NCBI RefSeq assembly: GCF_036365525.1
Contig: NC_090404.1
Location: 26,992,149 to 27,056,148, forward strand
Direction of reading: 5' to 3'
Source of the DNA: Heterodontus francisci
Taxonomy: Eukaryota
Length of the DNA: 64,000 nucleotides
Below, in pieces: positions 1 through 64,000 of this stretch (positions are counted from its first letter, which is position 1; the number at the start of each line of letters is the position of its first letter). The notes beneath the pieces are model-generated. The model was not told the DNA's origin. It worked only from the letters and a program-made list of their open reading frames with translations, and did not search any database. The position numbers and the translations under genes were made by a program.

Positions 1-385
1 CTTTCAGCAAGGCCTGTGTACAAGTTGACCCCTGTGTCCATTGTTCTGCCTCATCCACCGGATCATCCCCCTTTGTTCCGAATCCTTGTCTATTTAACTG
101 GTTCTTCAAACTATTGCACTTAGATTCCAGGTCCTTGCAGCTTAAATAAAGTTCTTTAACCTTTTTCTGGGCTCGCTTTAAGTACCCTAAGTACCTGTTA
201 ACTACTATGGTAACTGCCTTATCATTTTTATACTTTTTCTGCCCTTGCCACCACTCCTTCAGTTTGGCTGGTTCGGACTCTGGATCCCACCCATCTTTAA
301 CCATTTTGCCATAGATTTTCTTTTGCTTTTCCATGACTATTTTAATGAGTGAGTCCTCTGGGCCCCATTGGGGCTCCGATTCCAT
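1..385 (-). CDS. gag-like ORF of an LTR retroelement, runs off the window edge (MESEPQWGPEDSLIKIVMEKQKKIYGKMVKDGWDP...)
   Basis: ATG at 385, then 128 stop-free codons to position 1 (manual translation; not in the ORF track). It starts about 125 nt downstream of the PBS. The gag call rests on position, not on a recognised motif. Confidence 0.6.
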   Translation of the reverse strand, partial: MESEPQWGPEDSLIKIVMEKQKKIYGKMVKDGWDPESEPAKLKEWWQGQKKYKNDKAVTIVVNRYLGYLKRAQKKVKELYLSCKDLESKCNSLKNQLNRQGFGTKGDDPVDEAEQWTQGSTCTQALLK

Positions 386-511
386 TAGGCCTACAAAAGC
401 CCGGATTCCCCCGAGGTCCACCTAACACCTGGGTATTCCCACAATTTAACAAGAGTGGTTGATACTTATTGCTGTTGTCTCGTCCTGCGGTGCTCCCGGC
501 TCTCCAGGTGA

Positions 512-529
512 ATCCTTTGGACTACGCCA
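512..529 (-). promoter_or_regulatory. Primer-binding site complementary to the tRNA-Ser 3' end
   Basis: Minus strand reads TGGCGTAGTCCAAAGGAT 3 nt after the LTR end ...CACAACA. The plus strand GAATCCTTTGGACTACGCCA resembles tRNA-Ser ...GAATCCTGCCGACTACGCCA. Confidence 0.75.
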
Positions 530-532
530 AAA

Positions 533-1018
533 TGTTGTGGGAATCAAATTAAAATCAATTCATGACTCTCCACACCGTCTGATAGAGGTTTACAGTGTAC
601 CATTTATTTTTACTTGCAACAGTGAAGGCTCTGCAGACTCCCACTCTTCAGGAGATCGCAACTCATTCTCAATTCATCTCACAGACACTAGAGCTGATAA
701 AAGCCCACAACCTGCTGGCAGTCACGTACAATTACCCATAATGCTGCAGTCATTTCCCACAATGTTGCTGTCGTACACATTACCCATAATGCTGCAGTCA
801 TTTCCCACAATGTTGCTGTCATACGCATTTCCCATAATGCTGCTACGTCTGCTGAATATGCTGAGTGTATTTTCACTCTTTCAAAGCAAAAAGGAGTTCT
901 TTGGAAAACCTATTTCACAGTTAATAATATTGCTACTGATCACCATTGTTTTCATAATTGATCAATTACTTAACTTAATCAGAGCACAATCACACTTAGT
1001 TTTAACTCAATGTCCACA
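533..1018 (-). mobile_element. 5' LTR of an LTR retroelement/ERV, with an internal ~48-bp tandem repeat (about 725-850)
   Basis: TG...CA termini (minus TGTGGACA...CCCACAACA), AATAAA on the minus strand near 603-608, adjacent PBS. The distal boundary is less certain. Confidence 0.6.
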
Positions 1019-1099
1019 AAGTACCTTAAAAAATTAGATACAGGTTAAATGCAGTTTTTAAAAAAATCAAGAGCAAAGCAGAAGTAAAATGCAAAAACA

Positions 1100-1975
1100 T
1101 AAAAGTACGAAAGTAGTGGCTCCAAGCCTTAGGCCTACATGTGTATTCAGGACTGAAAAGAAACAACGTGGGAATCAGTCAAAATATTTTAAAAGGGATT
1201 TGTGATTGTTTGATTGATAGAAACCAAAGGCTGGTGATACAGGGATTGTCATCGCCCTGAGAAAATATTGGCCATGGATCACACAGAGATCTGCCTTGGA
1301 CCTTTTAATTTTAGCAACTTTCTAAATGACCAGGAACGAGGAGTAACAAGACAATAATAACATTTGCAGGTGAACCAAGCTGATGCAGGTGGCTGACTGC
1401 AAAGCTGAAGAGGATAAATTATAGGAGGATTAAATTATGTGGAAATGGGGCAGACAGGTGACAGATGACATCCAATGTGGAGAAATGCAAAGTCCATCAC
1501 ATGGAGAGAAGAAATTCAAAAACGGTCTATCACTTAAATGAAAAGAAATTAATTTGTATGGAAAATAAAACACATCTGTATTTTTTGATTAACAATAAAA
1601 TGAAGCTATCACAACAATGAGCAAAGCAAAGCAAACATTGGGATGTGTGAAAAGGACGATATCGAGCTGAGATATTGCTGCAACCTCACTTAGATTTCTG
1701 TCTCAATTCTGGACACCACAGAATGTTGCAACTATTGAACAGACACCGAATAGAGTAATCAGAATGATTAAGGGGATGGATTAGATTGGATTATGAGGAA
1801 CAATTATGCCTATTGACCATGCCCTCGCACCTTAAACCTATGTCCCCTAGTAACTGACTCTTCCACCCAGGGAAAAAGCTTCTGACTATCCACTCTGTCC
1901 ATGCCACTCATAACTTTGTAAACCTCTATCATGTCGCCCCTCCACCTCCGTCGTTCCAGTGAAAATTCCAGTCAT
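1100..1975. mobile_element. Decayed CR1 LINE RT fragments (plus about 1100-1800; younger minus fragment about 1822-1970)
   Basis: Degenerate RT C-terminal sequence. 1822-1965 is near-identical to 10815-10958 of the CR1 copy. Confidence 0.65.
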
Positions 1976-2029
1976 TTGTGAAAAAACTGGACAACCGCTG
2001 CCTATGTCATTAGCACAGTAGAGCCCCAT

Positions 2030-2575
2030 GTATAAACTGATAGCAGTGACAATGCTCCCACAGTAACAGTGTAAATGGCACATTTGATCTACATTTACCC
2101 TGTGATAACAGGAGATAATTCGCCCGCAGAAACAGTGCCAATAACACAAGAGAAGTACATTTACACCATGATAACAACTTGGTAATTCACCCACAGTAAT
2201 GGTGTCAAGCACAAAATAGAACTACATTTACAAAAATAAACAACAGTTATTTCCATGTATAAAATGATCGCAGTGATAATTCACCCACTGTAACAGTGTT
2301 GTGATAGCATTGTGATACATAATCCACTGTAAACAGTGTCAGCAACAAAGTAGAACTACATTTACACCATGATAACAGTGTGATATTTCCCCCATAGCAA
2401 TAGTGTCAGCAACACAACAGAACTGCATTTATACCGTGATAGCAGCGTGATAATTCACACAACAGTATCAATTCCAGAAAGACAATAGAAATGCATTTAC
2501 AGTATGATAAAATTGTGGTAATTCACCCACAGTAACAGTGTCAATAACATGATAGATCTACAATACCGTGAAGTG
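2030..2575. repeat. Degenerate intronic minisatellite (tttacaccatgataacagtgtgataattcacccacagtaacagtgtc...)
   Basis: Repeated units visible directly. Homologous arrays at about 26940-27210, 44700-44915 and 61618-61833. Confidence 0.75.
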
Positions 2576-3089
2576 GCACATGAAGAGAGAACTTATACAG
2601 TTAGAAGCACTAAATTATACTTTCAACACAGGAGAACTTAGACTATTTAATGGGGAAATTATGCAGCTGAAGAGGAGAAATTGTGTTGCCAAAGTGGAAA
2701 TGGATATTGCAAAGCATGAGAAATTACACTGATAATGTAAAGAAATTATGCTATTAAGGGGGAAATGAAATTCTAAAGGGGAGACATTACATCGAAATGA
2801 TGATAATTATATCAGTAAATGGAAGAAATTATATCATTAAATGTAGAAATAATAACGTTAAAGTGGAAAAAATGATACTGTAAAATAGGAGAAATTATAC
2901 CAATTGAAGGGAAGAAATCATCTCGTTAATGTTAAATAAAATAACAAATAAATAAATAAATGTGGAAGAATTATCCACTTAAATGTGAGAAAGGATATGT
3001 AAATCATGCAGAAACAAAGGTGGTAAATAGGAGCAGTGACAAAGCTTAACGATGATTTCTGTAACTAATATATAAGCACAATACTTTAC

Positions 3090-3159
3090 CTGGAACTCCG
3101 ATAACTGCAAGAATGGGATAGTAAATGGCAAATACCGAACCTTTTGCTGCCGCGTGCAC
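3090..3159 (-). pseudogene. Orphan exon 1 of a GPR139-like GPCR; start codon is GTG (VHAAAKGSVFAIYYPILAVIGVP)
   Basis: Colinear with the other three exon 1 copies and keeps the CCAG|GTAAAG donor. ATG is changed to GTG, with an in-frame TGA upstream at 3196-3198. No exon 2 in the window. Confidence 0.7.
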
Positions 3160-3210
3160 TTCTATCTGAAGCTCTAAGAACGTTCTGAACTGCACTCAAA
3201 GATTGTCGCA

Positions 3211-3285
3211 TTTATACCTGATGTCAGGCTCCACGGAGATAATTAGATGGTTTTATATTTTTGCATTATATACACTAATTGAAAC
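3211..3285 (-). promoter_or_regulatory. GPCR proximal promoter (TATAAA, CTAATTA next to TCCGTGGAG, second TAATT)
   Basis: Positionally conserved with the other three copies. Confidence 0.5.
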
Positions 3286-3669
3286 AAACAGATACGTGCA
3301 GCACCTGCCAGACTGGTGTTTTTGTTTTGATGGATTGGAATATTTTTCAAGGGATCTGACACGGCTCTAAAATGAAATACCCAGAGATTACAACATGATC
3401 AGAGTTACAGTTATGGTAATGAAAAGTTTAATAGGCGGTTGGAATGGTGAAAGTTAAACTTGTAAACAAGAAATTCCCAGCTTTAAACCCTTTAACACTG
3501 AGTTAAGTGCCCTCAGCTCAAGGTATAACTGACCAGAGATATTCTGTTCCTGAAGGAAACTACAGCCAAGTTCTCGCTCCTGATCACTATTCAGCTCCAG
3601 TCGGTGTGATCCTGGGTCATATCCACCTGACTTCAAATCCCTCTGAGACGGGGCATCCACTTTGATGCA

Positions 3670-4570
3670 GCTGACTGTATTCAGTGTGGACTGATTTCGG
3701 TCAGCATGGTACTTTCAGTGTGCATTGGTGCAGTTGTGCGCGCTTAATGTTTTGTGTGGAAACATCCAGTTCAGCACGGTTTCGTTCAGTTTTAATGGTC
3801 AAGTTCAGTATGGTTATATTCAGTGGAGATATGCCCAGTTGAGCACATATACATTTAGTGTGGACTAGTCGAGGTCGGCGCAGTTATATCCAGTGTGGAG
3901 AGTCAAGTTAAGCACGGTCACAATCTGTGAACAGGTTTAGTTCAGCACGGTTATGTTCTGAGAGCACAGGTTTAGTTCAGTACCGCAACACTCCGGCTTT
4001 CTGAGTTCAGCCAAGTTATATTCTATGTGCACAGGTCCAGTTGTGCCTGCTAATTCTCATTGTTGAAAAGACCAATGTAACACGGTTGCATTCAGTGTTG
4101 ACTAGTCAAGTTCAGTACAGTGTGGTCCCATTCGGTAGAGACAGGTACAATTAGCATGGTGATACTTAATGTGGGCTGGTCCATGTCTGCACGGTAATAT
4201 TCAGCACACTCACATTCAGAGTGGACAAATCCAGTTCTGTGTTGTTACTTTCAGTGCGGACATCTTCTGTTCTGCCTGGTTCAACAGAATGTGGGTAGGC
4301 CCAATTCAGCACGGTTATTCCCAATATGATCGTGCCCAGGCTCAGCGTGCTTATATCGAGTGTGTTGATGGCTAGTTGATTACAATTACTGCAAGCATGC
4401 TCAAGGCTGGTCCTGTGCAGTTACTGTCAATGTGGAGAGGTCCAGGTCATCAGGGTTACATTTTTGAAGAAAAGTCCAGTTTTGCACAGCTACATTCACT
4501 GTAGACATGCCCAGTTCAACATGTTTGCATTTAGTGACCAGAGATCCAGTTAAGTGCCTTTGCATTCATT
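3670..4570. repeat. Degenerate ~32-bp tandem repeat upstream of GPCR exon 1 (tccagttcagcacggttatattcagtgtgga-like)
   Basis: Recurrent gttcagcacgg/ttcagtgtg cores. Homologous arrays at about 45940-46670 and 62858-63590. Confidence 0.7.
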
Positions 4571-4779
4571 CTTTGGGGAGTCAGGAGGTGAGTGACTCGC
4601 AGCAGAAATCCCAGCCTCTGAACTGCTCTTGTATCCATAGCCTTTATATGGCTGGTGCAGCTAAGTTTCAGCCGTTAAATGTCTACATTTGTTACAAGAT
4701 CCTTTTATTTCTTGATGGGCGGCTCTGGCAAGGCAGGCGTTTGGTGTCCATCATAATTGCCTTTGATTGATACCATATC

Positions 4780-5470
4780 CAACGGTATCGGTGTTTCTAG
4801 GAGGCCTATAAATTGCTCTCTCCTGTCTTAGTTTCTCCTTGTTATTTCATATCTCATCCGATACTGATTTCATTCCCTGTTCTTTCGAGCCATGATCCTT
4901 CCTGACTTTATGCGATCCTTTATTATCAGAGCGACCCTAACTCGTTTTTCATTTTGTATGTCTTTGTAAAGTATCATGTACTCTGGAATATTTAGTTCCC
5001 AACCTTGGTCACCATGCAATTACGTCTCAATAACGTTATTTGATCAAACCATTTATCTCTATTTGTGCCATTAACTTGTCTATCTCGCTACAAATCCTCC
5101 TGGCATTCAGATAAAGCAGTTTTAATTTTAACTTCCTGCTATTTCCCCCTGAATTTACATTATTTTCTGATACACTATTACCGTTACATTCTCGCTCCAT
5201 TTCTGTCACATTCTGCTTAACTTTACCAAACTTGTTGCACTGCTCTGTGCCCTTCACTTTTCTCTTTACATTTATAAATTCCCCATCACTTTGAGCCTCC
5301 TCAACTTTTTTTTTATCATAAATCCCCATCTACAGCGTTGGTTATTTGATTTGCCTGGACATTGGTCCCAGCCCAGTTTAACTGGACCTCGTCGCAATGG
5401 AATCGCTCCCGCTTTCCCTAGTATTGAAGCCAGTGACCCATGAAACGAAATGCCTTATTCCAAACCACTG
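4780..5470 (-). mobile_element. Old CR1 LINE fragment (ORF1 end and endonuclease start)
   Basis: ORF 5036..5329 contains LLYLNARRI...IDKL, the CR1 endonuclease N-terminus. Confidence 0.6.
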
Positions 5471-5489
5471 TTTGATCCTGCATTCAACT

Positions 5490-5815
5490 CATCGCATCGA
5501 TCAGTCAATCCTCTATGAACTTACATTCAATCCCATTGACTAAACACCTTGGGATGGTTGCAGATACTTTGATCAGGTAATCCTCTATTACCCGTACATT
5601 TTACCCATTGACAAATACCTGGAGTCGGTTAAAGATGCATTGATCGGGTAATCCACTATTACCCGTACATTTCCTCCCAATAATCAAACCTTTTTTTGCT
5701 GGTTAAAAATACATTGATTGGCAAATCCTCTATTACCCATGCATTCTATCCTTTAACTAGGCATCTGGGCATGGTAAAGATATATTGAACAGCTGTTTCT
5801 CAGTTATCTGATCAT
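5490..5815. repeat. Degenerate ~70-bp tandem repeat (tgatcag..aatcctctattacccgtacatt...gttaaagatacat)
   Basis: Several units visible. A longer homologous array lies at about 50190-50860. Confidence 0.65.
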
Positions 5816-6291
5816 TCACATGCATGATTGAAGTTCATGTGTGCAAAAACACGAAGCGTGGTTAATCAGTTTTGTGAGCTGAAAGCACATAGAGCCACGT
5901 GAAAATATGACATTCTGGCAATGTCTGAGATATGGTTCAAAATAGGGAATGATCGTATGTTTAACAATCCTGGATGCAAGGCGTTCAGGAAAGAACAGGA
6001 AGGAAAAAAGGAGGGTAGCTGTTTTGATGAAAAAAAAAACGCAGTACTGCGAAGAATATCCTCGAAGGGATAATGACAGAAACTATTTAACGGGAATTGA
6101 GAAAAGTTGAATTAGCTATTACGATACTTGGTGCATTTAAAGGGACAAAAGTAATGGGAAGTAGGTAGAGGAGCAAATTTGAAACAAAATTAACGAGAGA
6201 GGCAAGAGTGACAGAGTAGCAATAACTGGAGATTTTAATTTCAACAGTAATGAATGAGGCAATGATTGCGTTAAGGGCAGAGATTAAATAA

Positions 6292-7885
6292 ATTCAGCCA
6301 ATTCGTTTCACTCCACGTGATATCAAGAAATGACTGAAGGCACTGGATACTGCAAGAGCTAAGTGTTCTGACAACATTCTGGCAATAGTATTGAAGACCT
6401 ATGCACCATAACTTGCCGGACCCCTAGCCAAACTGCTCCAGTACACTGGCATCTATCCAGAAATGTGGAAAATTGCCCAGGTATGCCCTGCACACAGAAA
6501 GAAGGACAAATCCAACCCAGCCAATTACTGCTTCATCGGTCTACTTCTGATCTTGTGATGGAAGGTGTCGTCGACAGTGCTATCAAGTGGCACTTGTTTA
6601 GCACTAATCTGCTCACTGATGCTCAGTTTGGGTTCTGCCAGGGCCACTCACTTGCTGGCCTCATTACATCCTTGGTTCAAACATGGACAAAAGAGCTGAA
6701 CTCAAGAGGTGAGGTGAGAGTGACTGCCCTTGACATTAAAGCAGCATTTGACCGAGTATGACATCAAGGATCCCTGGCAAAACTGGAGTCAATGGGAATC
6801 GGGGGTAAACGCTCTGCTGGTTGTAGTCATACCTAGCGCAAAGGATGATGGTTGTGGTTGTTGGAGGGTCAGTTATCTCAGCTCCAGGACATCACTGCAG
6901 GAGTTTCTCAGGCTAGTCTCCAAGGCCCAACCACCTTCAGCTGCTTCATCAATGACCATCCTTCAATCATCAGGTCAGAAGTGGGAATGCTCACTGATGA
7001 TTGCACAATGTTCAGCTCCATTTGTAACTCCTCAGATACTGAAGCAGACCATGTAGAAATGCAGTAAGACCTCGACGGCTTGAGCTGTTAGGTGGCAAGT
7101 AACATTTGCGCCACACAAGTGCCAGGCAATGACTATTTCAAACAAAAGAGATTCTAACCATCCCTCTTTGACATTCAATGGCATTACGATCACTGAATCC
7201 CCCACCACCGACACCCTAGGGGAACGTAATCATCGACCAGAAACTGAACTGGAGTAGCCATATAAATACCGTAGTTACAAGAACAGGTCAGAGGCTCGGA
7301 ATCCTGCGGCGAGTAACTCACCTCCTGACTCCCCAAAGCCTGTCCACCATCTACAAAGCACAAGTCAGGAGTGTGATGGAATATTCTCCACTTGCCTGGA
7401 TGGGTGCAGCTCCAACAACACTCAAGAAGCTCGACACCATCCAGGACAAAGCAGCACGCTTGATTAGCGCACCCCATCTACAAACATTCACTCCCTCCAC
7501 CACCAACGCACAGTAGCAACAGTGTGTACCATCTACAAGATGCACTGCAGCAATGCACCAAGGCTCCTTAGATAGCACCTTCCAAACCCGTGACCTCTAC
7601 CAACTAGAAGGACAAGGGCAGCAAATACATGGGAACCACCACCTGCAAGTTCCTGTCCAAGTCACACACCATCCTGATTTGGAACTATATCGCCATTCCT
7701 TCACTGTCGCTTGGACAAAATCCTGGAACCCCCTTCCAAACAGCACTGTGGGTATACCTACCTCACATGGACTGCAGCAGTTCAAGAAGGCAGCTCACCA
7801 CCACCTTCTCAAGAGCAGTTAGGGATGGGCAATAAATGCTGGCCTGGCCAGCGTCGCCCACATGCCATGAATGAATGAAAAAAAC
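6292..7885 (+). mobile_element. 5'-truncated L2/CR1-group LINE (RT to 3' tail), frameshifted
   Basis: RT motifs QFGF...VRVTALDIKAAFDRV, GVSQAS.QGP..F..FIND and .DD. The 3' end reads AATAAATGCTGGCC...(ATGA)n-A. Confidence 0.85.
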
Positions 7886-7889
7886 TGCT

Positions 7890-9090
7890 CCTGCTTTGTT
7901 TCACATGCAAATCTAGTCGTTACTCTTTAATAAGAACAGAGAATTCGATAATTGACGAGAAATTGCTATCAACCACACATTGACTTATAAGGAAAATTCG
8001 TTAACTGCTGACACTAAAGTTAAACAACGAGATTAATTTAAATTCGTCTTCTCAAAAGAGGAGGAACCTGCCAGTGACATTGTAAAGCAGGACGGCCAGT
8101 GCAATTGGACAAGATGAAAGCTGATAAATGGTTTGGAAATAAATAGATTTATCTATAAATAGATAAAATTGTGTTTGGCAGACCTCAACGTAGAAATGGC
8201 ATTGGGTCTTGATGGGATCGATCCTCGACTGTAGAAGGGAATAAAGGTGGAATTTGAGGGGTCTCTGGTCACAATTTATTAACCTTCCATGGAAACAGAA
8301 TACCGGAGGGCTGAAAATATTACTCTGCTGTTCAAAGAAAGGGCAGAGGGATACACCCGGCAATACAAGGTAGTCAACCGAATATCAGTGGAAGACAATG
8401 TTTCAGTGAGCAACATCGGGGACATAGTTAATTCCCCTTGGAAGAACATGGTTTAATAAATGACCACTAACAAGGATTGGCAAAAAGAAAATCATGTCAG
8501 AGAAACATGCTTAATTACTTGAATGAAATAATGGAGAGGGTTTATGGAAATTAATATCTGTATGGACTTTCAAAGGGTGTTTGAGAAGATGATATGTAAA
8601 AGACCTGTTAGCACTATTGAAGCCAATGGGATTAAAGAGGCAATGGCAACATGGATACAAAAGTTGGCTAAAGAGAGACAGCAGAGAGTAGTGGTGAATG
8701 GTTATTTCAGATTGTGGGAAGTATACAGTACTGTCACCCAGGGGTTGGTATTTGGAAACCTGCCCTGTTTGGTATATATTTATAAGTTAGGTACTTAGGT
8801 GTAGGGGGTATAATTTCAAAGTTTACATATACAGAAAGCTTGGATATGTATTAATCGGTGAAGAAGAAAGTAACAAACTTCAGGAGGACAAAGACAGACT
8901 GGCGAAATGGACACACACATGGCAGATAGAATTTAATACACAGAACCGTGAGTGATGCATTTTGGGAAGAAGAACTATCGCAGATCATTCCACCTAAATA
9001 ATACAATTTTAAAGCGGTTGCAGGAACAGAGACATCTGATGTTGCGTGTACGTAAATATTTGAAGGAGGCAGCAAAATTTGAGAAGATTG
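7890..9090 (+). mobile_element. Old CR1 LINE ORF2 remnant (continues 5850-6290, resumes at about 10391-10450)
   Basis: ORF 8544..8798 reads CMDFQRVF...WIQK...RQQRVVVNG...VTQGLVFG, a decayed CR1 RT. Confidence 0.7.
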
Positions 9091-10390
9091 TTTTTGAAAA
9101 AACGAAGTGACTCCTGACAATACAGTGGCCCACTGACGTCATCAGAGTGCTCCAAGTGCACACATGCACAACGACATCTTGCCAGGACTACGTGGCGCAT
9201 GCTGCGCTGACGTCATCTCGCAGCGCAAACGTCACCGCGTATCCGTGCAAGGTTACCCTCGCGCATGTGCAGTACTGCGCCATCCGGTATCCAGCCCCCA
9301 ACTCGGCTGGAGGAAGCGACTGAATAGCAGACTTTGTGGCTGGAGCTCTCCCCCCTCGGCAACTCGCTCCAGGCCTCGACACTTCTTCCCCTCAGCCGCT
9401 CACTCCAGACGTCACTGCTTCCCCCTCCCCACTCCCTTGGCCGATTGCTCCTGCCTTTCTGCCAACCCGCTCTCCGGCCACAGTCTCCCTGTTTCCCCAA
9501 TTCCCCCGCTTACCCACTCCCTCCGCCACTCCACTTTCCCACTGCCCCGACCACCCTGCTCTCAGGCCGCTCGCTCGCTCTCCACCCTTCCCCTTCAGCC
9601 ACTAGTTATAGGCTGCGCCGCATCCCACTTCTTGGCCACTCGCTCCTACGTCGCCCCATCACTCCTTGCTTCTTCAGGCGGCGCATGGAGAACGATCAAA
9701 CGTGGGAGCGAGTGGCCAAGAAGAGGGAAGCAGTGCGGCCTATAACTAGCGACTGGAGGGGCGGGGAGCAAGCGACCGGGGAGCAGGGTGGTGCGAGTGG
9801 GGATCAATCGGCCTGGGAATTGGGGGCAGGGCGGGGAGGGGAGCAGCGAGGTCTGGAGCGAGTGGCTGAGGAGGGGAAGTGGCCGGTGGGGAGGAGGGGG
9901 AGAAAATGAGTTGGAGAGTGAGGAGAGCGGCAAGGGGTGGGTGGGCGGGAGCTCGTAGCTGCGCTTGGTTGAAATCAGTCCTGGTCAGTCATATAAACGA
10001 AGCACAATAACGAATTGGCAACACATTTTATACTCTGCCCGATTCTCTTTTCCGTCAATCGGGGTGTCAAGTCACGATCTTCCAATAGAAATTCAATCAT
10101 AAAATTCCTTTTGTATTTAATAGGATTACTGGAATACTAAATGGATCTGAGGATTACAGTCAGTATCCTATAACTACATAGCATATTACTGGGCTTCTAT
10201 CCAACAGAATGTAAGGTTAGCTTGCTAGAATGATCTAGGCCTAAGCAATTCCTGTGATAAGTAGAGCAGCACCGTCTTTTAATCCTGGCAGCTGCCTGAA
10301 AGTCGCAGACACCGACGTTCCAGTTGAAGAGTCTGCATTTGCGCATGTGCAAGTACTGCTGCATTGTCAGCAAACGTAACCTTCAAAAAA
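9091..10390. mobile_element. Unclassified ~1.3-kb non-coding, CpG-rich insertion with short imperfect terminal inverted repeats and a large internal inverted repeat
   Basis: Interrupts CR1 RT sequence. Termini are TTTTTGAA...TTCAAAAA. CTGACAATACAG (9114) is mirrored by CTGCATTGTCAG (10359). Internal arms at about 9337-9650 and 9701-9962. Confidence 0.6.
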
Positions 10391-10547
10391 GAAGGGTCTG
10401 GGCTTTATAAATTGAGGCATAAAGTACAAAACCAAGGAAGTTAGGCTAAACGTGCATCAATCACACGTTCCAACTTCCAAAGGTTGAACCTGACCAACTG
10501 CCTTTGCTTTATTTGAAATTTATCCACAATATCAACAGTCCTGGATA

Positions 10548-13378
10548 CAAAGAACAAGAACAAAGAACAGTACATCACAGGAACAGGCCATTCGGCCCTC
10601 CAAGCCTGCGCCGATCTGGATGCCTTTCTAACTAAAACCTTCTGCACTTCCGGGGACCGTATCCCTCTATTCCCACCCTATTCATGTATTTGTCAAGATG
10701 CCTCTTAAACGTCGCTATCATACCTGCCTCCACCACCTCCCCCGGCAGCAAGTTCCAAGCACTCACCACCCTCTGTGTAAAGAACTTGCCTCGCACATCC
10801 GCTTTAAACTTTACCCCTCGCACCTTAAACCTATGTCCCCTAGTAACTGACTCTTACACCCTGGGAAAAAGCTTCTGACTATCCACTCTGTCCATGCCAC
10901 TCATAACTTTGTAAACCTCTATCATGTCGCCCCTTCACCTCCGTCGTTCCAGTGAAAACAATCCGAGTTTATCCAACCTCTCCTCATAGCTAATGCACTC
11001 TAACCCAGGCAACATCCTGGTAAATCTCTTCTGTACCCTCTCCAAAGCCTCCACGTCCTTCTGGTAGTGTGGCGACCAGAATTGCACACAATATTCTAAG
11101 TGTGGCCTAACAAAGGTTCTGTACAGCTGCAGCATGACTTGCCAATTTTTATACTCAATGCCCCGACCAATGAAGGCAAGCATGCTGTATGCCTTCATGA
11201 CTACCTTATCCACATGTATTGCCACTTTCAGTGACTTGTGGGGACCTGTATGCCCAGATCTCTCTGCCTGTCAATACTCCTAAGGGTTCTGCCATTTACT
11301 GTATACTTCCCACCTGCATTAGATCTTCCAAAATGCATTACCTCACATTTGTCTGGATTAAACTCCATCTGCCATTTCTCCACCCAAGACTCCCACTGAT
11401 CTACATCCTGTTGTATACTCTGACAATCCTCATCACTATCTGCAACTCCACCAAACTTTGTGTCGTCTGCAAACTTACTAATCAGACCAGCTACATTTTC
11501 CTCCAAACCATTTATATATACTACAAACAGCAAAGGTCCCAGCACGGTCCTTGCGGAACACCTCTAGTCACATCCCTCCATTCATAAAAGCACCCTTCCA
11601 CTGCTACCCTCTGACTTCTATGACTGAGCCAGTTCTGTATCCATCTTGCCAGCTCACCTCTGATTCCGTGTGACTTCACCTTTTGTACCAGTCTGCCATG
11701 AGGGACCTTGTCAAAGGCTTTACTGACAACATATAGACAACATCCACAGCCCTTCCTTCATCAATCATCTTCGTCACTTCCTCAAAAAACTCGATCAAGT
11801 TAGTGAGACACGATCTCCCCTTCACAAAACCATGCTGCCTCTCGCTAATAAGTTCATTTGTTTCCAAATGGGAGTAAATCCTGTCCCGAAGAATCCTCTC
11901 TAATAATTTCCCTACCATTGACATAAGGTTCACCGACCTATAATTTCCTGGAATATCCTTGCTACCCTTCTTAAACAAATGAACAACACTGGCTATTCTC
12001 CAGTCCTCTAGGACCTCACCAGTAGCCAATGAGGATGCAAAGATTTCTGTCAAGGCCCCAGCAAATTCAGCCCTTGCCTCTCTCAATAATCTGGGGTAGA
12101 TCCCATCAGGCCCTGGGGGCTGATCTACCTTAATGCTTTGCAAGACGCCCAACTGCTCCTCCTTTCTGGTAACGACATGACCCAGATTATCCACACTCCC
12201 TTCCTTAGACCCACCATCCACCAAGCCCTTCTCTTTGGTGAATACTGATGCAAAGTACTCATTTATTACCTCACCCATTTCCTCTGGCTCCACACATACA
12301 TTCCCTTCTCTGTCCTTGAGTGGGCCAACCCTTTCCCTGGTAACCCTCTTGCTCTTTTTTACGTATAAAAAGCCCTGGGATTCTCCTTAATCCTGTTTGC
12401 CAGTGACTTTTCATGACCCTTTTTAGCCCTCCTGACTCCTTGCTTAAGTTCCTTCCTACTTTCTTTATATTCCTCAAGGGCTTCATCTGTTCCCAGCCCT
12501 CTTGCCCTTACGAATGCTTCCTTTTGCTTTTTGACTGGGCTTACAATATCCCGTGTTATCCAAGGTTCCCGAAACTTGCCAAGCTTATCCATCATCCTCA
12601 CAGGAACATGTCTGTCCTGGATTCTAATCAACGAACGTTTGAAAGACTCCCACATGTCAGATGTTGGTTTACCCTCAAACGGCTGCCCCAAATCTAAATT
12701 CTTCAGTTCCTGCCTAATATTGTTATAATTAGCCTTCCCCAATTAAGCACCTTCACCCGAGGACTACTCTTATCCTTATCCACAAGTACCTTAAAACTTA
12801 CGGAATTATGGTCACTGTTCCCGAAATGCTCCCCTACTGAGACTTCGACCACCTGGCCGGGCTCATTCCCTAATACCAGGTCTATGTGCATATCGTTTCA
12901 AGAAGCTCTCCTGAATGCTCCTTGCAAATTTTGCCCCATCCAAGCCCTTAGCACTAATTGAGTCCCAGTCAATATTGGGGAAGGTAAAATCACCCACCAC
13001 TACAACCCTGTTACCTTTACATCTTTCCAAAATCTGTCTACATATCTGCTCCTCTACCTCCCACTGGCTATTGGGAGGCCTATAGTAAACCCCCAACATC
13101 GTGACTGCACCCTTCCTATTCCTGAGCTTCTCCCATATTGCCTCGCTACATGACCCCTCCGAGGTGTCCTCCCGCAGTACAGTTGTGATATTCTCCTTAA
13201 ACAGTAATGCAACTCCCCCACCCCTTTTACATGCCCCTCTATCCCACTTGAAGCTTCGAAATCCTGGAACATTTAGCTGCCAATCCAGTCCTTCCCTCAA
13301 CCAAGTCTCTGTAATAGCAACAACATCATTGTTCCAAGTACTAATCCAAGCTCTACGTTCATCTGCCTTACCTGTTAT
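10548..13378 (-). mobile_element. 5'-truncated CR1 LINE (HER1-like) ORF2, endonuclease plus RT, frameshifted
   Basis: ORF pieces with ITETWL, VVGDF.FP, PGPDGIYPR, QHGFVKGRSCLTNL, KFADDTK and RPHLEYC. (TTCTTTG)n tail at 10548-10570. Possible ATACAA TSD at 10545 and 13377. Confidence 0.92.
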
Positions 13379-13442
13379 ACAATTAACATTGTTAAAAGTA
13401 TTGGACCCGAGCGCCTGCAGTGACGGATAAACTGAGCAATTG

Positions 13443-13900
13443 TTATAAATGACCGAATCTCTCCCCACCCACGGACCATTTAAATGTCTTCACTCCCTTG
13501 TGAATATACTGGGGTGTATGCAGATGGGAAGAATGTTTGATTACCATCCCACATCCAGAGCAGGTGAATGCCTCTCCCAGTGTGACTGTGTCGAAGAATA
13601 TCCAAATAAGGCGGGTAATTGAATCCCTTCTCACAGTCCCGATATTTCTATGGTTTCTCCATGGCGCAGCTGTACGTGTATCTCTCCACGTTGTACAATC
13701 ATTTGAAGCTTCGTCCACACACAGAAAGCTTGTAGGGATTTGCTCTATTATGAATGGTATGCTTTTTCTCAGACTGTGCAACTGGTTAAAACTCTTTCCG
13801 CAGTCAGTGCACTGGAACATTCTCACTAGGGTGCATGTTGTCTCAGAGCTCTTCCAGTCACAATAATCTTTCCCCAAAGACAGAACAGACAGTTTTCCTC
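13443..13900 (-). pseudogene. Decayed C2H2 zinc-finger array fragment
   Basis: FQCTDCGKSFNQLHSL and FTCSGCG...HSSHLHTPQYIHKG; frameshifted. Confidence 0.75.
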
Positions 13901-14249
13901 TTTGCCCTTTTCAGTAGTACACTCAGGAACCCCTCCCTCTGCTTTCCCAGAAGGAGCTGTTATGAAGGAACATAGGAACGAAAGGAGGCCATTTAGCCCC
14001 TCAAGCCGGTTCCAGTTTCAGTTGGAGAATGGACGATCAGAATATTAACTCCATTTACACACCTTGTTTGCTAACCCTTCATATCCTTGCTGAACCAAAT
14101 GTTCATCAATCGCAGAGTTCAAAATTTTAATTGAGCACCAGACTCAGCAGCTGTTTGGAGAGGGGATTCCAAAAATCCACTGCCATTTTTGTGAAGCAGT
14201 CATAGAGTCTTAGGGTTATACAGCACAGAAAATGGCCCTCCGTTGTTTA

Positions 14250-14682
14250 GTGCAGCACTTACCTTTAGCTCAGAGTCAGCGGCTCTCTTTGCCTCCTCGT
14301 CTGCTCTTCCGTTCCTCTCCTGGATTTCCTTATCGACCTTCTGGTGAGCTTTTAATCATAACTGATGCTTCCTTCGGTAACCTGGCTTCTTCTATAAAAT
14401 TCTGTATGATCTGCTCGTGTTTAATAGGATGCCCCGATGAGGTATTAAAGCCCCGTCTTCCCAAGGCTCAATATAATAGTGCACGACCCAGAAGGCATAC
14501 CTACTGTCGATGGATACATTTACTCTCTTTCCTTCTGCATATCTCAGGACCTCCGTGAGTGCGAACAATTCGGCGCTGTCTAACTGTGCCACGAGGATCA
14601 TTTTTGTGCTCCCGCCTCCAACCGGCCACCTTCGGATCCAATCCACGTACCTTCTGGATCCGTCCACAAACAAGTCCAAGCC
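14250..14682 (-). mobile_element. Endogenous retrovirus pol (RNase H) remnant
   Basis: DLFVDGSR...SAELFALTEVLRYAEGKRVNVSIDSRYAFWVVH matches retroviral RNase H motifs. Confidence 0.75.
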
Positions 14683-14777
14683 TGTTTAGTGTGAGAAGAA
14701 AGTATGTGGGAAAAATGTGCTGAAGACCAAAATGAGGAGCAGTGTGGGTAACCCAACCTATAAAAAATAGAGTGCCG

Positions 14778-14848
14778 GCCTTGGTGGTCCAGTGGTTACG
14801 ATGCAACGCTTTTACTGCTTGGCCCGGGTTCGATTCCCGGCCAGGAAA
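14778..14848 (+). pseudogene. tRNA-Glu pseudogene
   Basis: GCCTTGGTGGTCCAGTGGTTACG...GGTTCGATTCCCGGCCAGG. The A and B boxes remain but the anticodon arm is destroyed. Confidence 0.8.
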
Positions 14849-15808
14849 CAAAGTTTCTTGTTTGGCATGGGAACGTTTAACACCATTACTTCCTTTAAAA
14901 CTCCTGGATGAAGGCCATCTAGTTCAGGTCTAACAATTGTATTTATTTATTTTATTTTTTATTTATTTATTTGTTTATCGATACATCACAGAAACAGGCC
15001 CTTTGGCCCACCGAGCCTGTGCAGACCATCAACCACCCATCGATACTAACCGTACATTAATCCCATATTCCTACCATATCCCCACCTTCCCTCATTTCCA
15101 CTACAACCAACCTATATTAGGGGCAATTTATAATGGCCAATTTTCCCATCAAACTGCAAGTCTTTGGCTGTGGGAGGAAACCGGAGCACCCAGCAGTTTT
15201 ATCTGATGATGGTGAATGCTTTAATTTCCTCCCTCAGTTTCACTTAATGATTTTCAACTATCTTTGGCAGCTTTTCTAAGACATGTACAGTAAAATCAGA
15301 TACTTACTAATAATGTTCACTGCAAAACCTACTGCTTCTCAATGTCCTGCATCTTTCATTGCTTTCCAGATAAAGCTGGAATTCATGATTCGATGTGTTT
15401 GCATCAAGCAGCTAATTCACCTGGGAACTGGAGGAGCCGAGGGAGCTGGAGAAAGAGCAGTGATAGAAGCAGAAGTAAATGTTCCCTGAAAATGGCTGAA
15501 CTTGATGTGTGTCAGTTGTTTCAATTGAGCTATGACAACTGTGCATTGCCTTGCACATTCACAGGAGCCACGCAGATCCAGTTTGTCCGTTGTGCAAATT
15601 GAAACGTGACCGTCCACAGATTGTGTGACTGTTTCAGCTCAGTGCGCATTTCATGTTCACTTGGCACTGACATTGGTTGAGCAGGACTTCTGTATTGTGA
15701 TTTAATATACTGTTTTGTGTGAGAAGAAATTCAGTGTGCAATGTGCTCTGAAGTGAAGAATGAGAAACAGTGTGGATGACCTAACTAACAGAGCGAGATA
15801 GTTCAGCG

Positions 15809-15880
15809 TCCCTGGTGGTCTAGTGGTTAGGATTTGGCGCTTTCACCACTGCGGCCCGGGTTCGATTCCCGGTCAGGGAA
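15809..15880 (+). tRNA. tRNA-Glu(TTC) with a weakened anticodon stem (possible pseudo-tRNA)
   Basis: 72 nt TCCCTGGTGGTCTAGTGGTTAGGATTTGGCGCTTTCACCACTGCGGCCCGGGTTCGATTCCCGGTCAGGGAA. Stem TGGCG/CACTG has one C-A mismatch and two G-U pairs. Confidence 0.85.
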
Positions 15881-17465
15881 CACAGTTTCTTGTTTAGCAG
15901 GGGAACGTTTACCACCATTACTTCTTTGGCGAATCAAAACAGACAATGTCCGGGCCCGGCTGAGTCTGTGGACTCAGAAATACAATTCAAGCTCCAGGTC
16001 GCTCTTGATTCGACAGAGCTGAACTTGTCAGAGTTGCAAAAGATTGCTAACAATTGCAGACACAGCTTGGGGCATTAAAGAAAACAAGGGAAGAACTGCG
16101 GAGTTTTGCAAGACACAGCAACATAATGACTGCAGGGACGATGATGCAAAGAAAAGGTGGATGATAACGGGGCAGCATTTTGTGCCTGCTGTTCAAACCG
16201 CTACTATTTGCTCCCAGATCAACAAAACGGAGCCGCTCTATCATAGAAGCACGCCAGGTGCAATGGCCTCTCCCAGTGCAGTACCTTTCTGTAATTGTTT
16301 GTTTGTTTGTCCCATGCTGGTTTTCCAAATAGCCTGCTATAATCTCCATAATAATCAATTCTTGTAATTTCCCTTTGCCAGTTATTAGGATAACTGCCCT
16401 ATACTTTCCTGATTTCTGTCCCTGTCATTTCATGAATAATGAAATTACATGTGCTGTTTCCCAGTCCACTGGGGCCTACCTGAATCTAAGTAGTTTTGGA
16501 AGATTATAAACAAAGCCTCAACTATTTCTGCAGCCACTTCCTTTAAAACTCTAGGATGCAGGCCATCTGGTTCTGGGGACTTGTCAGCCTTCAGGTCTAA
16601 CAATTGTATTTATTTATTTTATTTTATTTATTTATTTGTTTATGGATACATCACTGAAACAGGCCCTTCGGCCCACCGAGTCTGTGCCGACCATCAACCA
16701 CCCATTGATACTAACCGTACATTAATCCCATATTCGTACCATAACTCCACTTTCCCTCATTTCCCCTACAACCTAACTATATTAGGGGCAATTTATAAAG
16801 GCCAACTTGCCTATCGCCCTGCAAGTCTTTGGCTGTGGGAGGAAACCCAACAGTTTTATCTGATAATGGTGAATGCTTTAATTTCCTCCCTCAGTTTCAC
16901 TTAATGATTTTCAACTATCCTTGGCAGCTTTTCTAAGACATGTATAGTAAAAACAGATACTTAGTAATAATGTTCGCTGCAAAACCTACTGCTTCTCAAT
17001 GTCCTGCATCTTTCATTGCTTTCCAAATAAAGCTGGAATTCATGATTCGATATGTTTGCATCAAGCAGCTAATTCACCTGGGAACTGGAGGAGCCGAGGG
17101 AGCTGGAGAAAGAGCAGTGATAGAAGCAGAAGTAAATGTTCCCTGAAAATGGCTGAACTTGATGTGTGTCAGTTGTTTCAATTGAGCTATGACAACTGTG
17201 CATTGCCTTGCACATTCACAGGAGCCACGCAGATCCGGTTTGTATGTTGTGCAAATTGAAACGTGACCGTCCACAGATTGTGTGACTGTTTCAGCTCAGT
17301 GCGCATTTCATGTTCACTTGGCGCTGACATTGGTTGAGCAGGACTTCTGTATTGTGATTTAATATACTGTTTTGTGTGAGAAGAAATTCAGTGTGCAATG
17401 TGCTCTGAAGTGAAGAATGAGAAACAGTGTGGATGACCTAACTTACAGAGAGAGGTAGTTCAGCG

Positions 17466-17537
17466 TCCCTGGTGGTCTAGTGGTTAGGATTCGGCGCTTT
17501 CACCACTGCGGCCCGGGTTCGATTCCCGGCCAGGGAG
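17466..17537 (+). tRNA. tRNA-Glu(TTC) with one anticodon-stem mismatch
   Basis: 72 nt TCCCTGGTGGTCTAGTGGTTAGGATTCGGCGCTTTCACCACTGCGGCCCGGGTTCGATTCCCGGCCAGGGAG. Stem CGGCG/CACTG; discriminator base is G. Confidence 0.85.
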
Positions 17538-19147
17538 TGATGTTTCTTGTTTGGCAGGGGAACGTTTACCACCATTGCTTCTTTGGCGAATCAAAGCAGA
17601 CAATGTCCGGGCCCGGCTGAGTCTGTGGACTCAGAAATACAATTCAAGCTCCAGGTCGCTCTTGATTCGACAGAGCTGAACTTGTCAGAGTTGCAAAAGA
17701 TCGCTAACAATTGCAGACACAGCTTGGGGCATTAAAGAAAACAAGGGAAGAGCTGCGGAGTTTTGCAAGACACAGCAACATAATGACTGCAGGGACGATG
17801 ATGCAAAGAAAAGGTGGATGATGACGGGGCAGCATTTTGTGCCTGCTGTTCAAACCGCTACTATTTGCTCCCAGATCAACCAAACGGAGCTGCTCTATCA
17901 TAGAAGCACGCCAGGTGCAATTGCCTCTCCCTGTGCAGTACCTTTCTGTAATTGTTTGTTTGTCAACACCAGTGCATAGTCCCATGCTGGTTTTCCAAAT
18001 AGCCTGCTTTAATCTCCATAATAATCAATTCTTGTACTTTCCCTTTGCCAGTTATTAGGATAACTGCCCTATACTTTCCTGATTTCTGTCCCTGTCATTT
18101 CATGAATAATGAAATTACATGTGCTGTTTCCCAGTCCACTGGGACCTTCCAGAATCTAAGTAGTTTTGGAAGATTATAAACAAAGCCTCAACTATCTCTG
18201 CAGCCACTTCCTTTAAAACTCTAGGATGCAGGCCATCTGGTTCTGGGGACTTGTCAGCCTTCAGGTCTAACAATTGTATTTATTTATTTTATTTTTATTT
18301 ATTTATTTGTTTATGGATACATCACGGAAACAGGCCCTTCGGCCCACCGAGTCTGTGCCGACCATCAACCACCCATTTATACTAATCCTGCATTAATCCC
18401 ATATTCCTCCCATATCCCCACCTTCCCTCATTTCCCCTACAACCTACGTATACTAGGGGCAATTTATAATGGCCAATTTGCCTATCAACCTGCAAGTCTT
18501 TGGCTGTGGGAGGAAACCGGAGCACCCAGCAGCTTTTATCTGATAATGGTGAATGCTTTAATTTCCTCCCTCTGTTTCACTTAATGATTTTCAACTATCT
18601 TTGGCAGCTTTTCTAAGACATGTATAGTAAAAACAGACACTTACTAATAATGTTAGCTGCAAACCACTGCTGCTCAATGTCCTGCATCTTTCATTGCACA
18701 CCCTGCTTTCCAGATAAAGCTGGAATTCATGATTCGATGTGTTTGCATCAAGCAGCTAATTCACCTGGGAACTGGAGGAGCCGAGGGAGCTGGAGAAAGA
18801 GCAGTGATAGAAGCTGAAGCAAATGTTACCTGAAAATGGCTGAATTTGATGTGTGCCAGTTGTTTCAATTGAGCTATGACAACTGTGCATTGCCTTTGAC
18901 ATTCACAGGAGCAACGCGGATCCGGTTTGTACGTTGTGAAAATTGAAACGTGACCGTCCACAGCTTGTGTGACTGTTTCAGCTCTGTGCGCATTTCATGT
19001 TCACTTGGCGCTGACATTGGTGGAGCAGGACTTCTGTATTGTGATTTAATATACTGTTTTGTGTGAGAAGAAATTCAGTGTACAAAGTGCTCTGAAGTGA
19101 CCAATGAGAAACAGTGTGGATGACCTCACCTACAGAGGGGCTCACGC

Positions 19148-19191
19148 AGCGTTTTCACCACTGCAGCCCGGTTTGATTCCCGGCCAGAGAA
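19148..19191 (+). pseudogene. tRNA-Glu pseudogene with the 5' half deleted
   Basis: Leader CAGCG is joined directly to TTTTCACCACTGCAGCCCGGTTTGATTCCCGGCCAGAGAA. Confidence 0.75.
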
Positions 19192-19363
19192 CAAAGTTTC
19201 CTGTTTGGCATGAAAACGTTTACCACCATTACTTCTTTGGCGAAACATAGCAGAGAATGTTTGGACCCTCGAGCAGTGTCTGTGGACTCAGAAATACAAT
19301 TAAAGCTCCAGGTCGCTCTTGATTTGGCAGAGCTGAACTAGTCAGAGTTGCAAAAGATCGATA

Positions 19364-20240
19364 GTGGCGAATGCGATCCTGTCCCGTGGAAGGTGCTGTC
19401 TCTCCAGATGTATCACTCCGTCCATGGCTTTGATGGATCTCCTGTTCATTATCACTGCCGTGATGTTGGACCGGATTCCTAGTAATCACATTCCAGGTAG
19501 CATCCTGGCCTTTACTTCCATGTGCAGTCTCAGGATTAGGTTCATTTATGCATCCAGAGACTCTACCATCTTGTTAACGGCCAATTTCACCTTTGATCGA
19601 TTTGAAGTAATTTGTTGTCGGAGCCAGAAACAAAATATTGCACTGAAAAAATGGTGGCTGTGATTATTGGAACGACCTGAACGTCCGTTGGGTTATTTAA
19701 TCAATATACCATGGTATTTTATGCACGAAGCGATCTACATAACTGAAAATGTCTGGTAATATTGCAGACTGAAAGATTTGCATTTTACTCTACGAATAGC
19801 GTCAGGTTTTCAATGGACTGACACGATTTCAACCCCTTTCTTTATGATTCTTTTGCTCAATGCTCTGACCTTCAGACTTAATCTAGCTTCCCATAAAACA
19901 CACAACAAACTCCAGCCACAGTAAAGAATGGAATCCAAGTGACGCATTGATGGAAAGCCAGAGGAAATCCATCCATTTACTCTTTGCCATGTCAAGCAGT
20001 GTCATCTTCATGTAGATGATATACGCTTGCAGCAACATTGCTTTGATTCTAATCGTTCTTCTCTTGGGAAGTGGAGTACAAGATTTCCACAGCTTCAGCA
20101 CTTTAAATCAAGCATTTATTGTGGACTTAAATCATGACACGGCAGAAAGCGAAAACGTCACATATGAGCTTGTACGAGTAATTATTCACATGCAGCCCAA
20201 CAACTACTGTTGTGATGAACACGTTTATACACCCAATTCT
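19364..20240 (+). pseudogene. Decayed GPR139-like GPCR exon 2, opposite orientation and divergent subfamily
   Basis: ILSRGRCCLSRCIT...FTFDRFEVICC, then frameshifted remnants of ILLLNALT, RKSI.LLFAMS and MNTFI. Confidence 0.88.
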
Positions 20241-20242
20241 TA

Positions 20243-20460
20243 ATTTTTTATTCTTTCATGGGATGCTGGTTAGGCCAGCATTTATTATCCATCCCTAATT
20301 GCCCTTGCGAAGGTGCTGGTGAGCCACTTTCTTGAACTGCCACTGTCCAGTTGGTGTCGGTACACCCATAGTGCTGTTAGGAAACGAGTTCCATAAATTT
20401 GACCCGTCGACAGTGAAGGAATGGCAATATATTTCCAAGCCAAGATGGTGTGTGGCTGGT
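20243..20460 (-). mobile_element. 3' tail fragment of the L2/CR1-group LINE
   Basis: Similar to 34520-34750 and the reverse complement of 7660-7880. Confidence 0.7.
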
Positions 20461-20954
20461 GTTGATTCAGCTCATTCTATTGGTAACATCAATTTATTGT
20501 ATGTTTAGAAACAAGGCTGCAACTGAACAATGCTGTTGCACAGGCTAATATGACTGCAAATTTTAAGCAGATATCTCCTGGCAAAATAACCGAGAGAAGA
20601 AGCTGGAAAGTGTGGGAATGTGAGTTCATACCACCTATGTATCTCAATGTACATCGTTGTTTATAGGACTAGCACATGATGAGGTAAAACAGCTTTCAAT
20701 TCAGCTGAACTGGGATGCTGTGCAAAGGATCAGAAGCTGACGGAATGGGAAGGTCACTGTTCCATGTTTTGAGGTCTTGGACATGTTGGTGTGGTCATTC
20801 TTTATGGTAATAAAGTGACTGAAGAACCTAAGTGGATCATATGACCGTGGTAACATAATTATTCGGAGAGATTGAAATGAACTTTGATATTCTTTGAAGC
20901 ATGCTTCTATTTAATTGTGTGTATTTATTTCAATATTTATAATCCTAGGTTAGA

Positions 20955-21165
20955 TGCTAGGACTCTCAGTTCGAGAGTCATCGGCTTGAAAACCCACTGA
21001 GGACTCTAGTCCACAGTCTATGTTGCCATTATGAAGCATTGAGGGAGTGCTACAGTACGGGAAATGTAGTTCTTACATGAGACGTTAAACTGATGCACCA
21101 GTTTGGTAGTTGGGATGGAAATTAAGAATTGCATTGAAGAAGAATCAGAGGTCTCCTTGTATCTT
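20955..21165 (+). mobile_element. Deu-domain SINE remnant (SacSINE1-like)
   Basis: TGAGGGAGTGCT...ATGAGACGTTAAAC resembles the Deu central domain (from recalled consensus). Confidence 0.55.
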
Positions 21166-22269
21166 CTTGACTACATGTGAACTAGCTTTGTGATTCTTTT
21201 AATATTTTGTACTTTATTGTTCCTATGCATGGAATGTAGAGATGAAAAGGTGGGATTGGTATAAGTGTTTTGAGCAAGCCACTGTTTGCTGTAGTCAGGC
21301 TGCAATTATAAAGCATAGCAGCTAGGTGCTTATAGTGAATCGTGAACTTAATAATAATGAATCAAATAATCATAAGAAATCGTACTGTATGATTTCCCTG
21401 AGTACTCATGTTGAGTTGTGCAATATGAATTAGTTAAGGACAAAGATCTGATTCTGCTGTTGTTATAATTGATGTCTCTTTTTAAAGTAGCAAAATAAAA
21501 TAGAACAGGAAAGTACTCCATCAGTAATCACTGGGGTTTTCTTCGTTACCACGAATTAAAATGTTATTATTTACAGTGTGAGTGATTCTGAGCAATTGCA
21601 TTCCTCACTATTGCAAAGAGCAGTTTTTTTTTTCTCGGAGCAGCTCCCAGTAATTGGCATCAGTAGCGAACAGTGTTCGGTCATTATCGTGAGTAAATAA
21701 GTAGGTAAGCAATCCCACGGCCGCTCATTTACAAATAGATGAAACTCCCAGTGGGCCAAGAATCGGCAATGAGCCAATATTTTTAACATAGTTGAAAAGT
21801 GTTTTCTGGCAGGAAGGTGAGCGGTTGACAATATATATATTTATTCAATCCGATGACATAGAGAATATGTATGATTATATAGTTATACATATATAGATAC
21901 CACTGTAATCTAATGAATTACCTTGTTGCTATTGCAAATCCAAAAAAACAGCATTATAAATTGTAAATGCAATTTACTTTAGTTAGAATAATAGAAACTG
22001 ATAGCGGTGAAGAAGGTGACTCACGTTGTGCTTTTTGACCAAACTGTCCAATTTAGTCCAATCCAGCTTTTCCCCACCATAACCCTGAAAATTAGTTCTT
22101 TTCCAGTCAGACTTCCTTTTGAGAGTTCGTACAGAAACTGATTTCACCACCCTGTTAGGTGGTGCATTCCAGAACTAACATCTTATCTACTTTTGCACAG
22201 ATCCAATTCTGACTGTCAGCGTCAAAACCAATTTAGGAGCAATTGTGCAACTGAGATCGAACATTGATG

Positions 22270-22365
22270 ATCAAAACAGAAAATATTGGAAATGCTCAGC
22301 AGGTCAGGTGGCATCTGTGGAGAGAGAAACAAAGTTAACGTTTCAGATCATTAACCTTTGATCAT
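22270..22365 (-). mobile_element. Penelope-like 3' terminal fragment with a degenerate hammerhead motif
   Basis: Reverse complement of the GAAACGTTAACT...CTCTCCACAGATGC...ACCTGCTGAG tail. Confidence 0.6.
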
Positions 22366-22623
22366 AGCCGCCCTTTAAATGCAAGGTAATGTTGCTGCTA
22401 TTATAGAATCATTTGACAGCATAACATAGAAGGAGGCTGGTCGCCCGTCATGTCTGTCTCAGCTCTTTTGAAGAGCTCTCCAGTTATTTCCACTCTCCTG
22501 TCCTTTCCCCATATCCCTCCAGTTTTTAAGGCTATTGTTGAATTTGAATCCAGCACACTATCAAGTAGCGTGTCGATGTTCTTAACAACTCATTGTGGAA
22601 GAAGGTTTGATTTTCTCTCGTGT

Positions 22624-23690
22624 TGTTACAAGAGGTTTATCTTTGTGCTAAAGTCGTAGAATACTGTGTGTTTTAAAAAAAACGAAAATAAAAAGATTTT
22701 CAGTGCACTTTGGCACCTGCAAATAGCTGCAAATAGCTACAATTTTTGGATGTTGATTTTTTTTTAGAATAATCGGAAAGGAAGCAGTTTCAAGAAATCG
22801 AGCCAGAGGTTTGATCTTCTCAAAGCAACACTTTGAATGACAGTGACGAAACAGTGTCTGGTCACGTGATCGGATCACGAAGGCTTTTTGCTTTCACTTT
22901 GGACTTTTAAAAAAGCAGTGAGTTGGGCAAAGAGCAGGCATTTTGAAACTTAGATCTGACATGCCTGGAGACCCAGAAAAAGACTTTTCTGCAAACGGAA
23001 CTGGCATCTCTTGAAAAGAAATCCTGCATTTAAAAGGTGGCCGATTTCTATTGCCTCCTGTCTCTGACGAATTCCTGCATCCGTGCGATTCCTGTTGCCT
23101 CCTGTGATTTGGTAAATCCTGGAACCTGAACAAAGCTGCTACTTCTGTGCTAATGCTAAGACTCCCGAGCAGCCAGGTTGCTGCACCCTGCTGAAAGACC
23201 TGTGTGACGCCTGCTGTAGTCGAATTGCCCTTAATGCCTACCCATCAAAGACTGTTCATCAATCTCGCCTGGCGAGATTTTGAATGGCATCCTACTATTC
23301 GACTCTTGAACGCCTCACCATACCGAAAACATGCTACCAGAACGTGACAAACTGCTTTTTTTTAATTATTCCTTCTATTCTTAAGAAACATCTGTAAACC
23401 AAAATCCTTTTTCACCCCGTTAACCGGGTTTCTTTTTGAATGAATGTATGCTTTTCATATATATATATATGTAGATTAATCTCATTAGTAGTTAAGACTT
23501 ATTTTTTTATTTTTTAATAAATAGTTATTGTTTTTTAAAGTAACCTGGTTTGGTGTGCTTTATTCTGGGGGACCAATAGAGTGTTTAATTTGGCTATTCA
23601 TTGGTAGGTGGGAAACTGTATTCATATGCTGTGATCTGTGGCATATTGGGACTGAATTATCAGTGAATTTCCCCCGCCTTGGTCGTAACA
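22624..23690 (+). mobile_element. Solo LTR (Gypsy-type)
   Basis: TGTTAC...GTAACA termini, GTGT/ATGT 4-bp flanks, AATAAA near 23516. Homologous to 47119-49705. Confidence 0.8.
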
Positions 23691-23729
23691 ATGTCAACAA
23701 CTTTAGGGGAGGAGAGAAAATGGAAATAG

Positions 23730-24005
23730 TGATTGTACAACTGAATCCAACCAAAGGCAGCACCTTCAGGAAGGAGAGGGAGGGGTACCAGTCAGTATAG
23801 AAAGATGCATAACCAGAGTCAGCACCTTCAGGGCAGGACAGCGAGGGGAATTCGTGAGTGTAGAATTGAACCCAGCCAAAGTCAGTAAGTTCAGTGGAGG
23901 AGTAAGGGGAACAGTGAGTGTAGAATGGAATCCAGCCAGAGTCAGCACATTCAGAACAGGACAGGGAGGGAACCAGTGAATGTAGAACCAAACCCAGCCA
24001 CAGTG
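23730..24005. repeat. ~60-bp minisatellite (cagtgagtgtagaatggaatccagccagagtcagcaccttcagg...)
   Basis: Four to five units visible, upstream of the zinc-finger remnant. Confidence 0.75.
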
Positions 24006-24399
24006 TTTAAGAACAGTAAACAATTTGGTTGGGTAGGTAGGGAAACAAGTCTTCTGATTGGGACGTTCAGGACAAAGGGACTTAATGTACAGTTGATATT
24101 GTCAGTCAGGGGTGATTTCTGAAAGCACCGTTCATGCAAAAGGTAGCGAATATTTAAGATTTTCTCTTCAAACACCTGTTTAGGCTGGGCGTCGATTAAA
24201 AATGTGAACATTGAGAGTCATAAACCTTTGGCAAGGATATGAAGGATTGCGAAAACATTATGAAAACAGGGCGTGTAAATGGAGTTAATATGCGGATCAT
24301 TCATCATTTAATTGAATGTGGAACCTGCTCTATGGGCTAAATGGCCTTCTGTTCCTATTTTCCTTCATAACAGTACTTTCAGGGGAAGGAGAGGGAGTG

Positions 24400-24722
24400 G
24401 ATTCTTGAGTGCACTGCTGAAACGAGCAGAGAGGAAATCTGTTTGCCTATTCTATCTGTGGGAAAAGATTTCAAACATCAGTGTGACTGGAAAAGCACCA
24501 GAACACACACACACACACACACTATAGTGAGAACGTTCTAGTGCACTGACTGTGGAAAGAGCTTTAACCAGTTGCATAGCCTGTAAAAAAATCGCATCAT
24601 TCACAACAGGGAGAAACCGTACACATGCCCTACGTGTGGATGAGACTTCAACTGATCTCTAATGTGGAAAGACACAAGGACACCTTGACAATGGAGAAGC
24701 CATGGGAATGTGGGAGGGGAGG
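24400..24722 (+). pseudogene. Decayed C2H2 zinc-finger array fragment
   Basis: F*CTDCGKSFNQLHSL* and HNREKPYTCPTCG*DF. Similar to 13443-13900 in the opposite orientation. Confidence 0.75.
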
Positions 24723-24797
24723 CCATTGTGTGACATGAACAAGAACAGCAATGAATGAAACAAAACGTACAATTCATGTTGGATTGTACTTCTTTCA

Positions 24798-25705
24798 TCA
24801 TTTAAACAATTTAACAATTACACATAGTGGATATTTCACTCCATTCTTTAACTCCTCTCTGAATTTTCTCTGGGTCCCTGCATAAATAAATGGATTGACA
24901 CAGGAACTCAAAATCTGAAGCATATATCCGCTTTGGTCCAGAATAAAATTTGATTCACTGAAATTGGAACCAGAAAAATACTTAACTTTTGCGATTCGGA
25001 CATAAAGGAAATTTATAAGAATGAGCAAATATAACAGCATGAAACTGCCCGAGATGCAGAAGAGTAAAACAATGGAGTTTCTCCGCTTCTCCATCTCTGG
25101 GTCACTCTGAGTCTCTCCATTGCTGTGGGCCCGGAGTCTCCTGCGGACTTTACTGGCAACTAGAATATGCCTGACCGTCAGAGCATTGAGCAGTAAAATC
25201 AGAATGAATGGGAGACAAGAGGTTGAAATGGAGCGAATCCAGTCAAATGCAGCCCATGCAGGTGACGTATAAAATATTAATTTTATGGTGCAGAACCAGG
25301 GTATATTGTTACTTATGTACAAAGGTGCATATGTAAAATACCAGAAGGCATTTTTTAAACAGCTCAGTGCAGACACGATTCTGATAACCCACGCTGCCGT
25401 TTTCTCAGTGCAGTATTTTATTTTCAGCTTCTGGCAACAAATAGCTATAAATCGATCAAAGGTAAAAGCGACCGTTAACCAGGCAGAACTGTCCATGATC
25501 GCAAAGCTTAGGGCATTACGGAGACTGCATATGGGTGTGATGAACAGGAAACTGGCTGGGAAATAAATACCAACAATCCGATTTAATATCACAGTAGTCA
25601 AGTTGACCAATAGATCCGTCACAGCCATGGACATCAGGTAGTAATTGATACATCTCGAGAGACCACATCTTCCTCGGGACAGGATCACAATCATTGCTAA
25701 GTTAG
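24798..25705 (-). CDS. GPR139/GPR142-like orphan class A GPCR, copy 1, exon 2 (spliced CDS join 27773..27704 + 25705..24798; 325 aa)
   Basis: Pyrimidine tract plus TACAG acceptor at 25706-25707. Open frame with seven-TM hydrophobic pattern, MAVTD, FTFDRF, ECL2 Cys, LPF..ILLLN and NPFIY. Confidence 0.92.
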
Positions 25706-26319
25706 CTGTAATAGAGACAGAGAGACTAAGAGAAAGAGGGAGGTGCATGTTAGTAAGCGAGCGAGAACAGGAAAATTACTGGTCCAACTCCCAACAAAAT
25801 CATCCATTTTACATATTTTTGTTGTGAAATTTACAGCTTTAACACTGGATCCCGAGTGGAAAACCATTGTTAACCACCCGGCACTTGGCTCTGCATTTAA
25901 AATCTCATTTGGATTCAAAATATAACCGGTCAACAACATTGGAATGTAAAATAATACAATCAAACATTGTGGAGAAGAAAAAGACATCGGAAACCCATTG
26001 AAACCAACATGGAACATCAAACAGGCAAGAAAATTATAACCAGTAACATATTCTAGAAGATATTTAAGAGGGTAAGTAATACAATAAAAGTGGAAACTAA
26101 CAGGAAAAAAAACTTGCATTTAAAACGGATTATATACTGCTCAGGATCTAAAAGGCACTCATCCAAAGAATTATTATAAAATTATTCACTGTTCAAGAAT
26201 TTCTCCTGTCAATTTTTTCGAGATGATTCTCAAACAGAAAGAACTGAGTGGATAATTAATGTTTCCTCACTCTGCGGAGGGGATATAGTTGAAGATGCAG
26301 TGATAACTCCAAGCGCTTC

Positions 26320-26545
26320 TCCTGTTACTCATCTGGGAACTTGGGTGGCAATCTGCACCAGTGGAATAGGTGGATTATGAGGTCTTATTTGAGGAACGGT
26401 CCCTCCTACAATGCAGCACTTCAGCAGTACTGTGCTGCACTGTGCTGTCAGCATGATGATCAGCTTATTTCTATAGTGGGTATTGAAATTGAAACTTTTA
26501 CTTTTACTCAGATGTGAGAGATGCCAACAGTTATGCAGCCTCACA
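26320..26545 (-). mobile_element. Deu-domain SINE remnant shared by the GPCR introns (also about 44095-44310 and 61013-61228)
   Basis: Minus strand CAGTACTGCTGAAGTGCTGCATTGTAGGAGGGACCGT resembles the Deu domain. Same position in all three introns. Confidence 0.5.
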
Positions 26546-27703
26546 AATTGGAGAAAAGATTGAAAGTGGCAACAGTCTATGCCATTACCAGGGGCTTGGA
26601 GCAGAAGAAACATTCGGAGTCAGTAGTGGTCACTGTAGAACAGTCAGCAGTAGCTACTGTGGAAGAGGAGAGCCGGACTGAATCAGTGTTTGTTTGAGAC
26701 TAACAGTAGAAACGCAGAGCTCTGTGTGTTTAAGGGAAGTAAAGATTCATTCGTAAAACGGCCACTTGCTATATTGTTTATATTTCTGTTAATAACTCGA
26801 TTACCAATAATGTCCCATCAATGAATTCACTCATTAAATTGATTCAGGAATTATTTCATTGTTTAATAATTTCAATCAGTAAATCATTTGTGGAAAACAG
26901 GCAGCCGTTGTCAATGTCATTAATACATTAGAACTCGATGTACAGTGGTACCAGTGTGATATTTCACCCACAGTAACGGTGCCAATAACACAATACAGCT
27001 ACATTCACACCGTGATAACAGTGTGGTAATGCACCCACAGTAACTGTTTCAATAGCACTATAGGACTAGGTTTACACCATGATAAAAGTGTGATAATATA
27101 ACAGTGCTGGCAACACAATAGAAATTCATTGATACTGTGACAAGGATGTGATATTTCACCCACAGTAACAGTGGAAATAATCCAATAGAACTACATTTAC
27201 ACCGTGAAATGGCTCACACAAAGGGAAGAAATTATACAGTTAGAAGCACTAAATCATGCCTTTAAGTACGAGATATTATACTAGTTAATAGGAAAATGAT
27301 GCTGCTGAAGAGGAAATATAGTGTCGCCAAAATGGAAAGTGATACTGGAAAGCGGGAGTAATTACGCTGGTAATGTAAAGAAACTATACCATTAATGCTG
27401 ACAAATGACACTTCTAAAGGAGAGAAATTATAGCATTAATGACAAAAAATTATAACAATAAATTCAGAAGACATTATATCATTAAAATGGAGAAATAATA
27501 CCGGTAAAGTAGAAAAGCGATCCTGTAAAATAAGAGAAATTACAACTATTGGAGGGAGGAAATCTTCTGATTAAAGTAGAGAAATTATCCCACTAAAGGG
27601 GAGGAAGGCTATCCACAATGGGAAGAAACATTAGTCATAAATAAGAGCAGTGACAAAGCTAATCAATGAATTCTGTAACTAATAACAAAGTGCAAAACTT
27701 TAC

Positions 27704-27773
27704 CTGGAACTCCGACAATGGCAAGGAAGGGATAGTAAATGGCAAACACCAGACCTTTTGCTGATCCGTGCAT
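27704..27773 (-). CDS. GPR139-like GPCR copy 1, exon 1 (MHGSAKGLVFAIYYPFLAIVGVP, phase-1 intron)
   Basis: ATG at 27773 and donor CCAG|GTAAAG. The 70 nt join in frame to exon 2, giving the TM1 motif GVPAN. Confidence 0.9.
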
Positions 27774-27824
27774 TTCTATCCGAGGTCCTGAGCACACTGT
27801 GAACTGCATTCCAAGATTGTAATA

Positions 27825-27900
27825 TTTATGCTTGATGTAAGGCTCCCAGGAGAGAACTAGATGTTTTTTTTATCTTTTACATTAATTACACTAATTGAAA
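27825..27900 (-). promoter_or_regulatory. GPCR copy 1 proximal promoter (CATAAA, O/E-like TCCCAGGAGA, TAATTA/TAATTG homeodomain sites)
   Basis: Motifs read directly and conserved in position among paralogues. Confidence 0.5.
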
Positions 27901-28889
27901 CCAGCAAATCAGTGAAGCTGCTGCCGGGCTCGTGTTTTTGTTTTGATAGATTGGAATATTTTTCAAGGGTCCTGACACAGCTCTAAAGTGAAATAGCCAG
28001 ACTACAATATGATCCTAGCTAATATAATGTAAGTTTAATAGGTGGTTGCAATGGTGAAATTGAAAGTGGTATGCGAGGAATTCCTAGGTTTAAACCCTTT
28101 AATGTTGAATTAAGTGCCCACAGCGCAAGGCATAACTGATCAGAGTAATCCTGGTCTTGAAGGAAACTGCAGCCAAGTTCTGGCTCTTGATCACTATTCA
28201 GCTCCTGTCTGTGTGATCACTGTCGAGATCCCTCTGTGATGGTGCATCCACTTCAATGCAGTACTGTATTCATTATCGGCAGGGCTAAGTCAGCACGGTG
28301 TTTTCAGTGGGCATAGGTGCAATTGTGATCATTTATGTTATATTTTGCACTTGTTATATTTCATAAGCCTCTTTCTTTAAGCCTCGGCAGCTTTTTAATT
28401 AAAGGCCCATCTACAGCACTAGTTAGTGGATTCTCCTGGATATTGGTCCCAGCACGGTTCAAGTGAACTTCATCCCAACGGAACAGTTCCCCCTTTCTCC
28501 AGTCGTGGAGCCAGTGATACATTGACAGAAATGCCTGCCTCCCACATTGTGTTTTGAACCACGCATTCAGCTCACAGCATGGTCAGTCTTTCCAGCATCA
28601 TTGTGCTACTTGGTGCATTTAACGGGCAACAAAATAGTAGCAAGTAGATAGAGGAGCAGCTTCAAAAGAAAATTAAGAGCGAGGCTGTAGCTATAGAGTA
28701 GCGATAATGGGAAATTTTAATTACTGTGATAGTAAATGAGGCAGCGATTGTGAGGGGCAGAGAGTAAAGAAATTTCTGAAGTGTAGTGTGTTCAAATAAT
28801 TTTCTTTTTCAGTATGTTTCCTGTACAAAGGGAAGGAGGCAATGCTAGATTTAGTCCGGGAATGGCATGGCAAGAATATTAATCATAGT

Positions 28890-29300
28890 GACCAGAATTT
28901 TACACCACCCCCTCCCAATGAGCAGGCTGGTGGTGGTGGTGTGGTGGGGGGGGGGGGGGCGGATGTAGAATTGCATGGGAGGCAGAGGAAGCCATTCCCT
29001 ATGCCTTGCTGCCCACGGTGCTATTTAACACAGAGCAACGGTGGCAATAAATGGCCCGCTGACCCTCAGGCGGATCAAAACCATAATAGTGGTCAATTAA
29101 CTGGCACGTAAGGGCCTTCTATGGCCACCACTGGTACTTTGCAGTAAAATACCACTGGTAAAATATGGTGGCCTTCTTGCAGGCTCGTGGTGGGCGCTCC
29201 TGATCGGACACCCCGTGCACCACAAAGGGCCACCTCAAAGCCAAAACCGCCTCCACTGCAGAGCAGTACCCCCCAACCCCGATTGTCCCCAGCGACACAA
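28890..29300. mobile_element. Partial MITE-like GC-rich element (homologue of 52446-53126)
   Basis: Begins GACCAGAATTTT at the same unit position as 52446. Confidence 0.55.
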
Positions 29301-29404
29301 TATTGATTAAACGATAGAAAACAGGGAGGAAGGCAAAATACTGTGGCTGCTGGAATTCTGAAACTAAAAACAAGAAAATGCTGCAACTTCCCAGCAAGTC
29401 AGAC

Positions 29405-32400
29405 GTTTCATTTTGCTTTCATGTTTCTTTTTGCAGCGGCGACAGGGAGAGCGAGGTGGCAGCTGGGTAAGTGGGCAGCGGCTGAACCCGAGACACTACA
29501 CCTGTAGTGTCTCCCAACCGCCCTCATCCTCTTACCAAAAAAAAAAGGACTTGGTGGTGTGTAGATAAGGTAAGGCTTTTTCTATTTCTTTTTTTTCCCA
29601 TGTGATTGGTAAAAACTTTTCATTCCTTTTTCATTTATCTAAGTTAAGACTAAGTTAAGCTTAAGATTAAAAATGGCAGGAGATCTCAGACCCGTGTTAT
29701 GCTCCTCTTGCTCAATGTGGGAGCTCAGGGACACGGCTGATGTCCCTGACTCCTTCACGTGCTGGAAGTGTGTCCAGCTGCAGCTCTTGTTAGACCGCAT
29801 GACGGCTCTGGAGCTGTGGATGGACTCACTTTGGAGCATCCGTGATGCTGAGGAGGTCGTGGATAGCACGTTTAGCGAATTGGTCACACCGCAGATTAGG
29901 ATTGCTGAGGGAGAAAGGAAATGGGTGACCAAAAGGCAGAGAAAGAGTAGGAAGGCAGGTGTCCCCTGTGGTCATCTCCCTCCAAAACAGGTATACCGTT
30001 TTGGATACTGTTGGGGGAGATGGCTCACCAGGGGAAGGCAGCAGGAGCCAGGTTCATGGCACCATGGCTGGCTCTGCTGTTCAGAAGGGCGGGAAAAAGA
30101 GTGGAAGGGCTACAGTCATAGGGGATTCGATTGTAAGGGGAGTAGATAGGCGGTTCTGTGGTCGAAAACGAGACTCCCGAATGGTATGTTGCCTCCCAGG
30201 TGCACGGGTCAGGGATGTCTCAGATCGGCTGCAGAACATTCTGAAGGGGGAGGGTGAACAGCCAGTTGTCGTTGTGCACATAGGCACCAATGATATAGGT
30301 AAAAAACGGGATGAGGTCCTACAAGCAGAATTTAGGGAGTTAGGAGCCAAGTTAAAAAGTAGGACCTCAGAGGTAGTCAGAGTAGAAATGAAAAAATAGT
30401 CAGGATGAATGCGTGGCTTGAGAGATGGTGCAGGAGGGAGGGGTTCAGATTTTTGGGACATTGGGACCGGTTCTGGGGGAGGTGGGACTATTACAAATTG
30501 GATGGTCTACACCTGGGCCGGACTGGAACCAATGTCCTTGGGGGTGCTTTTGCTAACGCTGTTGGGGAGGGTTTAAACTTATGTGGCAGGCGGATGGGAA
30601 CCAAATGAGGAGGTCAGTGGACAGAAAGGAGGTAGTAACTAAAGCCTGTAAGGAACTAGATAATGAAGTCAGTGTGACTAAGGGGAAGAGTAGGCAGGGA
30701 GCAGATGATGAACGCAAAGGGACTGGTGGTCTGAGGTGCATTTGTTTTAATGCAAGAAGTGTAGTAGGTAAGGCAGATGAACCTAGGGCTTCGATTAGTA
30801 CCTGGGAGTATGATGTTATTGCTGTTACTGAGACTTGGTTGAGGGAAGGGCACGATTGGCAACTAAATATCCCAGGATATCGATGCTTCAGGCGGGATAG
30901 AGAGGGAGGGAAAAGGGGTGGAGGAGTTGCATTACTGGTCAAAGAGGATATCACAGCTGTGCTGAAGGAGGGCACTATGGAGGACTTGAGCAGTGAGGCA
31001 ATATGGGCAGAACTCAGAAATAGGAAGGGTGCGGTAACAATGTTGGGGCTGTACTACAGGCCTCCCAACAGCGAGCGTGAGATAGAGGTACAAATATGTA
31101 AACAGATTATGGAAAGATGTAGGAGCAACAGGGTGGTGGTGATAGGAGATTTTAATTTTCCCAACATTGACTGGGATTCACTTAGTGTTAGAGGTGTAGA
31201 TGGAGCAGAATTTGTAAGGAGCATCCAGGAGGGTTTTCTGGAGCAGTATACAAATAGTCCAACTCGGGAAGGGGCCATACTGGACCTGGTGTTGGGGAAT
31301 AAGCCCGGCCAGGTGGTTGAAGTTTCAGTAGGGGACTACTTTGGGAATAGTGATCACAATTCCGTAAGTTTTAGAATACTCATGGACAAAGATAAGAGTG
31401 GTCCTAAAGGAAGAGTGCTAAATTGGGGGAAGGCCAACTATACCAAAATTCGGCAGCAGCTGGGGAATGTAAATTGGGAGCAGCTGTTTGAAGATAAATC
31501 CACATTTGATATGTGGGAGGCTTTTAAAGAGAGTTTGATTAGCGTGCAGGAGAGACATGTTCCTGTGAAAATGAGGGATAGAAATGGCAAGATTAGGGAA
31601 CCATGGATGACAGGTGAAATTGTGAGACTAGCTAAGAGGAAAAAGGAAGCATACATAAGGTCTAGGTGGCTGAAGAAAGACGAAGCTTTGGAAGAATATC
31701 GGGAATGTAGGATCAATCTGAAACGAGGAATTAAGAAGGCTAAAAGGGGTCATGAAATATCTTTAGCAAACAGGGTTAAGGAAAATCCCAAAGCCTTTTA
31801 TTCATATATAAGGAGCAAGAGGGTAACTAGAGAAAGGATTGGCCCACTCAAGGACAAAGGAGGAAAATTATGCGTGGAGTCAGAGAAAATGGGTGAGATT
31901 CTAAACGAGTACTTTGCATCGGTATTCACCGAGGAGAGGGACATGACGGATGTTGAGGTTAGGGATAGATGTTTGATTACTCTAGGTCAAGTCGGCATAA
32001 GGAGGGAGGAAGTGTTGGGTATTCCAACAGGCATTAAGGTGGACAAGTCCCCAGGTCCGGATGGGATCTATCCCAGGTTACTGAGAGAAGCGTGAGAGGA
32101 AATATCTGGGGCCTTAACAGATATCTTTGCAGCATCCTTAAACACGGGTGAAGTCCCGGAGGACTGGAGAATTGCTAATGTTGTCCCCTTGTTTAAGAAG
32201 GGTAGCAGGGATAATCCAGGTAATTATAGACCGGTGAGCCTGACGTCAGTGGTAGGGAAGCTGCTGGGGAAGATACTGAGGGATAGCATCTATTCCCATT
32301 TGGAAGAAAATGGGCTTATCAGTGATAGGCAACATGGTTTTGTGCAGGGAAGGTCATGTCTTACCAACTTAATAGAATTCTTTGAGGAAGTGACAAAGTT

Positions 32401-33640
32401 GATTCTTTGACAAAGTTGATTGATGAGGGAAGGGCTGTAAATGTCATATACATGGACTTCAATAAGGCGTTTGATAAGGTTCCCCATGGTAGGCTGATGG
32501 AGAAAGTGAAGTCGCATGGGGTCCAGGGTGTACTAGCTAGATGGATAAAGAACTGGCTGGGCAACAGGAGACAGAGAGTAGCAGTGGAAGGGAGTTTCTC
32601 AAAATGGAGACGTGTGACCAGTGGTGTTCCACAGGGATCTGTGCTGGGACCACTGTTGTTTGTGATATACATAAATGATTTGGAGGAAAGTATAGGTGGT
32701 CTGATTAGCAAGTTTGCAGACGACACTAAGATTTTTGGAATAGCAGATAGTGAAGGGGACTGTCAGAGAATACAGCAGAATATAGATAGATTGGAGATTT
32801 GGGCAGAGAAATGGCAGATGGAGTTCAATCTGGGCAAATGCGAGGTGATGCATTTTGGAAGATCCAATTCAAGAGTGAACTATACAATAAATGGAAAAGT
32901 CCTGGGAAAAATTGATGCACAGAGAGATTTGGGTGTTCAGGTCCATTGTTCCCTGAAGGTGGCAACGCAGGTCACTAGAGTGGTCAAGAAGGCATACGGC
33001 ATGCTTTCCTTCATTGGACGGGGTATTGAGTACAAGGCTTGGCAGGTCATGTTACAGTTGTATAAGACTTTGGTTCGGCCACATTTGGAATACTGCGTGC
33101 AGTTCTGGTTGCCACATTACCAAAAGGATGTAGATGCTTTGGAGAGGGTGCAGAGGAGGTTCACCAGGATGTTGCCTGGTATGGAGGGCGCTAGCTATGA
33201 AGAGAGGTTGAGTAGATTAGGATTATTTTCATTAGAAAGACGGAGGTTGAGGGGGGACCTGATTGAGGTGTACAAAATCATGAGAGGTATAGACAGGGTG
33301 GATAGCAAGAAGCTTTTTCCCAGAGTGGGGGATTCAATTACTAGGGGTCACGAGTTCAAAGTGAGAGGGGAAAAGTTTAGGGGGGATATGCGTGGAAAGT
33401 TCTTTACGCAGAGGGTGGTGGGTGCCTGCCATGCGTTGCCAGCAGAGGTGGTAGACGCGGGCACGATCACTTCTTTTAAGATGTATCTAGACAGATACAT
33501 GAATGGGCAGGAAGCAAAGAGATACAGACCCTTAGAAAATAGGCGACAGGTTTAGATAGAGGATCTGGATCAGCGCAGGCTTGGAGGGCCGAAGGGCCTG
33601 TTCCTGTGCTGTAATTTTCTTTGTTCTTTGTTCTTTGTTC
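29405..33640 (+). mobile_element. Near full-length CR1 LINE (HER1-like): 5' UTR, ORF1 (CxxC zinc motif plus SGNH esterase), ORF2 (endonuclease plus RT); inactivated
   Basis: ORF1 from 29673 has CSSC...CWKC, GDSIVR, HIGTND and DGLH. ORF2 spans 30581-33555 with a stop at 32093 and a frameshift near 32405. (TTCTTTG)n tail. Splits a Penelope-tail fragment that is intact at about 53720-53845. Confidence 0.95.
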
Positions 33641-34517
33641 ATGTGGAGAGAGAAATCGAGTTATTGTTTCAGGTCGATAACTTAACTGGGAAATGGAAAT
33701 ACCGTAATAATAGGTTTCGAGCAAAAAAAAAGGAGAAAGTGGTGCAGAAACAACACAATGGAAGGTTTGTGAAAGGGTGAAAAACATGAGAGATTAACGG
33801 ACAAAAGCGATGATTGTGCAAGGCATAGAAAACAAAGAGTTGTTGTAAATACATGTTTATTGCACTGTAGGGAGATATGCAGAGTCGTTTCCCCAAGGGT
33901 CACTCATCTGATCCACTGCTGTTATTGATATATATTAATGACTTGTACTTGGGTATAGAGAGCATCATTTTAAACATTGTAGACGATAAAATCTCCAAAA
34001 TGCGGTCAATAGTGAGGAAGATACTACAAATCTTCACAGGCTGCTGGAATTGGTGGACACATGGCAATGAAATTCTACTCGGAGAGGTGTGAGGTGATAC
34101 ATTTAGCTAGGAGGAATAATGAGAGATAATACATGCTTAATATATTGAAAGATTGCGCAGCCACAACCCTCTGGAGAAGAGTACTCGAATGATTCACAAC
34201 CCTTTGATGAAGAAATTTATCCTCATCTCAGCCCTAAACGATCGGCCTCTTAACCTGAAACTGTGCCCCTTTTTCTAGACATGACAGCTAGAGGAAACAC
34301 GGTCTCAGCATCTACTCCATCAAGGCCCTTCACACTCTTGAATGGTTCAAAAGCACCTCTCAATCTGCTAAACTCCAGAGACTATTTGACACAATTTACT
34401 CAGCCTCTCATCATAGAAAAATAATCCCATCTCAGGAACAAATGTAGTGAACCTTCGCTGTGCTGCCTCCAATGCAAGCATAGCCTTCCTTAAATATGGA
34501 AACTAAAATTTTCCTTT

Positions 34518-36375
34518 TAATTTTATTTCTTATTCATTCATGGGATGTGGGCATCGCTAGCCAGGCCAGCATTTGTTGCCCATCACTAATTGCCCTTGAG
34601 AAGGTGATGGTGAGCTGCCTTCTTGAATCGCTGCAGTCCATGTGGGGTAGGTACACCCACAGTGCTGTTAGGAAGGGAGTTCCAGGATTTTGACCCAGCG
34701 ACAGTGAAGGAACGGCGATATAGTTCCAAGTCAGAATGATGTGTGACTTGGTGGGAAACTTGCAGGTGGTGGTGTTCCCTAGCATTTGCAACCCATGTCC
34801 TTCTAGTTGCTAGATATCGCGGGTTTGGAAGGTGCTGTCTAAGGAACCTTGATGCGTTGCTGCAGTGCATCTTGGAAATGGTACACACTGCTGCCACTGT
34901 GCATCGGTGGTGGAGGGAGTGAATGCTTGCAGAATGTTGACAGTGGGGGATTCAACGATGTTAAAGCTATTGAATGTCAAGGGGAGATGGTTAGATTCTC
35001 TCTTATTGGAGATGGTCATTGTCTGGCACTTGTGTGGCGCGAATTTTACTTGCCACTTATCAGCCCAAGCTTGCATATTGTCCAGTCTTGCTAGATTTCT
35101 ACTCGGACTGCTTCAGTATCTGAGGAGTCACGAATGGTACTGAACATTGTGCAATCATCAGCGAACATCCCCACTTCTGACCTTATGAGTGAAGGAAGGT
35201 CATTGATGAAGCAGCTATAGATGGTTGGGCGTAGGACAGTACCCTGAGGAACTCCTGGAGCTCAGATGATTGACAATCAACAACTATAACTATCGTCCTT
35301 TGTGCTAGGTATGACTCCAGCCAGCGGAGAGTTTTCCCCCTGATTCCCATTGACCTCAGTTTTGCTGGGGCTCCTTGATGCCACACTCGGTTAAATGCTG
35401 CCTTGATGTCAAGGGCAGTCACTCTCACCTCACCTCTTGGGCTCAGCTCTTTTGTCCATGTTTGAACCAAGGCTGTAATGAGGTCAGGAGCTGAGTGGCC
35501 CTGGCGGAACCCAAACTGAGCATCACTGAGCAGATTATTGCTCAAAAAAGTGCCACTTGATAGCACTGTTGATGAGAACTTCCATCATTTTACTGATGAT
35601 TGAGAGTAGGCTGATGGGGTGGTCATTGGCCGGGTTGGACTTGTCCTGGTCTTTGTGTACAGGACATACCTGGGCAATTTTTAACATTGCTGGGTAGATG
35701 CCAGTATTGTAGCTGAACAGCTTGGCTAGGGGCGCAGCAAGTTCTGGAGCACAGGTCTTCAGTACTATTGCCAGAATATTGTCAGGGCCCATAGCTTTTG
35801 CAGTATCCAGTGCCTTCAGTCATTTCTTGATATCACACGGAGTGAATCTTATTGGCTGGAGTCTGCATCTGTGATGCTGGGGACTTCAGGAGGAGGCCGC
35901 GATGGATCATCAACTCGGCACTTCTGACTGAAGATTGTTGCAAATGCTTCAGCTTTATCTTTCACACTGATGTGCTGTGCTCCCCATCATTGAGGATGGG
36001 GATATTTATGGAGCCACCTCCTCCAGTTAGTTGTTTAATTGTCCACCACCATTCACGGCTGGATGTGGCAGGACTGCGGAGCTTAGATCTGATCCGTTGG
36101 TTATGGGGTCGCTTTGCTCTGTCTATCGTGGGCTGCTTACGCAGTTTGGCACGCAGATAGTCCTGTGTTGTTGACACCTCATTTTGAGGTATGCCTGGTG
36201 CTCCTCCTGGCATGTCCTCATACACTTTTCATTGAACCATGGTTGGTCTCCTGGCTTGATGGTAATGGTAGAGTGGGGGATATGCCGGGCCATGAGGTTA
36301 CAGATTGTGGTTGAGTACAATTCTGCTGCTGCTGATGTCCCACAGCGCCTCATGGATGCCCAGTTTTGCATTGCT
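34518..36375 (-). mobile_element. 5'-truncated L2/CR1-group LINE
   Basis: GPDNILAIVLKTCAPELA and QFGFRQGHS...LDIKAAFNRVWHQG; same tail as 6292-7885. Absent at the paralogous site near 54745. Confidence 0.88.
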
Positions 36376-36478
36376 AAAATTGCACTCAGTAATTCAGGTG
36401 TGACCTCCTAAAATTGCAGCAAGTCCTTTAAAAAAATATTCATTTACTTCAATCCCCTTGAAATGAAGACTAACATGT

Positions 36479-37306
36479 CTCCTCACTTTCCCAGGCCCCA
36501 AACACTCTTTTCAGGTGAAGCAGCGATTACTGTACTTCTTTCAATGTAGTATACTGTATTCGCTGCTCACAGTGTGGTCTCCTCTACATTGGGGAGACCA
36601 AACGCAGACTGGGTGACCGCTTTGTGGAACACCTCCACTCAGTCCGCAAGCAGGAGCACGAACTTCCAGTTGTTTGCCATTTCAACACTCCCCCCTGCTC
36701 TCATGCTCACATCTCTGTCCTGGGCTTGCTGCAGTGTTCCACTGAACTGCAATGTAAGCTCGAGGAACAACATCTCATTTACCGATTAGACACACTACAG
36801 CCTGCCGGACTGAACATTGAGTTCAATAATTTCAGAGCATGACGGGCCCCCCATTTTACTTTTATTTTTATTTAAAAAAATTTTTTTTTGTGTGTGCTTA
36901 TTTTATTTCATCTTAGTTTGTTCAGTTTTCTTACCCATTGTGTTTTTTCAATGTTGGTACTTGCTGCTGTTCAATTTTCTGTTCGTTAACACCCTATCTG
37001 TACTAATGTTTTGTCTTTTAACACACCATTAACATATTGTTTGCCTTTACTCCATGACCTTCTGGTCAGTTATTCTGTGACCTTGTCCTATGTACACCTT
37101 CTCCTTTGTTATCTCTTGCCCCACCCCCGCTTTACTTGCTTATAACCTTTGCCATTTCTAATATTTTCCAGTTCTGAAGAAGGGTCGATGACCTGAAATG
37201 TTAACTCTGCTTCTCTCTTCACAGATGCTCTTAGACCTGCTGAGAATTTCCAGCATTTCTTGTTTTTATTTCAGATTTCCAGCATCTGCGGTATTTTGAT
37301 TTTATT
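36479..37306 (+). mobile_element. 5'-truncated Penelope-like element (GIY-YIG end plus 3' tail with hammerhead motif at 37170-37206)
   Basis: VVYCIRCSQCGLLYIGETKRRLG..F.EH. TSD AC(T/C)AACATGT at 36469 and 37309. Empty site near 54845. Confidence 0.88.
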
Positions 37307-37978
37307 ATACCAACATGTTATTTGCTTGCTGAATTGCTTGCTGTACATTTATGATAACGTTCTGTATTCAAGCACTCCCATGTCTCTCTGAGTATTAACA
37401 TGCAGAAGTTTCACGCTGTCATGAAAACGTGCTTCATGTTGAATGATGAATTTTAATCCACCAGCTGGAAAATTGCAATGATTTTTCTGGGGAAAAAAAC
37501 AGGAACGAAGGTGTCTTGATGCTTGTCGCTAAAGACGGTTACCCCAATTTGCATCATTGCAAGTTCCACATTGCAATGCATTCAGATGGAGTCAGCATGT
37601 CTGCATAGACCCATCAAGGAAAATGACATGGCGGATCTGAGTGAAACTGCTATTCTGCTCCCATTAGCACGGCGTCAAGGCTATTACCTGAGGTATTTAA
37701 CTGATAGAAATGAACCACTCTTACCTAATCATGTGAACAATGGAACCCTAGCTGTGAGTCGGGGAACCCTGACATGGCCTAATTGAGAGAATACACTGGT
37801 AACCAGTATGTTTGAATTACTGGGTAACGGTAATGTGACAGGCCCACCCTTCGTGTGCTTTAACTGTTGTTTTCTTTGCGGTAAGGAGATAAGCAGCTCG
37901 AAACTGATAAGAGAACACCAGAGTGGGGAACCTCCTTCCTTTCTCCAGCTCTCTTCAATCCACCTTGCAAGCTTCGGA

Positions 37979-38210
37979 AACAAAAACAAGAAATGTTGGA
38001 TTCACTCAGCAGGTCTGGCAGCATCTGTGGAAAGAGAAGCAGAGTTAACGTTTCGGGTCAGTGACCCTTCTTCGGAGTTCCGAAGAAGGGTCACTGACCC
38101 GAAACGTTAACTCTGCTTCTCTTTCCACAGATGCTGCCAGACCTGCTGAGTGAATCCAGCATTTCTTGTTTTTGTTTCAGATTTCCAGCATCCGCAGTAT
38201 TTTGCTTTTA
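37979..38210. mobile_element. 232-bp Penelope-derived palindromic insertion (100-bp arms, 2-nt spacer)
   Basis: Arms 37977-38076 and 38079-38178 differ at one position. 14-bp TSD TTGCAAGCTTCGGA at 37965 and 38211. Empty site near 55491. Confidence 0.9.
38076..38112 (+). ncRNA. Minimal type I hammerhead ribozyme-like motif of the Penelope terminal repeat (CCGAAGA variant core)
   Basis: AGTT-CCGAAGA-A-GGGTC-ACT-GACCC-GAAACGTT-AACT: stem I AGUU/AACU, 5-bp stem II and palindromic ACGU stem III. Confidence 0.65.
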
Positions 38211-38267
38211 TTGCAAGCTTCGGACCCTGTTTGTTGACCATGACCACCCAGAATGCCCCTTCTGTAG

Positions 38268-38570
38268 AATTTTCAGTTCGTTAACACCCTATCTGTACTA
38301 ATGTCTTGTCTTTCAACACACTATTAACATATTGTTTGCCTTTGCTCCATGACCTTCTGGTCAGTTATTCTGTGACCTTGTCCTATCTACACCTTCTCCT
38401 TTGTTATCTCTTGCCCCACCCCTGCTTTACTTGCTTATAACCTTTGACATTTCTAATATTTTCCAGTTCTGAAGAAGGATCGCTGACCTGAAATGTTAAC
38501 TCTGCTTCTCTCTCCACAGATGCTCCCAGACCTGCTGAGTATTTCCAGCATTTCCAGTTTTATATTTCAA
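38268..38570 (+). mobile_element. Penelope-like 3' UTR fragment with hammerhead motif (38465-38501)
   Basis: Near-identical to 36975-37275. Confidence 0.8.
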
Positions 38571-38571
38571 T

Positions 38572-41500
38572 CAGTTTAAGTACAACAAAGCTAACCTCTT
38601 TCTTTGTTAGACTCAAGAAAACCTGTATGATTGGTTGTTTTTATGATCACTTCGTATATACTGCATATACTCACTGAATTGGCAGCTATATCAACTTCAA
38701 AAACAAATAAACATGTTGTAGAGATGCAGGGAGAGGGAAAAGAGGCGAGCTCTTTAACCAAGTGGATCTGTGGCAATAATCAAAAAAAAAACTTCAACAT
38801 GGGATTTCTTGTGGTTTTCAGTGTCAGAGTACTAAAATGTCCACATTTGAGGCCTAGAACAGAGTGAAATAACTTAGTACAGTTTAAAAGCTTGATCCAT
38901 TAAAGAGTTCAGAAGTATAGCGAGGTAGCTAGCGATAAATACCTGTCCAAATGCTAGGAAACCCGAAATCCTAAAACCTGTAGCCAACCATTATCAAATT
39001 GAAATTGAAGAACTGGCGACAGGCATAGAATCTGAAACGGACAGACTCGTATTAGCCAAGATATAGCTGGAACCTGGAGACTGCTGCCAGAATTCAAAGA
39101 CAAAGAAATGGAATGGGAGAGACAGGAATGGAAGGAAGAAAGACAATATTTCAGGAAAGGAGAAAGAAAGAGCTTTCTAGAAGGAGAGGAAAGAAAGAGA
39201 GTCAAAGCAGCTCGAAATGATTAGGGGAAGATCCAATGTAGCCAGTATCAATAGAGGGAACTATCCTAGCTCAAGACTGAGTGCTGAGGACTCAAAGTTC
39301 TCCCAATTGACACCAATGTTTAATGAGGGGGAATGTGGAATTATGTTTTTGATCTTACTTAAAAAACTTGCAAAACAGTTGAAGTGGCTAGTGGAGGGCT
39401 GGACCCCGCTTGTGTAAAGCGAAATAACAGGGAAAGTCGATGAGGTTTATTTTTTATCCTCCCATGGGAGTCCATAAAACAGTGAGGTAACCAAAATGTC
39501 TATCCTGAGTGAATATGAGCTGGCACCAGAGGCATGCCACCAAAAATTCCTAAACTTCCAAAAACGTCCTGAAGAACCTTAGCTCGAGTTCAAAAAGGTT
39601 AAGCAACTCAATTTCAACCGATAGATAAGAGCAATTAAGATTTGAGGTCACCTACAAAAACCTCAGAGAGGTGATCCTTCTGGAGGAGTTCAAAAACTGT
39701 TTGTCCTTTCCATAAATACCTCCGTGGAGGACCAAAAGCTTTTAAGTGCCAGACAGGCAGCAACCTTGGCTGGTGATTATCAGCTTGCCCACTAGCCCTT
39801 ACCCAAAGGGAAACCTTTCCCTTGTCACGTCCAAAAAACCTGAAAAAGATAGAAGGTGCGAGGATGATAGGAGGATGAACAGCAATGGGTGGTAAGGGAA
39901 AGCTGGAAACACAGGGAGCCTTCCTCAGGCAAAAAATAAAGGTGCTGAGAACAGGAGTTATGCCCGAAATCCTGTATGTTTCCATTGCAACAAGGCAGGT
40001 CACCTTAGAGCTGACTGATGGAAGTTCTGGGGAAAACCCATATGATTTGTCGGGGTAAACCAGAACAGTACAGGAAAAGGGGCCCTGACGGGAAGCGCAG
40101 CCGACCTGCCTATGGCTCCAACCGTGGCAGTAGGTGCCTGTAAATGTACCACTGTGAGTGCAGGCGAATTTATCAAAATCCCTGAGAGATGCCAGGATTT
40201 TGTGTCGAAAGGAAAGGAAGCCCCATACCCCTCGAGTGAGGCAAACAAGCCCATAGTCATACTTATTGATACAGGGACCTCGCAATTCCTTCTGCTGGGA
40301 AAAAAATACAATTTCCCCCAGACAGCACATTCAATGCCAAAGTATTAGTGACCAATTTTGGGGGAAGGTATATGCCCATACCTTTATATCGGGTGCACCT
40401 GCACTACGACCTTATTTCAGGAGCAGTAAATATGGGGGCTTGTCCCTAGTTTACCAGTGGATGGGGTCGACATGTTCTTTGTTAATGACCTGGCGTGGCG
40501 AAGCTGCTGGCATCCCCAGTCTTCTTAGACAGGCTGAAAGAGGTCAAGGAGACAGAGCAGTTACAGGAAAAGGCCCCTGGCATTTTCTCTGAATGTGTTG
40601 TGACCCGGTCTCTGGCTAAACAAGCTCCATCATAGGAGGCTGAATTGGCACTGCAGACGGATGGCCTTGCTGTCTATTTATCCGAAACGTTCTTCCGATG
40701 TTTAGAGGAGCCAAAGGAAGTTTTAAGCAGGATTTCATTTGTCGAGGTTCTGCAAGCTGATCTAATGTTAAGAGAGTTAGCACAGACTGTCCAAACTGAA
40801 GGTGAAGCAGAGAGAGTTCCAGAGTGCTACTTCCTAAAGAATGATGAAGAAGTGGAGACATCCTCACAGACCTGCACATGACGATGGGCAGTGGTCCATC
40901 AGATAGTGGTGCTGTTGAGGTACCATAGGGAAATATTGAGGATAGCCAACACAATTCCAATGGCCGGACATGTCGGTATCCAAAAAAAAAAAAAACGAGT
41001 CCAAATAAGACAGCATTTTAACTGGCCACACCTTCACAGGGATGTGGTAGAGTTCTGTAAAACTTGCCACACGTGCCAGGTTGTGGGGAAGCACCAACCT
41101 GCAATAAAATCTGCGCTTCTAATTCCCAAAGCAGCATATTGGTGAACTATTTAGAAGAGTGTTGGTGATTGTGTGGTGCCCCTGCCGAGTGCAAAAGGGC
41201 ACTACCAGTATCATCTCACCATATTGGGTGTGGCTACCCGATTTCTAGAGGCCATTCTCCTAAGAGCCATCTCTGCCAAGTTAGTGGTGGAGGGGCAAAC
41301 CCAATTCTTCACCCGCTATCGGCTGCCTGCAGAGATCCAGTTGGATCAGGGCACAAATTTTATGGCCAATATTTTTCAAAAGGTAAAGTTCTCAGTTTAG
41401 CACCCACAGTCACAAGAGTCTTTGGAATGGTACCACCAGACCCTAAAGACAGCGATCAGGGCATACTGCCATGAGTACCCCCATGACTGGGACAAAGGGC

Positions 41501-42110
41501 TGGTATTTCTTCTTTTCTAACAGGGACTCACCCAATGCGCCTATTGGTTTTAATCCCTTTGAATTAGTTTATGGACACGAGGTGAGAGATCCTCTTAAAC
41601 TAATCAAGGGAAGGTTTTTAGAGAACAGGGACACTCCCTTCATTTCAGACTTCATCTCCATATTCTGTGGGCAGTATACAAGAGATGGTGCAGTGGCTCA
41701 GGCACAGCTAAAAATATCCCAGACAGCTATGAAAAGGCAGGTTATTAAACATGCCAAAGCCAGAATATTTCAGTATGGACATCATGTGTTAGTGCTACGA
41801 TCAATATAGGGTGAACCATTGAAAGCCTGGTTCAGTGGCCCATACAGAGTAGTAAAGGGGATTAGTGAGTTTAATTATTGAATTGACACTGCAGACTGTA
41901 AGAAAAAAGCAAAGGCTGTTCCACATCAATATGTTGGAGGTCTATCACAACCAGCAAGAGGATAAACAAGCACAAGTCTGTCAGGCAGCCAGGGAAGAGG
42001 AGGACGGTGAGGACGAGTGAGATGGAGGTCTGTAGGGTTCCTAAATTGAGTCCCCTACCGTCCGGTTAGCTAAAATCAAAACGATGATGAGATGAGACAT
42101 CATACTCTCT
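38572..42110 (+). mobile_element. Decayed Gmr1-like Gypsy LTR retrotransposon (LTR end, gag, protease, integrase; no RT seen)
   Basis: Zinc knuckle CFHCNKAGHLRAD near 39975, protease ILIDTGTSQ near 40260, then integrase GHVGI...CKTCHTCQ, DQGTNF and PFELVYG. No RT lies between protease and integrase. Confidence 0.8.
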
Positions 42111-42114
42111 TATT

Positions 42115-42440
42115 TATAGAGATGCAGCACTGAAACATGCCCATCAGCCCACCGAGTCTGTGCCGACCAACACCCACCCATTTATGCTAATCCTACATGA
42201 ATCCCATATTCCTTACCACATCCCCACCATTTTCCTACCACCTACCTACACTAGGGGCAATTTATATTGGCGAATTTATATATCAACCTGCAAGGGTTTG
42301 GCTGTGGGAGGAAACCAGAGCACTCAGCAGAAACCCACACAGATCACAGGGAAAGCTTTCAAACTCCACACAGGCAGCACCCAGAAGCGAACCCACGTCA
42401 CTGAAGCTGTGATGCTAACCACTGCGCCACTGTGCTGCCC
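42115..42440 (-). mobile_element. HE1-type V-SINE
   Basis: tRNA-like head GGGCAGCACAGTGGCGCAGTGGTTAGCA, V-domain TGTGTGGAGTTTG...GGTTTCCTCCCACA and a CR1-type tail. Confidence 0.8.
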
Positions 42441-42552
42441 TTTAAACGCAGAATAGAAAGGAGACCTAACAAGGCTGCTCACAGAGTGTGACAGGCTCAA
42501 GAACAGCACGGAATGCAATATAACGTGAAAACGATGTTGGATTTTACTAATT

Positions 42553-43463
42553 TCATAATTTCAACAATTTATAAATAAGACTGAATAGATATTTCACTCC
42601 ATTCTCTAACTCATCTATGAATTTTCTCTGGGTCCCTGCATAAATAAACGGATTGACGCAGGAACTCAAAAGCTGAAGCATTAATGCGCTTTCCTCCAGA
42701 ATAAAGCTTGATTCATTGAAATTGGAACCGGAAAAATATTTAAGTTTTGCAATTCTAACATAAAGGAAATTTATCAGAAGTACCAAATATAACAGCATGA
42801 AACTGCCCGAGACGCAGAAGAGTAAAACGATGGAGTTTCTCCGCTTCTCCATCTCTGGGTCACTCTGAGTCGTTCCATTGCTGTGGGCCTGGAGTCTCCT
42901 GCGGGCTTTACTGGCCACTAGAATGTGCCTGACAGTCAGTGCATTGAGCAGTAAAATCAGAATGAATGGGAGACAAGAGGTTGAAATGGGGCGAATCCAG
43001 TCAAATGCAGCCCATGCAGGTGACGTATAAAATATTAATTTTACGCTGCAGAACCAGGGTATGTTGTCAATTATATACAAAGGTTCAAATATGAAATACC
43101 AGAAGATATTTTTGAAACAGCTCAATGAAGATATGATTCCTATAACTCGTGCTGCTGTTTTCTCGGTGCAGTATTTTATTTTAATCTTCTGACAACAAAT
43201 TGCCATAAATCGATCAAAGGTAAAAGCGACTGTTAACCAGACAGAACTGTCCATGATCACAAAGCTCAGGACAATACGGAGACTGCATACGGGTGTGATG
43301 GATAGGAAACTGACCGGGAAATAAATACCAGCAATCCGGTTTAATATCACAGTCGTGATCATGACCAGGAAATCCGTCACTGCCATGGACACCATGTAGT
43401 AAGTGATACATCTGGAGAGACCACATCTTCCTCGGGACAGGATCACAATCACTGCCAAGTTAG
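42553..43463 (-). CDS. GPR139/GPR142-like orphan GPCR, copy 2, exon 2 (spliced CDS join 45451..45382 + 43463..42553; 326 aa)
   Basis: TACAG acceptor at 43464-43465. Intact seven-TM frame with DRF and NPFIY. Confidence 0.92.
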
Positions 43464-45381
43464 CTGTAATAGAGACAGAGAGAGTCTGAGAGAAAGAGGG
43501 AGGATTGCGTTTGTGAGTGAGCGAGAACAGGGCAGTTTCTGTCTGACTCCCAACAAAATCATCCATTTAACAGTTTTTTTGGTGAATTTTATGGCTTTGA
43601 CACATGATCCTACGTGGAAAACTATCGCTTAATTTCTGGACACTTTTTCCTGTGTTTAAAATGACATCAGGATTTAAACTAAGACTGGTCAGTAACATTG
43701 AAATGTAAAATAATACAATCAAACATAATGGAGAACAAAAAGGCATCAGAAACCCATCGACACAAAAATGGGAGCATCAAACAGACAAGAAAAATAACAT
43801 CAGGAACATATTGTGGAAGATATTTAAGAGGGTAAATAATACAATAACTAACATTACAGTGCAATCTAACAGGAACACAGGAAAAACTTGCATTTACAAC
43901 AGATTATATACAGCTCAGGACCTAAAAGGCGCTCATCCAATGAATTACTATAAAATGATTCACAGTTGGTGATTTCTGTTTTCTTAAATCAATTTGTTCG
44001 TAAAGACTCTTAAACGGAAAGAACGGAATGGACAGTTAGTGTTTCCTCACTATGCAGAGGAGATATAGTTTAAAATGCAGTGATAACTCCAAGCGCTTCT
44101 CCCGTTGTTCAGCTGAGAACTTGGGTGTCAATCTGTACCAGCGGAAGTGGTGAATTATGAGGTCCTAATTGAACAAGGGTCCCTCTGACAGTGCAGCACT
44201 TCCTCAGCACTGCGCTACGCTGTGCTGTCAGCATAGATGTCCAGCCTTGTCCCATAGTGGCTATTGAAATTAAAACTTTTTTACTCAGGTGCGAGAGATG
44301 CCGCCAGTTATGCAGCTTCACAAATATGGAGAGTAGATTGAAGGTGGCAACAGTCTGTTACATTGTTGGAGGCTTGGAGCAGAAGGATCATTAGGGACTC
44401 AGCAGCCAGCTCTGTAGGACATTTAGCATTAGCGAATGTGGAACAGGAAAGCCGGGCTGAAGCAGTGTGAATTTGAGACTGAGAGTAGAAACACTGCGCT
44501 CTGTGAGTTCAGGATAAGTACAGATTCATTCACAAAACAGTCGCTTGTTGCATTGCTTGTATTTCTGTTAATAACTCAATTCCTAATAATGTTCCATCAA
44601 TGAATTCACTCATTAAATACAACCAGGAAATATTTAATTGTTGAATAATTTCAATCAGTGCAAATCAGACAGTCGTTGTCAATGTCAATGTAGAACTCGT
44701 TGTACACTGTGGTAACAGGCTGATAGTTCACTCACAGTAACAGTATCAATAAGACAATAGAGCTACATTTACACCATGATAACAGTGTAATAATTCACCC
44801 ACAGTAACAATGACAGCAACACAAAAGAAATACATTGATACCATGATAACGGTGTGCTAAATCACCCAGAGTAACAGTGGAAATAACGCAATAGAACTGC
44901 AATTACACTATGAAATGGCACACGTAAAGGGGAGAACTTATACAGTTAGAAGCAATATTACACCATTTAATGGGAAAATTATATCACTGAAGTGGAGAAA
45001 TTGTGCTGCCGAAGTGGATGTGATACTTGAAAGCGGGAGTAATTACACTCGTAATGTTAAGAGATCATACCAGTAATGCTGAGAAATGACACTTCTAAAG
45101 GGGAGAGGTTATAACATCAATGACAAAAAAAATCAGTAAATTTCGAAGAAATTATATCATTAAAATGGAGAAACAATTCTGTTAAAGTCGAAAAATTATC
45201 CGGTAAAATAGGAGAAATTGCAACAATTGGAGGGAAGAAATCTTACCACTAAAAGAGAGAAATTATTTCATTGAAGGGGAGAAAGACTATCCATAATCTG
45301 GAGAAACGCTCGTTGTAAGTAAGAGCAGTGACAAAACTAATCAATAATTTTCAAAACTAATAACTAACCGCAATACTTTAC

Positions 45382-45451
45382 CTGGAATCCCAATAGCTGC
45401 AAGGACAGGATAGTAAATGGCAAACACCAGACCTTTTATTGATCCGTGCAT
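45382..45451 (-). CDS. GPR139-like GPCR copy 2, exon 1 (MHGSIKGLVFAIYYPVLAAIGIP)
   Basis: ATG at 45451, donor CCAG|GTAAAG, phase 1 matching exon 2. Confidence 0.9.
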
Positions 45452-45501
45452 TTCTATTAGAAGTTCTGAGCAGGTCTAAACTGCACTCAAAGATTGTCAT
45501 A

Positions 45502-45537
45502 TTTATACCTGCTGTAAGGCTCCAGGGAGATAATTAG
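45502..45537 (-). promoter_or_regulatory. GPCR copy 2 promoter: CTAATTA-TC-TCCCTGGAG followed by TATAAA
   Basis: Minus strand reads CTAATTATCTCCCTGGAGCCTTACAGCAGGTATAAA. Confidence 0.55.
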
Positions 45538-47118
45538 ATGGTTCTATCTTTTACATTGATTACACTCAATGAAACAAGCAGATTAGTGCAGCAGTTGCCG
45601 GGCTCGTGTTCTTGTTTTGATGGAATGGAATATTTTTCAAGGGACCTGACATGGCTCTAAGGTGAAATACTCAAACTACAGTATAATCCTAGATACAAAT
45701 AGCATAATGAAAAGTTTAATAGGCAGCTGCAATGGTGAAAGTGAACCTTGCATATGAGGAATCCACGGGTTTAAATAATTTAATACTGAGTTAAGTGCCC
45801 TCAGCACAAGGCATAACTGATCAGAGATATACTGGTCCGAAAGGAAACTGTGGCCAAGTTCTCGCTCTTGATCACTATTCAGCTCCAGTCTGTGCGATCC
45901 CAGCTCCAAATCTCTCTGAGACAGTGCATCCATTTCAACACAACTGTCTGCATTCAGTATGGGCAGGTCTAGGTCAGCACAGTGCTTTCAGTGTGCACAG
46001 GTAAAAATGTGCACGTTTATGTCTTGTGTGTAACTGTCCAGTTCAGCACGCTTGAGTTCAGCATTGGTCAAGTTTAGTACAGTTATATTCAGTGGATAAA
46101 TGTTCAGTTGAGCACACAGCATATCGTATGGACTGCTTGGTGTCGGTGCACTTATATGCAGTGTCATCAGTTCAAGTTCAGCATGGTCTTGATCTGTGTG
46201 CACAGGTTTGGTTCAGTACGATTACATGCAGGGTACACAGGTTTCGTTCACAGGGGGAGGGGGGTGGTTGCGGTGGTGGTTGGTGAGGAAGAGAATAAAG
46301 GGAAGGTGTGTGATAGGGCAGAGGGATGGAAAGATTAAATAACAAAGCTCCAGTTCTGCATTGTTACTTTCAGTGAGGTATCTACAGTTCCATCCAGTTG
46401 CATTGAACGTGGACAGGTCACGGTTACTGCCAGCAAGATCTTGCTCAGCTCAAGGTGTTTACATCCAGTGTGCAGATGGCTAGATGATTATGGTTACTGC
46501 CAGTCTGTACTGCACGGTTACTTGCAGTGTGGAGGAGTCCAGTTCATCAGGGTTGCAATTATCCTAGAAACGTCCCAGTTTTGCATGGCTACATTGAGTG
46601 TGGACAGGTCCAGATCTGCATGCTTGCATTTAGTGTGCAGAGATCCAGTTAAGTGAGGTTGCATTCATTACGTACAGGCTTTGGGGAGTCAGGAGGTGAT
46701 CTACTCATGACAGAAATCCCAGCCTCCGACTTGCTGTTGCAGCCATTATATTTATATGGCTGGTACAGTTTTTATGGTCGTTGAATGTCAACCTTTGGGA
46801 CAGGATCCTTTTATTTCTTGATGTCCTTCTCCAGCAAGGCAGGCATTTGTTGTCCCCCTAATTGCCTTTGATTGGTGCCATATCCAACAGCATAGCTGTC
46901 ACTAGAAGGCCTACAAACCGTTCTTACATGTCTTAGCTTCTCTTTTTTTCAGTATCTCTACCCATACAGATTCACTTTTCCACGCTTCAAAGCCAATATA
47001 CTTCCTCAACTACTGTACTTTGATCATTTAGTGTCAGGGTCACTGAACCTCGTTTTTTATTTCGCATGTCCTTGCAAGATGTATCCTGGAATATTTATTC
47101 CCCAACTTTGGTCACCAT

Positions 47119-49705
47119 TGTTATGACGATTTCCATTTTTTTTATTGTTAAAATTTGATAATCCATATTCTTAAAAACTCAAAAGGATTTCATGGACATT
47201 GCATCATCTGGAGATTGCTGATCTTTGTGGGTGTTTTTTTTAAAGGAAGGTCAACAAAATGATTGACCAATAAAAAAATACTAGAAAACATGTGATTTCA
47301 AGTCAACACGGCAGGTGTTCTAACCTGAAGGGACAGATGTTGACAAGGAAATGACAGACCACGATATATGGCTGTCACAGGATTGTTGCTGAACTGTTTA
47401 GGTTTCATTTTGAACTGTTAAAAGCCAGCTGTTTTTTGGACTAAAAAAAGCAGCTGGAATTTGTATTGACCTGCCAGGAGATCAGAAGAACATCCAGACA
47501 ACTGTTACCTCTCTTTGAAGAGGCTCTGCTGTTGAAAATCAAAATCCTGTATGAAGTTGTACAGTTGCCTCTTGTATTTGAAGAATTCCTGAATGTTTGC
47601 AGAAACCTTGCATCTTTAAAAGAACTTTGCATTGAATGTGTGAGAACTGAAACATTTGTTGCTGCACACCTACTGTAAAACCTATATGAAGACTTCTGTC
47701 GTTGAATTTCTTTGAAACACCTACCCAAACAGACTGTCCATCAACCTCTTTTTCCGGTACATTGATGACTGTATCGGTGCCATTTCCTGCTCCCGCCCTG
47801 AACTGGAAACCTTTATCAACTTTGCTTCCAATTTTCACCCTTCTCTCACCTTTACATGGTCCATCTCTGACACTTCCCTTCCCTTCCTCGACTTCTCTGT
47901 CTCCATCTCTGGGGATAGGTTGTCTACTAATATCTATTATAAGCCCACCGACTCCCACAGCTACCTCGACTACACTTTTTCACACCCTACCTCCTGTAAG
48001 GACTCTATTCCATTCTCCCCGTTTCTCTGTCTTCGACGCATCTACTCTTATGATGCTACCTTCCAAGACAGAGCTTCTGGTATGACCTCCTTTTTCCTCA
48101 ACCGAGGATTCCCCCCACTGTTGTTGACAGGGCCCTCAACCGTGTCCGGCCCATTTCCCGTACCTCTGCCCTCAACCCTTCCCCTCCCTCCCAGAACCGT
48201 GACAGGGTTCCCCTTGTCCTCATTTTCCACCCCACCAGCGTCCATATCCAAAGGATCATCCTCCACCATTTCTGCCACCTCCAGTGTGATGCCACTACCA
48301 AATGCATCATCCCCTCCCTTCCTCTGTTAGCATTCTGAAGGGATCATTCCCTCTGCGACACCCTGGTGTACACCTCCAATACCCCCACCACCTCGTCCCC
48401 GTCCCATGGCTCCTTCCCCTGCAATCGCAGGAGGTGTAATACCTGCTCATTTACCTCCTCTCTCCTCACTATCCTAGGTCACAAACACCCCTTTCAGGTG
48501 AAGCAGCGATTTACTTGTACTTCTTTCAATGTAGTATACTGTATTCGCTGCTCACAATGTGGTCTCCTCTACATTGGGGAGACCAAGCGCAGACTGGGTG
48601 ACCACTTTGTGGAACACCTCCACTCAGTCCGCAAGCAGGACCCTGAGCTTCTGGTTGCTTGCCATTTCAACACTCCCCCCTGCTCTCATGCTCACATCTC
48701 TGTCCTGGGATTGCTGCAGTGTTCCAGTGAACATCAATGAAAGCTCGAGGAGCAGCATCTCATCTACCGATTAGGCACACTACAGCCTGCCGGACTGAAC
48801 ATTGAGTTTAATAATTTCAGAGAATGACAGCCCTCCATTTTACTTTCATTTTTAGTTTTTTTTTTACATTTTTACAACCATTTTTTTGCATTTATTTCAT
48901 TTCATCTTAGTTTGTTCAGTTTGCTTACCCACTGTTTTTTTTAATGTTTGCACTTGCTGCTGTTCAATATTCAGTCCGTTAGCACCTTTTCTGTACTAAT
49001 GTTTTGTCTTTCAACACAACATTAATATATTGTTTGCCTTTGCTCCATGACCTTTTGGTCAGCTATGTGGCCTTGTCCAATCTACACCTTCTCCTTTGTT
49101 ATCTCTTGCCCCACCCCCACATCACTTGCTTATAACCTGTGACATTTTAATATTTGTAAGTTCCGAAAAAGGGTCACTAATCCGAAACGTTAACTCTGCT
49201 TCTCTTTCCACAGATGCTGCCAGACCTGCTGAGTGGTTCCAGCATTTCTTGTTTTTATGTCCATCAACCTCGCCTGGAAAGATTCCTTGTGGCAGCCAAC
49301 TATTTGCCTTTGGGACACCTCACCAAAACAAAAGACTTCCATCTCTTCTCTTCATTCCAATTTTTTTTATTCCTTCTGCTTCTTTGTAACAGCTAGAAAC
49401 AAAAATCTATTTTTTCCTGGTTAACTGGCTGCACGTGTGAGTGTGTGTGAGGGTTAGGATAAAAAAAGGAGCTTTAATAATTCAATTTGTGCGTATATTT
49501 ATTTCATTATTGGTTAAAGCTTGTTTTATAATAAACTGATAACTTTGTTGTTTACTAAAGAAACCTGGTTGGTGGGCTTTATTCTGGGGACAAATAGAGT
49601 ATCTAATTGACTGTTTCGGTAAGTGGGAAAATGCATTGATATGTTGTGACCTGTGGAGAAGTGGGACTGAATTAACAGTGCACTCCTCCCACCTCGGTCG
49701 TAACA
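47119..49705 (+). mobile_element. Solo LTR (Gypsy-type) interrupted by a Penelope-like element
   Basis: TGTTAT...GTAACA termini, perfect CCAT TSD at 47115 and 49706, empty site GGTCACCATGCAA near 5007. Confidence 0.88.
47749..49257 (+). mobile_element. 5'-truncated Penelope-like retroelement (RT end, GIY-YIG endonuclease, 3' tail)
   Basis: TNIYYKPTDSHSYLDY...SIPFS.FL.LRRI, PCNRRRCNTC and VVYCIRC...YIGETKR. 14-bp TSD TGTCCATCAACCTC at 47735 and 49258. Confidence 0.92.
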
Positions 49706-51398
49706 CCATGCAACCACATCTCAATTAGATCAAACGGTTCAACTTTATTTGTGCCATTAACTTGCCTAACTTTTCACAAATCCTCCAGGAATTCAGTAAA
49801 AATCTGTTTTAATTTTACCTTTCTGTCATTTCCCCCTGATTTTACCTTATTTACTGATACACAGTTGCTGTTAAACTTTTTGTCCCTTCCTGGCACATTC
49901 TTCTGAACTTTACCCAAATCGTTGCACTGCTCTGTGCCCTTGACCTTTTACTTTTCCTTTATAAGTCCCCCATCATTTTAAGTCCCGTCATCTTTTAAAT
50001 TAAAGTCCCAGTGCAGCATTGGTTATTGGAATCGCCTGGACATTGGTCCAGCTAGTTTTAAGTGGACTTCTTCCCAACAGAACAGGTCCCTCTTTCCCCA
50101 GTGCTGGAGCCAGTAATCCATGGATAGTAATGCCTGTCTCCCACACCACTGTTTGGGCGCCATTTCAACCCATAGTATTGAATAGTCATTCTGGCAACAT
50201 TCATAAATTCTGTTCCTTCCACCAAATACCTGGGGCACGGTAAAGTTACATTGATCAGTTGTTCCTCTATTATTTGGACATACCATCCAGTTCACTAAAC
50301 AATGGGGTCTGAGTAAAATAATTTCAGCGGCTGTTCTTCCAGTAGCTTAGAATTCTGTTCATTCGCCAAACACCTGAGACAGGGTAAAGTTGCAATGATC
50401 TGTCAATCCCCTATTACCTGTACATTTTATCCCATTGACTAAATATCTTGGGCGAGTTAAAGATACTTTGATCAGCGAATCTTCTATTATCCATATATTC
50501 GATCACATTATCCGAACACCTGGGACAAAATAAAGCTACAATGATCAGTCAGTCCCCTATTACCTGTAGTTTTTTTTTTCCCTTTGATCGAACAACATGG
50601 GCCGGTTAAAGATACTTGATCATGTAATCCTCTATTACCCATACATTTTATCCTGTTGACCAAACACGCATTGGGCTGGTTAAATGCACTTCGATTGGGT
50701 GATCCTCTGTACATGTACATTTCATCCCATTGACAAGACACCAGTTAAAATACTTTGATCAGATAATCCTCCATTACTTGAACATTCTATTCCATTAAAC
50801 AACCATCTGGGACAGGGTAAAGATACATTGAACAGTTATTGCTCTATTACTCGAACATTCACATCAGCGTTTGGCGTGTAGGTGTATGAAAACATGAAGT
50901 GTGGTTACAAAGATTGGTGAGCTGTGTATGTGACCTGGCTCAAAATAGGGGATGATTGTGTGCGTAATATTCATGGATGCAAGGCATTCAGGAAAGAACA
51001 GGAAGGGAAAAAAGGAGGGTAGCGGTTTTGATGAAGATTTTTGTTGCACTGCTGCAAAGAATGTCCTTGGGGATCAAAGACAAAATCTATTTAGTGGGAA
51101 TTGAGAAAGATGAAGGAGATATTACGTTATTTGATGCATTTAATGAGCCACAGAATAGTGGTAAGTAGGTAGAGAAGTAGATTTGAAACCAAATTAACGT
51201 GAGAGGCAAGAGCTATAGAGTAGTGATAACGTGAGTTATCATTTAATATTGAATAAGGCAGTGACTGCAAAGAGGAGAGATGAAAGGAATGTCTGAACTG
51301 TGTTGAAATACTTTTCTTGATCAGTTTGTTTCCTGCCCAAGAGAACGGAGGGAATGCTGGATTTAGTCTGGCAATGTCACAGTCTAGAAGAATAGTGA

Positions 51399-52440
51399 TT
51401 ATCTTCTTCTTCTTTGGCCTCCTTATATCGAGAGACAATGGGTAAGCGCCTAGAGGTGGACAGTGGTGTGTGGAGCAACGCCTGGAGTGGCTATAAAGGC
51501 CAATTCTAGAGTGACAGGCTCTTCCACAGGTGCTGCAGAAAAATTTGTTTGTCGGGGCTGTTACACAGTTGGCTCTCCCCTTGCGCTTTTGTCTTTTTTC
51601 CTGCCAACTGCTAAGTCTCTTCGACTCGCCACACTTTAGCCCCGCCTTTATGGCTGCCCGCCAGCTCTGGCAAATGCTGGCAACTGACTCCCATGACTTG
51701 TGATCAATGTCACAGGACTTCATGTCGCGTTTGCAGACGTCTTTAAAGCGGAGACATGGATGGCCGGTGGGTCTGATACCAGTGGCGAGCTTGCTGTACA
51801 ATGTGTCTTTGGGGATCCTGCCATCTTCCATGTGGCTCACATGGCCAAGCCATCTCAAGCGCCGCTGGCTCAGTATTGTGTATAAGCTTGGGATGTTGGC
51901 CGCCTCGAGGACTTCTGTGTTGGAGATACGGTCCTGCCACCTGATGCCAAATATTCTCCGGAGGCAGCGAACATGCAATGAATTGAGAAGTCGCTCTTGG
52001 CTGACATACTTTGTCCAGGCCTCGCTGCCATAGAGCAAAGTATTGAGGACACAGGCTTGATACACTTGGACTTTTGTGTTCCGTGTCAGTGCCCCATTTT
52101 CCCACACTCTCTTGGCCAGTCTGGACATAGCAGTGGAAGCCTTTTCCATGTGCTTGTTGATTTCTGCATCTAGAGACAGGTTACTGGTGATAGTTGAGCC
52201 TAGGTAGGTGAACTCTTGAACCACTTCCAGAGCGTGGTCGCCAATATTGATGGATGGTGCATTTCTGACATCCTGGCCCATGATGTTCGTTTTCTTGAGG
52301 CTGATGGTTAGGCCAAATTCATTGCAGGCAGCCGCAAACCTGTCGATGAGACTCTGCAGGCACTCTTCAGTGTGAGATGTTAAAGCAGCATCGTCAGCAA
52401 AGAGGAGTTCCCTGATGAGGAGTTTCCATACTTTGGACTT
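51399..52440 (-). mobile_element. 5'-truncated RTE-clade LINE
   Basis: ELLFADD near 52400, FTYLGS, VLNTLLYGSEAW and RLRWLGHV..M...RIPK, then C-terminal CSTC...HS. (AAG)n tail. TSD ATAGTGA at 51392 and 52441. Confidence 0.92.
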
Positions 52441-52445
52441 ATAGT

Positions 52446-53126
52446 GACCGGAATTTATGCCACCTCACCTCCAACGGGCAGGCTGGTGGTGAGGGGGAGG
52501 GGGGGCTGCAAAATTGAGTGGGAGGTGAAGGGGGCCATTCCTGCCGTCTTCCTGCCACTGTTAACATTTTACATGCGGCGGTAGCGTCAAAGGTCACCTA
52601 AGGTCAATCAAAGCCCTTAAGAGGCCGACTGGACAGCAAAGGCCCCAAGAGCCCCACTATGTAAAATCTGGCTGCCTGTTTGCGAGCTGGGGTGCCCTCC
52701 TGATTGGGCACCCTGTGCCCCATGGAGGGTTGCACCCGAAGCCCCAAACGCCCCCACCTCGCAACACTCCTTCCATCCCCCCACCCCCTACCAACTGACA
52801 CCCCTGCCTCGCTGGGGCCTGGCCGATTGTCTTACCTTCAGTCAGGGGCTATCCTTCTTCTTGCCGCTGTTGGCTGGGTGTAGTCCCAGCAATAGCCAGC
52901 TGTCACAGTGGAGCTGCTGAGACGAAGAGCTGCCAGCCCGCTGATTGGTCAACAGCTCCATCAGGTGAGGCCTGCTACCTCAAGGAGGTGGAGGTCCCGC
53001 CCAAGGCCGATTCGGGGCTTGGGAGCCAAAAATCCCGGCGTGGTTCCCCAGACTCGGGCGGAGATCGCCCCTGCCCGACTTTTCGGCCAGTGGGCGGGGC
53101 CTTCTGCCCAACTTAAATTCCGACCA
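52446..53126. mobile_element. MITE-like GC-rich non-autonomous element
   Basis: Termini GACCGGAATTT...AAATTCCGACC form an imperfect inverted repeat; no coding signal. Confidence 0.6.
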
Positions 53127-55539
53127 GTAAATTAATGTCTCGATTAGTTATGCAGAAGAACAAGGAAAATCTAAAATAAAAAGAACAACACTGAACAGGA
53201 GCAAGACGAATTTCAGCAAATTGAGAAGGAACCTGTCCCAGGGAAATTGAAATCAAGGACTGGTTTGATAATGCAAAGGAGAATGTGGCTGAAATTCAAA
53301 AGTACAAAGTGGAAATAAAAATTAATAACAGGTGCAAAGACACAATCAGAAAATGTAAAAAGAAAAAGCTGTGGGAGGTTTTGCGGAGCCAATTAGGCAA
53401 CAAAGTGAAGATATTTTGGTAAAGGCAGCAGTCATGCTTGAGGCGCTAAATTAATACTTTTCCATCGGTGCCAACTGCAGAAGGGGATTTTGCTAAAGTT
53501 TGGACAAAAGGAGAAAGTTGCTGAGATCCTGCATTAGATACAATAGTTAAATAGGATGTACTAAAAATTCTGGCTTACTTGAAGTGGTCAACTCAACAGG
53601 TTCAGAGTGTTGCTGAGGGAAGTAAGGACAGAAATTGTTCGAAAAATTGAAACCTATGGAAGAAAATAAATGGTGGAGAATGGATACCGTATTGGTTAAG
53701 TGATAGAAAACAGAAACAAAAGCAAAATGCTGTAGCTGCTGGAAATCTGACATAAAAAAACAGAACATGCTGAAAATTCCCAGCAGGCCAGGCATTACCT
53801 GTGGAGAGAGAAACAGAGTTAATGTTTCAGGTCGATAACCTTAACAGGGAAATTGAAATACTGTTGTAACAGTCCTCGAGCAACTACAGAGGCAGGAAAA
53901 GGGGAGGGGGGGGGGATAAAAACCACAAAATGTCAGGCTTGTGATAGGATGGAAGGCATCAGCGTTTATCGGACAAAATGGATGATTGTGCAAGGCATAC
54001 AAAACAAAGAGTTGTTGTAAATGCCTGTTTACTGTGCTGGTGGGCGATATGCAGTGGCGTTCCCCAAGCTTCACTGATCTGACCAATTACTGTTGTTGAT
54101 ATACATTAATGGCTTCTACTTGGGGATAGAGAACACCATTTTAACGATATTAGATGATAAAAATCTTGAAAATGAGGTAAACTGTGAGGAAGATACTAAA
54201 ACTTTTCAAGAGGACATAGGCAGGTGGGATCGGAAGAGGATATAGGCTGGTGGAATCGGTGGACCCATGATAACGAAATTTACTCAGAATGTGCGAGGTG
54301 ATACAGTTAGCTCGGAAGAATGATGAGAGATACTGCATGCTAAAGATATTCAACGATGGCGCATCCACAACCCTCTGGAGAAGAGAACTCCAAAGATTCA
54401 CAACCCTCTGGAGTGGAGAATTCCAAAGACTCACAACCCAATGAGAGAAGTACTTTCTCCTCATTTCATTCCTAAATGACCGACCCCTTAACCTGAAACC
54501 GTGCTGCCTTGTTCCAGATTCCTCAGCCAGAGGAAACAATGTCTCCATCACCTTTCCGTCAAGCCCTACATACCTTTGAATGTATCAACAAATCGTCTCT
54601 CATTCTGCTAAACTCCATTGAATATAAACCCAATTTAGTCAGCGTCTCATCAAAGAAAAAACCTCCCATATCAGAGACCAATCTAGTGAACCCTCACTGT
54701 GCTGCCTCCAAGACAAGCATGTGTTTCCTTAAATATGGAGAAAAAAATAGTTTACAGTAATTCAGGTGTGATCGCAACAAATCCCTGTAAACTTGTAGCA
54801 AGACATTTATTTTATTTCTGTAATTCAATCCCCTTGCAATAAAGACCAACATGTTATTTGCTTACTGAATTGCTTACATGGTAAACTTCTCTGTATAGGT
54901 ACACCCAGGTGTCTCTGAACATCAACACGCAGAAGTTTCACGCTGTCACGAAGATGTTCGTTATGTCGAATGATGAATTTTATTCCACCAGATGGAAAAT
55001 TAAATTGATTTTTTTTTCAAATAAAAGCAACTAAAAGTGACTCGATGCTTGCAGCTAAATACGGCTCCCCCAATTTGCATCATTCCACATTCCAATGCAT
55101 TCAGATGGAGTCAGCATTTCTGCACAGACCCATCAAGGACGATGACCTGGGGAATCTGTGTGAACCACCTGTTCTGTTCCCATTAGCAAGGTGTCAAGGC
55201 CATTACCTGAGATATTCAACTGATAGAGATGAACCACTCATACCTAATCACTTGAACAATGGAACACTAGCTGTGAGAGGAGGGATCCTGATATGAACTA
55301 ATCGAGATGCAAGAGAGAATACACCAGTAGCCACCATGCTGAAACTACTGGGTGGCAGTAATGTGGCAGGCCCACCCTTTGTGCGCTTAAAATGATGTTT
55401 TCTTTGCAGTAAGGAGACAAGCAGCTAGACGCTGATGATGGAAGACCAGAATGGGGTCAATTCTTCCTTTTTCTCTCGCTCCAATCCACCTTGCAAGCTT
55501 CAAATCCTGTTTGTTGACCATGACCACCCAGGAATGCCC

Positions 55540-56655
55540 CTGATGCAGAGAAAGGCTTTTCGAAAGAAATAAGCTGCACTACTGTCTCCAGGAGAGCCAC
55601 CGAAGCATCTGTCTGCATCTTCAAATTGGAAGCCTCAGGAGCATGAAAGGAAAGCCACACAACTACCAAATTTAATCTGAAGCCAATCGAGTCACCAACC
55701 TCCACAGACTGTATACACCTTCTATTTCTCTGGACCCTGATTTGGCCAATCTATCCCTCCCCGCTCTGTAACGCATTTGTGTGCATTTGTGAACTTCGAG
55801 TTGTGTGTGTGGAAGTCGGAGCATATTTTATTATTTTATTTAGATCGGTTTAAGTACAATAAAGCTGACCTCTTTCTTAGTTAAACTCGAGAAAACCAGT
55901 CTGATTGGTTCCTTTTCTGATCACAGCACGTATACAGTTAAACACTCACTGAATTGGCAAGTATACGTTCTTCAAAAAGAAATAAACATGTTGCGGTCAA
56001 ACAAGCAGAGGGAAAAGCGGGGAGCCTTTCGACCAAATTGATCCCGAACGATAAATTAAAAACGTCAATACAAGTTTCCTTGGGTTTTCACGGTGCTAAA
56101 ATGTCCACATTCGAGGCCGAGAACAGAATGAAGCAATTTGAGACAGCTTGAAAGCATGGTCCCTTGAAGAGTTGAGGAGTATAGCTCGGCATTTAGAAAT
56201 AAATATCCTCCCAAAAGCTAGGAAACTTGAAATCCTAAAACATGCGGCCAACCCGTTTTCAAATTGAAATTGAACAACTGGAAACAGGTGTAGAATCTGA
56301 ACCAGACCGATTACCATTAGCCAAGATACAGCTGGAACAGTGGAGACTGGTGCTAGAATTCCAAAAAAAAGAAAGGGAAATGAAGAGACAAGAAAGGAAA
56401 GAAGAAAGAGGGATGATCTCAGGAAAGGACAAAGAAAGAGATTTCCAGAAGGAGAGGCAGAAAAGAGAGTTAAGGCAGCTCGAGCTGATTAGGGGAAGAT
56501 CCAATGTACTAAGTCACTAGTGAGGAAACTATCCTTAGCTTCGGACTGAGTGCTGAGCTCTCAAAGTTCTCCCAATTGATACAACATTTTGATGACGGAG
56601 AATGTGGAATTATTTTTCATCTAATTTGAAAAGCTGGCAGAACAGTGGAAGTATA
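55540..56655 (+). mobile_element. Gypsy LTR plus gag 5' remnant (older paralogue of 38572-39400)
   Basis: Colinear similarity to 38575-39390, for example AAGTACAATAAAGCTGACCTCTTTC and AAAATGTCCACATT. Confidence 0.7.
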
Positions 56656-57149
56656 TGACATTCCTCCCCCCACCCACAAAGTTCAGAACCTTTTATCTTT
56701 ACCCCTTCCCATCACCCCCTCGACCAATCAGGCAAGTTCTTTCCCCTCTCCCCCGCTTCCTCCCTGAAAACTTAGCTTCTCTTCCTCCCAAACCAGTCTT
56801 CCACCTTGGATTTCCAAATGGAGATCCGAAGGTATTGCAGTTCTGGCAGCCAGCAGGAATATCACAGCAGGCCGACCATCGTGACGAGGTAAGTATTAAT
56901 TAATTTATTTACATAAATTAAAATATTTGAATGAGGCTCCCGTCGCCCAGGTAGGGGGCCAGCACGAGGCCTTGCCGCCGCTGGGAAAATGGGGTGGGGC
57001 ATTCCAGCGTCGTGGCCCGCGGCAGGCCTCTCCCGGAATATTTTTCGCCCCCCCTCCCCCCCCCACCCATGACTGCCGACACCAGGGACTCGTAATATCC
57101 AGCCTGATGGATCAGGCTTCGAGAAACCAGTTGGGTTTTATCCAAAAAT

Positions 57150-57845
57150 AAATGGTGCACACTGCTGCCACTGTATGTTGGTGGTCAAGGGAGTTAATGT
57201 CTGTGGATGGGGTGTCGATCAAGCGGGCAGCTTTGTCCTGGATGGTGTCCAGCTTCTTGAGAGTTGTTGGAGCTCCTGACTAGTGCAGAATATTCCATAA
57301 CACTCCTGACTATTCCCAGCATTTGTATGGCTGATGCAGTTAAGTTTCTGATCAATGGTAGCACCACCCCCACCCCCCTCCCCCGCAGGACGTTGATGGT
57401 GGGAGAATCAGTGATGGCAATACCGTTGAATGACAACGGTAGGTATATTCTCTCTTTTTGGAGATGGCAATGGTCTGGCATTTGTGTGGCACAAATCCCA
57501 CTTGCCACTTATCAGGACAAGCCTGAATGTTGCTCAGGGTTGCTACATGCAAGCACGCAATGCTTCAGTATTTGAGGAGTTGTGGATGCTACTGAACATT
57601 GTGCAATCATCAGCTAATAACCCCATTTCTGAATTATGATGGAGGCTGTTGATGAAACAGCTAAAGATGGTTGGATCAAGGCAATACCCTGAGGAACTCC
57701 TGCAGTATGGACTGGGGCTGGGAAGGTTGGCCTCCTACAACCACAACCATCTTCCTTTGTTCGAGGCAGCTCTCCAGTGGAAAGTTCTCCCTGCTTCCCA
57801 TTGACTTCAATCTTCCTAATTCTCCTTGATGCCACTCTCTATCAA
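57150..57845 (-). mobile_element. Decayed L2/CR1-group LINE fragment ending at the duplication breakpoint
   Basis: Similar to 34880-35395; abuts Gypsy integrase sequence at 57846. Confidence 0.75.
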
Positions 57846-59030
57846 ATGAGGATAGCCAACACAATTCCAATGGCCGGACATGTCGGTATCCAAAAAAAAA
57901 ACTAGTCCATATAAGACAGCATTTTAACTGGCCACACCTTCACAGGGATGTGGTAGAGTTCTGTAAAACTTGCCACACGTGCCAGGTTGTGGGGAAGCAC
58001 CAACCTGCAATAAAATCTGCGCTTCTAATTCCCATAGCAGCATATTGGTGAACTATTTAGAAGAGTGTTGGTGATTGTGTGAGGCCCCTGCCGAGTGCAA
58101 AAGGGCACTACCAGTATCATCTCACCATATTGGGTGTGGCTACCCGATTTCTAGAGGCCATTCTCCTAAGAACCATCTCTGCCAAGTTAGTGGTGGAGGG
58201 GCGAACCCAATTCTTCACCCGCTATTGGCTGCCTGCAGAGATCCGGTTGGATCAGGGCACAAATTTTATGGCCAATATTTTTCAAAAGGTCATGATCCAG
58301 CTAAAGTCCTCAGCTTACCACCCACAGTCACAAGAGTCTTTGGAATGGTACCACCAGACCCTAAAGACAGCGATCAGGGCATACTGCCATGAGTACCCCC
58401 ATGACTGGGACAAAGGGCTGGTATTTCTTCTTTTCTAACAGGGACTCACCCAATGCGCCTATTGGTTTTAATCCCTTTGAATTAGTTTATGGACACGAGG
58501 TGAGAGATCCTCTTAAACTAATCAAGGGAAGGTTTTTAGAGAACAGGGACACTCCCTTCATGTCAGACTTCATCTCCATATTCTGTGGGCAGTATACAAG
58601 AGATGGTGCAGTGGCTCAGGCACAGCTAAAAATATCCCAGACAGCTATGAAAAGGCAGGTTATTAAACATGCCAAATCCAGAACATTTCAGCATGGACAT
58701 CATGTGTTAGTGCTACTATCAATATAGGGTGAACCATTGAAAACCTGGTTCAGTGGTCCATACAGAGTAGTAAAGGGGATTAGTGAGTTTAATTATTGAA
58801 TTGACACTGCAGACTGTAAGAAAAAAGCAAAGGCTGCTCCACATCAATATGTTGGAGCTCTATCACAACCAGCAAGAGGATAAACAAGCACAAGTCTGTC
58901 AGGCAGCCAGGGAAGAGGAGGACGGTGAGGACGAGTGAGATGGAGGTCTGTAGGGTTCCTAAATTGAGTCCCCTACCGTCCGGTTAGCTAAAATTAAAAC
59001 GATAATGAGATGAGACATCATACTCTCTTA
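57846..59030 (+). mobile_element. Gypsy integrase remnant
   Basis: ORF 58079..58438 reads DQGTNF...SSAYHPQSQESLE..HQTLK. Confidence 0.85.
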
Positions 59031-59032
59031 TT

Positions 59033-59358
59033 TATAGAGATGCAGCACTGAAACATGCCCATCAGCCCACCGAGTCTGTGCCGACCAACACCCACCCATT
59101 TATGCTAATCCTACATGAATCCCATATTCCTTACCACATCTCCACCATTTTCCTACCACCTACCTACACTAGGGGCAATTTATATTGGCGAATTTATATA
59201 TCAACCTGCAAGGGTTTGGCTGTGGGAGGAAACCAGAGCACTCAGCAGAAACCCACACAGATCACAGGGAAAGCTTTCAAACTCCACACAGGCAGCACCC
59301 AGAAGCGAACCCACGTCGCTGAAGCTGTGATGCTAACCACTGCGCCACTGTGCTGCCC
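59033..59358 (-). mobile_element. HE1-type V-SINE (duplicate of 42115-42440)
   Basis: Near-identical to 42115-42440. Confidence 0.8.
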
Positions 59359-59470
59359 TTTAAACGCAGAATAGAAAGGAGACCTAACAAGGCTGCTCAC
59401 AGAGCGTGACAGGCTCAAGAACAGCACGGAATGCAATATGACGTGAAAACGATGTTGGATTTTACTAATT

Positions 59471-60381
59471 TCATAATTTCAACAATTTATAAATAAGACT
59501 CAATAGATATTTCACTCCATTCTCTAACTCATTTCTGAATTTTCTCTGGGTCCCTGCATAAATAAACGGATTGACGCAGGAACTCAAAAGCTGAAGCATT
59601 AATGCGCTTTCCTCCAGAATAAAGCTTGATTCATTGAAATTGGAACCGGAAAAATACTTAAGTTTTGCAATTCGAACATAAAGGAAATTTATCAGAAGTA
59701 CCAAATATAACAGCATGAAACTGCCCGAGACGCAGAAGAGTAAAACGATGGAGTTTCTCCGCTTCTCCATCTCTGGGTCACTCTGAGTCGCTCCATTGCT
59801 GTGGGCCTGGAGTCTCCTGCGGGCTTTACTGGCCACTAGAATGTGCCTGACAGTCAGTGCATTGAGCAGTAAAATCAGAATGAATGGGAGACAAGAGGTT
59901 GAAATGGGGCGAATCCAGTCAAATGCAGCCCATGCAGGTGACGTATAAAATATTAATTTTACGCTGCAGAACCAGGGTATGTTGTCAATTATATACAAAG
60001 GTTCAAATATGAAATACCAGAAGATATTTTTGAAACAGCTCAATGAAGATATGATTCCTATAACTCGTGCTGCTGTTTTCTCGGTGCAGTATTTTATTTT
60101 AATCTTCTGACAACAAATTGCCATAAATCGATCAAAGGTAAAAGCGACTGTTAACCAGACAGAACTGTCCATAATCGCAATGCTCAGGACAATACGGAGA
60201 CTGCATACGGGTGTGATGGATAGGAAACTGACCGGGAAATAAATACCAGCAATCCGGTTTAATATCACAGTCGTGATCATGACCAGGAAATCCGTCACTG
60301 CCATGGACACCATGTAGTAAGTGATACATCTGGAGAGACCACATCTTCCTCGGGACAGGATCACAATCACTGCCAAGTTAG
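59471..60381 (-). CDS. GPR139/GPR142-like orphan GPCR, copy 3, exon 2 (spliced CDS join 62369..62300 + 60381..59471; 326 aa)
   Basis: TACAG acceptor at 60382-60383. Intact seven-TM frame with 6 amino-acid differences from copy 2. Confidence 0.92.
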
Positions 60382-62299
60382 CTGTAATAGAGACAGAGAG
60401 AGTCTGAGAGAAAGAGGGAGGATTGCGTTTGTGAGTGAGCGAGAACAGGGCAGTTTCTGTCTGACTCCCAACAAAATCATCCATTTAACAGTTTTTTTGG
60501 TGAATTTTATGGCTTTGACACATGATCCTACGTGGAAAACTATCGCTTAATTTCTGGACACTTTTTCCTGTGTTTAAAATGACATCAGGATTTAAACTAA
60601 GACTGGTCAGTAACATTGAAATGTAAAATAATACAATCAAACATAATGGAGAACAAAAAGGCATCAGAAACCCATCGACACAAAAATGGGAGCATCAAAC
60701 AGACAAGAAAAATAACATCAGGAACATATTGTGGAAGATATTTAAGAGGGTAAATAATACAATAACTAACATTACAGTGCAATCTAACAGGAACACAGGA
60801 AAAACTTGCATTTACAACAGATTATATACAGCTCAGGACCTAAAAGGCGCTCATCCAATGAATTACTATAAAATGATTCACAGTTGGTGATTTCTTTTTT
60901 CTTAAATCAATTTGTTCGTAAAGATTCTTAAACGGAAAGAACGGAATGGACAGTTAGTGTTTCCTCACTATGCAGAGGAGATATAGTTTAAAATGCAATG
61001 ATAACTCCAAGCACTTCTCCCGTTGTTCAGCTGAGAACTTGGGTGTCAATCTGTACCAGCGGAAGTGGTGGATTATGAGGTCCTAATTGAACAAGGGTCC
61101 CTCTGACAGTGCAGCACTTCCTCAGCACTGCGCTACGCTGTGCTGTCAGCATAGATGTCCAGCCTTGTCCCATAGTGGCTATTGAAATTAAAACTTTTTT
61201 ACTCAGGTGTGAGAGATGCCACCAGTTATGCAGCTTCACAAATATGGAGAGTAGATTGAAGGTGGCAACAGTCTGTTACATTGTTGGAGGCTTGGAGCAG
61301 AAGGATCATTAGGGACTCAGCAGCCAGCTCTGTAGGACATTTAGCATTAGCGAATGTGGAACAGGAAAGCCGGGCTGAAGCAGTGTGAATTTGAGACTGA
61401 GAGTAGAAACACTGCGCTCTGTGAGTTCAGGATAAGTACAGATTCATTCACAAAACAGTCGCTTGTTGCATTGCTTGTATTTCTGTTAATAACTCAATTC
61501 CTAATAATGTTCCATCAATGAATTCACTCATTAAATACAACCAGGAAATATTTAATTGTTGAATAATTTCAATCAGTGCAAATCAGACAGTCGTTGTCAA
61601 TGTCAATGTAGAACTCGTTGTACACTGTGGTAACAGGCTGATAGTTCACTCACAGTAACAGTATCAATAAGACAATAGAGCTACATTTACACCATGATAA
61701 CAGTGTAATAATTCACCCACAGTAACAATGACAGCAACACAAAAGAAATACATTGATACCATGATAACGGTGTGCTAAATCACCCAGAGTAACAGTGGAA
61801 ATAACGCAATAGAACTGCAATTACACTATGAAATGGCACACGTAAAGGGGAGAACTTATACAGTTAGAAGCAATATTACACCATTTAATGGGAAAATTAT
61901 ATCACTGAAGTGGAGAAATTGTGCTGCCGAAGTGGATGTGATACTTGAAAGCGGGAGTAATTACACTCGTAATGTTAAGAGATCATACCAGTAATGCTGA
62001 GAAATGACACTTCTAAAGGGGAGAGGTTATAACATCAATGACAAAAAAAATCAGTAAATTTCGAAGAAATTATATCATTAAAATGGAGAAACAATTCTGT
62101 TAAAGTAGAAAAATTATCTGGTAAAATAGGAGAAATTGCAACAATTGGAGGGAAGAAATCTTACCACTAAAAGAGAGAAATTATTTCATTGAAGGGGAGA
62201 AAGACTATCCATAATCTGGAGAAACGCTCGTTGTAAGTAAGAGCAGTGACAAAACTAATCAATAATTTTCAAAACTAATAACTAACCGCAATACTTTAC

Positions 62300-62369
62300 C
62301 TGGAATCCCAATAGCTGCAAGGACAGGATAGTAAATGGCAAACACCAGACCTTTTATTGATCCGTGCAT
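62300..62369 (-). CDS. GPR139-like GPCR copy 3, exon 1 (MHGSIKGLVFAIYYPVLAAIGIP)
   Basis: ATG at 62369 and donor CCAG|GTAAAG; identical to copy 2 exon 1. Confidence 0.9.
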
Positions 62370-62419
62370 TTCTATTAGAAGTTCTGAGCAGGTCTAAACT
62401 GCACTCAAAGATTGTCATA

Positions 62420-62455
62420 TTTATACCTGCTGTAAGGCTCCAGGGAGATAATTAG
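62420..62455 (-). promoter_or_regulatory. GPCR copy 3 promoter: CTAATTA-TC-TCCCTGGAG followed by TATAAA
   Basis: Identical to the copy 2 promoter. Confidence 0.55.
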
Positions 62456-64000
62456 ATGGTTCTATCTTTTACATTGATTACACTCAATGAAACAAGCAGA
62501 TTAGTGCAGCAGTTGCCGGGCTCGTGTTCTTGTTTTGATGGAATGGAATATTTTTCAAGGGACCTGACATGGCTCTAAGGTGAAATACTCAAACTACAGT
62601 ATAATCCTAGATACAAATAGCATAATGAAAAGTTTAATAGGCAGCTGCAATGGTGAAAGTGAACCTTGCATATGAGGAATCCACGGGTTTAAATAATTTA
62701 ATACTGAGTTAAGTGCCCTCAGCACAAGGCATAACTGATCAGAGATATACTGGTCCGAAAGGAAACTGTGGCCAAGTTCTCGCTCTTGATCACTATTCAG
62801 CTCCAGTCTGTGCGATCCCAGCTCCAAATCTCTCTGAGACAGTGCATCCATTTCAACACAACTGTCTGCATTCAGTATGGGCAGGTCTAGGTCAGCACAG
62901 TGCTTTCAGTGTGCACAGGTAAAAATGTGCACGTTTATGTCTTGTGTGTAACTGTCCAGTTCAGCACGCTTGAGTTCAGCATTGGTCAAGTTTAGTACAG
63001 TTATATTCAGTGGATAAATGTTCAGTTGAGCACACAGCATATCGTATGGACTGCTTGGTGTCGGTGCACTTATATGCAGTGTCATCAGTTCAAGTTCAGC
63101 ATGGTCTTGATCTGTGTGCACAGGTTTGGTTCAGTACGATTACATGCAGGGTACACAGGTTTCGTTCACAGGGGGAGGGGGGTGGTTGCGGTGGTGGTTG
63201 GTGAGGAAGAGAATAAAGGGAAGGTGTGTGATAGGGCAGAGGGATGGAAAGATTAAATAACAAAGCTCCAGTTCTGCATTGTTACTTTCAGTGAGGTATC
63301 TACAGTTCCATCCAGTTGCATTGAACGTGGACAGGTCACGGTTACTGCCAGCAAGATCTTGCTCAGCTCAAGGTGTTTACATCCAGTGTGCAGATGGCTA
63401 GATGATTATGGTTACTGCCAGTCTGTACTGCACGGTTACTTGCAGTGTGGAGGAGTCCAGTTCATCAGGGTTGCAATTATCCTAGAAACGTCCCAGTTTT
63501 GCATGGCTACATTGAGTGTGGACAGGTCCAGATCTGCATGCTTGCATTTAGTGTGCAGAGATCCAGTTAAGTGAGGTTGCATTCATTACGTACAGGCTTT
63601 GGGGAGTCAGGAGGTGATCTACTCATGACAGAAATCCCAGCCTCCGACTTGCTGTTGCAGCCATTATATTTATATGGCTGGTACAGTTTTTATGGTCGTT
63701 GAATGTCAACCTTTGGGACAGGATCCTTTTATTTCTTGATGTCCTTCTCCAGCAAGGCAGGCATTTGTTGTCCCCCTAATTGCCTTTGATTGGTGCCATA
63801 TCCAACAGCATAGCTGTCACTAGAAGGCCTACAAACCGTTCTTACATGTCTTAGCTTCTCTTTTTTTCAGTATCTCTACCCATACAGATTCACTTTTCCA
63901 CGCTTCAAAGCCAATATACTTCCTCAACTACTGTACTTTGATCATTTAGTGTCAGGGTCACTGAACCTCGTTTTTTATTTCGCATGTCCTTGCAAGATGT

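Follow-up and report, generated by a model that had tools for sequence, protein, structure and literature searches.

What kind of receptors are encoded in this 64-kb window of the horn-shark genome (the window being the whole stretch of 64,000 nt that was analysed), and could they form part of a chemosensory repertoire, as a first-pass annotation had proposed on describing them as a birth-and-death cluster of GPR139/142-like orphan receptors? The five loci reported there were confirmed, and comprise three intact two-exon class A GPCR genes (A, B and C), an exon 1 with GTG at its start (D) and a decayed inverted copy (E).

1972..3980, minus strand: locus D, homology to the other units (71-80%) across the upstream flank and the intron's 5' portion
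3090..3159, minus strand: locus D exon 1, with GTG replacing ATG, an upstream in-frame stop and an intact donor
19369..20130, plus strand: locus E, an inverted decayed exon 2 from the end of TM1 to ECL3, with several frameshifts and one stop
24798..25705, minus strand: gene C exon 2; protein of 325 aa, 268/325 residues identical to A
27704..27773, minus strand: gene C exon 1, 70 nt
42553..43463, minus strand: gene B exon 2; protein of 326 aa, 321/326 residues identical to A
45382..45451, minus strand: gene B exon 1, 70 nt
59471..60381, minus strand: gene A exon 2, from the end of TM1 through the stop; spliced protein of 326 aa
62300..62369, minus strand: gene A exon 1, 70 nt, from ATG through most of TM1, matching the N-termini of RefSeq paralogues

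Genes A, B and C all lie on the minus strand, and their GT-AG intron (1918 nt in gene A) is in phase 1 and directly precedes the codon for N1.50. The spliced products have the compact size given earlier (325-326 aa). Their N-terminus agrees with independent RefSeq models of paralogues, and as Y14 occupies position 1.39, its extracellular part is about 5-8 residues, close to the 8 or so first estimated. A single-exon reading of A and B from an upstream in-frame ATG (337 aa) was rejected because it lacks TM1 and gene C has no such frame. Locus D is probably a pseudogene. Its exon 1 does lack an ATG, as annotated, but its status as a lone exon 1 did not hold: the intron homology breaks near 1972, beyond which unrelated inserted DNA continues as far as the window edge, so that exon 2 of D may lie outside the window. 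Neither an exon 2 for D nor an exon 1 for E was found within the 64 kb; locus E was 67% identical to exon 2 of C (488/733 aligned nt).

The annotation had further suggested duplications of both old and very recent age, which is what the following tracts (no strand assigned) and distances gave.

28376..39385: spacer between C and B, piecewise collinear (72-80%) with the B-A spacer at 49977-56652
40937..47082: tract around B, from recent duplication or conversion, matching 57847-64000 at 99.0% identity
57847..64000: counterpart of that tract around A, extending past the window end

The A/B block was 99.0% identical over 6158 nt, while A and C differed by a dS of 0.22 and A and D by an intron distance of 0.30. 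An assembly duplicate is a less likely origin of A and B, given that identity between their left flanks falls to 72-78%. The spacer between C and B reads as an older tandem unit later interrupted by different retroelements. The duplicated units include kilobases of flank, and their neighbours are LINE, LTR, zinc-finger and tRNA relics. Tandem units of differing age, together with decayed copies, support a birth-and-death cluster.

The window genes are class A (rhodopsin) GPCRs. Pfam 7tm_1 was matched at 65.5 and 68.8 bits, above its cut-off of 30.5, and the predicted model of exon 2 (pLDDT 89.5) had a seven-helix fold, for which the fold-search matches listed were class A GPCRs with E values of 5e-8 to 6e-7; the search does not rank relatives, GPR139 standing at rank 3-4. 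N1.50, D2.50, D/E-R3.50, P5.50 and NPxxY were present in A, B and C, and R3.50 in 118/118 near matches. The CWxP motif was missing, with Y6.48 and V/L6.50 in A, B and C and P6.50 kept in 12/118 near matches. In class A receptors, P6.50 of this motif is frequent but not obligatory.

The proposed link to GPR139 and GPR142 stood in part. A relation to the GPR139 group was supported by the family profile, which scored 84.7 bits with GPR139 and 66.6 bits with the next receptor in the PDB; GPR142 was absent among the 60 best PDB matches listed. In a family tree built without GPR139 and GPR142, the shark family and an amphibian single-copy orphan formed one clade with support of 100/99, and grouping the shark family with a second orphan lineage instead was rejected (AU p 0.008); monophyly of the shark family without the amphibian lineage was weak (79/63). 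Direct descent from GPR139 or GPR142 was not supported, since the sister stands apart as a single-copy orphan lineage of its own. The window genes were also rejected as GPR139 orthologues, as they lacked the conservation of GPR139 (70% from human to zebrafish).

To judge from protein matches, the window holds a minor share of a large family of shark receptors. Among the best 120 protein clusters (90% clustering), 87 were horn-shark paralogues, 64 of them encoded on the window's chromosome (a contig of 59.49 Mb) and the remainder spread over four more contigs. All named matches among these best 120 came from sharks (118/118), and the subfamily was intact in 11 shark species. Clusters passing E 1e-5 numbered 2202 over all species, non-shark relatives included. 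At 50% clustering, 111 representatives had E < 1e-30, many being fragments or mis-models; among the 150 representatives at this level, the deep rows were assumed to be of shark origin and five outgroup rows of invertebrate origin. RefSeq carries labels for genes of the family, and literature searches found no paper describing it; that the zebra-shark genome paper names it was not borne out. GPR139 is not mentioned in the text and readable supplements of PMC8455134, nor in the accessible parts of PMC11979771, PMC10116579, PMC10620051 with its preprint, PMC10869828, PMC11886862 and 10.1101/2025.06.08.657570.

Large tandem families, pseudogenes and lineage turnover are features of chemoreceptor repertoires, and all were found here. 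Considering 17 ligand-contact positions of GPR139 (from PMC5430874 and PMC8807744) in 85 horn-shark paralogues, pocket entropy was 1.34, compared with 0.70 at other helix positions (p 3e-4) and 0.92 at other outer-half positions (p 0.026), and 82 different 17-site pockets occurred. The single-copy amphibian sister had the reverse pattern (0.07 in the pocket vs 0.47 elsewhere; 3 pockets in 18 sequences), these tests taking related sequences as independent and comparing paralogues with orthologues. The pocket of the shark family was thus hypervariable and its cytoplasmic (inner) face conserved; such pocket diversity is typical of chemoreceptor repertoires, in keeping with the chemoreceptor-like pattern first noticed. 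We consider it probable that the shark family is a functional repertoire for many ligands.

We propose that a rhodopsin-class repertoire arose in sharks from one ancestral orphan of the GPR139 group by repeated tandem duplication with losses. Each copy would bind its own water-soluble ligand, a small molecule or a short peptide, within the helical bundle, where we place binding because an N-terminus this short cannot take part, and would signal through a shared G protein, probably Gq/Gi like GPR139. Expression would be sparse, in chemosensory cells under an Lhx2/Ebf-type proximal promoter, which is the weakest step; the candidates are microvillous neurons of the olfactory system, or else chemosensory cells of taste, skin or gut. 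Taken whole, this reading of a tandem-grown GPR139-group repertoire with a diversified pocket and sparse chemosensory-cell expression seems to us about evenly balanced between right and wrong, and we would say the same of service in chemosensory cells taken by itself. The putative promoter elements are as follows.

27824..27853, minus strand: putative promoter of gene C, with a strict Ebf/OE-type site, a changed homeodomain half and a TATA-like box
45501..45536, minus strand: putative promoter element of gene B, the same sequence as that of A
62419..62454, minus strand: putative proximal promoter of gene A, with TAATTA adjoining an Ebf/OE-like site and followed by a TATA-like box, which lies 56 nt ahead of the ATG

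TAATTA with an adjoining Ebf-like site occurred in A, B and D, against 0.03 expected per 64 kb, for a pattern that was relaxed after being seen and is in effect one ancestral observation. Its spacing was one base shorter than that of a mouse olfactory-enhancer composite probe (PMC5608512 supplementary file 7). The Ebf-like site by itself occurred 13 times in the window, as chance predicts (13.2), and conservation was rejected as promoter evidence, the upstream 130 nt being no better conserved than the intron (0.22 vs 0.21). The Lhx2/Ebf-like element may serve as a weak extra lead. More tentatively, and in our view rather doubtfully, the family might be a further, independently recruited shark olfactory family derived from the GPR139 group, larger than OR, TAAR, V1R and V2R combined, with an Lhx2/Ebf promoter code directing sparse expression in olfactory neurons. 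The shark nose has an expressed V2R/OlfC repertoire (PMC10116579), and the description of V2R/OlfC genes as the main olfactory family of sharks counts against the chemosensory reading in general. Also against it, no GPCR appeared in the top 50 specific genes of a catshark 'brain & olfactory epithelium' library, a list from which V2Rs were missing as well (PMC11979771).

Equal clustering and pocket diversity would be predicted if the receptors served immune or barrier surveillance (in granulocytes, mast-like cells or B cells) or skin nociceptors, in the role of the MRGPR or formyl-peptide receptor clusters of bony vertebrates. Ebf is active in B cells too, which counts for this alternative, and the acidic residue at 3.37 (D in 102/118 near matches), together with E/Q at 7.36, would be compatible with cationic peptides or amines as ligands. 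The MAS1/MRG family was reported as gained in bony vertebrates (PMC8455134), which also favours it; against it, GPR139 is brain-restricted and GPR142 is found in gut and pancreas (PMC7318219), and direct signs of an immune function did not turn up. On balance, we regard an immune or barrier role as unlikely.

Less probable still are aromatic amino-acid sensors working like GPR139 and GPR142, although GPR139 was the best PDB match. In the amphibian sister, F3.33, W6.48, N7.39 and K6.51 (K in place of R) were invariant in 18/18 sequences, and because of this retention the ancestor probably bound a GPR139-type ligand. The window genes also have R at the H187 position, a possible substitute anchor. 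However, the residues for Trp/Phe activation or binding (F3.33, H5.43, W6.48, R6.51 and N7.39) read IRYLL, FRYLL and FRYIY in A, B and C, giving 0-1 of five matches, and the 85 horn-shark paralogues averaged 0.95/5 with a maximum of 2. R6.51 occurred in 5/118 near matches, and N7.39 was not among the five commonest residues of its position. Since the shark copies lost the GPR139-like pocket, the amino-acid ligand suggested at first was not supported, and sensing by the GPR139 mechanism is very improbable.

We rate equally low the idea that the copies, few of which would matter, multiplied mostly passively in a region rich in retroelements and prone to duplication. The kilobase flanks carried along with the genes, the surrounding retroelement relics and the two of five loci that look dead would fit it, as would the general tendency of larger elasmobranch genomes towards more tandem duplicates (10.1101/2025.06.08.657570). 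At 0.44, the A/C dN/dS is a high value for a GPCR, yet clearly below 1 (bootstrap 0.28-0.67; at least 1 in 0/2000 resamples), pointing to purifying selection, not neutrality. The A/C dS (0.216) was about equal to the intron distance (0.211). The A/C coding alignment had 1 gap, a C-terminal length difference, compared with 19 in the intron. Outer versus inner dN for A/C was not significant (Fisher p 0.095), a point against the preferred reading. Variation concentrated in the pocket, not uniform, and a subfamily intact in so many shark species also speak against passive growth. Equally improbable in our view is a repertoire for diverse endogenous peptides in reproductive or internal organs (sperm, testis, rectal gland or neuroendocrine cells), as external ligands would fit the high copy turnover better and no matching large peptide family is known to us. 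In its favour, GPR139 has neuropeptide receptors as its invertebrate relatives (PMC12208981), and the testis and rectal gland of the catshark express some V2Rs (PMC11979771).

Under the preferred reading of a diversified chemosensory repertoire, and indeed regardless of tissue, this is a large unexplained receptor system, with at least 87 distinct proteins of one subfamily alone in one shark. Cartilaginous fishes are reported to have a relative paucity of GPCRs (PMC8455134) and many olfactory neurons served by the smallest vertebrate olfactory repertoire, with a mean of 43.8 genes (PMC10869828). If the family were olfactory, the account of the evolution of vertebrate smell would change, and the 'small shark repertoire' would reflect searching for known families only.

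Among known systems, GPR139 (PDB 7VUG, 9M42) was the best PDB match by both sequence and profile. It shares with the shark genes a two-exon structure, similar TM1 and TM3 stretches, F6.44 and Y7.53, but is distant from them (E 7.5e-5; 17-19% identity in structural alignments). GPR139 is one highly conserved gene, whereas the shark family has many copies that lost key pocket residues; the shark genes have C3.25 and an ECL2 cysteine, where the GPR139 chain shows none at 3.25, and longer ECL2 and ICL3. Three single-copy, non-mammalian GPR139-like orphan lineages were found, which are probably the 'GPR210' sets of Rinne et al. 2019 (PMC6504862), a study covering no shark, the match being by number and rough taxa. 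These orphans have the same short N-terminus, but each genome listed holds roughly one copy, their pocket is conserved and position 6.51 is basic; the search for the ancestral ligand could begin with the amphibian sister. Invertebrate expansions of GPR139/SPR/FMRFamide receptors (nematode srw; molluscan srw and GPR139-named genes) are independent of the shark one. Atlas neighbours of the shark family carry Srw and include nematode srw-type chemoreceptor clusters, a likeness of feature similarity only, with taxa at phylum level; the osphradium of a snail shows high levels of a gene named as a probable GPR139 (PMC10638732). OR, TAAR, V1R, V2R and T2R gave no Pfam match and were absent among the 60 best PDB matches listed. 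These families have a separate origin, the shark genes being Pfam 7tm_1 (with a below-cut-off Srx for A), but the OR, TAAR, V1R/ORA, V2R/OlfC, T2R and MRGPR/FPR clusters resemble the shark family in tandem arrangement, pseudogenes, a compact coding region and a variable pocket.

Six-frame translation and tblastn of the window detected three long GPCR frames on the minus strand and one decayed copy on the plus strand, and alignment of the upstream regions identified a 70-nt exon that occurs four times, each time with a GT donor at its end. The five related loci of the first-pass annotation (three intact, one without ATG and one decayed and inverted) were borne out by translation, tblastn and splicing, as was the compactness of the receptors.

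Receptor loci and intronic minisatellite
62369-62300 and 60381-59471, minus strand: gene A, spliced 326 aa
45451-45382 and 43463-42553, minus strand: gene B, spliced 326 aa
27773-27704 and 25705-24798, minus strand: gene C, spliced 325 aa
3159-3090, minus strand: locus D, exon 1, with GTG replacing ATG and an in-frame upstream stop
19369-20130, plus strand: locus E, 67% identical to C exon 2 and interrupted by frameshifts and a stop
26945-27097, 44723-44913, 61641-61831 and about 2005-2570: 67-nt minisatellite shared by the intron of each of the four exon-1 loci, copy number varying

RefSeq models of paralogues have the same N-terminal start as spliced A, B and C. Where deeper relatives have wrong first exons, their homology begins at the residue preceding N1.50, which suggests that a single intron position may hold family-wide. 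Homology in the D intron stops at about 1972 and gives way to unrelated DNA, so exon 2 of D may be outside the window. In A, B and D, an out-of-frame ATG just behind the TATA-like box (62417, 45499 and 3211, minus strand) is probably upstream of the transcription start.

The genes are already in RefSeq, under a borrowed name. Among the best 120 of 2202 clusters (E 1e-5), 87 members were from horn shark (85 named proteins and two from the window itself), with 64 on the window's contig and 23 across four others; the remaining 33 came from ten further shark species, including Heptranchias and Pristiophorus, and no rays or chimaeras were found among these best 120. Clustering at 50% gave 111 representatives below 1e-30, many of them fragments. 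Neither literature searches nor term searches in papers on shark genomes and chemoreceptors turned up an account of the family; it could be named in subscription papers or in supplements, most notably in the tandem-cluster table of 10.1101/2025.06.08.657570.

The Pfam match was 7tm_1, and exon 2 was predicted to form a confident helical bundle (pLDDT 89.5), whose fold matches did not discriminate among class A receptors. GPR139 was the best PDB match of a single-sequence search (E 7.5e-5) and of a 38-sequence profile (84.7 bits, next 66.6; best among 60 listed of 410). Three lineages were nearer than GPR139, each found about once per genome among the matches listed: the first spans teleosts, sturgeon, coelacanth, catshark, amphibians and turtles, the second ray-finned fishes and the third amphibians. 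The available text of Rinne et al. describes three such sets beside GPR139/142, two of them named GPR210A and GPR210B (PMC6504862). In a tree of 49 rows chosen by hand (28 from the family, 4+7+5 from the single-copy lineages and 5 serving as outgroup, their taxon unverified), the shark family and the amphibian lineage formed a clade with support of 100/99, and the shark family on its own reached just 79/63. The earlier description as GPR139/142-like is supported by the PDB match to GPR139; the tree, built without GPR139 and GPR142, places the amphibian lineage closest. Grouping the family with the first single-copy lineage was rejected (AU p 0.008).

Sharks also retain a single-copy GPR139-like orphan (proteins P0345 and P0356), and the zebra shark model of this orphan is fused with TMEM183A, providing a synteny marker. 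Another relative, P0270, is divergent with a long repetitive ECL2 and groups with the orphan lineage of ray-finned fishes (99/91); our guess is that it may come from a jawless fish. Atlas neighbours included srw-type clusters. Partial texts describe GPR139 as restricted to brain and GPR142 as present in gut and pancreas (PMC7318219), and the invertebrate relatives of both as peptide receptors (PMC12208981).

Variation was compared at 17 ligand-contact positions taken from the accessible parts of PMC5430874 and PMC8807744, using a sequence-based mapping and entropy tests that ignore relatedness. Contact positions were more variable than other helix positions in horn-shark paralogues (1.34 vs 0.70, p 3e-4) and in 45 of 150 representatives (2.64 vs 1.60), whereas they were below background in the amphibian sister (0.07 vs 0.47, p 0.001); the other two single-copy sets gave 0.52 vs 0.85 (p 0.051) and 0.28 vs 0.52 (p 0.1). 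A generic 40-position pocket list gave the same pattern. Among 118 near matches, inner helix halves were less variable than outer ones (0.58 vs 1.06). Entropy is reported to be higher on the extracellular side in candidate chemoreceptor expansions of lophotrochozoans, too (PMC11886862, in the portion available).

We propose that the family would be a many-ligand receptor repertoire sharing one signalling face, used in chemosensory cells. The shared face with many ligands is likely; the whole proposal, chemosensory use included, stands at about even chances, and a specifically olfactory family is possible but doubtful. In the catshark nose, V2R/OlfC genes are sparsely expressed and neurons are TRPC2/Go-positive (PMC10116579, in part); V2Rs are termed the main olfactory family of sharks, and the top-50 list of a catshark olfactory library contains no GPCRs, as far as the available portion of PMC11979771 goes. 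Cartilaginous fishes have a mean of 43.8 olfactory receptor genes (PMC10869828, excerpt). Immune or barrier sensing is unlikely as the family's role.

The first-pass annotation had suggested amino-acid or small-molecule sensing; aromatic amino-acid sensing in the manner of GPR139 is improbable. Mutagenesis and modelling assign GPR139 agonist and Trp/Phe action to F109, H187, W241, R244 and N271 (PMC5430874 and PMC8807744, parts available). These sites, mapped by sequence through helix anchors and profile alignment with GPR139, read IRYLL in A, FRYLL in B and FRYIY in C; the 85 horn-shark paralogues show 48 distinct five-site patterns, each with at most two GPR139 matches. Because the amphibian sister reads FQWKN (18/18), a GPR139-like pocket was probably ancestral, and the shark copies departed from it.

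Passive amplification is likewise hard to credit. A family-wide dN/dS near 1 had been named beforehand as counting against the chemosensory proposal; the A/C pair gave 0.44 (0.28-0.67), and its dS equalled the distance between the introns. Inner-side codons of this pair gave 0.33 and outer-side codons 0.57 (p 0.095 for the difference). At 40 pocket codons the ratio was 1.06, from too few changes (12 vs 3) for a test; A/B changes (6 vs 3) were uninformative. A reproductive or internal role is given equally little credence.

Duplications of both old and very recent age, as first described, were confirmed: the tract containing A and B was 99.0% identical across 6158 nt, while their left flanks were collinear with just 72-78% identity. 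The C-B and B-A spacers matched piecewise. The array is most simply read as an old tandem unit that underwent a recent unequal crossover or conversion, an assembly duplicate being less likely; A and B differ at five residues, two of them at 3.33 and 3.34.

Repeats and relics around the genes
14682-19363, plus strand: tandem unit of ~1.65 kb directly upstream of pseudogene E, with tRNA-Glu(TTC) at 15809 and 17466
1-1100, minus strand: probable LTR retroelement at the window's left end, past the homologous part of the D intron
13446-14162 (minus) and 24164-24709 (plus): two decayed C2H2 zinc-finger relics, 71% alike and mutually inverted, one directly 3' of gene C
about 29400-33640, plus strand: near-complete LINE, presumably CR1-like, with esterase-type first frame, endonuclease and reverse transcriptase; several broken frames
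10547-13373, minus strand: second decayed copy of this LINE
51130-52464, minus strand: 445-codon frame, reverse transcriptase end of a different LINE type
58061-58724 and 41169-41806, plus strand: integrase-like LTR-element fragment within the duplicated tract, 3' of A and B

The tandem unit also carries decayed tRNA copies at 14778 (Lys by ARAGORN) and about 19150. In the left-end retroelement, a motif near 528, which we take to resemble a tRNA primer-binding site, precedes an open frame of 140 codons that continues past the window edge and has no Pfam match.

Each of the four exon-1 loci carries an Ebf/OE-like site at -79/-80 and a TATA-like box 56-57 nt ahead of the start codon. TAATTA abuts the Ebf/OE-like site in A, B and D. 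The chance expectation of the TAATTA and Ebf-like pair is 0.03 per 64 kb, for a pattern fitted afterwards that represents one ancestral event. Lhx2 and Ebf are both active outside the nose, and this putative promoter element is a weak lead to olfactory expression. Its layout is similar to that of the mouse olfactory-enhancer Lhx2/Ebf composite probe, but the shark spacing is one base less, and spacing is reported as critical in the available part of that source (PMC5608512).

Follow-up and report, generated by a model that had tools for sequence, protein, structure and literature searches.

In mouse, the promoters of olfactory receptor (OR) genes are enriched in three elements, O/E sites, homeodomain sites and TATA (PMC3247239, which gives the NOLF, or O/E, consensus as TCCCyngrga), and O/E-like sites are also found near V1R start sites (PMC3247230). 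For a composite of Lhx2 and Ebf sites, PMC5608512 and PMC12547500 describe an enrichment that holds for enhancers but not for OR promoters. Lhx2 and Ebf together bind thousands of sites outside OR clusters (n = 3805), and relative to these other co-bound sites OR enhancers show a specific enrichment of the composite spacing (PMC5608512); the composite recurs in the class I OR enhancer (J element, PMC7804114) and in TAAR enhancers (PMC8213717). This cis-grammar is itself known from mouse; what appears to be new here is an OR-type form of it on a shark receptor family, and the expansion of that family.

Sharks possess about 10-50 known olfactory receptors despite large olfactory organs, a mismatch that specialists explain by a sensitivity trade-off, and labelling for the presumed V2R co-receptor marks about 6 neurons in each mm of lamella (PMC10116579). 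Nearly all shark olfactory sensory neurons are microvillous, and the V2Rs are considered the main receptor family (PMC10116579, PMC11979771). Paucity of GPCRs has been noted in cartilaginous fishes (PMC8455134). GPR139 is presented in abstracts as a conserved habenula/brain receptor for Trp/Phe, and extra GPR139-like subtypes have been named in bony fishes, with no text on sharks in the accessible part of PMC6504862. No description of the family reported here, or of its expansion, was found in the literature outside subscription journals; 'GPR' is absent from the main text of a catshark study (PMC11979771), and GPR139/142 are not mentioned in the 12 of 24 supplement files of a whale-shark paper that were searched.

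Receptor genes of the window and their family

The window, a 64-kb stretch of Heterodontus francisci (horn shark) DNA, contains four homologous upstream regions and three intact two-exon genes, with promoter motifs and receptor copies 0-3 all on the minus strand (Table 1). The donor GTAAAG and the acceptor TTACAG are present in each of copies 1, 2 and 3, and 7tm_1 was the sole Pfam match for both exon-2 products tested. Comparison of copies 1 and 2 shows that they are under purifying selection (dN 0.093, dS 0.236), and no positive selection was seen between them. Copies 2 and 3 are a 99.0% identical duplication of 6158 nt (40937-47082 vs. 57847-64000), differing by 6 non-synonymous and 3 synonymous changes, which is either a very recent duplication or an uncollapsed haplotype. 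Because of this identity, which reaches 100% in the aligned upstream stretch, copies 2 and 3 count as one observation, so that the independent promoters are three, one of them with the complete motif set. No exon 2 of copy 0 was found within the window.

Table 1. Features of the receptor locus, in window coordinates
Feature	Position	Strand	Remarks
Copy 0 exon 1	3159-3090 (region 3090..3354)	-	begins GTG (3159), not ATG
Copy 0 composite, CTAATTA-TC-TCCGTGGAG	3246-3229	-	altered O/E core TCCGTGGAG at 3237-3229
Copy 0 TATAAA	3216-3211	-	
Copy 0 second homeodomain core	3281-3276	-	
Copy 0 distal O/E-like site	3354-3345	-	
Decayed exon-2 fragment	19358..19921	+	more distant family member, 42% aa identity, stops
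Copy 1 gene	24798..27773	-	exon 1 27773-27704, exon 2 25705-24798; 325 aa, intact
Copy 1 promoter region	27825..27970	-	CATAAA 27830-27825 in place of TATAAA
Copy 1 O/E-like site, TCTCCTGGGA	27853-27844	-	TCCCAGGAGA on + strand
Copy 1 two other homeodomain cores	27897-27892, 27888-27883	-	
Copy 1 distal site, ACCCTTGAAA	27970-27961	-	
Copy 2 exon 2	42553..43463	-	spliced product 326 aa, Pfam 7tm_1
Copy 2 intron	45381-43464	-	1918 nt, acceptor TTACAG
Copy 2 exon 1, coding	45382..45451	-	70 nt, ATG to phase-1 donor GTAAAG
Copy 2 predicted transcription start	45477	-	A of YR step, 30 nt after TATA first base
Copy 2 TATAAA	45502..45507	-	first base 56 nt before ATG
Copy 2 composite, CTAATTA-TC-TCCCTGGAG	45520..45537	-	homeodomain core abutting O/E-like site
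Copy 2 second O/E-like site, TCCCTTGAAA	45635..45644	-	9/10 to NOLF consensus TCCCyngrga
Invariant 17-nt block, ~430 nt upstream	45869..45885	-	all copies, unexplained
Copy 3 gene	59471..62369	-	exon 1 62369-62300, exon 2 60381-59471; 326 aa
Copy 3 composite, same as copy 2	62438..62455	-	TATAAA 62425-62420; ATG 62369
Copy 3 second O/E-like site	62562-62553	-	
LINE-type/integrase frames	29600-33640 (+), 10547-13490 (-), 51130-52464 (-), 58061-58435 (+)		

Several other features accompany the genes. At the intron position of copy 0 (1-1140, minus strand), DNA resembling by eye the 5' end of an LTR retroelement contains a 140-codon frame (421-2) that runs off the window and has no Pfam match; this LTR-like element may have displaced copy 0 exon 2. 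A tandem array of 1657-nt units (2.7 copies; 14778-19360) carries tRNA-Glu(TTC) genes at 15809 and 17466, with a tRNA-Lys(TTT) gene ahead of them at 14778. Directly after the array comes the decayed, inverted exon-2 fragment, the 1.9 kb upstream of which show homology neither to exon 1 nor to the promoter. The spaces between the receptor genes are filled by frames for LINE-type endonuclease and reverse transcriptase and by an integrase-core fragment, and each copy has, in the 5' part of the receptor intron, an imperfect repeat about 67 nt long (2000-2570, 26880-27210, 44700-44915).

With the exon-2 protein as query we identified 2,025 relatives at E up to 0.001. Among the best 120 clusters, 85 are labelled Heterodontus francisci (horn-shark relatives being counted as 90% clusters), 33 are from other sharks, and 2 are unlabelled products of the window. 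Most relatives bear the RefSeq name 'probable G-protein coupled receptor 139', and 77 of the 120 best RefSeq/UniRef relatives begin at the Met-His of the window genes. More distant representatives, of which 20 out of 150 were looked up, come from sharks, stingray and skate, and then from salamanders, coelacanth, teleosts and amphioxus; in the atlas the family has FMRFamide-receptor-like and Srw-type GPCRs as neighbours. A tree was built from 32 proteins (29 picked from the matches plus the three window copies, human GPR139/142 being left out, and with long branches flagged); in it the elasmobranch sequences group with the salamander pair P0233/P0284 (newt, axolotl) at 100/100 support, apart from coelacanth, teleost and amphioxus sequences.

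The best solved-structure match is human GPR139, a weak one (E = 1e-11, 48 bits), and neither an OR nor a TAAR is among the 38 solved-structure matches; the window genes, which are two-exon rhodopsin-class GPCRs, are therefore not ORs. ORs carry the sequence motifs PMY, MAYDRY and KAFSTC, all three of which are absent from the three window proteins. We infer that the family is an elasmobranch expansion related, as paralogues, to GPR139/142, and, by analogy with Trp/Phe at GPR139, its ligands may be amino acids or peptides. The family is large and arranged in tandem, undergoes birth and death, encodes a very short N-terminus and has members in sharks, ray and skate. Chemoreceptors usually form large tandem families, and the shape of this one thus appears chemoreceptor-like.

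The upstream element and its chance expectation

The first-pass annotation had described an olfactory-receptor-like arrangement, a homeodomain site and an O/E site beside TATA, ahead of every receptor exon 1. All motif strings and distances that it quoted are present, on the minus strand: copies 2 and 3 are identical here, the copy 2 composite being followed by a gap of 12 nt, TATAAA, a gap of 50 nt, and the ATG at 45451, and the TCTCCTGGGA site of copy 1 was found together with its nearby homeodomain cores. The further motif TTCAAGGG, said to be kept throughout, was found in 4 of 4 copies (plus strand, 3346, 27962, 45636 and 62554); read on the gene strand it is TCCCTTGAAA, that is, a second O/E-like site about 110 nt farther upstream than the composite.

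The generalization to every exon 1 holds in part. Only copies 2 and 3 carry the full homeodomain, O/E and TATA set; in copy 1 the homeodomain half is broken (CTAGTTC beside the O/E site) and CATAAA replaces the TATAAA of the other three copies, and copy 0 has TCCGTGGAG in place of the O/E core. The paired arrangement beside TATA is therefore intact in 2 of 4 copies, or in 3 of 4 if a palindromic register, CTCC-NN-GGAG, is accepted, which copy 0 matches when the gap is one base shorter. The annotation had correctly recorded the changed core of the ATG-less copy, which begins with GTG; the decay that this seemed to imply is doubtful. A loss of the O/E site consequent on the loss of the ATG is unsupported, as the change sits in the spacer of the palindrome and need not be a loss. 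Individual sites would appear to turn over between copies, copy 1 having lost the adjacent homeodomain core while possessing two others and a better O/E match.

Copy 2 has two O/E sites that match the NOLF consensus at 9 of 10 positions, TCCCTGGAGC at -77 and TCCCTTGAAA at -193, and copies 1 and 0 have one 9/10 site each, that of copy 1 (TCCCAGGAGA) on the opposite strand. O/E-like sites (TCCC core, at most one mismatch) occur within about 200 nt of the predicted transcription start in 3 of 3 independent copies, and in 79 of 1,236 background tiles, each 250 nt long. One or more such sites together with a homeodomain core within 250 nt were found in 3 of 3 promoters vs. 19 of the 1,236 tiles, and two such sites with a core in 2 of the 1,236 tiles. 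A homeodomain core lies near an O/E site in all three copies, a lone TAATT[AG] core arising in 45% of shuffled 300-nt promoters.

We further compared the composite to the Sfaktiria EMSA probe, TAATTG-ATC-TCC-AA-GGA (PMC5608512, supplement 7). The shark site, TAATTA-TCT-CCC-TG-GAG, has the same register and agrees with the probe at 8 of 17 bases and at 15 of 17 purine/pyrimidine positions. Judging from mutagenesis primers (PMC7804114), the J-element composite appears to share this register, and it fits the looser pattern only. The fixed spacing of copies 2 and 3 agrees with both exemplars, that of copies 0 and 1 does not; the comparison used hand-written patterns and these two exemplars. On both strands of the 64 kb, the register was found in copies 2 and 3 only, against chance expectations of 0.7 (strict), 2.2 (loose) and 3.8 (purine/pyrimidine) occurrences in the window. 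In 20,000 shuffles of the promoter, it appeared in 0.3% (strict), 1.2% (loose) and 2.1% (purine/pyrimidine). Since the shark site was already known when the search patterns were drawn up, 1-2% is the fair chance figure, and it applies to one event.

Conservation and the transcription start

The expectation, also put forward earlier, that the motif would be more conserved than neighbouring bases was not borne out: an alignment of the three independent copies has 13 invariant columns out of 17 in the motif vs. 211 out of 300 upstream, and 39% of 17-nt upstream windows are as invariant as the motif, in a comparison of three close copies that has little power. Identity of copies 1 and 2 is 77% at -100..0 and 87% at -210..-100, with neutral proxies of 80% at four-fold sites (85/106) and 81.5% in the intron. 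Two 17-nt upstream windows are fully invariant, at -192 and at -434; that at -192 overlaps the second O/E-like site, in which copy 1 departs from the others at the first base. The block about 430 nt upstream, with counterparts at ~3590, at 28200 and at the equivalent position of copy 3, is more conserved than the composite motif.

Predicted proteins of relatives gave some additional information. Of six models with an in-frame extension before Met-His, two reach the motif. In the horn-shark paralogue P0060 (73% identity), the predicted N-terminal extension HLIISLES..RYK spans the motif region at a distance of 90 nt, equal to that of copies 0 and 1; this agrees with a kept composite but is not proof of one, as 864 of 46,656 codon combinations fit. 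The extension of the zebra-shark paralogue P0135 keeps the TATA-encoded YK without the LIISLE stretch and may be a splicing artefact of the gene model. Searches for other predicted proteins reading through the promoter returned the query alone or no match; a degenerate exon-1/donor pattern had 0 matches in metagenome contigs, and a protein scan gave one unrelated 43-residue match in metagenomes and none in viral contigs.

These data bear on whether the resemblance is accidental. The TATA promoter could be real and the homeodomain/O/E match a chance one, ancestral and copied by recent duplication, with expression elsewhere (gut or endocrine tissue like GPR142, brain like GPR139, skin, or immune cells) and with control by other elements, the invariant blocks at -190 and -430 for example. 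That the motif is no more conserved than its neighbours or neutral sites, that it is broken in the intact copy 1, that lone homeodomain cores are so common in shuffles, that a single independent event at 1-2% is modest for a post hoc search, and that GPR139 is described as a habenula/brain receptor all fit such an accident, whereas the position of the paired motif 12 nt from TATA, in the exact published register and nowhere else in the window, and the retention of O/E and homeodomain sites in every independent copy do not; an endogenous ligand, moreover, would hardly explain a family of such size. We consider a chance match unlikely, though by no means negligible.

The predicted transcription start of copy 2 lies 26-27 nt (about 27) before the start codon, and the same spacing of a YR step to TATA is found in copies 0 and 1, at 3186 and 27800 (3 of 3 copies). 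This start leaves every upstream ATG outside the 5' UTR, two such ATGs being out of frame. A sigma-70 scan was discarded as inapplicable to a vertebrate promoter. The same bases could alternatively be read as a 3' splice site, with CTAAT as branch point, TCTCCCT as pyrimidine tract and CAG|G as acceptor; the intron would then come after a non-coding exon farther upstream that has escaped notice, an arrangement found in many OR genes, and the promoter would lie elsewhere. In copies 0 and 2, CTAAT stands at -87/-86 with YAG|G at -61/-60, some automatic gene models splice into the motif region, and one low-depth contig of a relative, possibly DNA, covers 45686-45874. Spliced in this way, transcripts of copies 0 and 2 would have out-of-frame ATGs (-52, -49) before the true start; copy 1 lacks both branch point and acceptor at this place, pyrimidines make up 11-13 of 20 positions vs. 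15-16 at the true acceptors, no shared donor is found within 1.6 kb, and TATA is followed by a YR step 30 nt on in all three copies. We therefore hold the splice-site account to be very improbable.

Possible olfactory use and comparison with known systems

The explanation that we favour is that each gene of the tandem array would have a compact TATA promoter, with transcription probably starting about 27 nt before the ATG; that a homeodomain core abutting an O/E (EBF) site just upstream, in the rigid spacing at which Lhx2 and Ebf jointly bind mouse OR enhancers, could be bound by factors of these types; and that the second O/E-like site, about 110 nt farther up, would go with them. The receptors may thus use the olfactory-neuron programme, as had been suggested. 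The resemblance to OR-type promoters, closer than the first-pass annotation had supposed, lies in the composite spacing, the second O/E-like site and the distance from TATA to the YR step, and does not extend to every copy. We put at about even the chance that this is a working promoter of Lhx2/Ebf type that serves olfactory neurons, the family being unrecognised chemoreceptors. The shape of the family sets the prior, which is raised by the 1-2% motif match beside TATA and lowered by the lack of excess conservation. The intact composite is, moreover, effectively one observation, the intact gene of copy 1 has neither the composite nor a canonical TATA, and the zebra-shark extension without LIISLE, the mouse composite's enrichment in enhancers instead of promoters, and the microvillous neurons and V2R dominance of sharks (PMC10116579, PMC11979771) count against an olfactory promoter.

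EBF is used in B cells and in many neurons, and the sites could be functional in another cell type, such as B cells or leukocytes, other sensory neurons, or skin chemosensory cells, in which case the family would be an array of immune or somatosensory type comparable to FPRs or MRGPRs. Such a role accords with the 3805 co-bound sites outside OR clusters (PMC5608512) and with the expression of catshark OR-like and some V2R genes mainly outside the nose (PMC11979771), but the specific enrichment of the composite spacing in OR enhancers over other co-bound sites and its recurrence in class I OR and TAAR enhancers speak for olfactory neurons, and we judge another cell type to be distinctly improbable. 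Contigs of three sequencing runs (RNA only by guess; 80% likeness) contained no piece over exon 1 or the motif and no joint at the real intron; over exon 2 they gave low-depth pieces of diverged paralogues, uninformative on tissue.

Missing receptors of sharks thus have a concrete candidate in a large array of orphan GPCRs with olfactory-type cis-signals. Organ RNA-seq already exists for the catshark and allows an immediate test, since family members have been annotated in this species (XP_038630629.1, XP_038630632.1 and XP_038654761.1). The shark lineage is separated from mouse by more than 400 million years. If the olfactory reading is true, another independent GPCR branch was recruited to smell, and the Lhx2/Ebf composite operates at promoters in a lineage far from mouse; if it is refuted, an undescribed expansion still needs a function. 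A broader proposal, to which we attach somewhat less than an even chance, is that sharks and rays smell largely with an uncounted class A GPCR family from the GPR139/142 lineage, of scores to hundreds of genes per genome, each with a promoter-proximal Lhx2/Ebf composite. Mammals would then confine to OR enhancers a composite that is promoter-proximal in sharks, the view of a tiny, V2R-only repertoire in cartilaginous fishes would be overturned, and the composite grammar would date to the jawed-vertebrate ancestor.

Among receptors, the shark family is closest to GPR139/GPR142 and the GPR139-like subtypes GPR210A/B (PMC6504862), as indicated by the best structure match and the RefSeq name. It differs from GPR139 in that its match to this receptor is weak, far below its scores against hundreds of shark paralogues, and from the coelacanth and teleost GPR139-like sequences in that the shark, ray and skate clade is separate and joined with a salamander gene. 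As clustered, expanding non-OR GPCR genes, its members resemble TAARs, rodent VNO FPRs and shark V2Rs, and TAAR enhancers carry the same composite (PMC8213717); TAARs, FPRs and V2Rs have shown neuronal expression and ligands, whereas the shark family is another class A branch that, like its composite, is known from sequence.

Compared to mouse OR and V1R proximal promoters, the shark region is similarly AT-rich (38% G+C), with O/E-like sites, homeodomain cores and TATA, the O/E-like sites lying within 200 nt of the predicted start. The shark gene, which is neither an OR nor a V1R, differs in having an intron within its coding region and seems to lack a 5' non-coding exon, and the excess site conservation shown for mouse ORs is not seen in the three shark copies. 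The composite follows the Greek Island design of Monahan 2017 (PMC5608512), that is, a homeodomain core, three bases, YCY, two bases and purines. Greek Islands are intergenic enhancers in OR clusters, whereas the shark site lies 12 nt from the TATA of a non-OR gene and is intact in one of three independent copies. On present evidence, the shark element would work like an OR/TAAR-type regulatory element, while being neither part of an OR gene nor a Greek Island.
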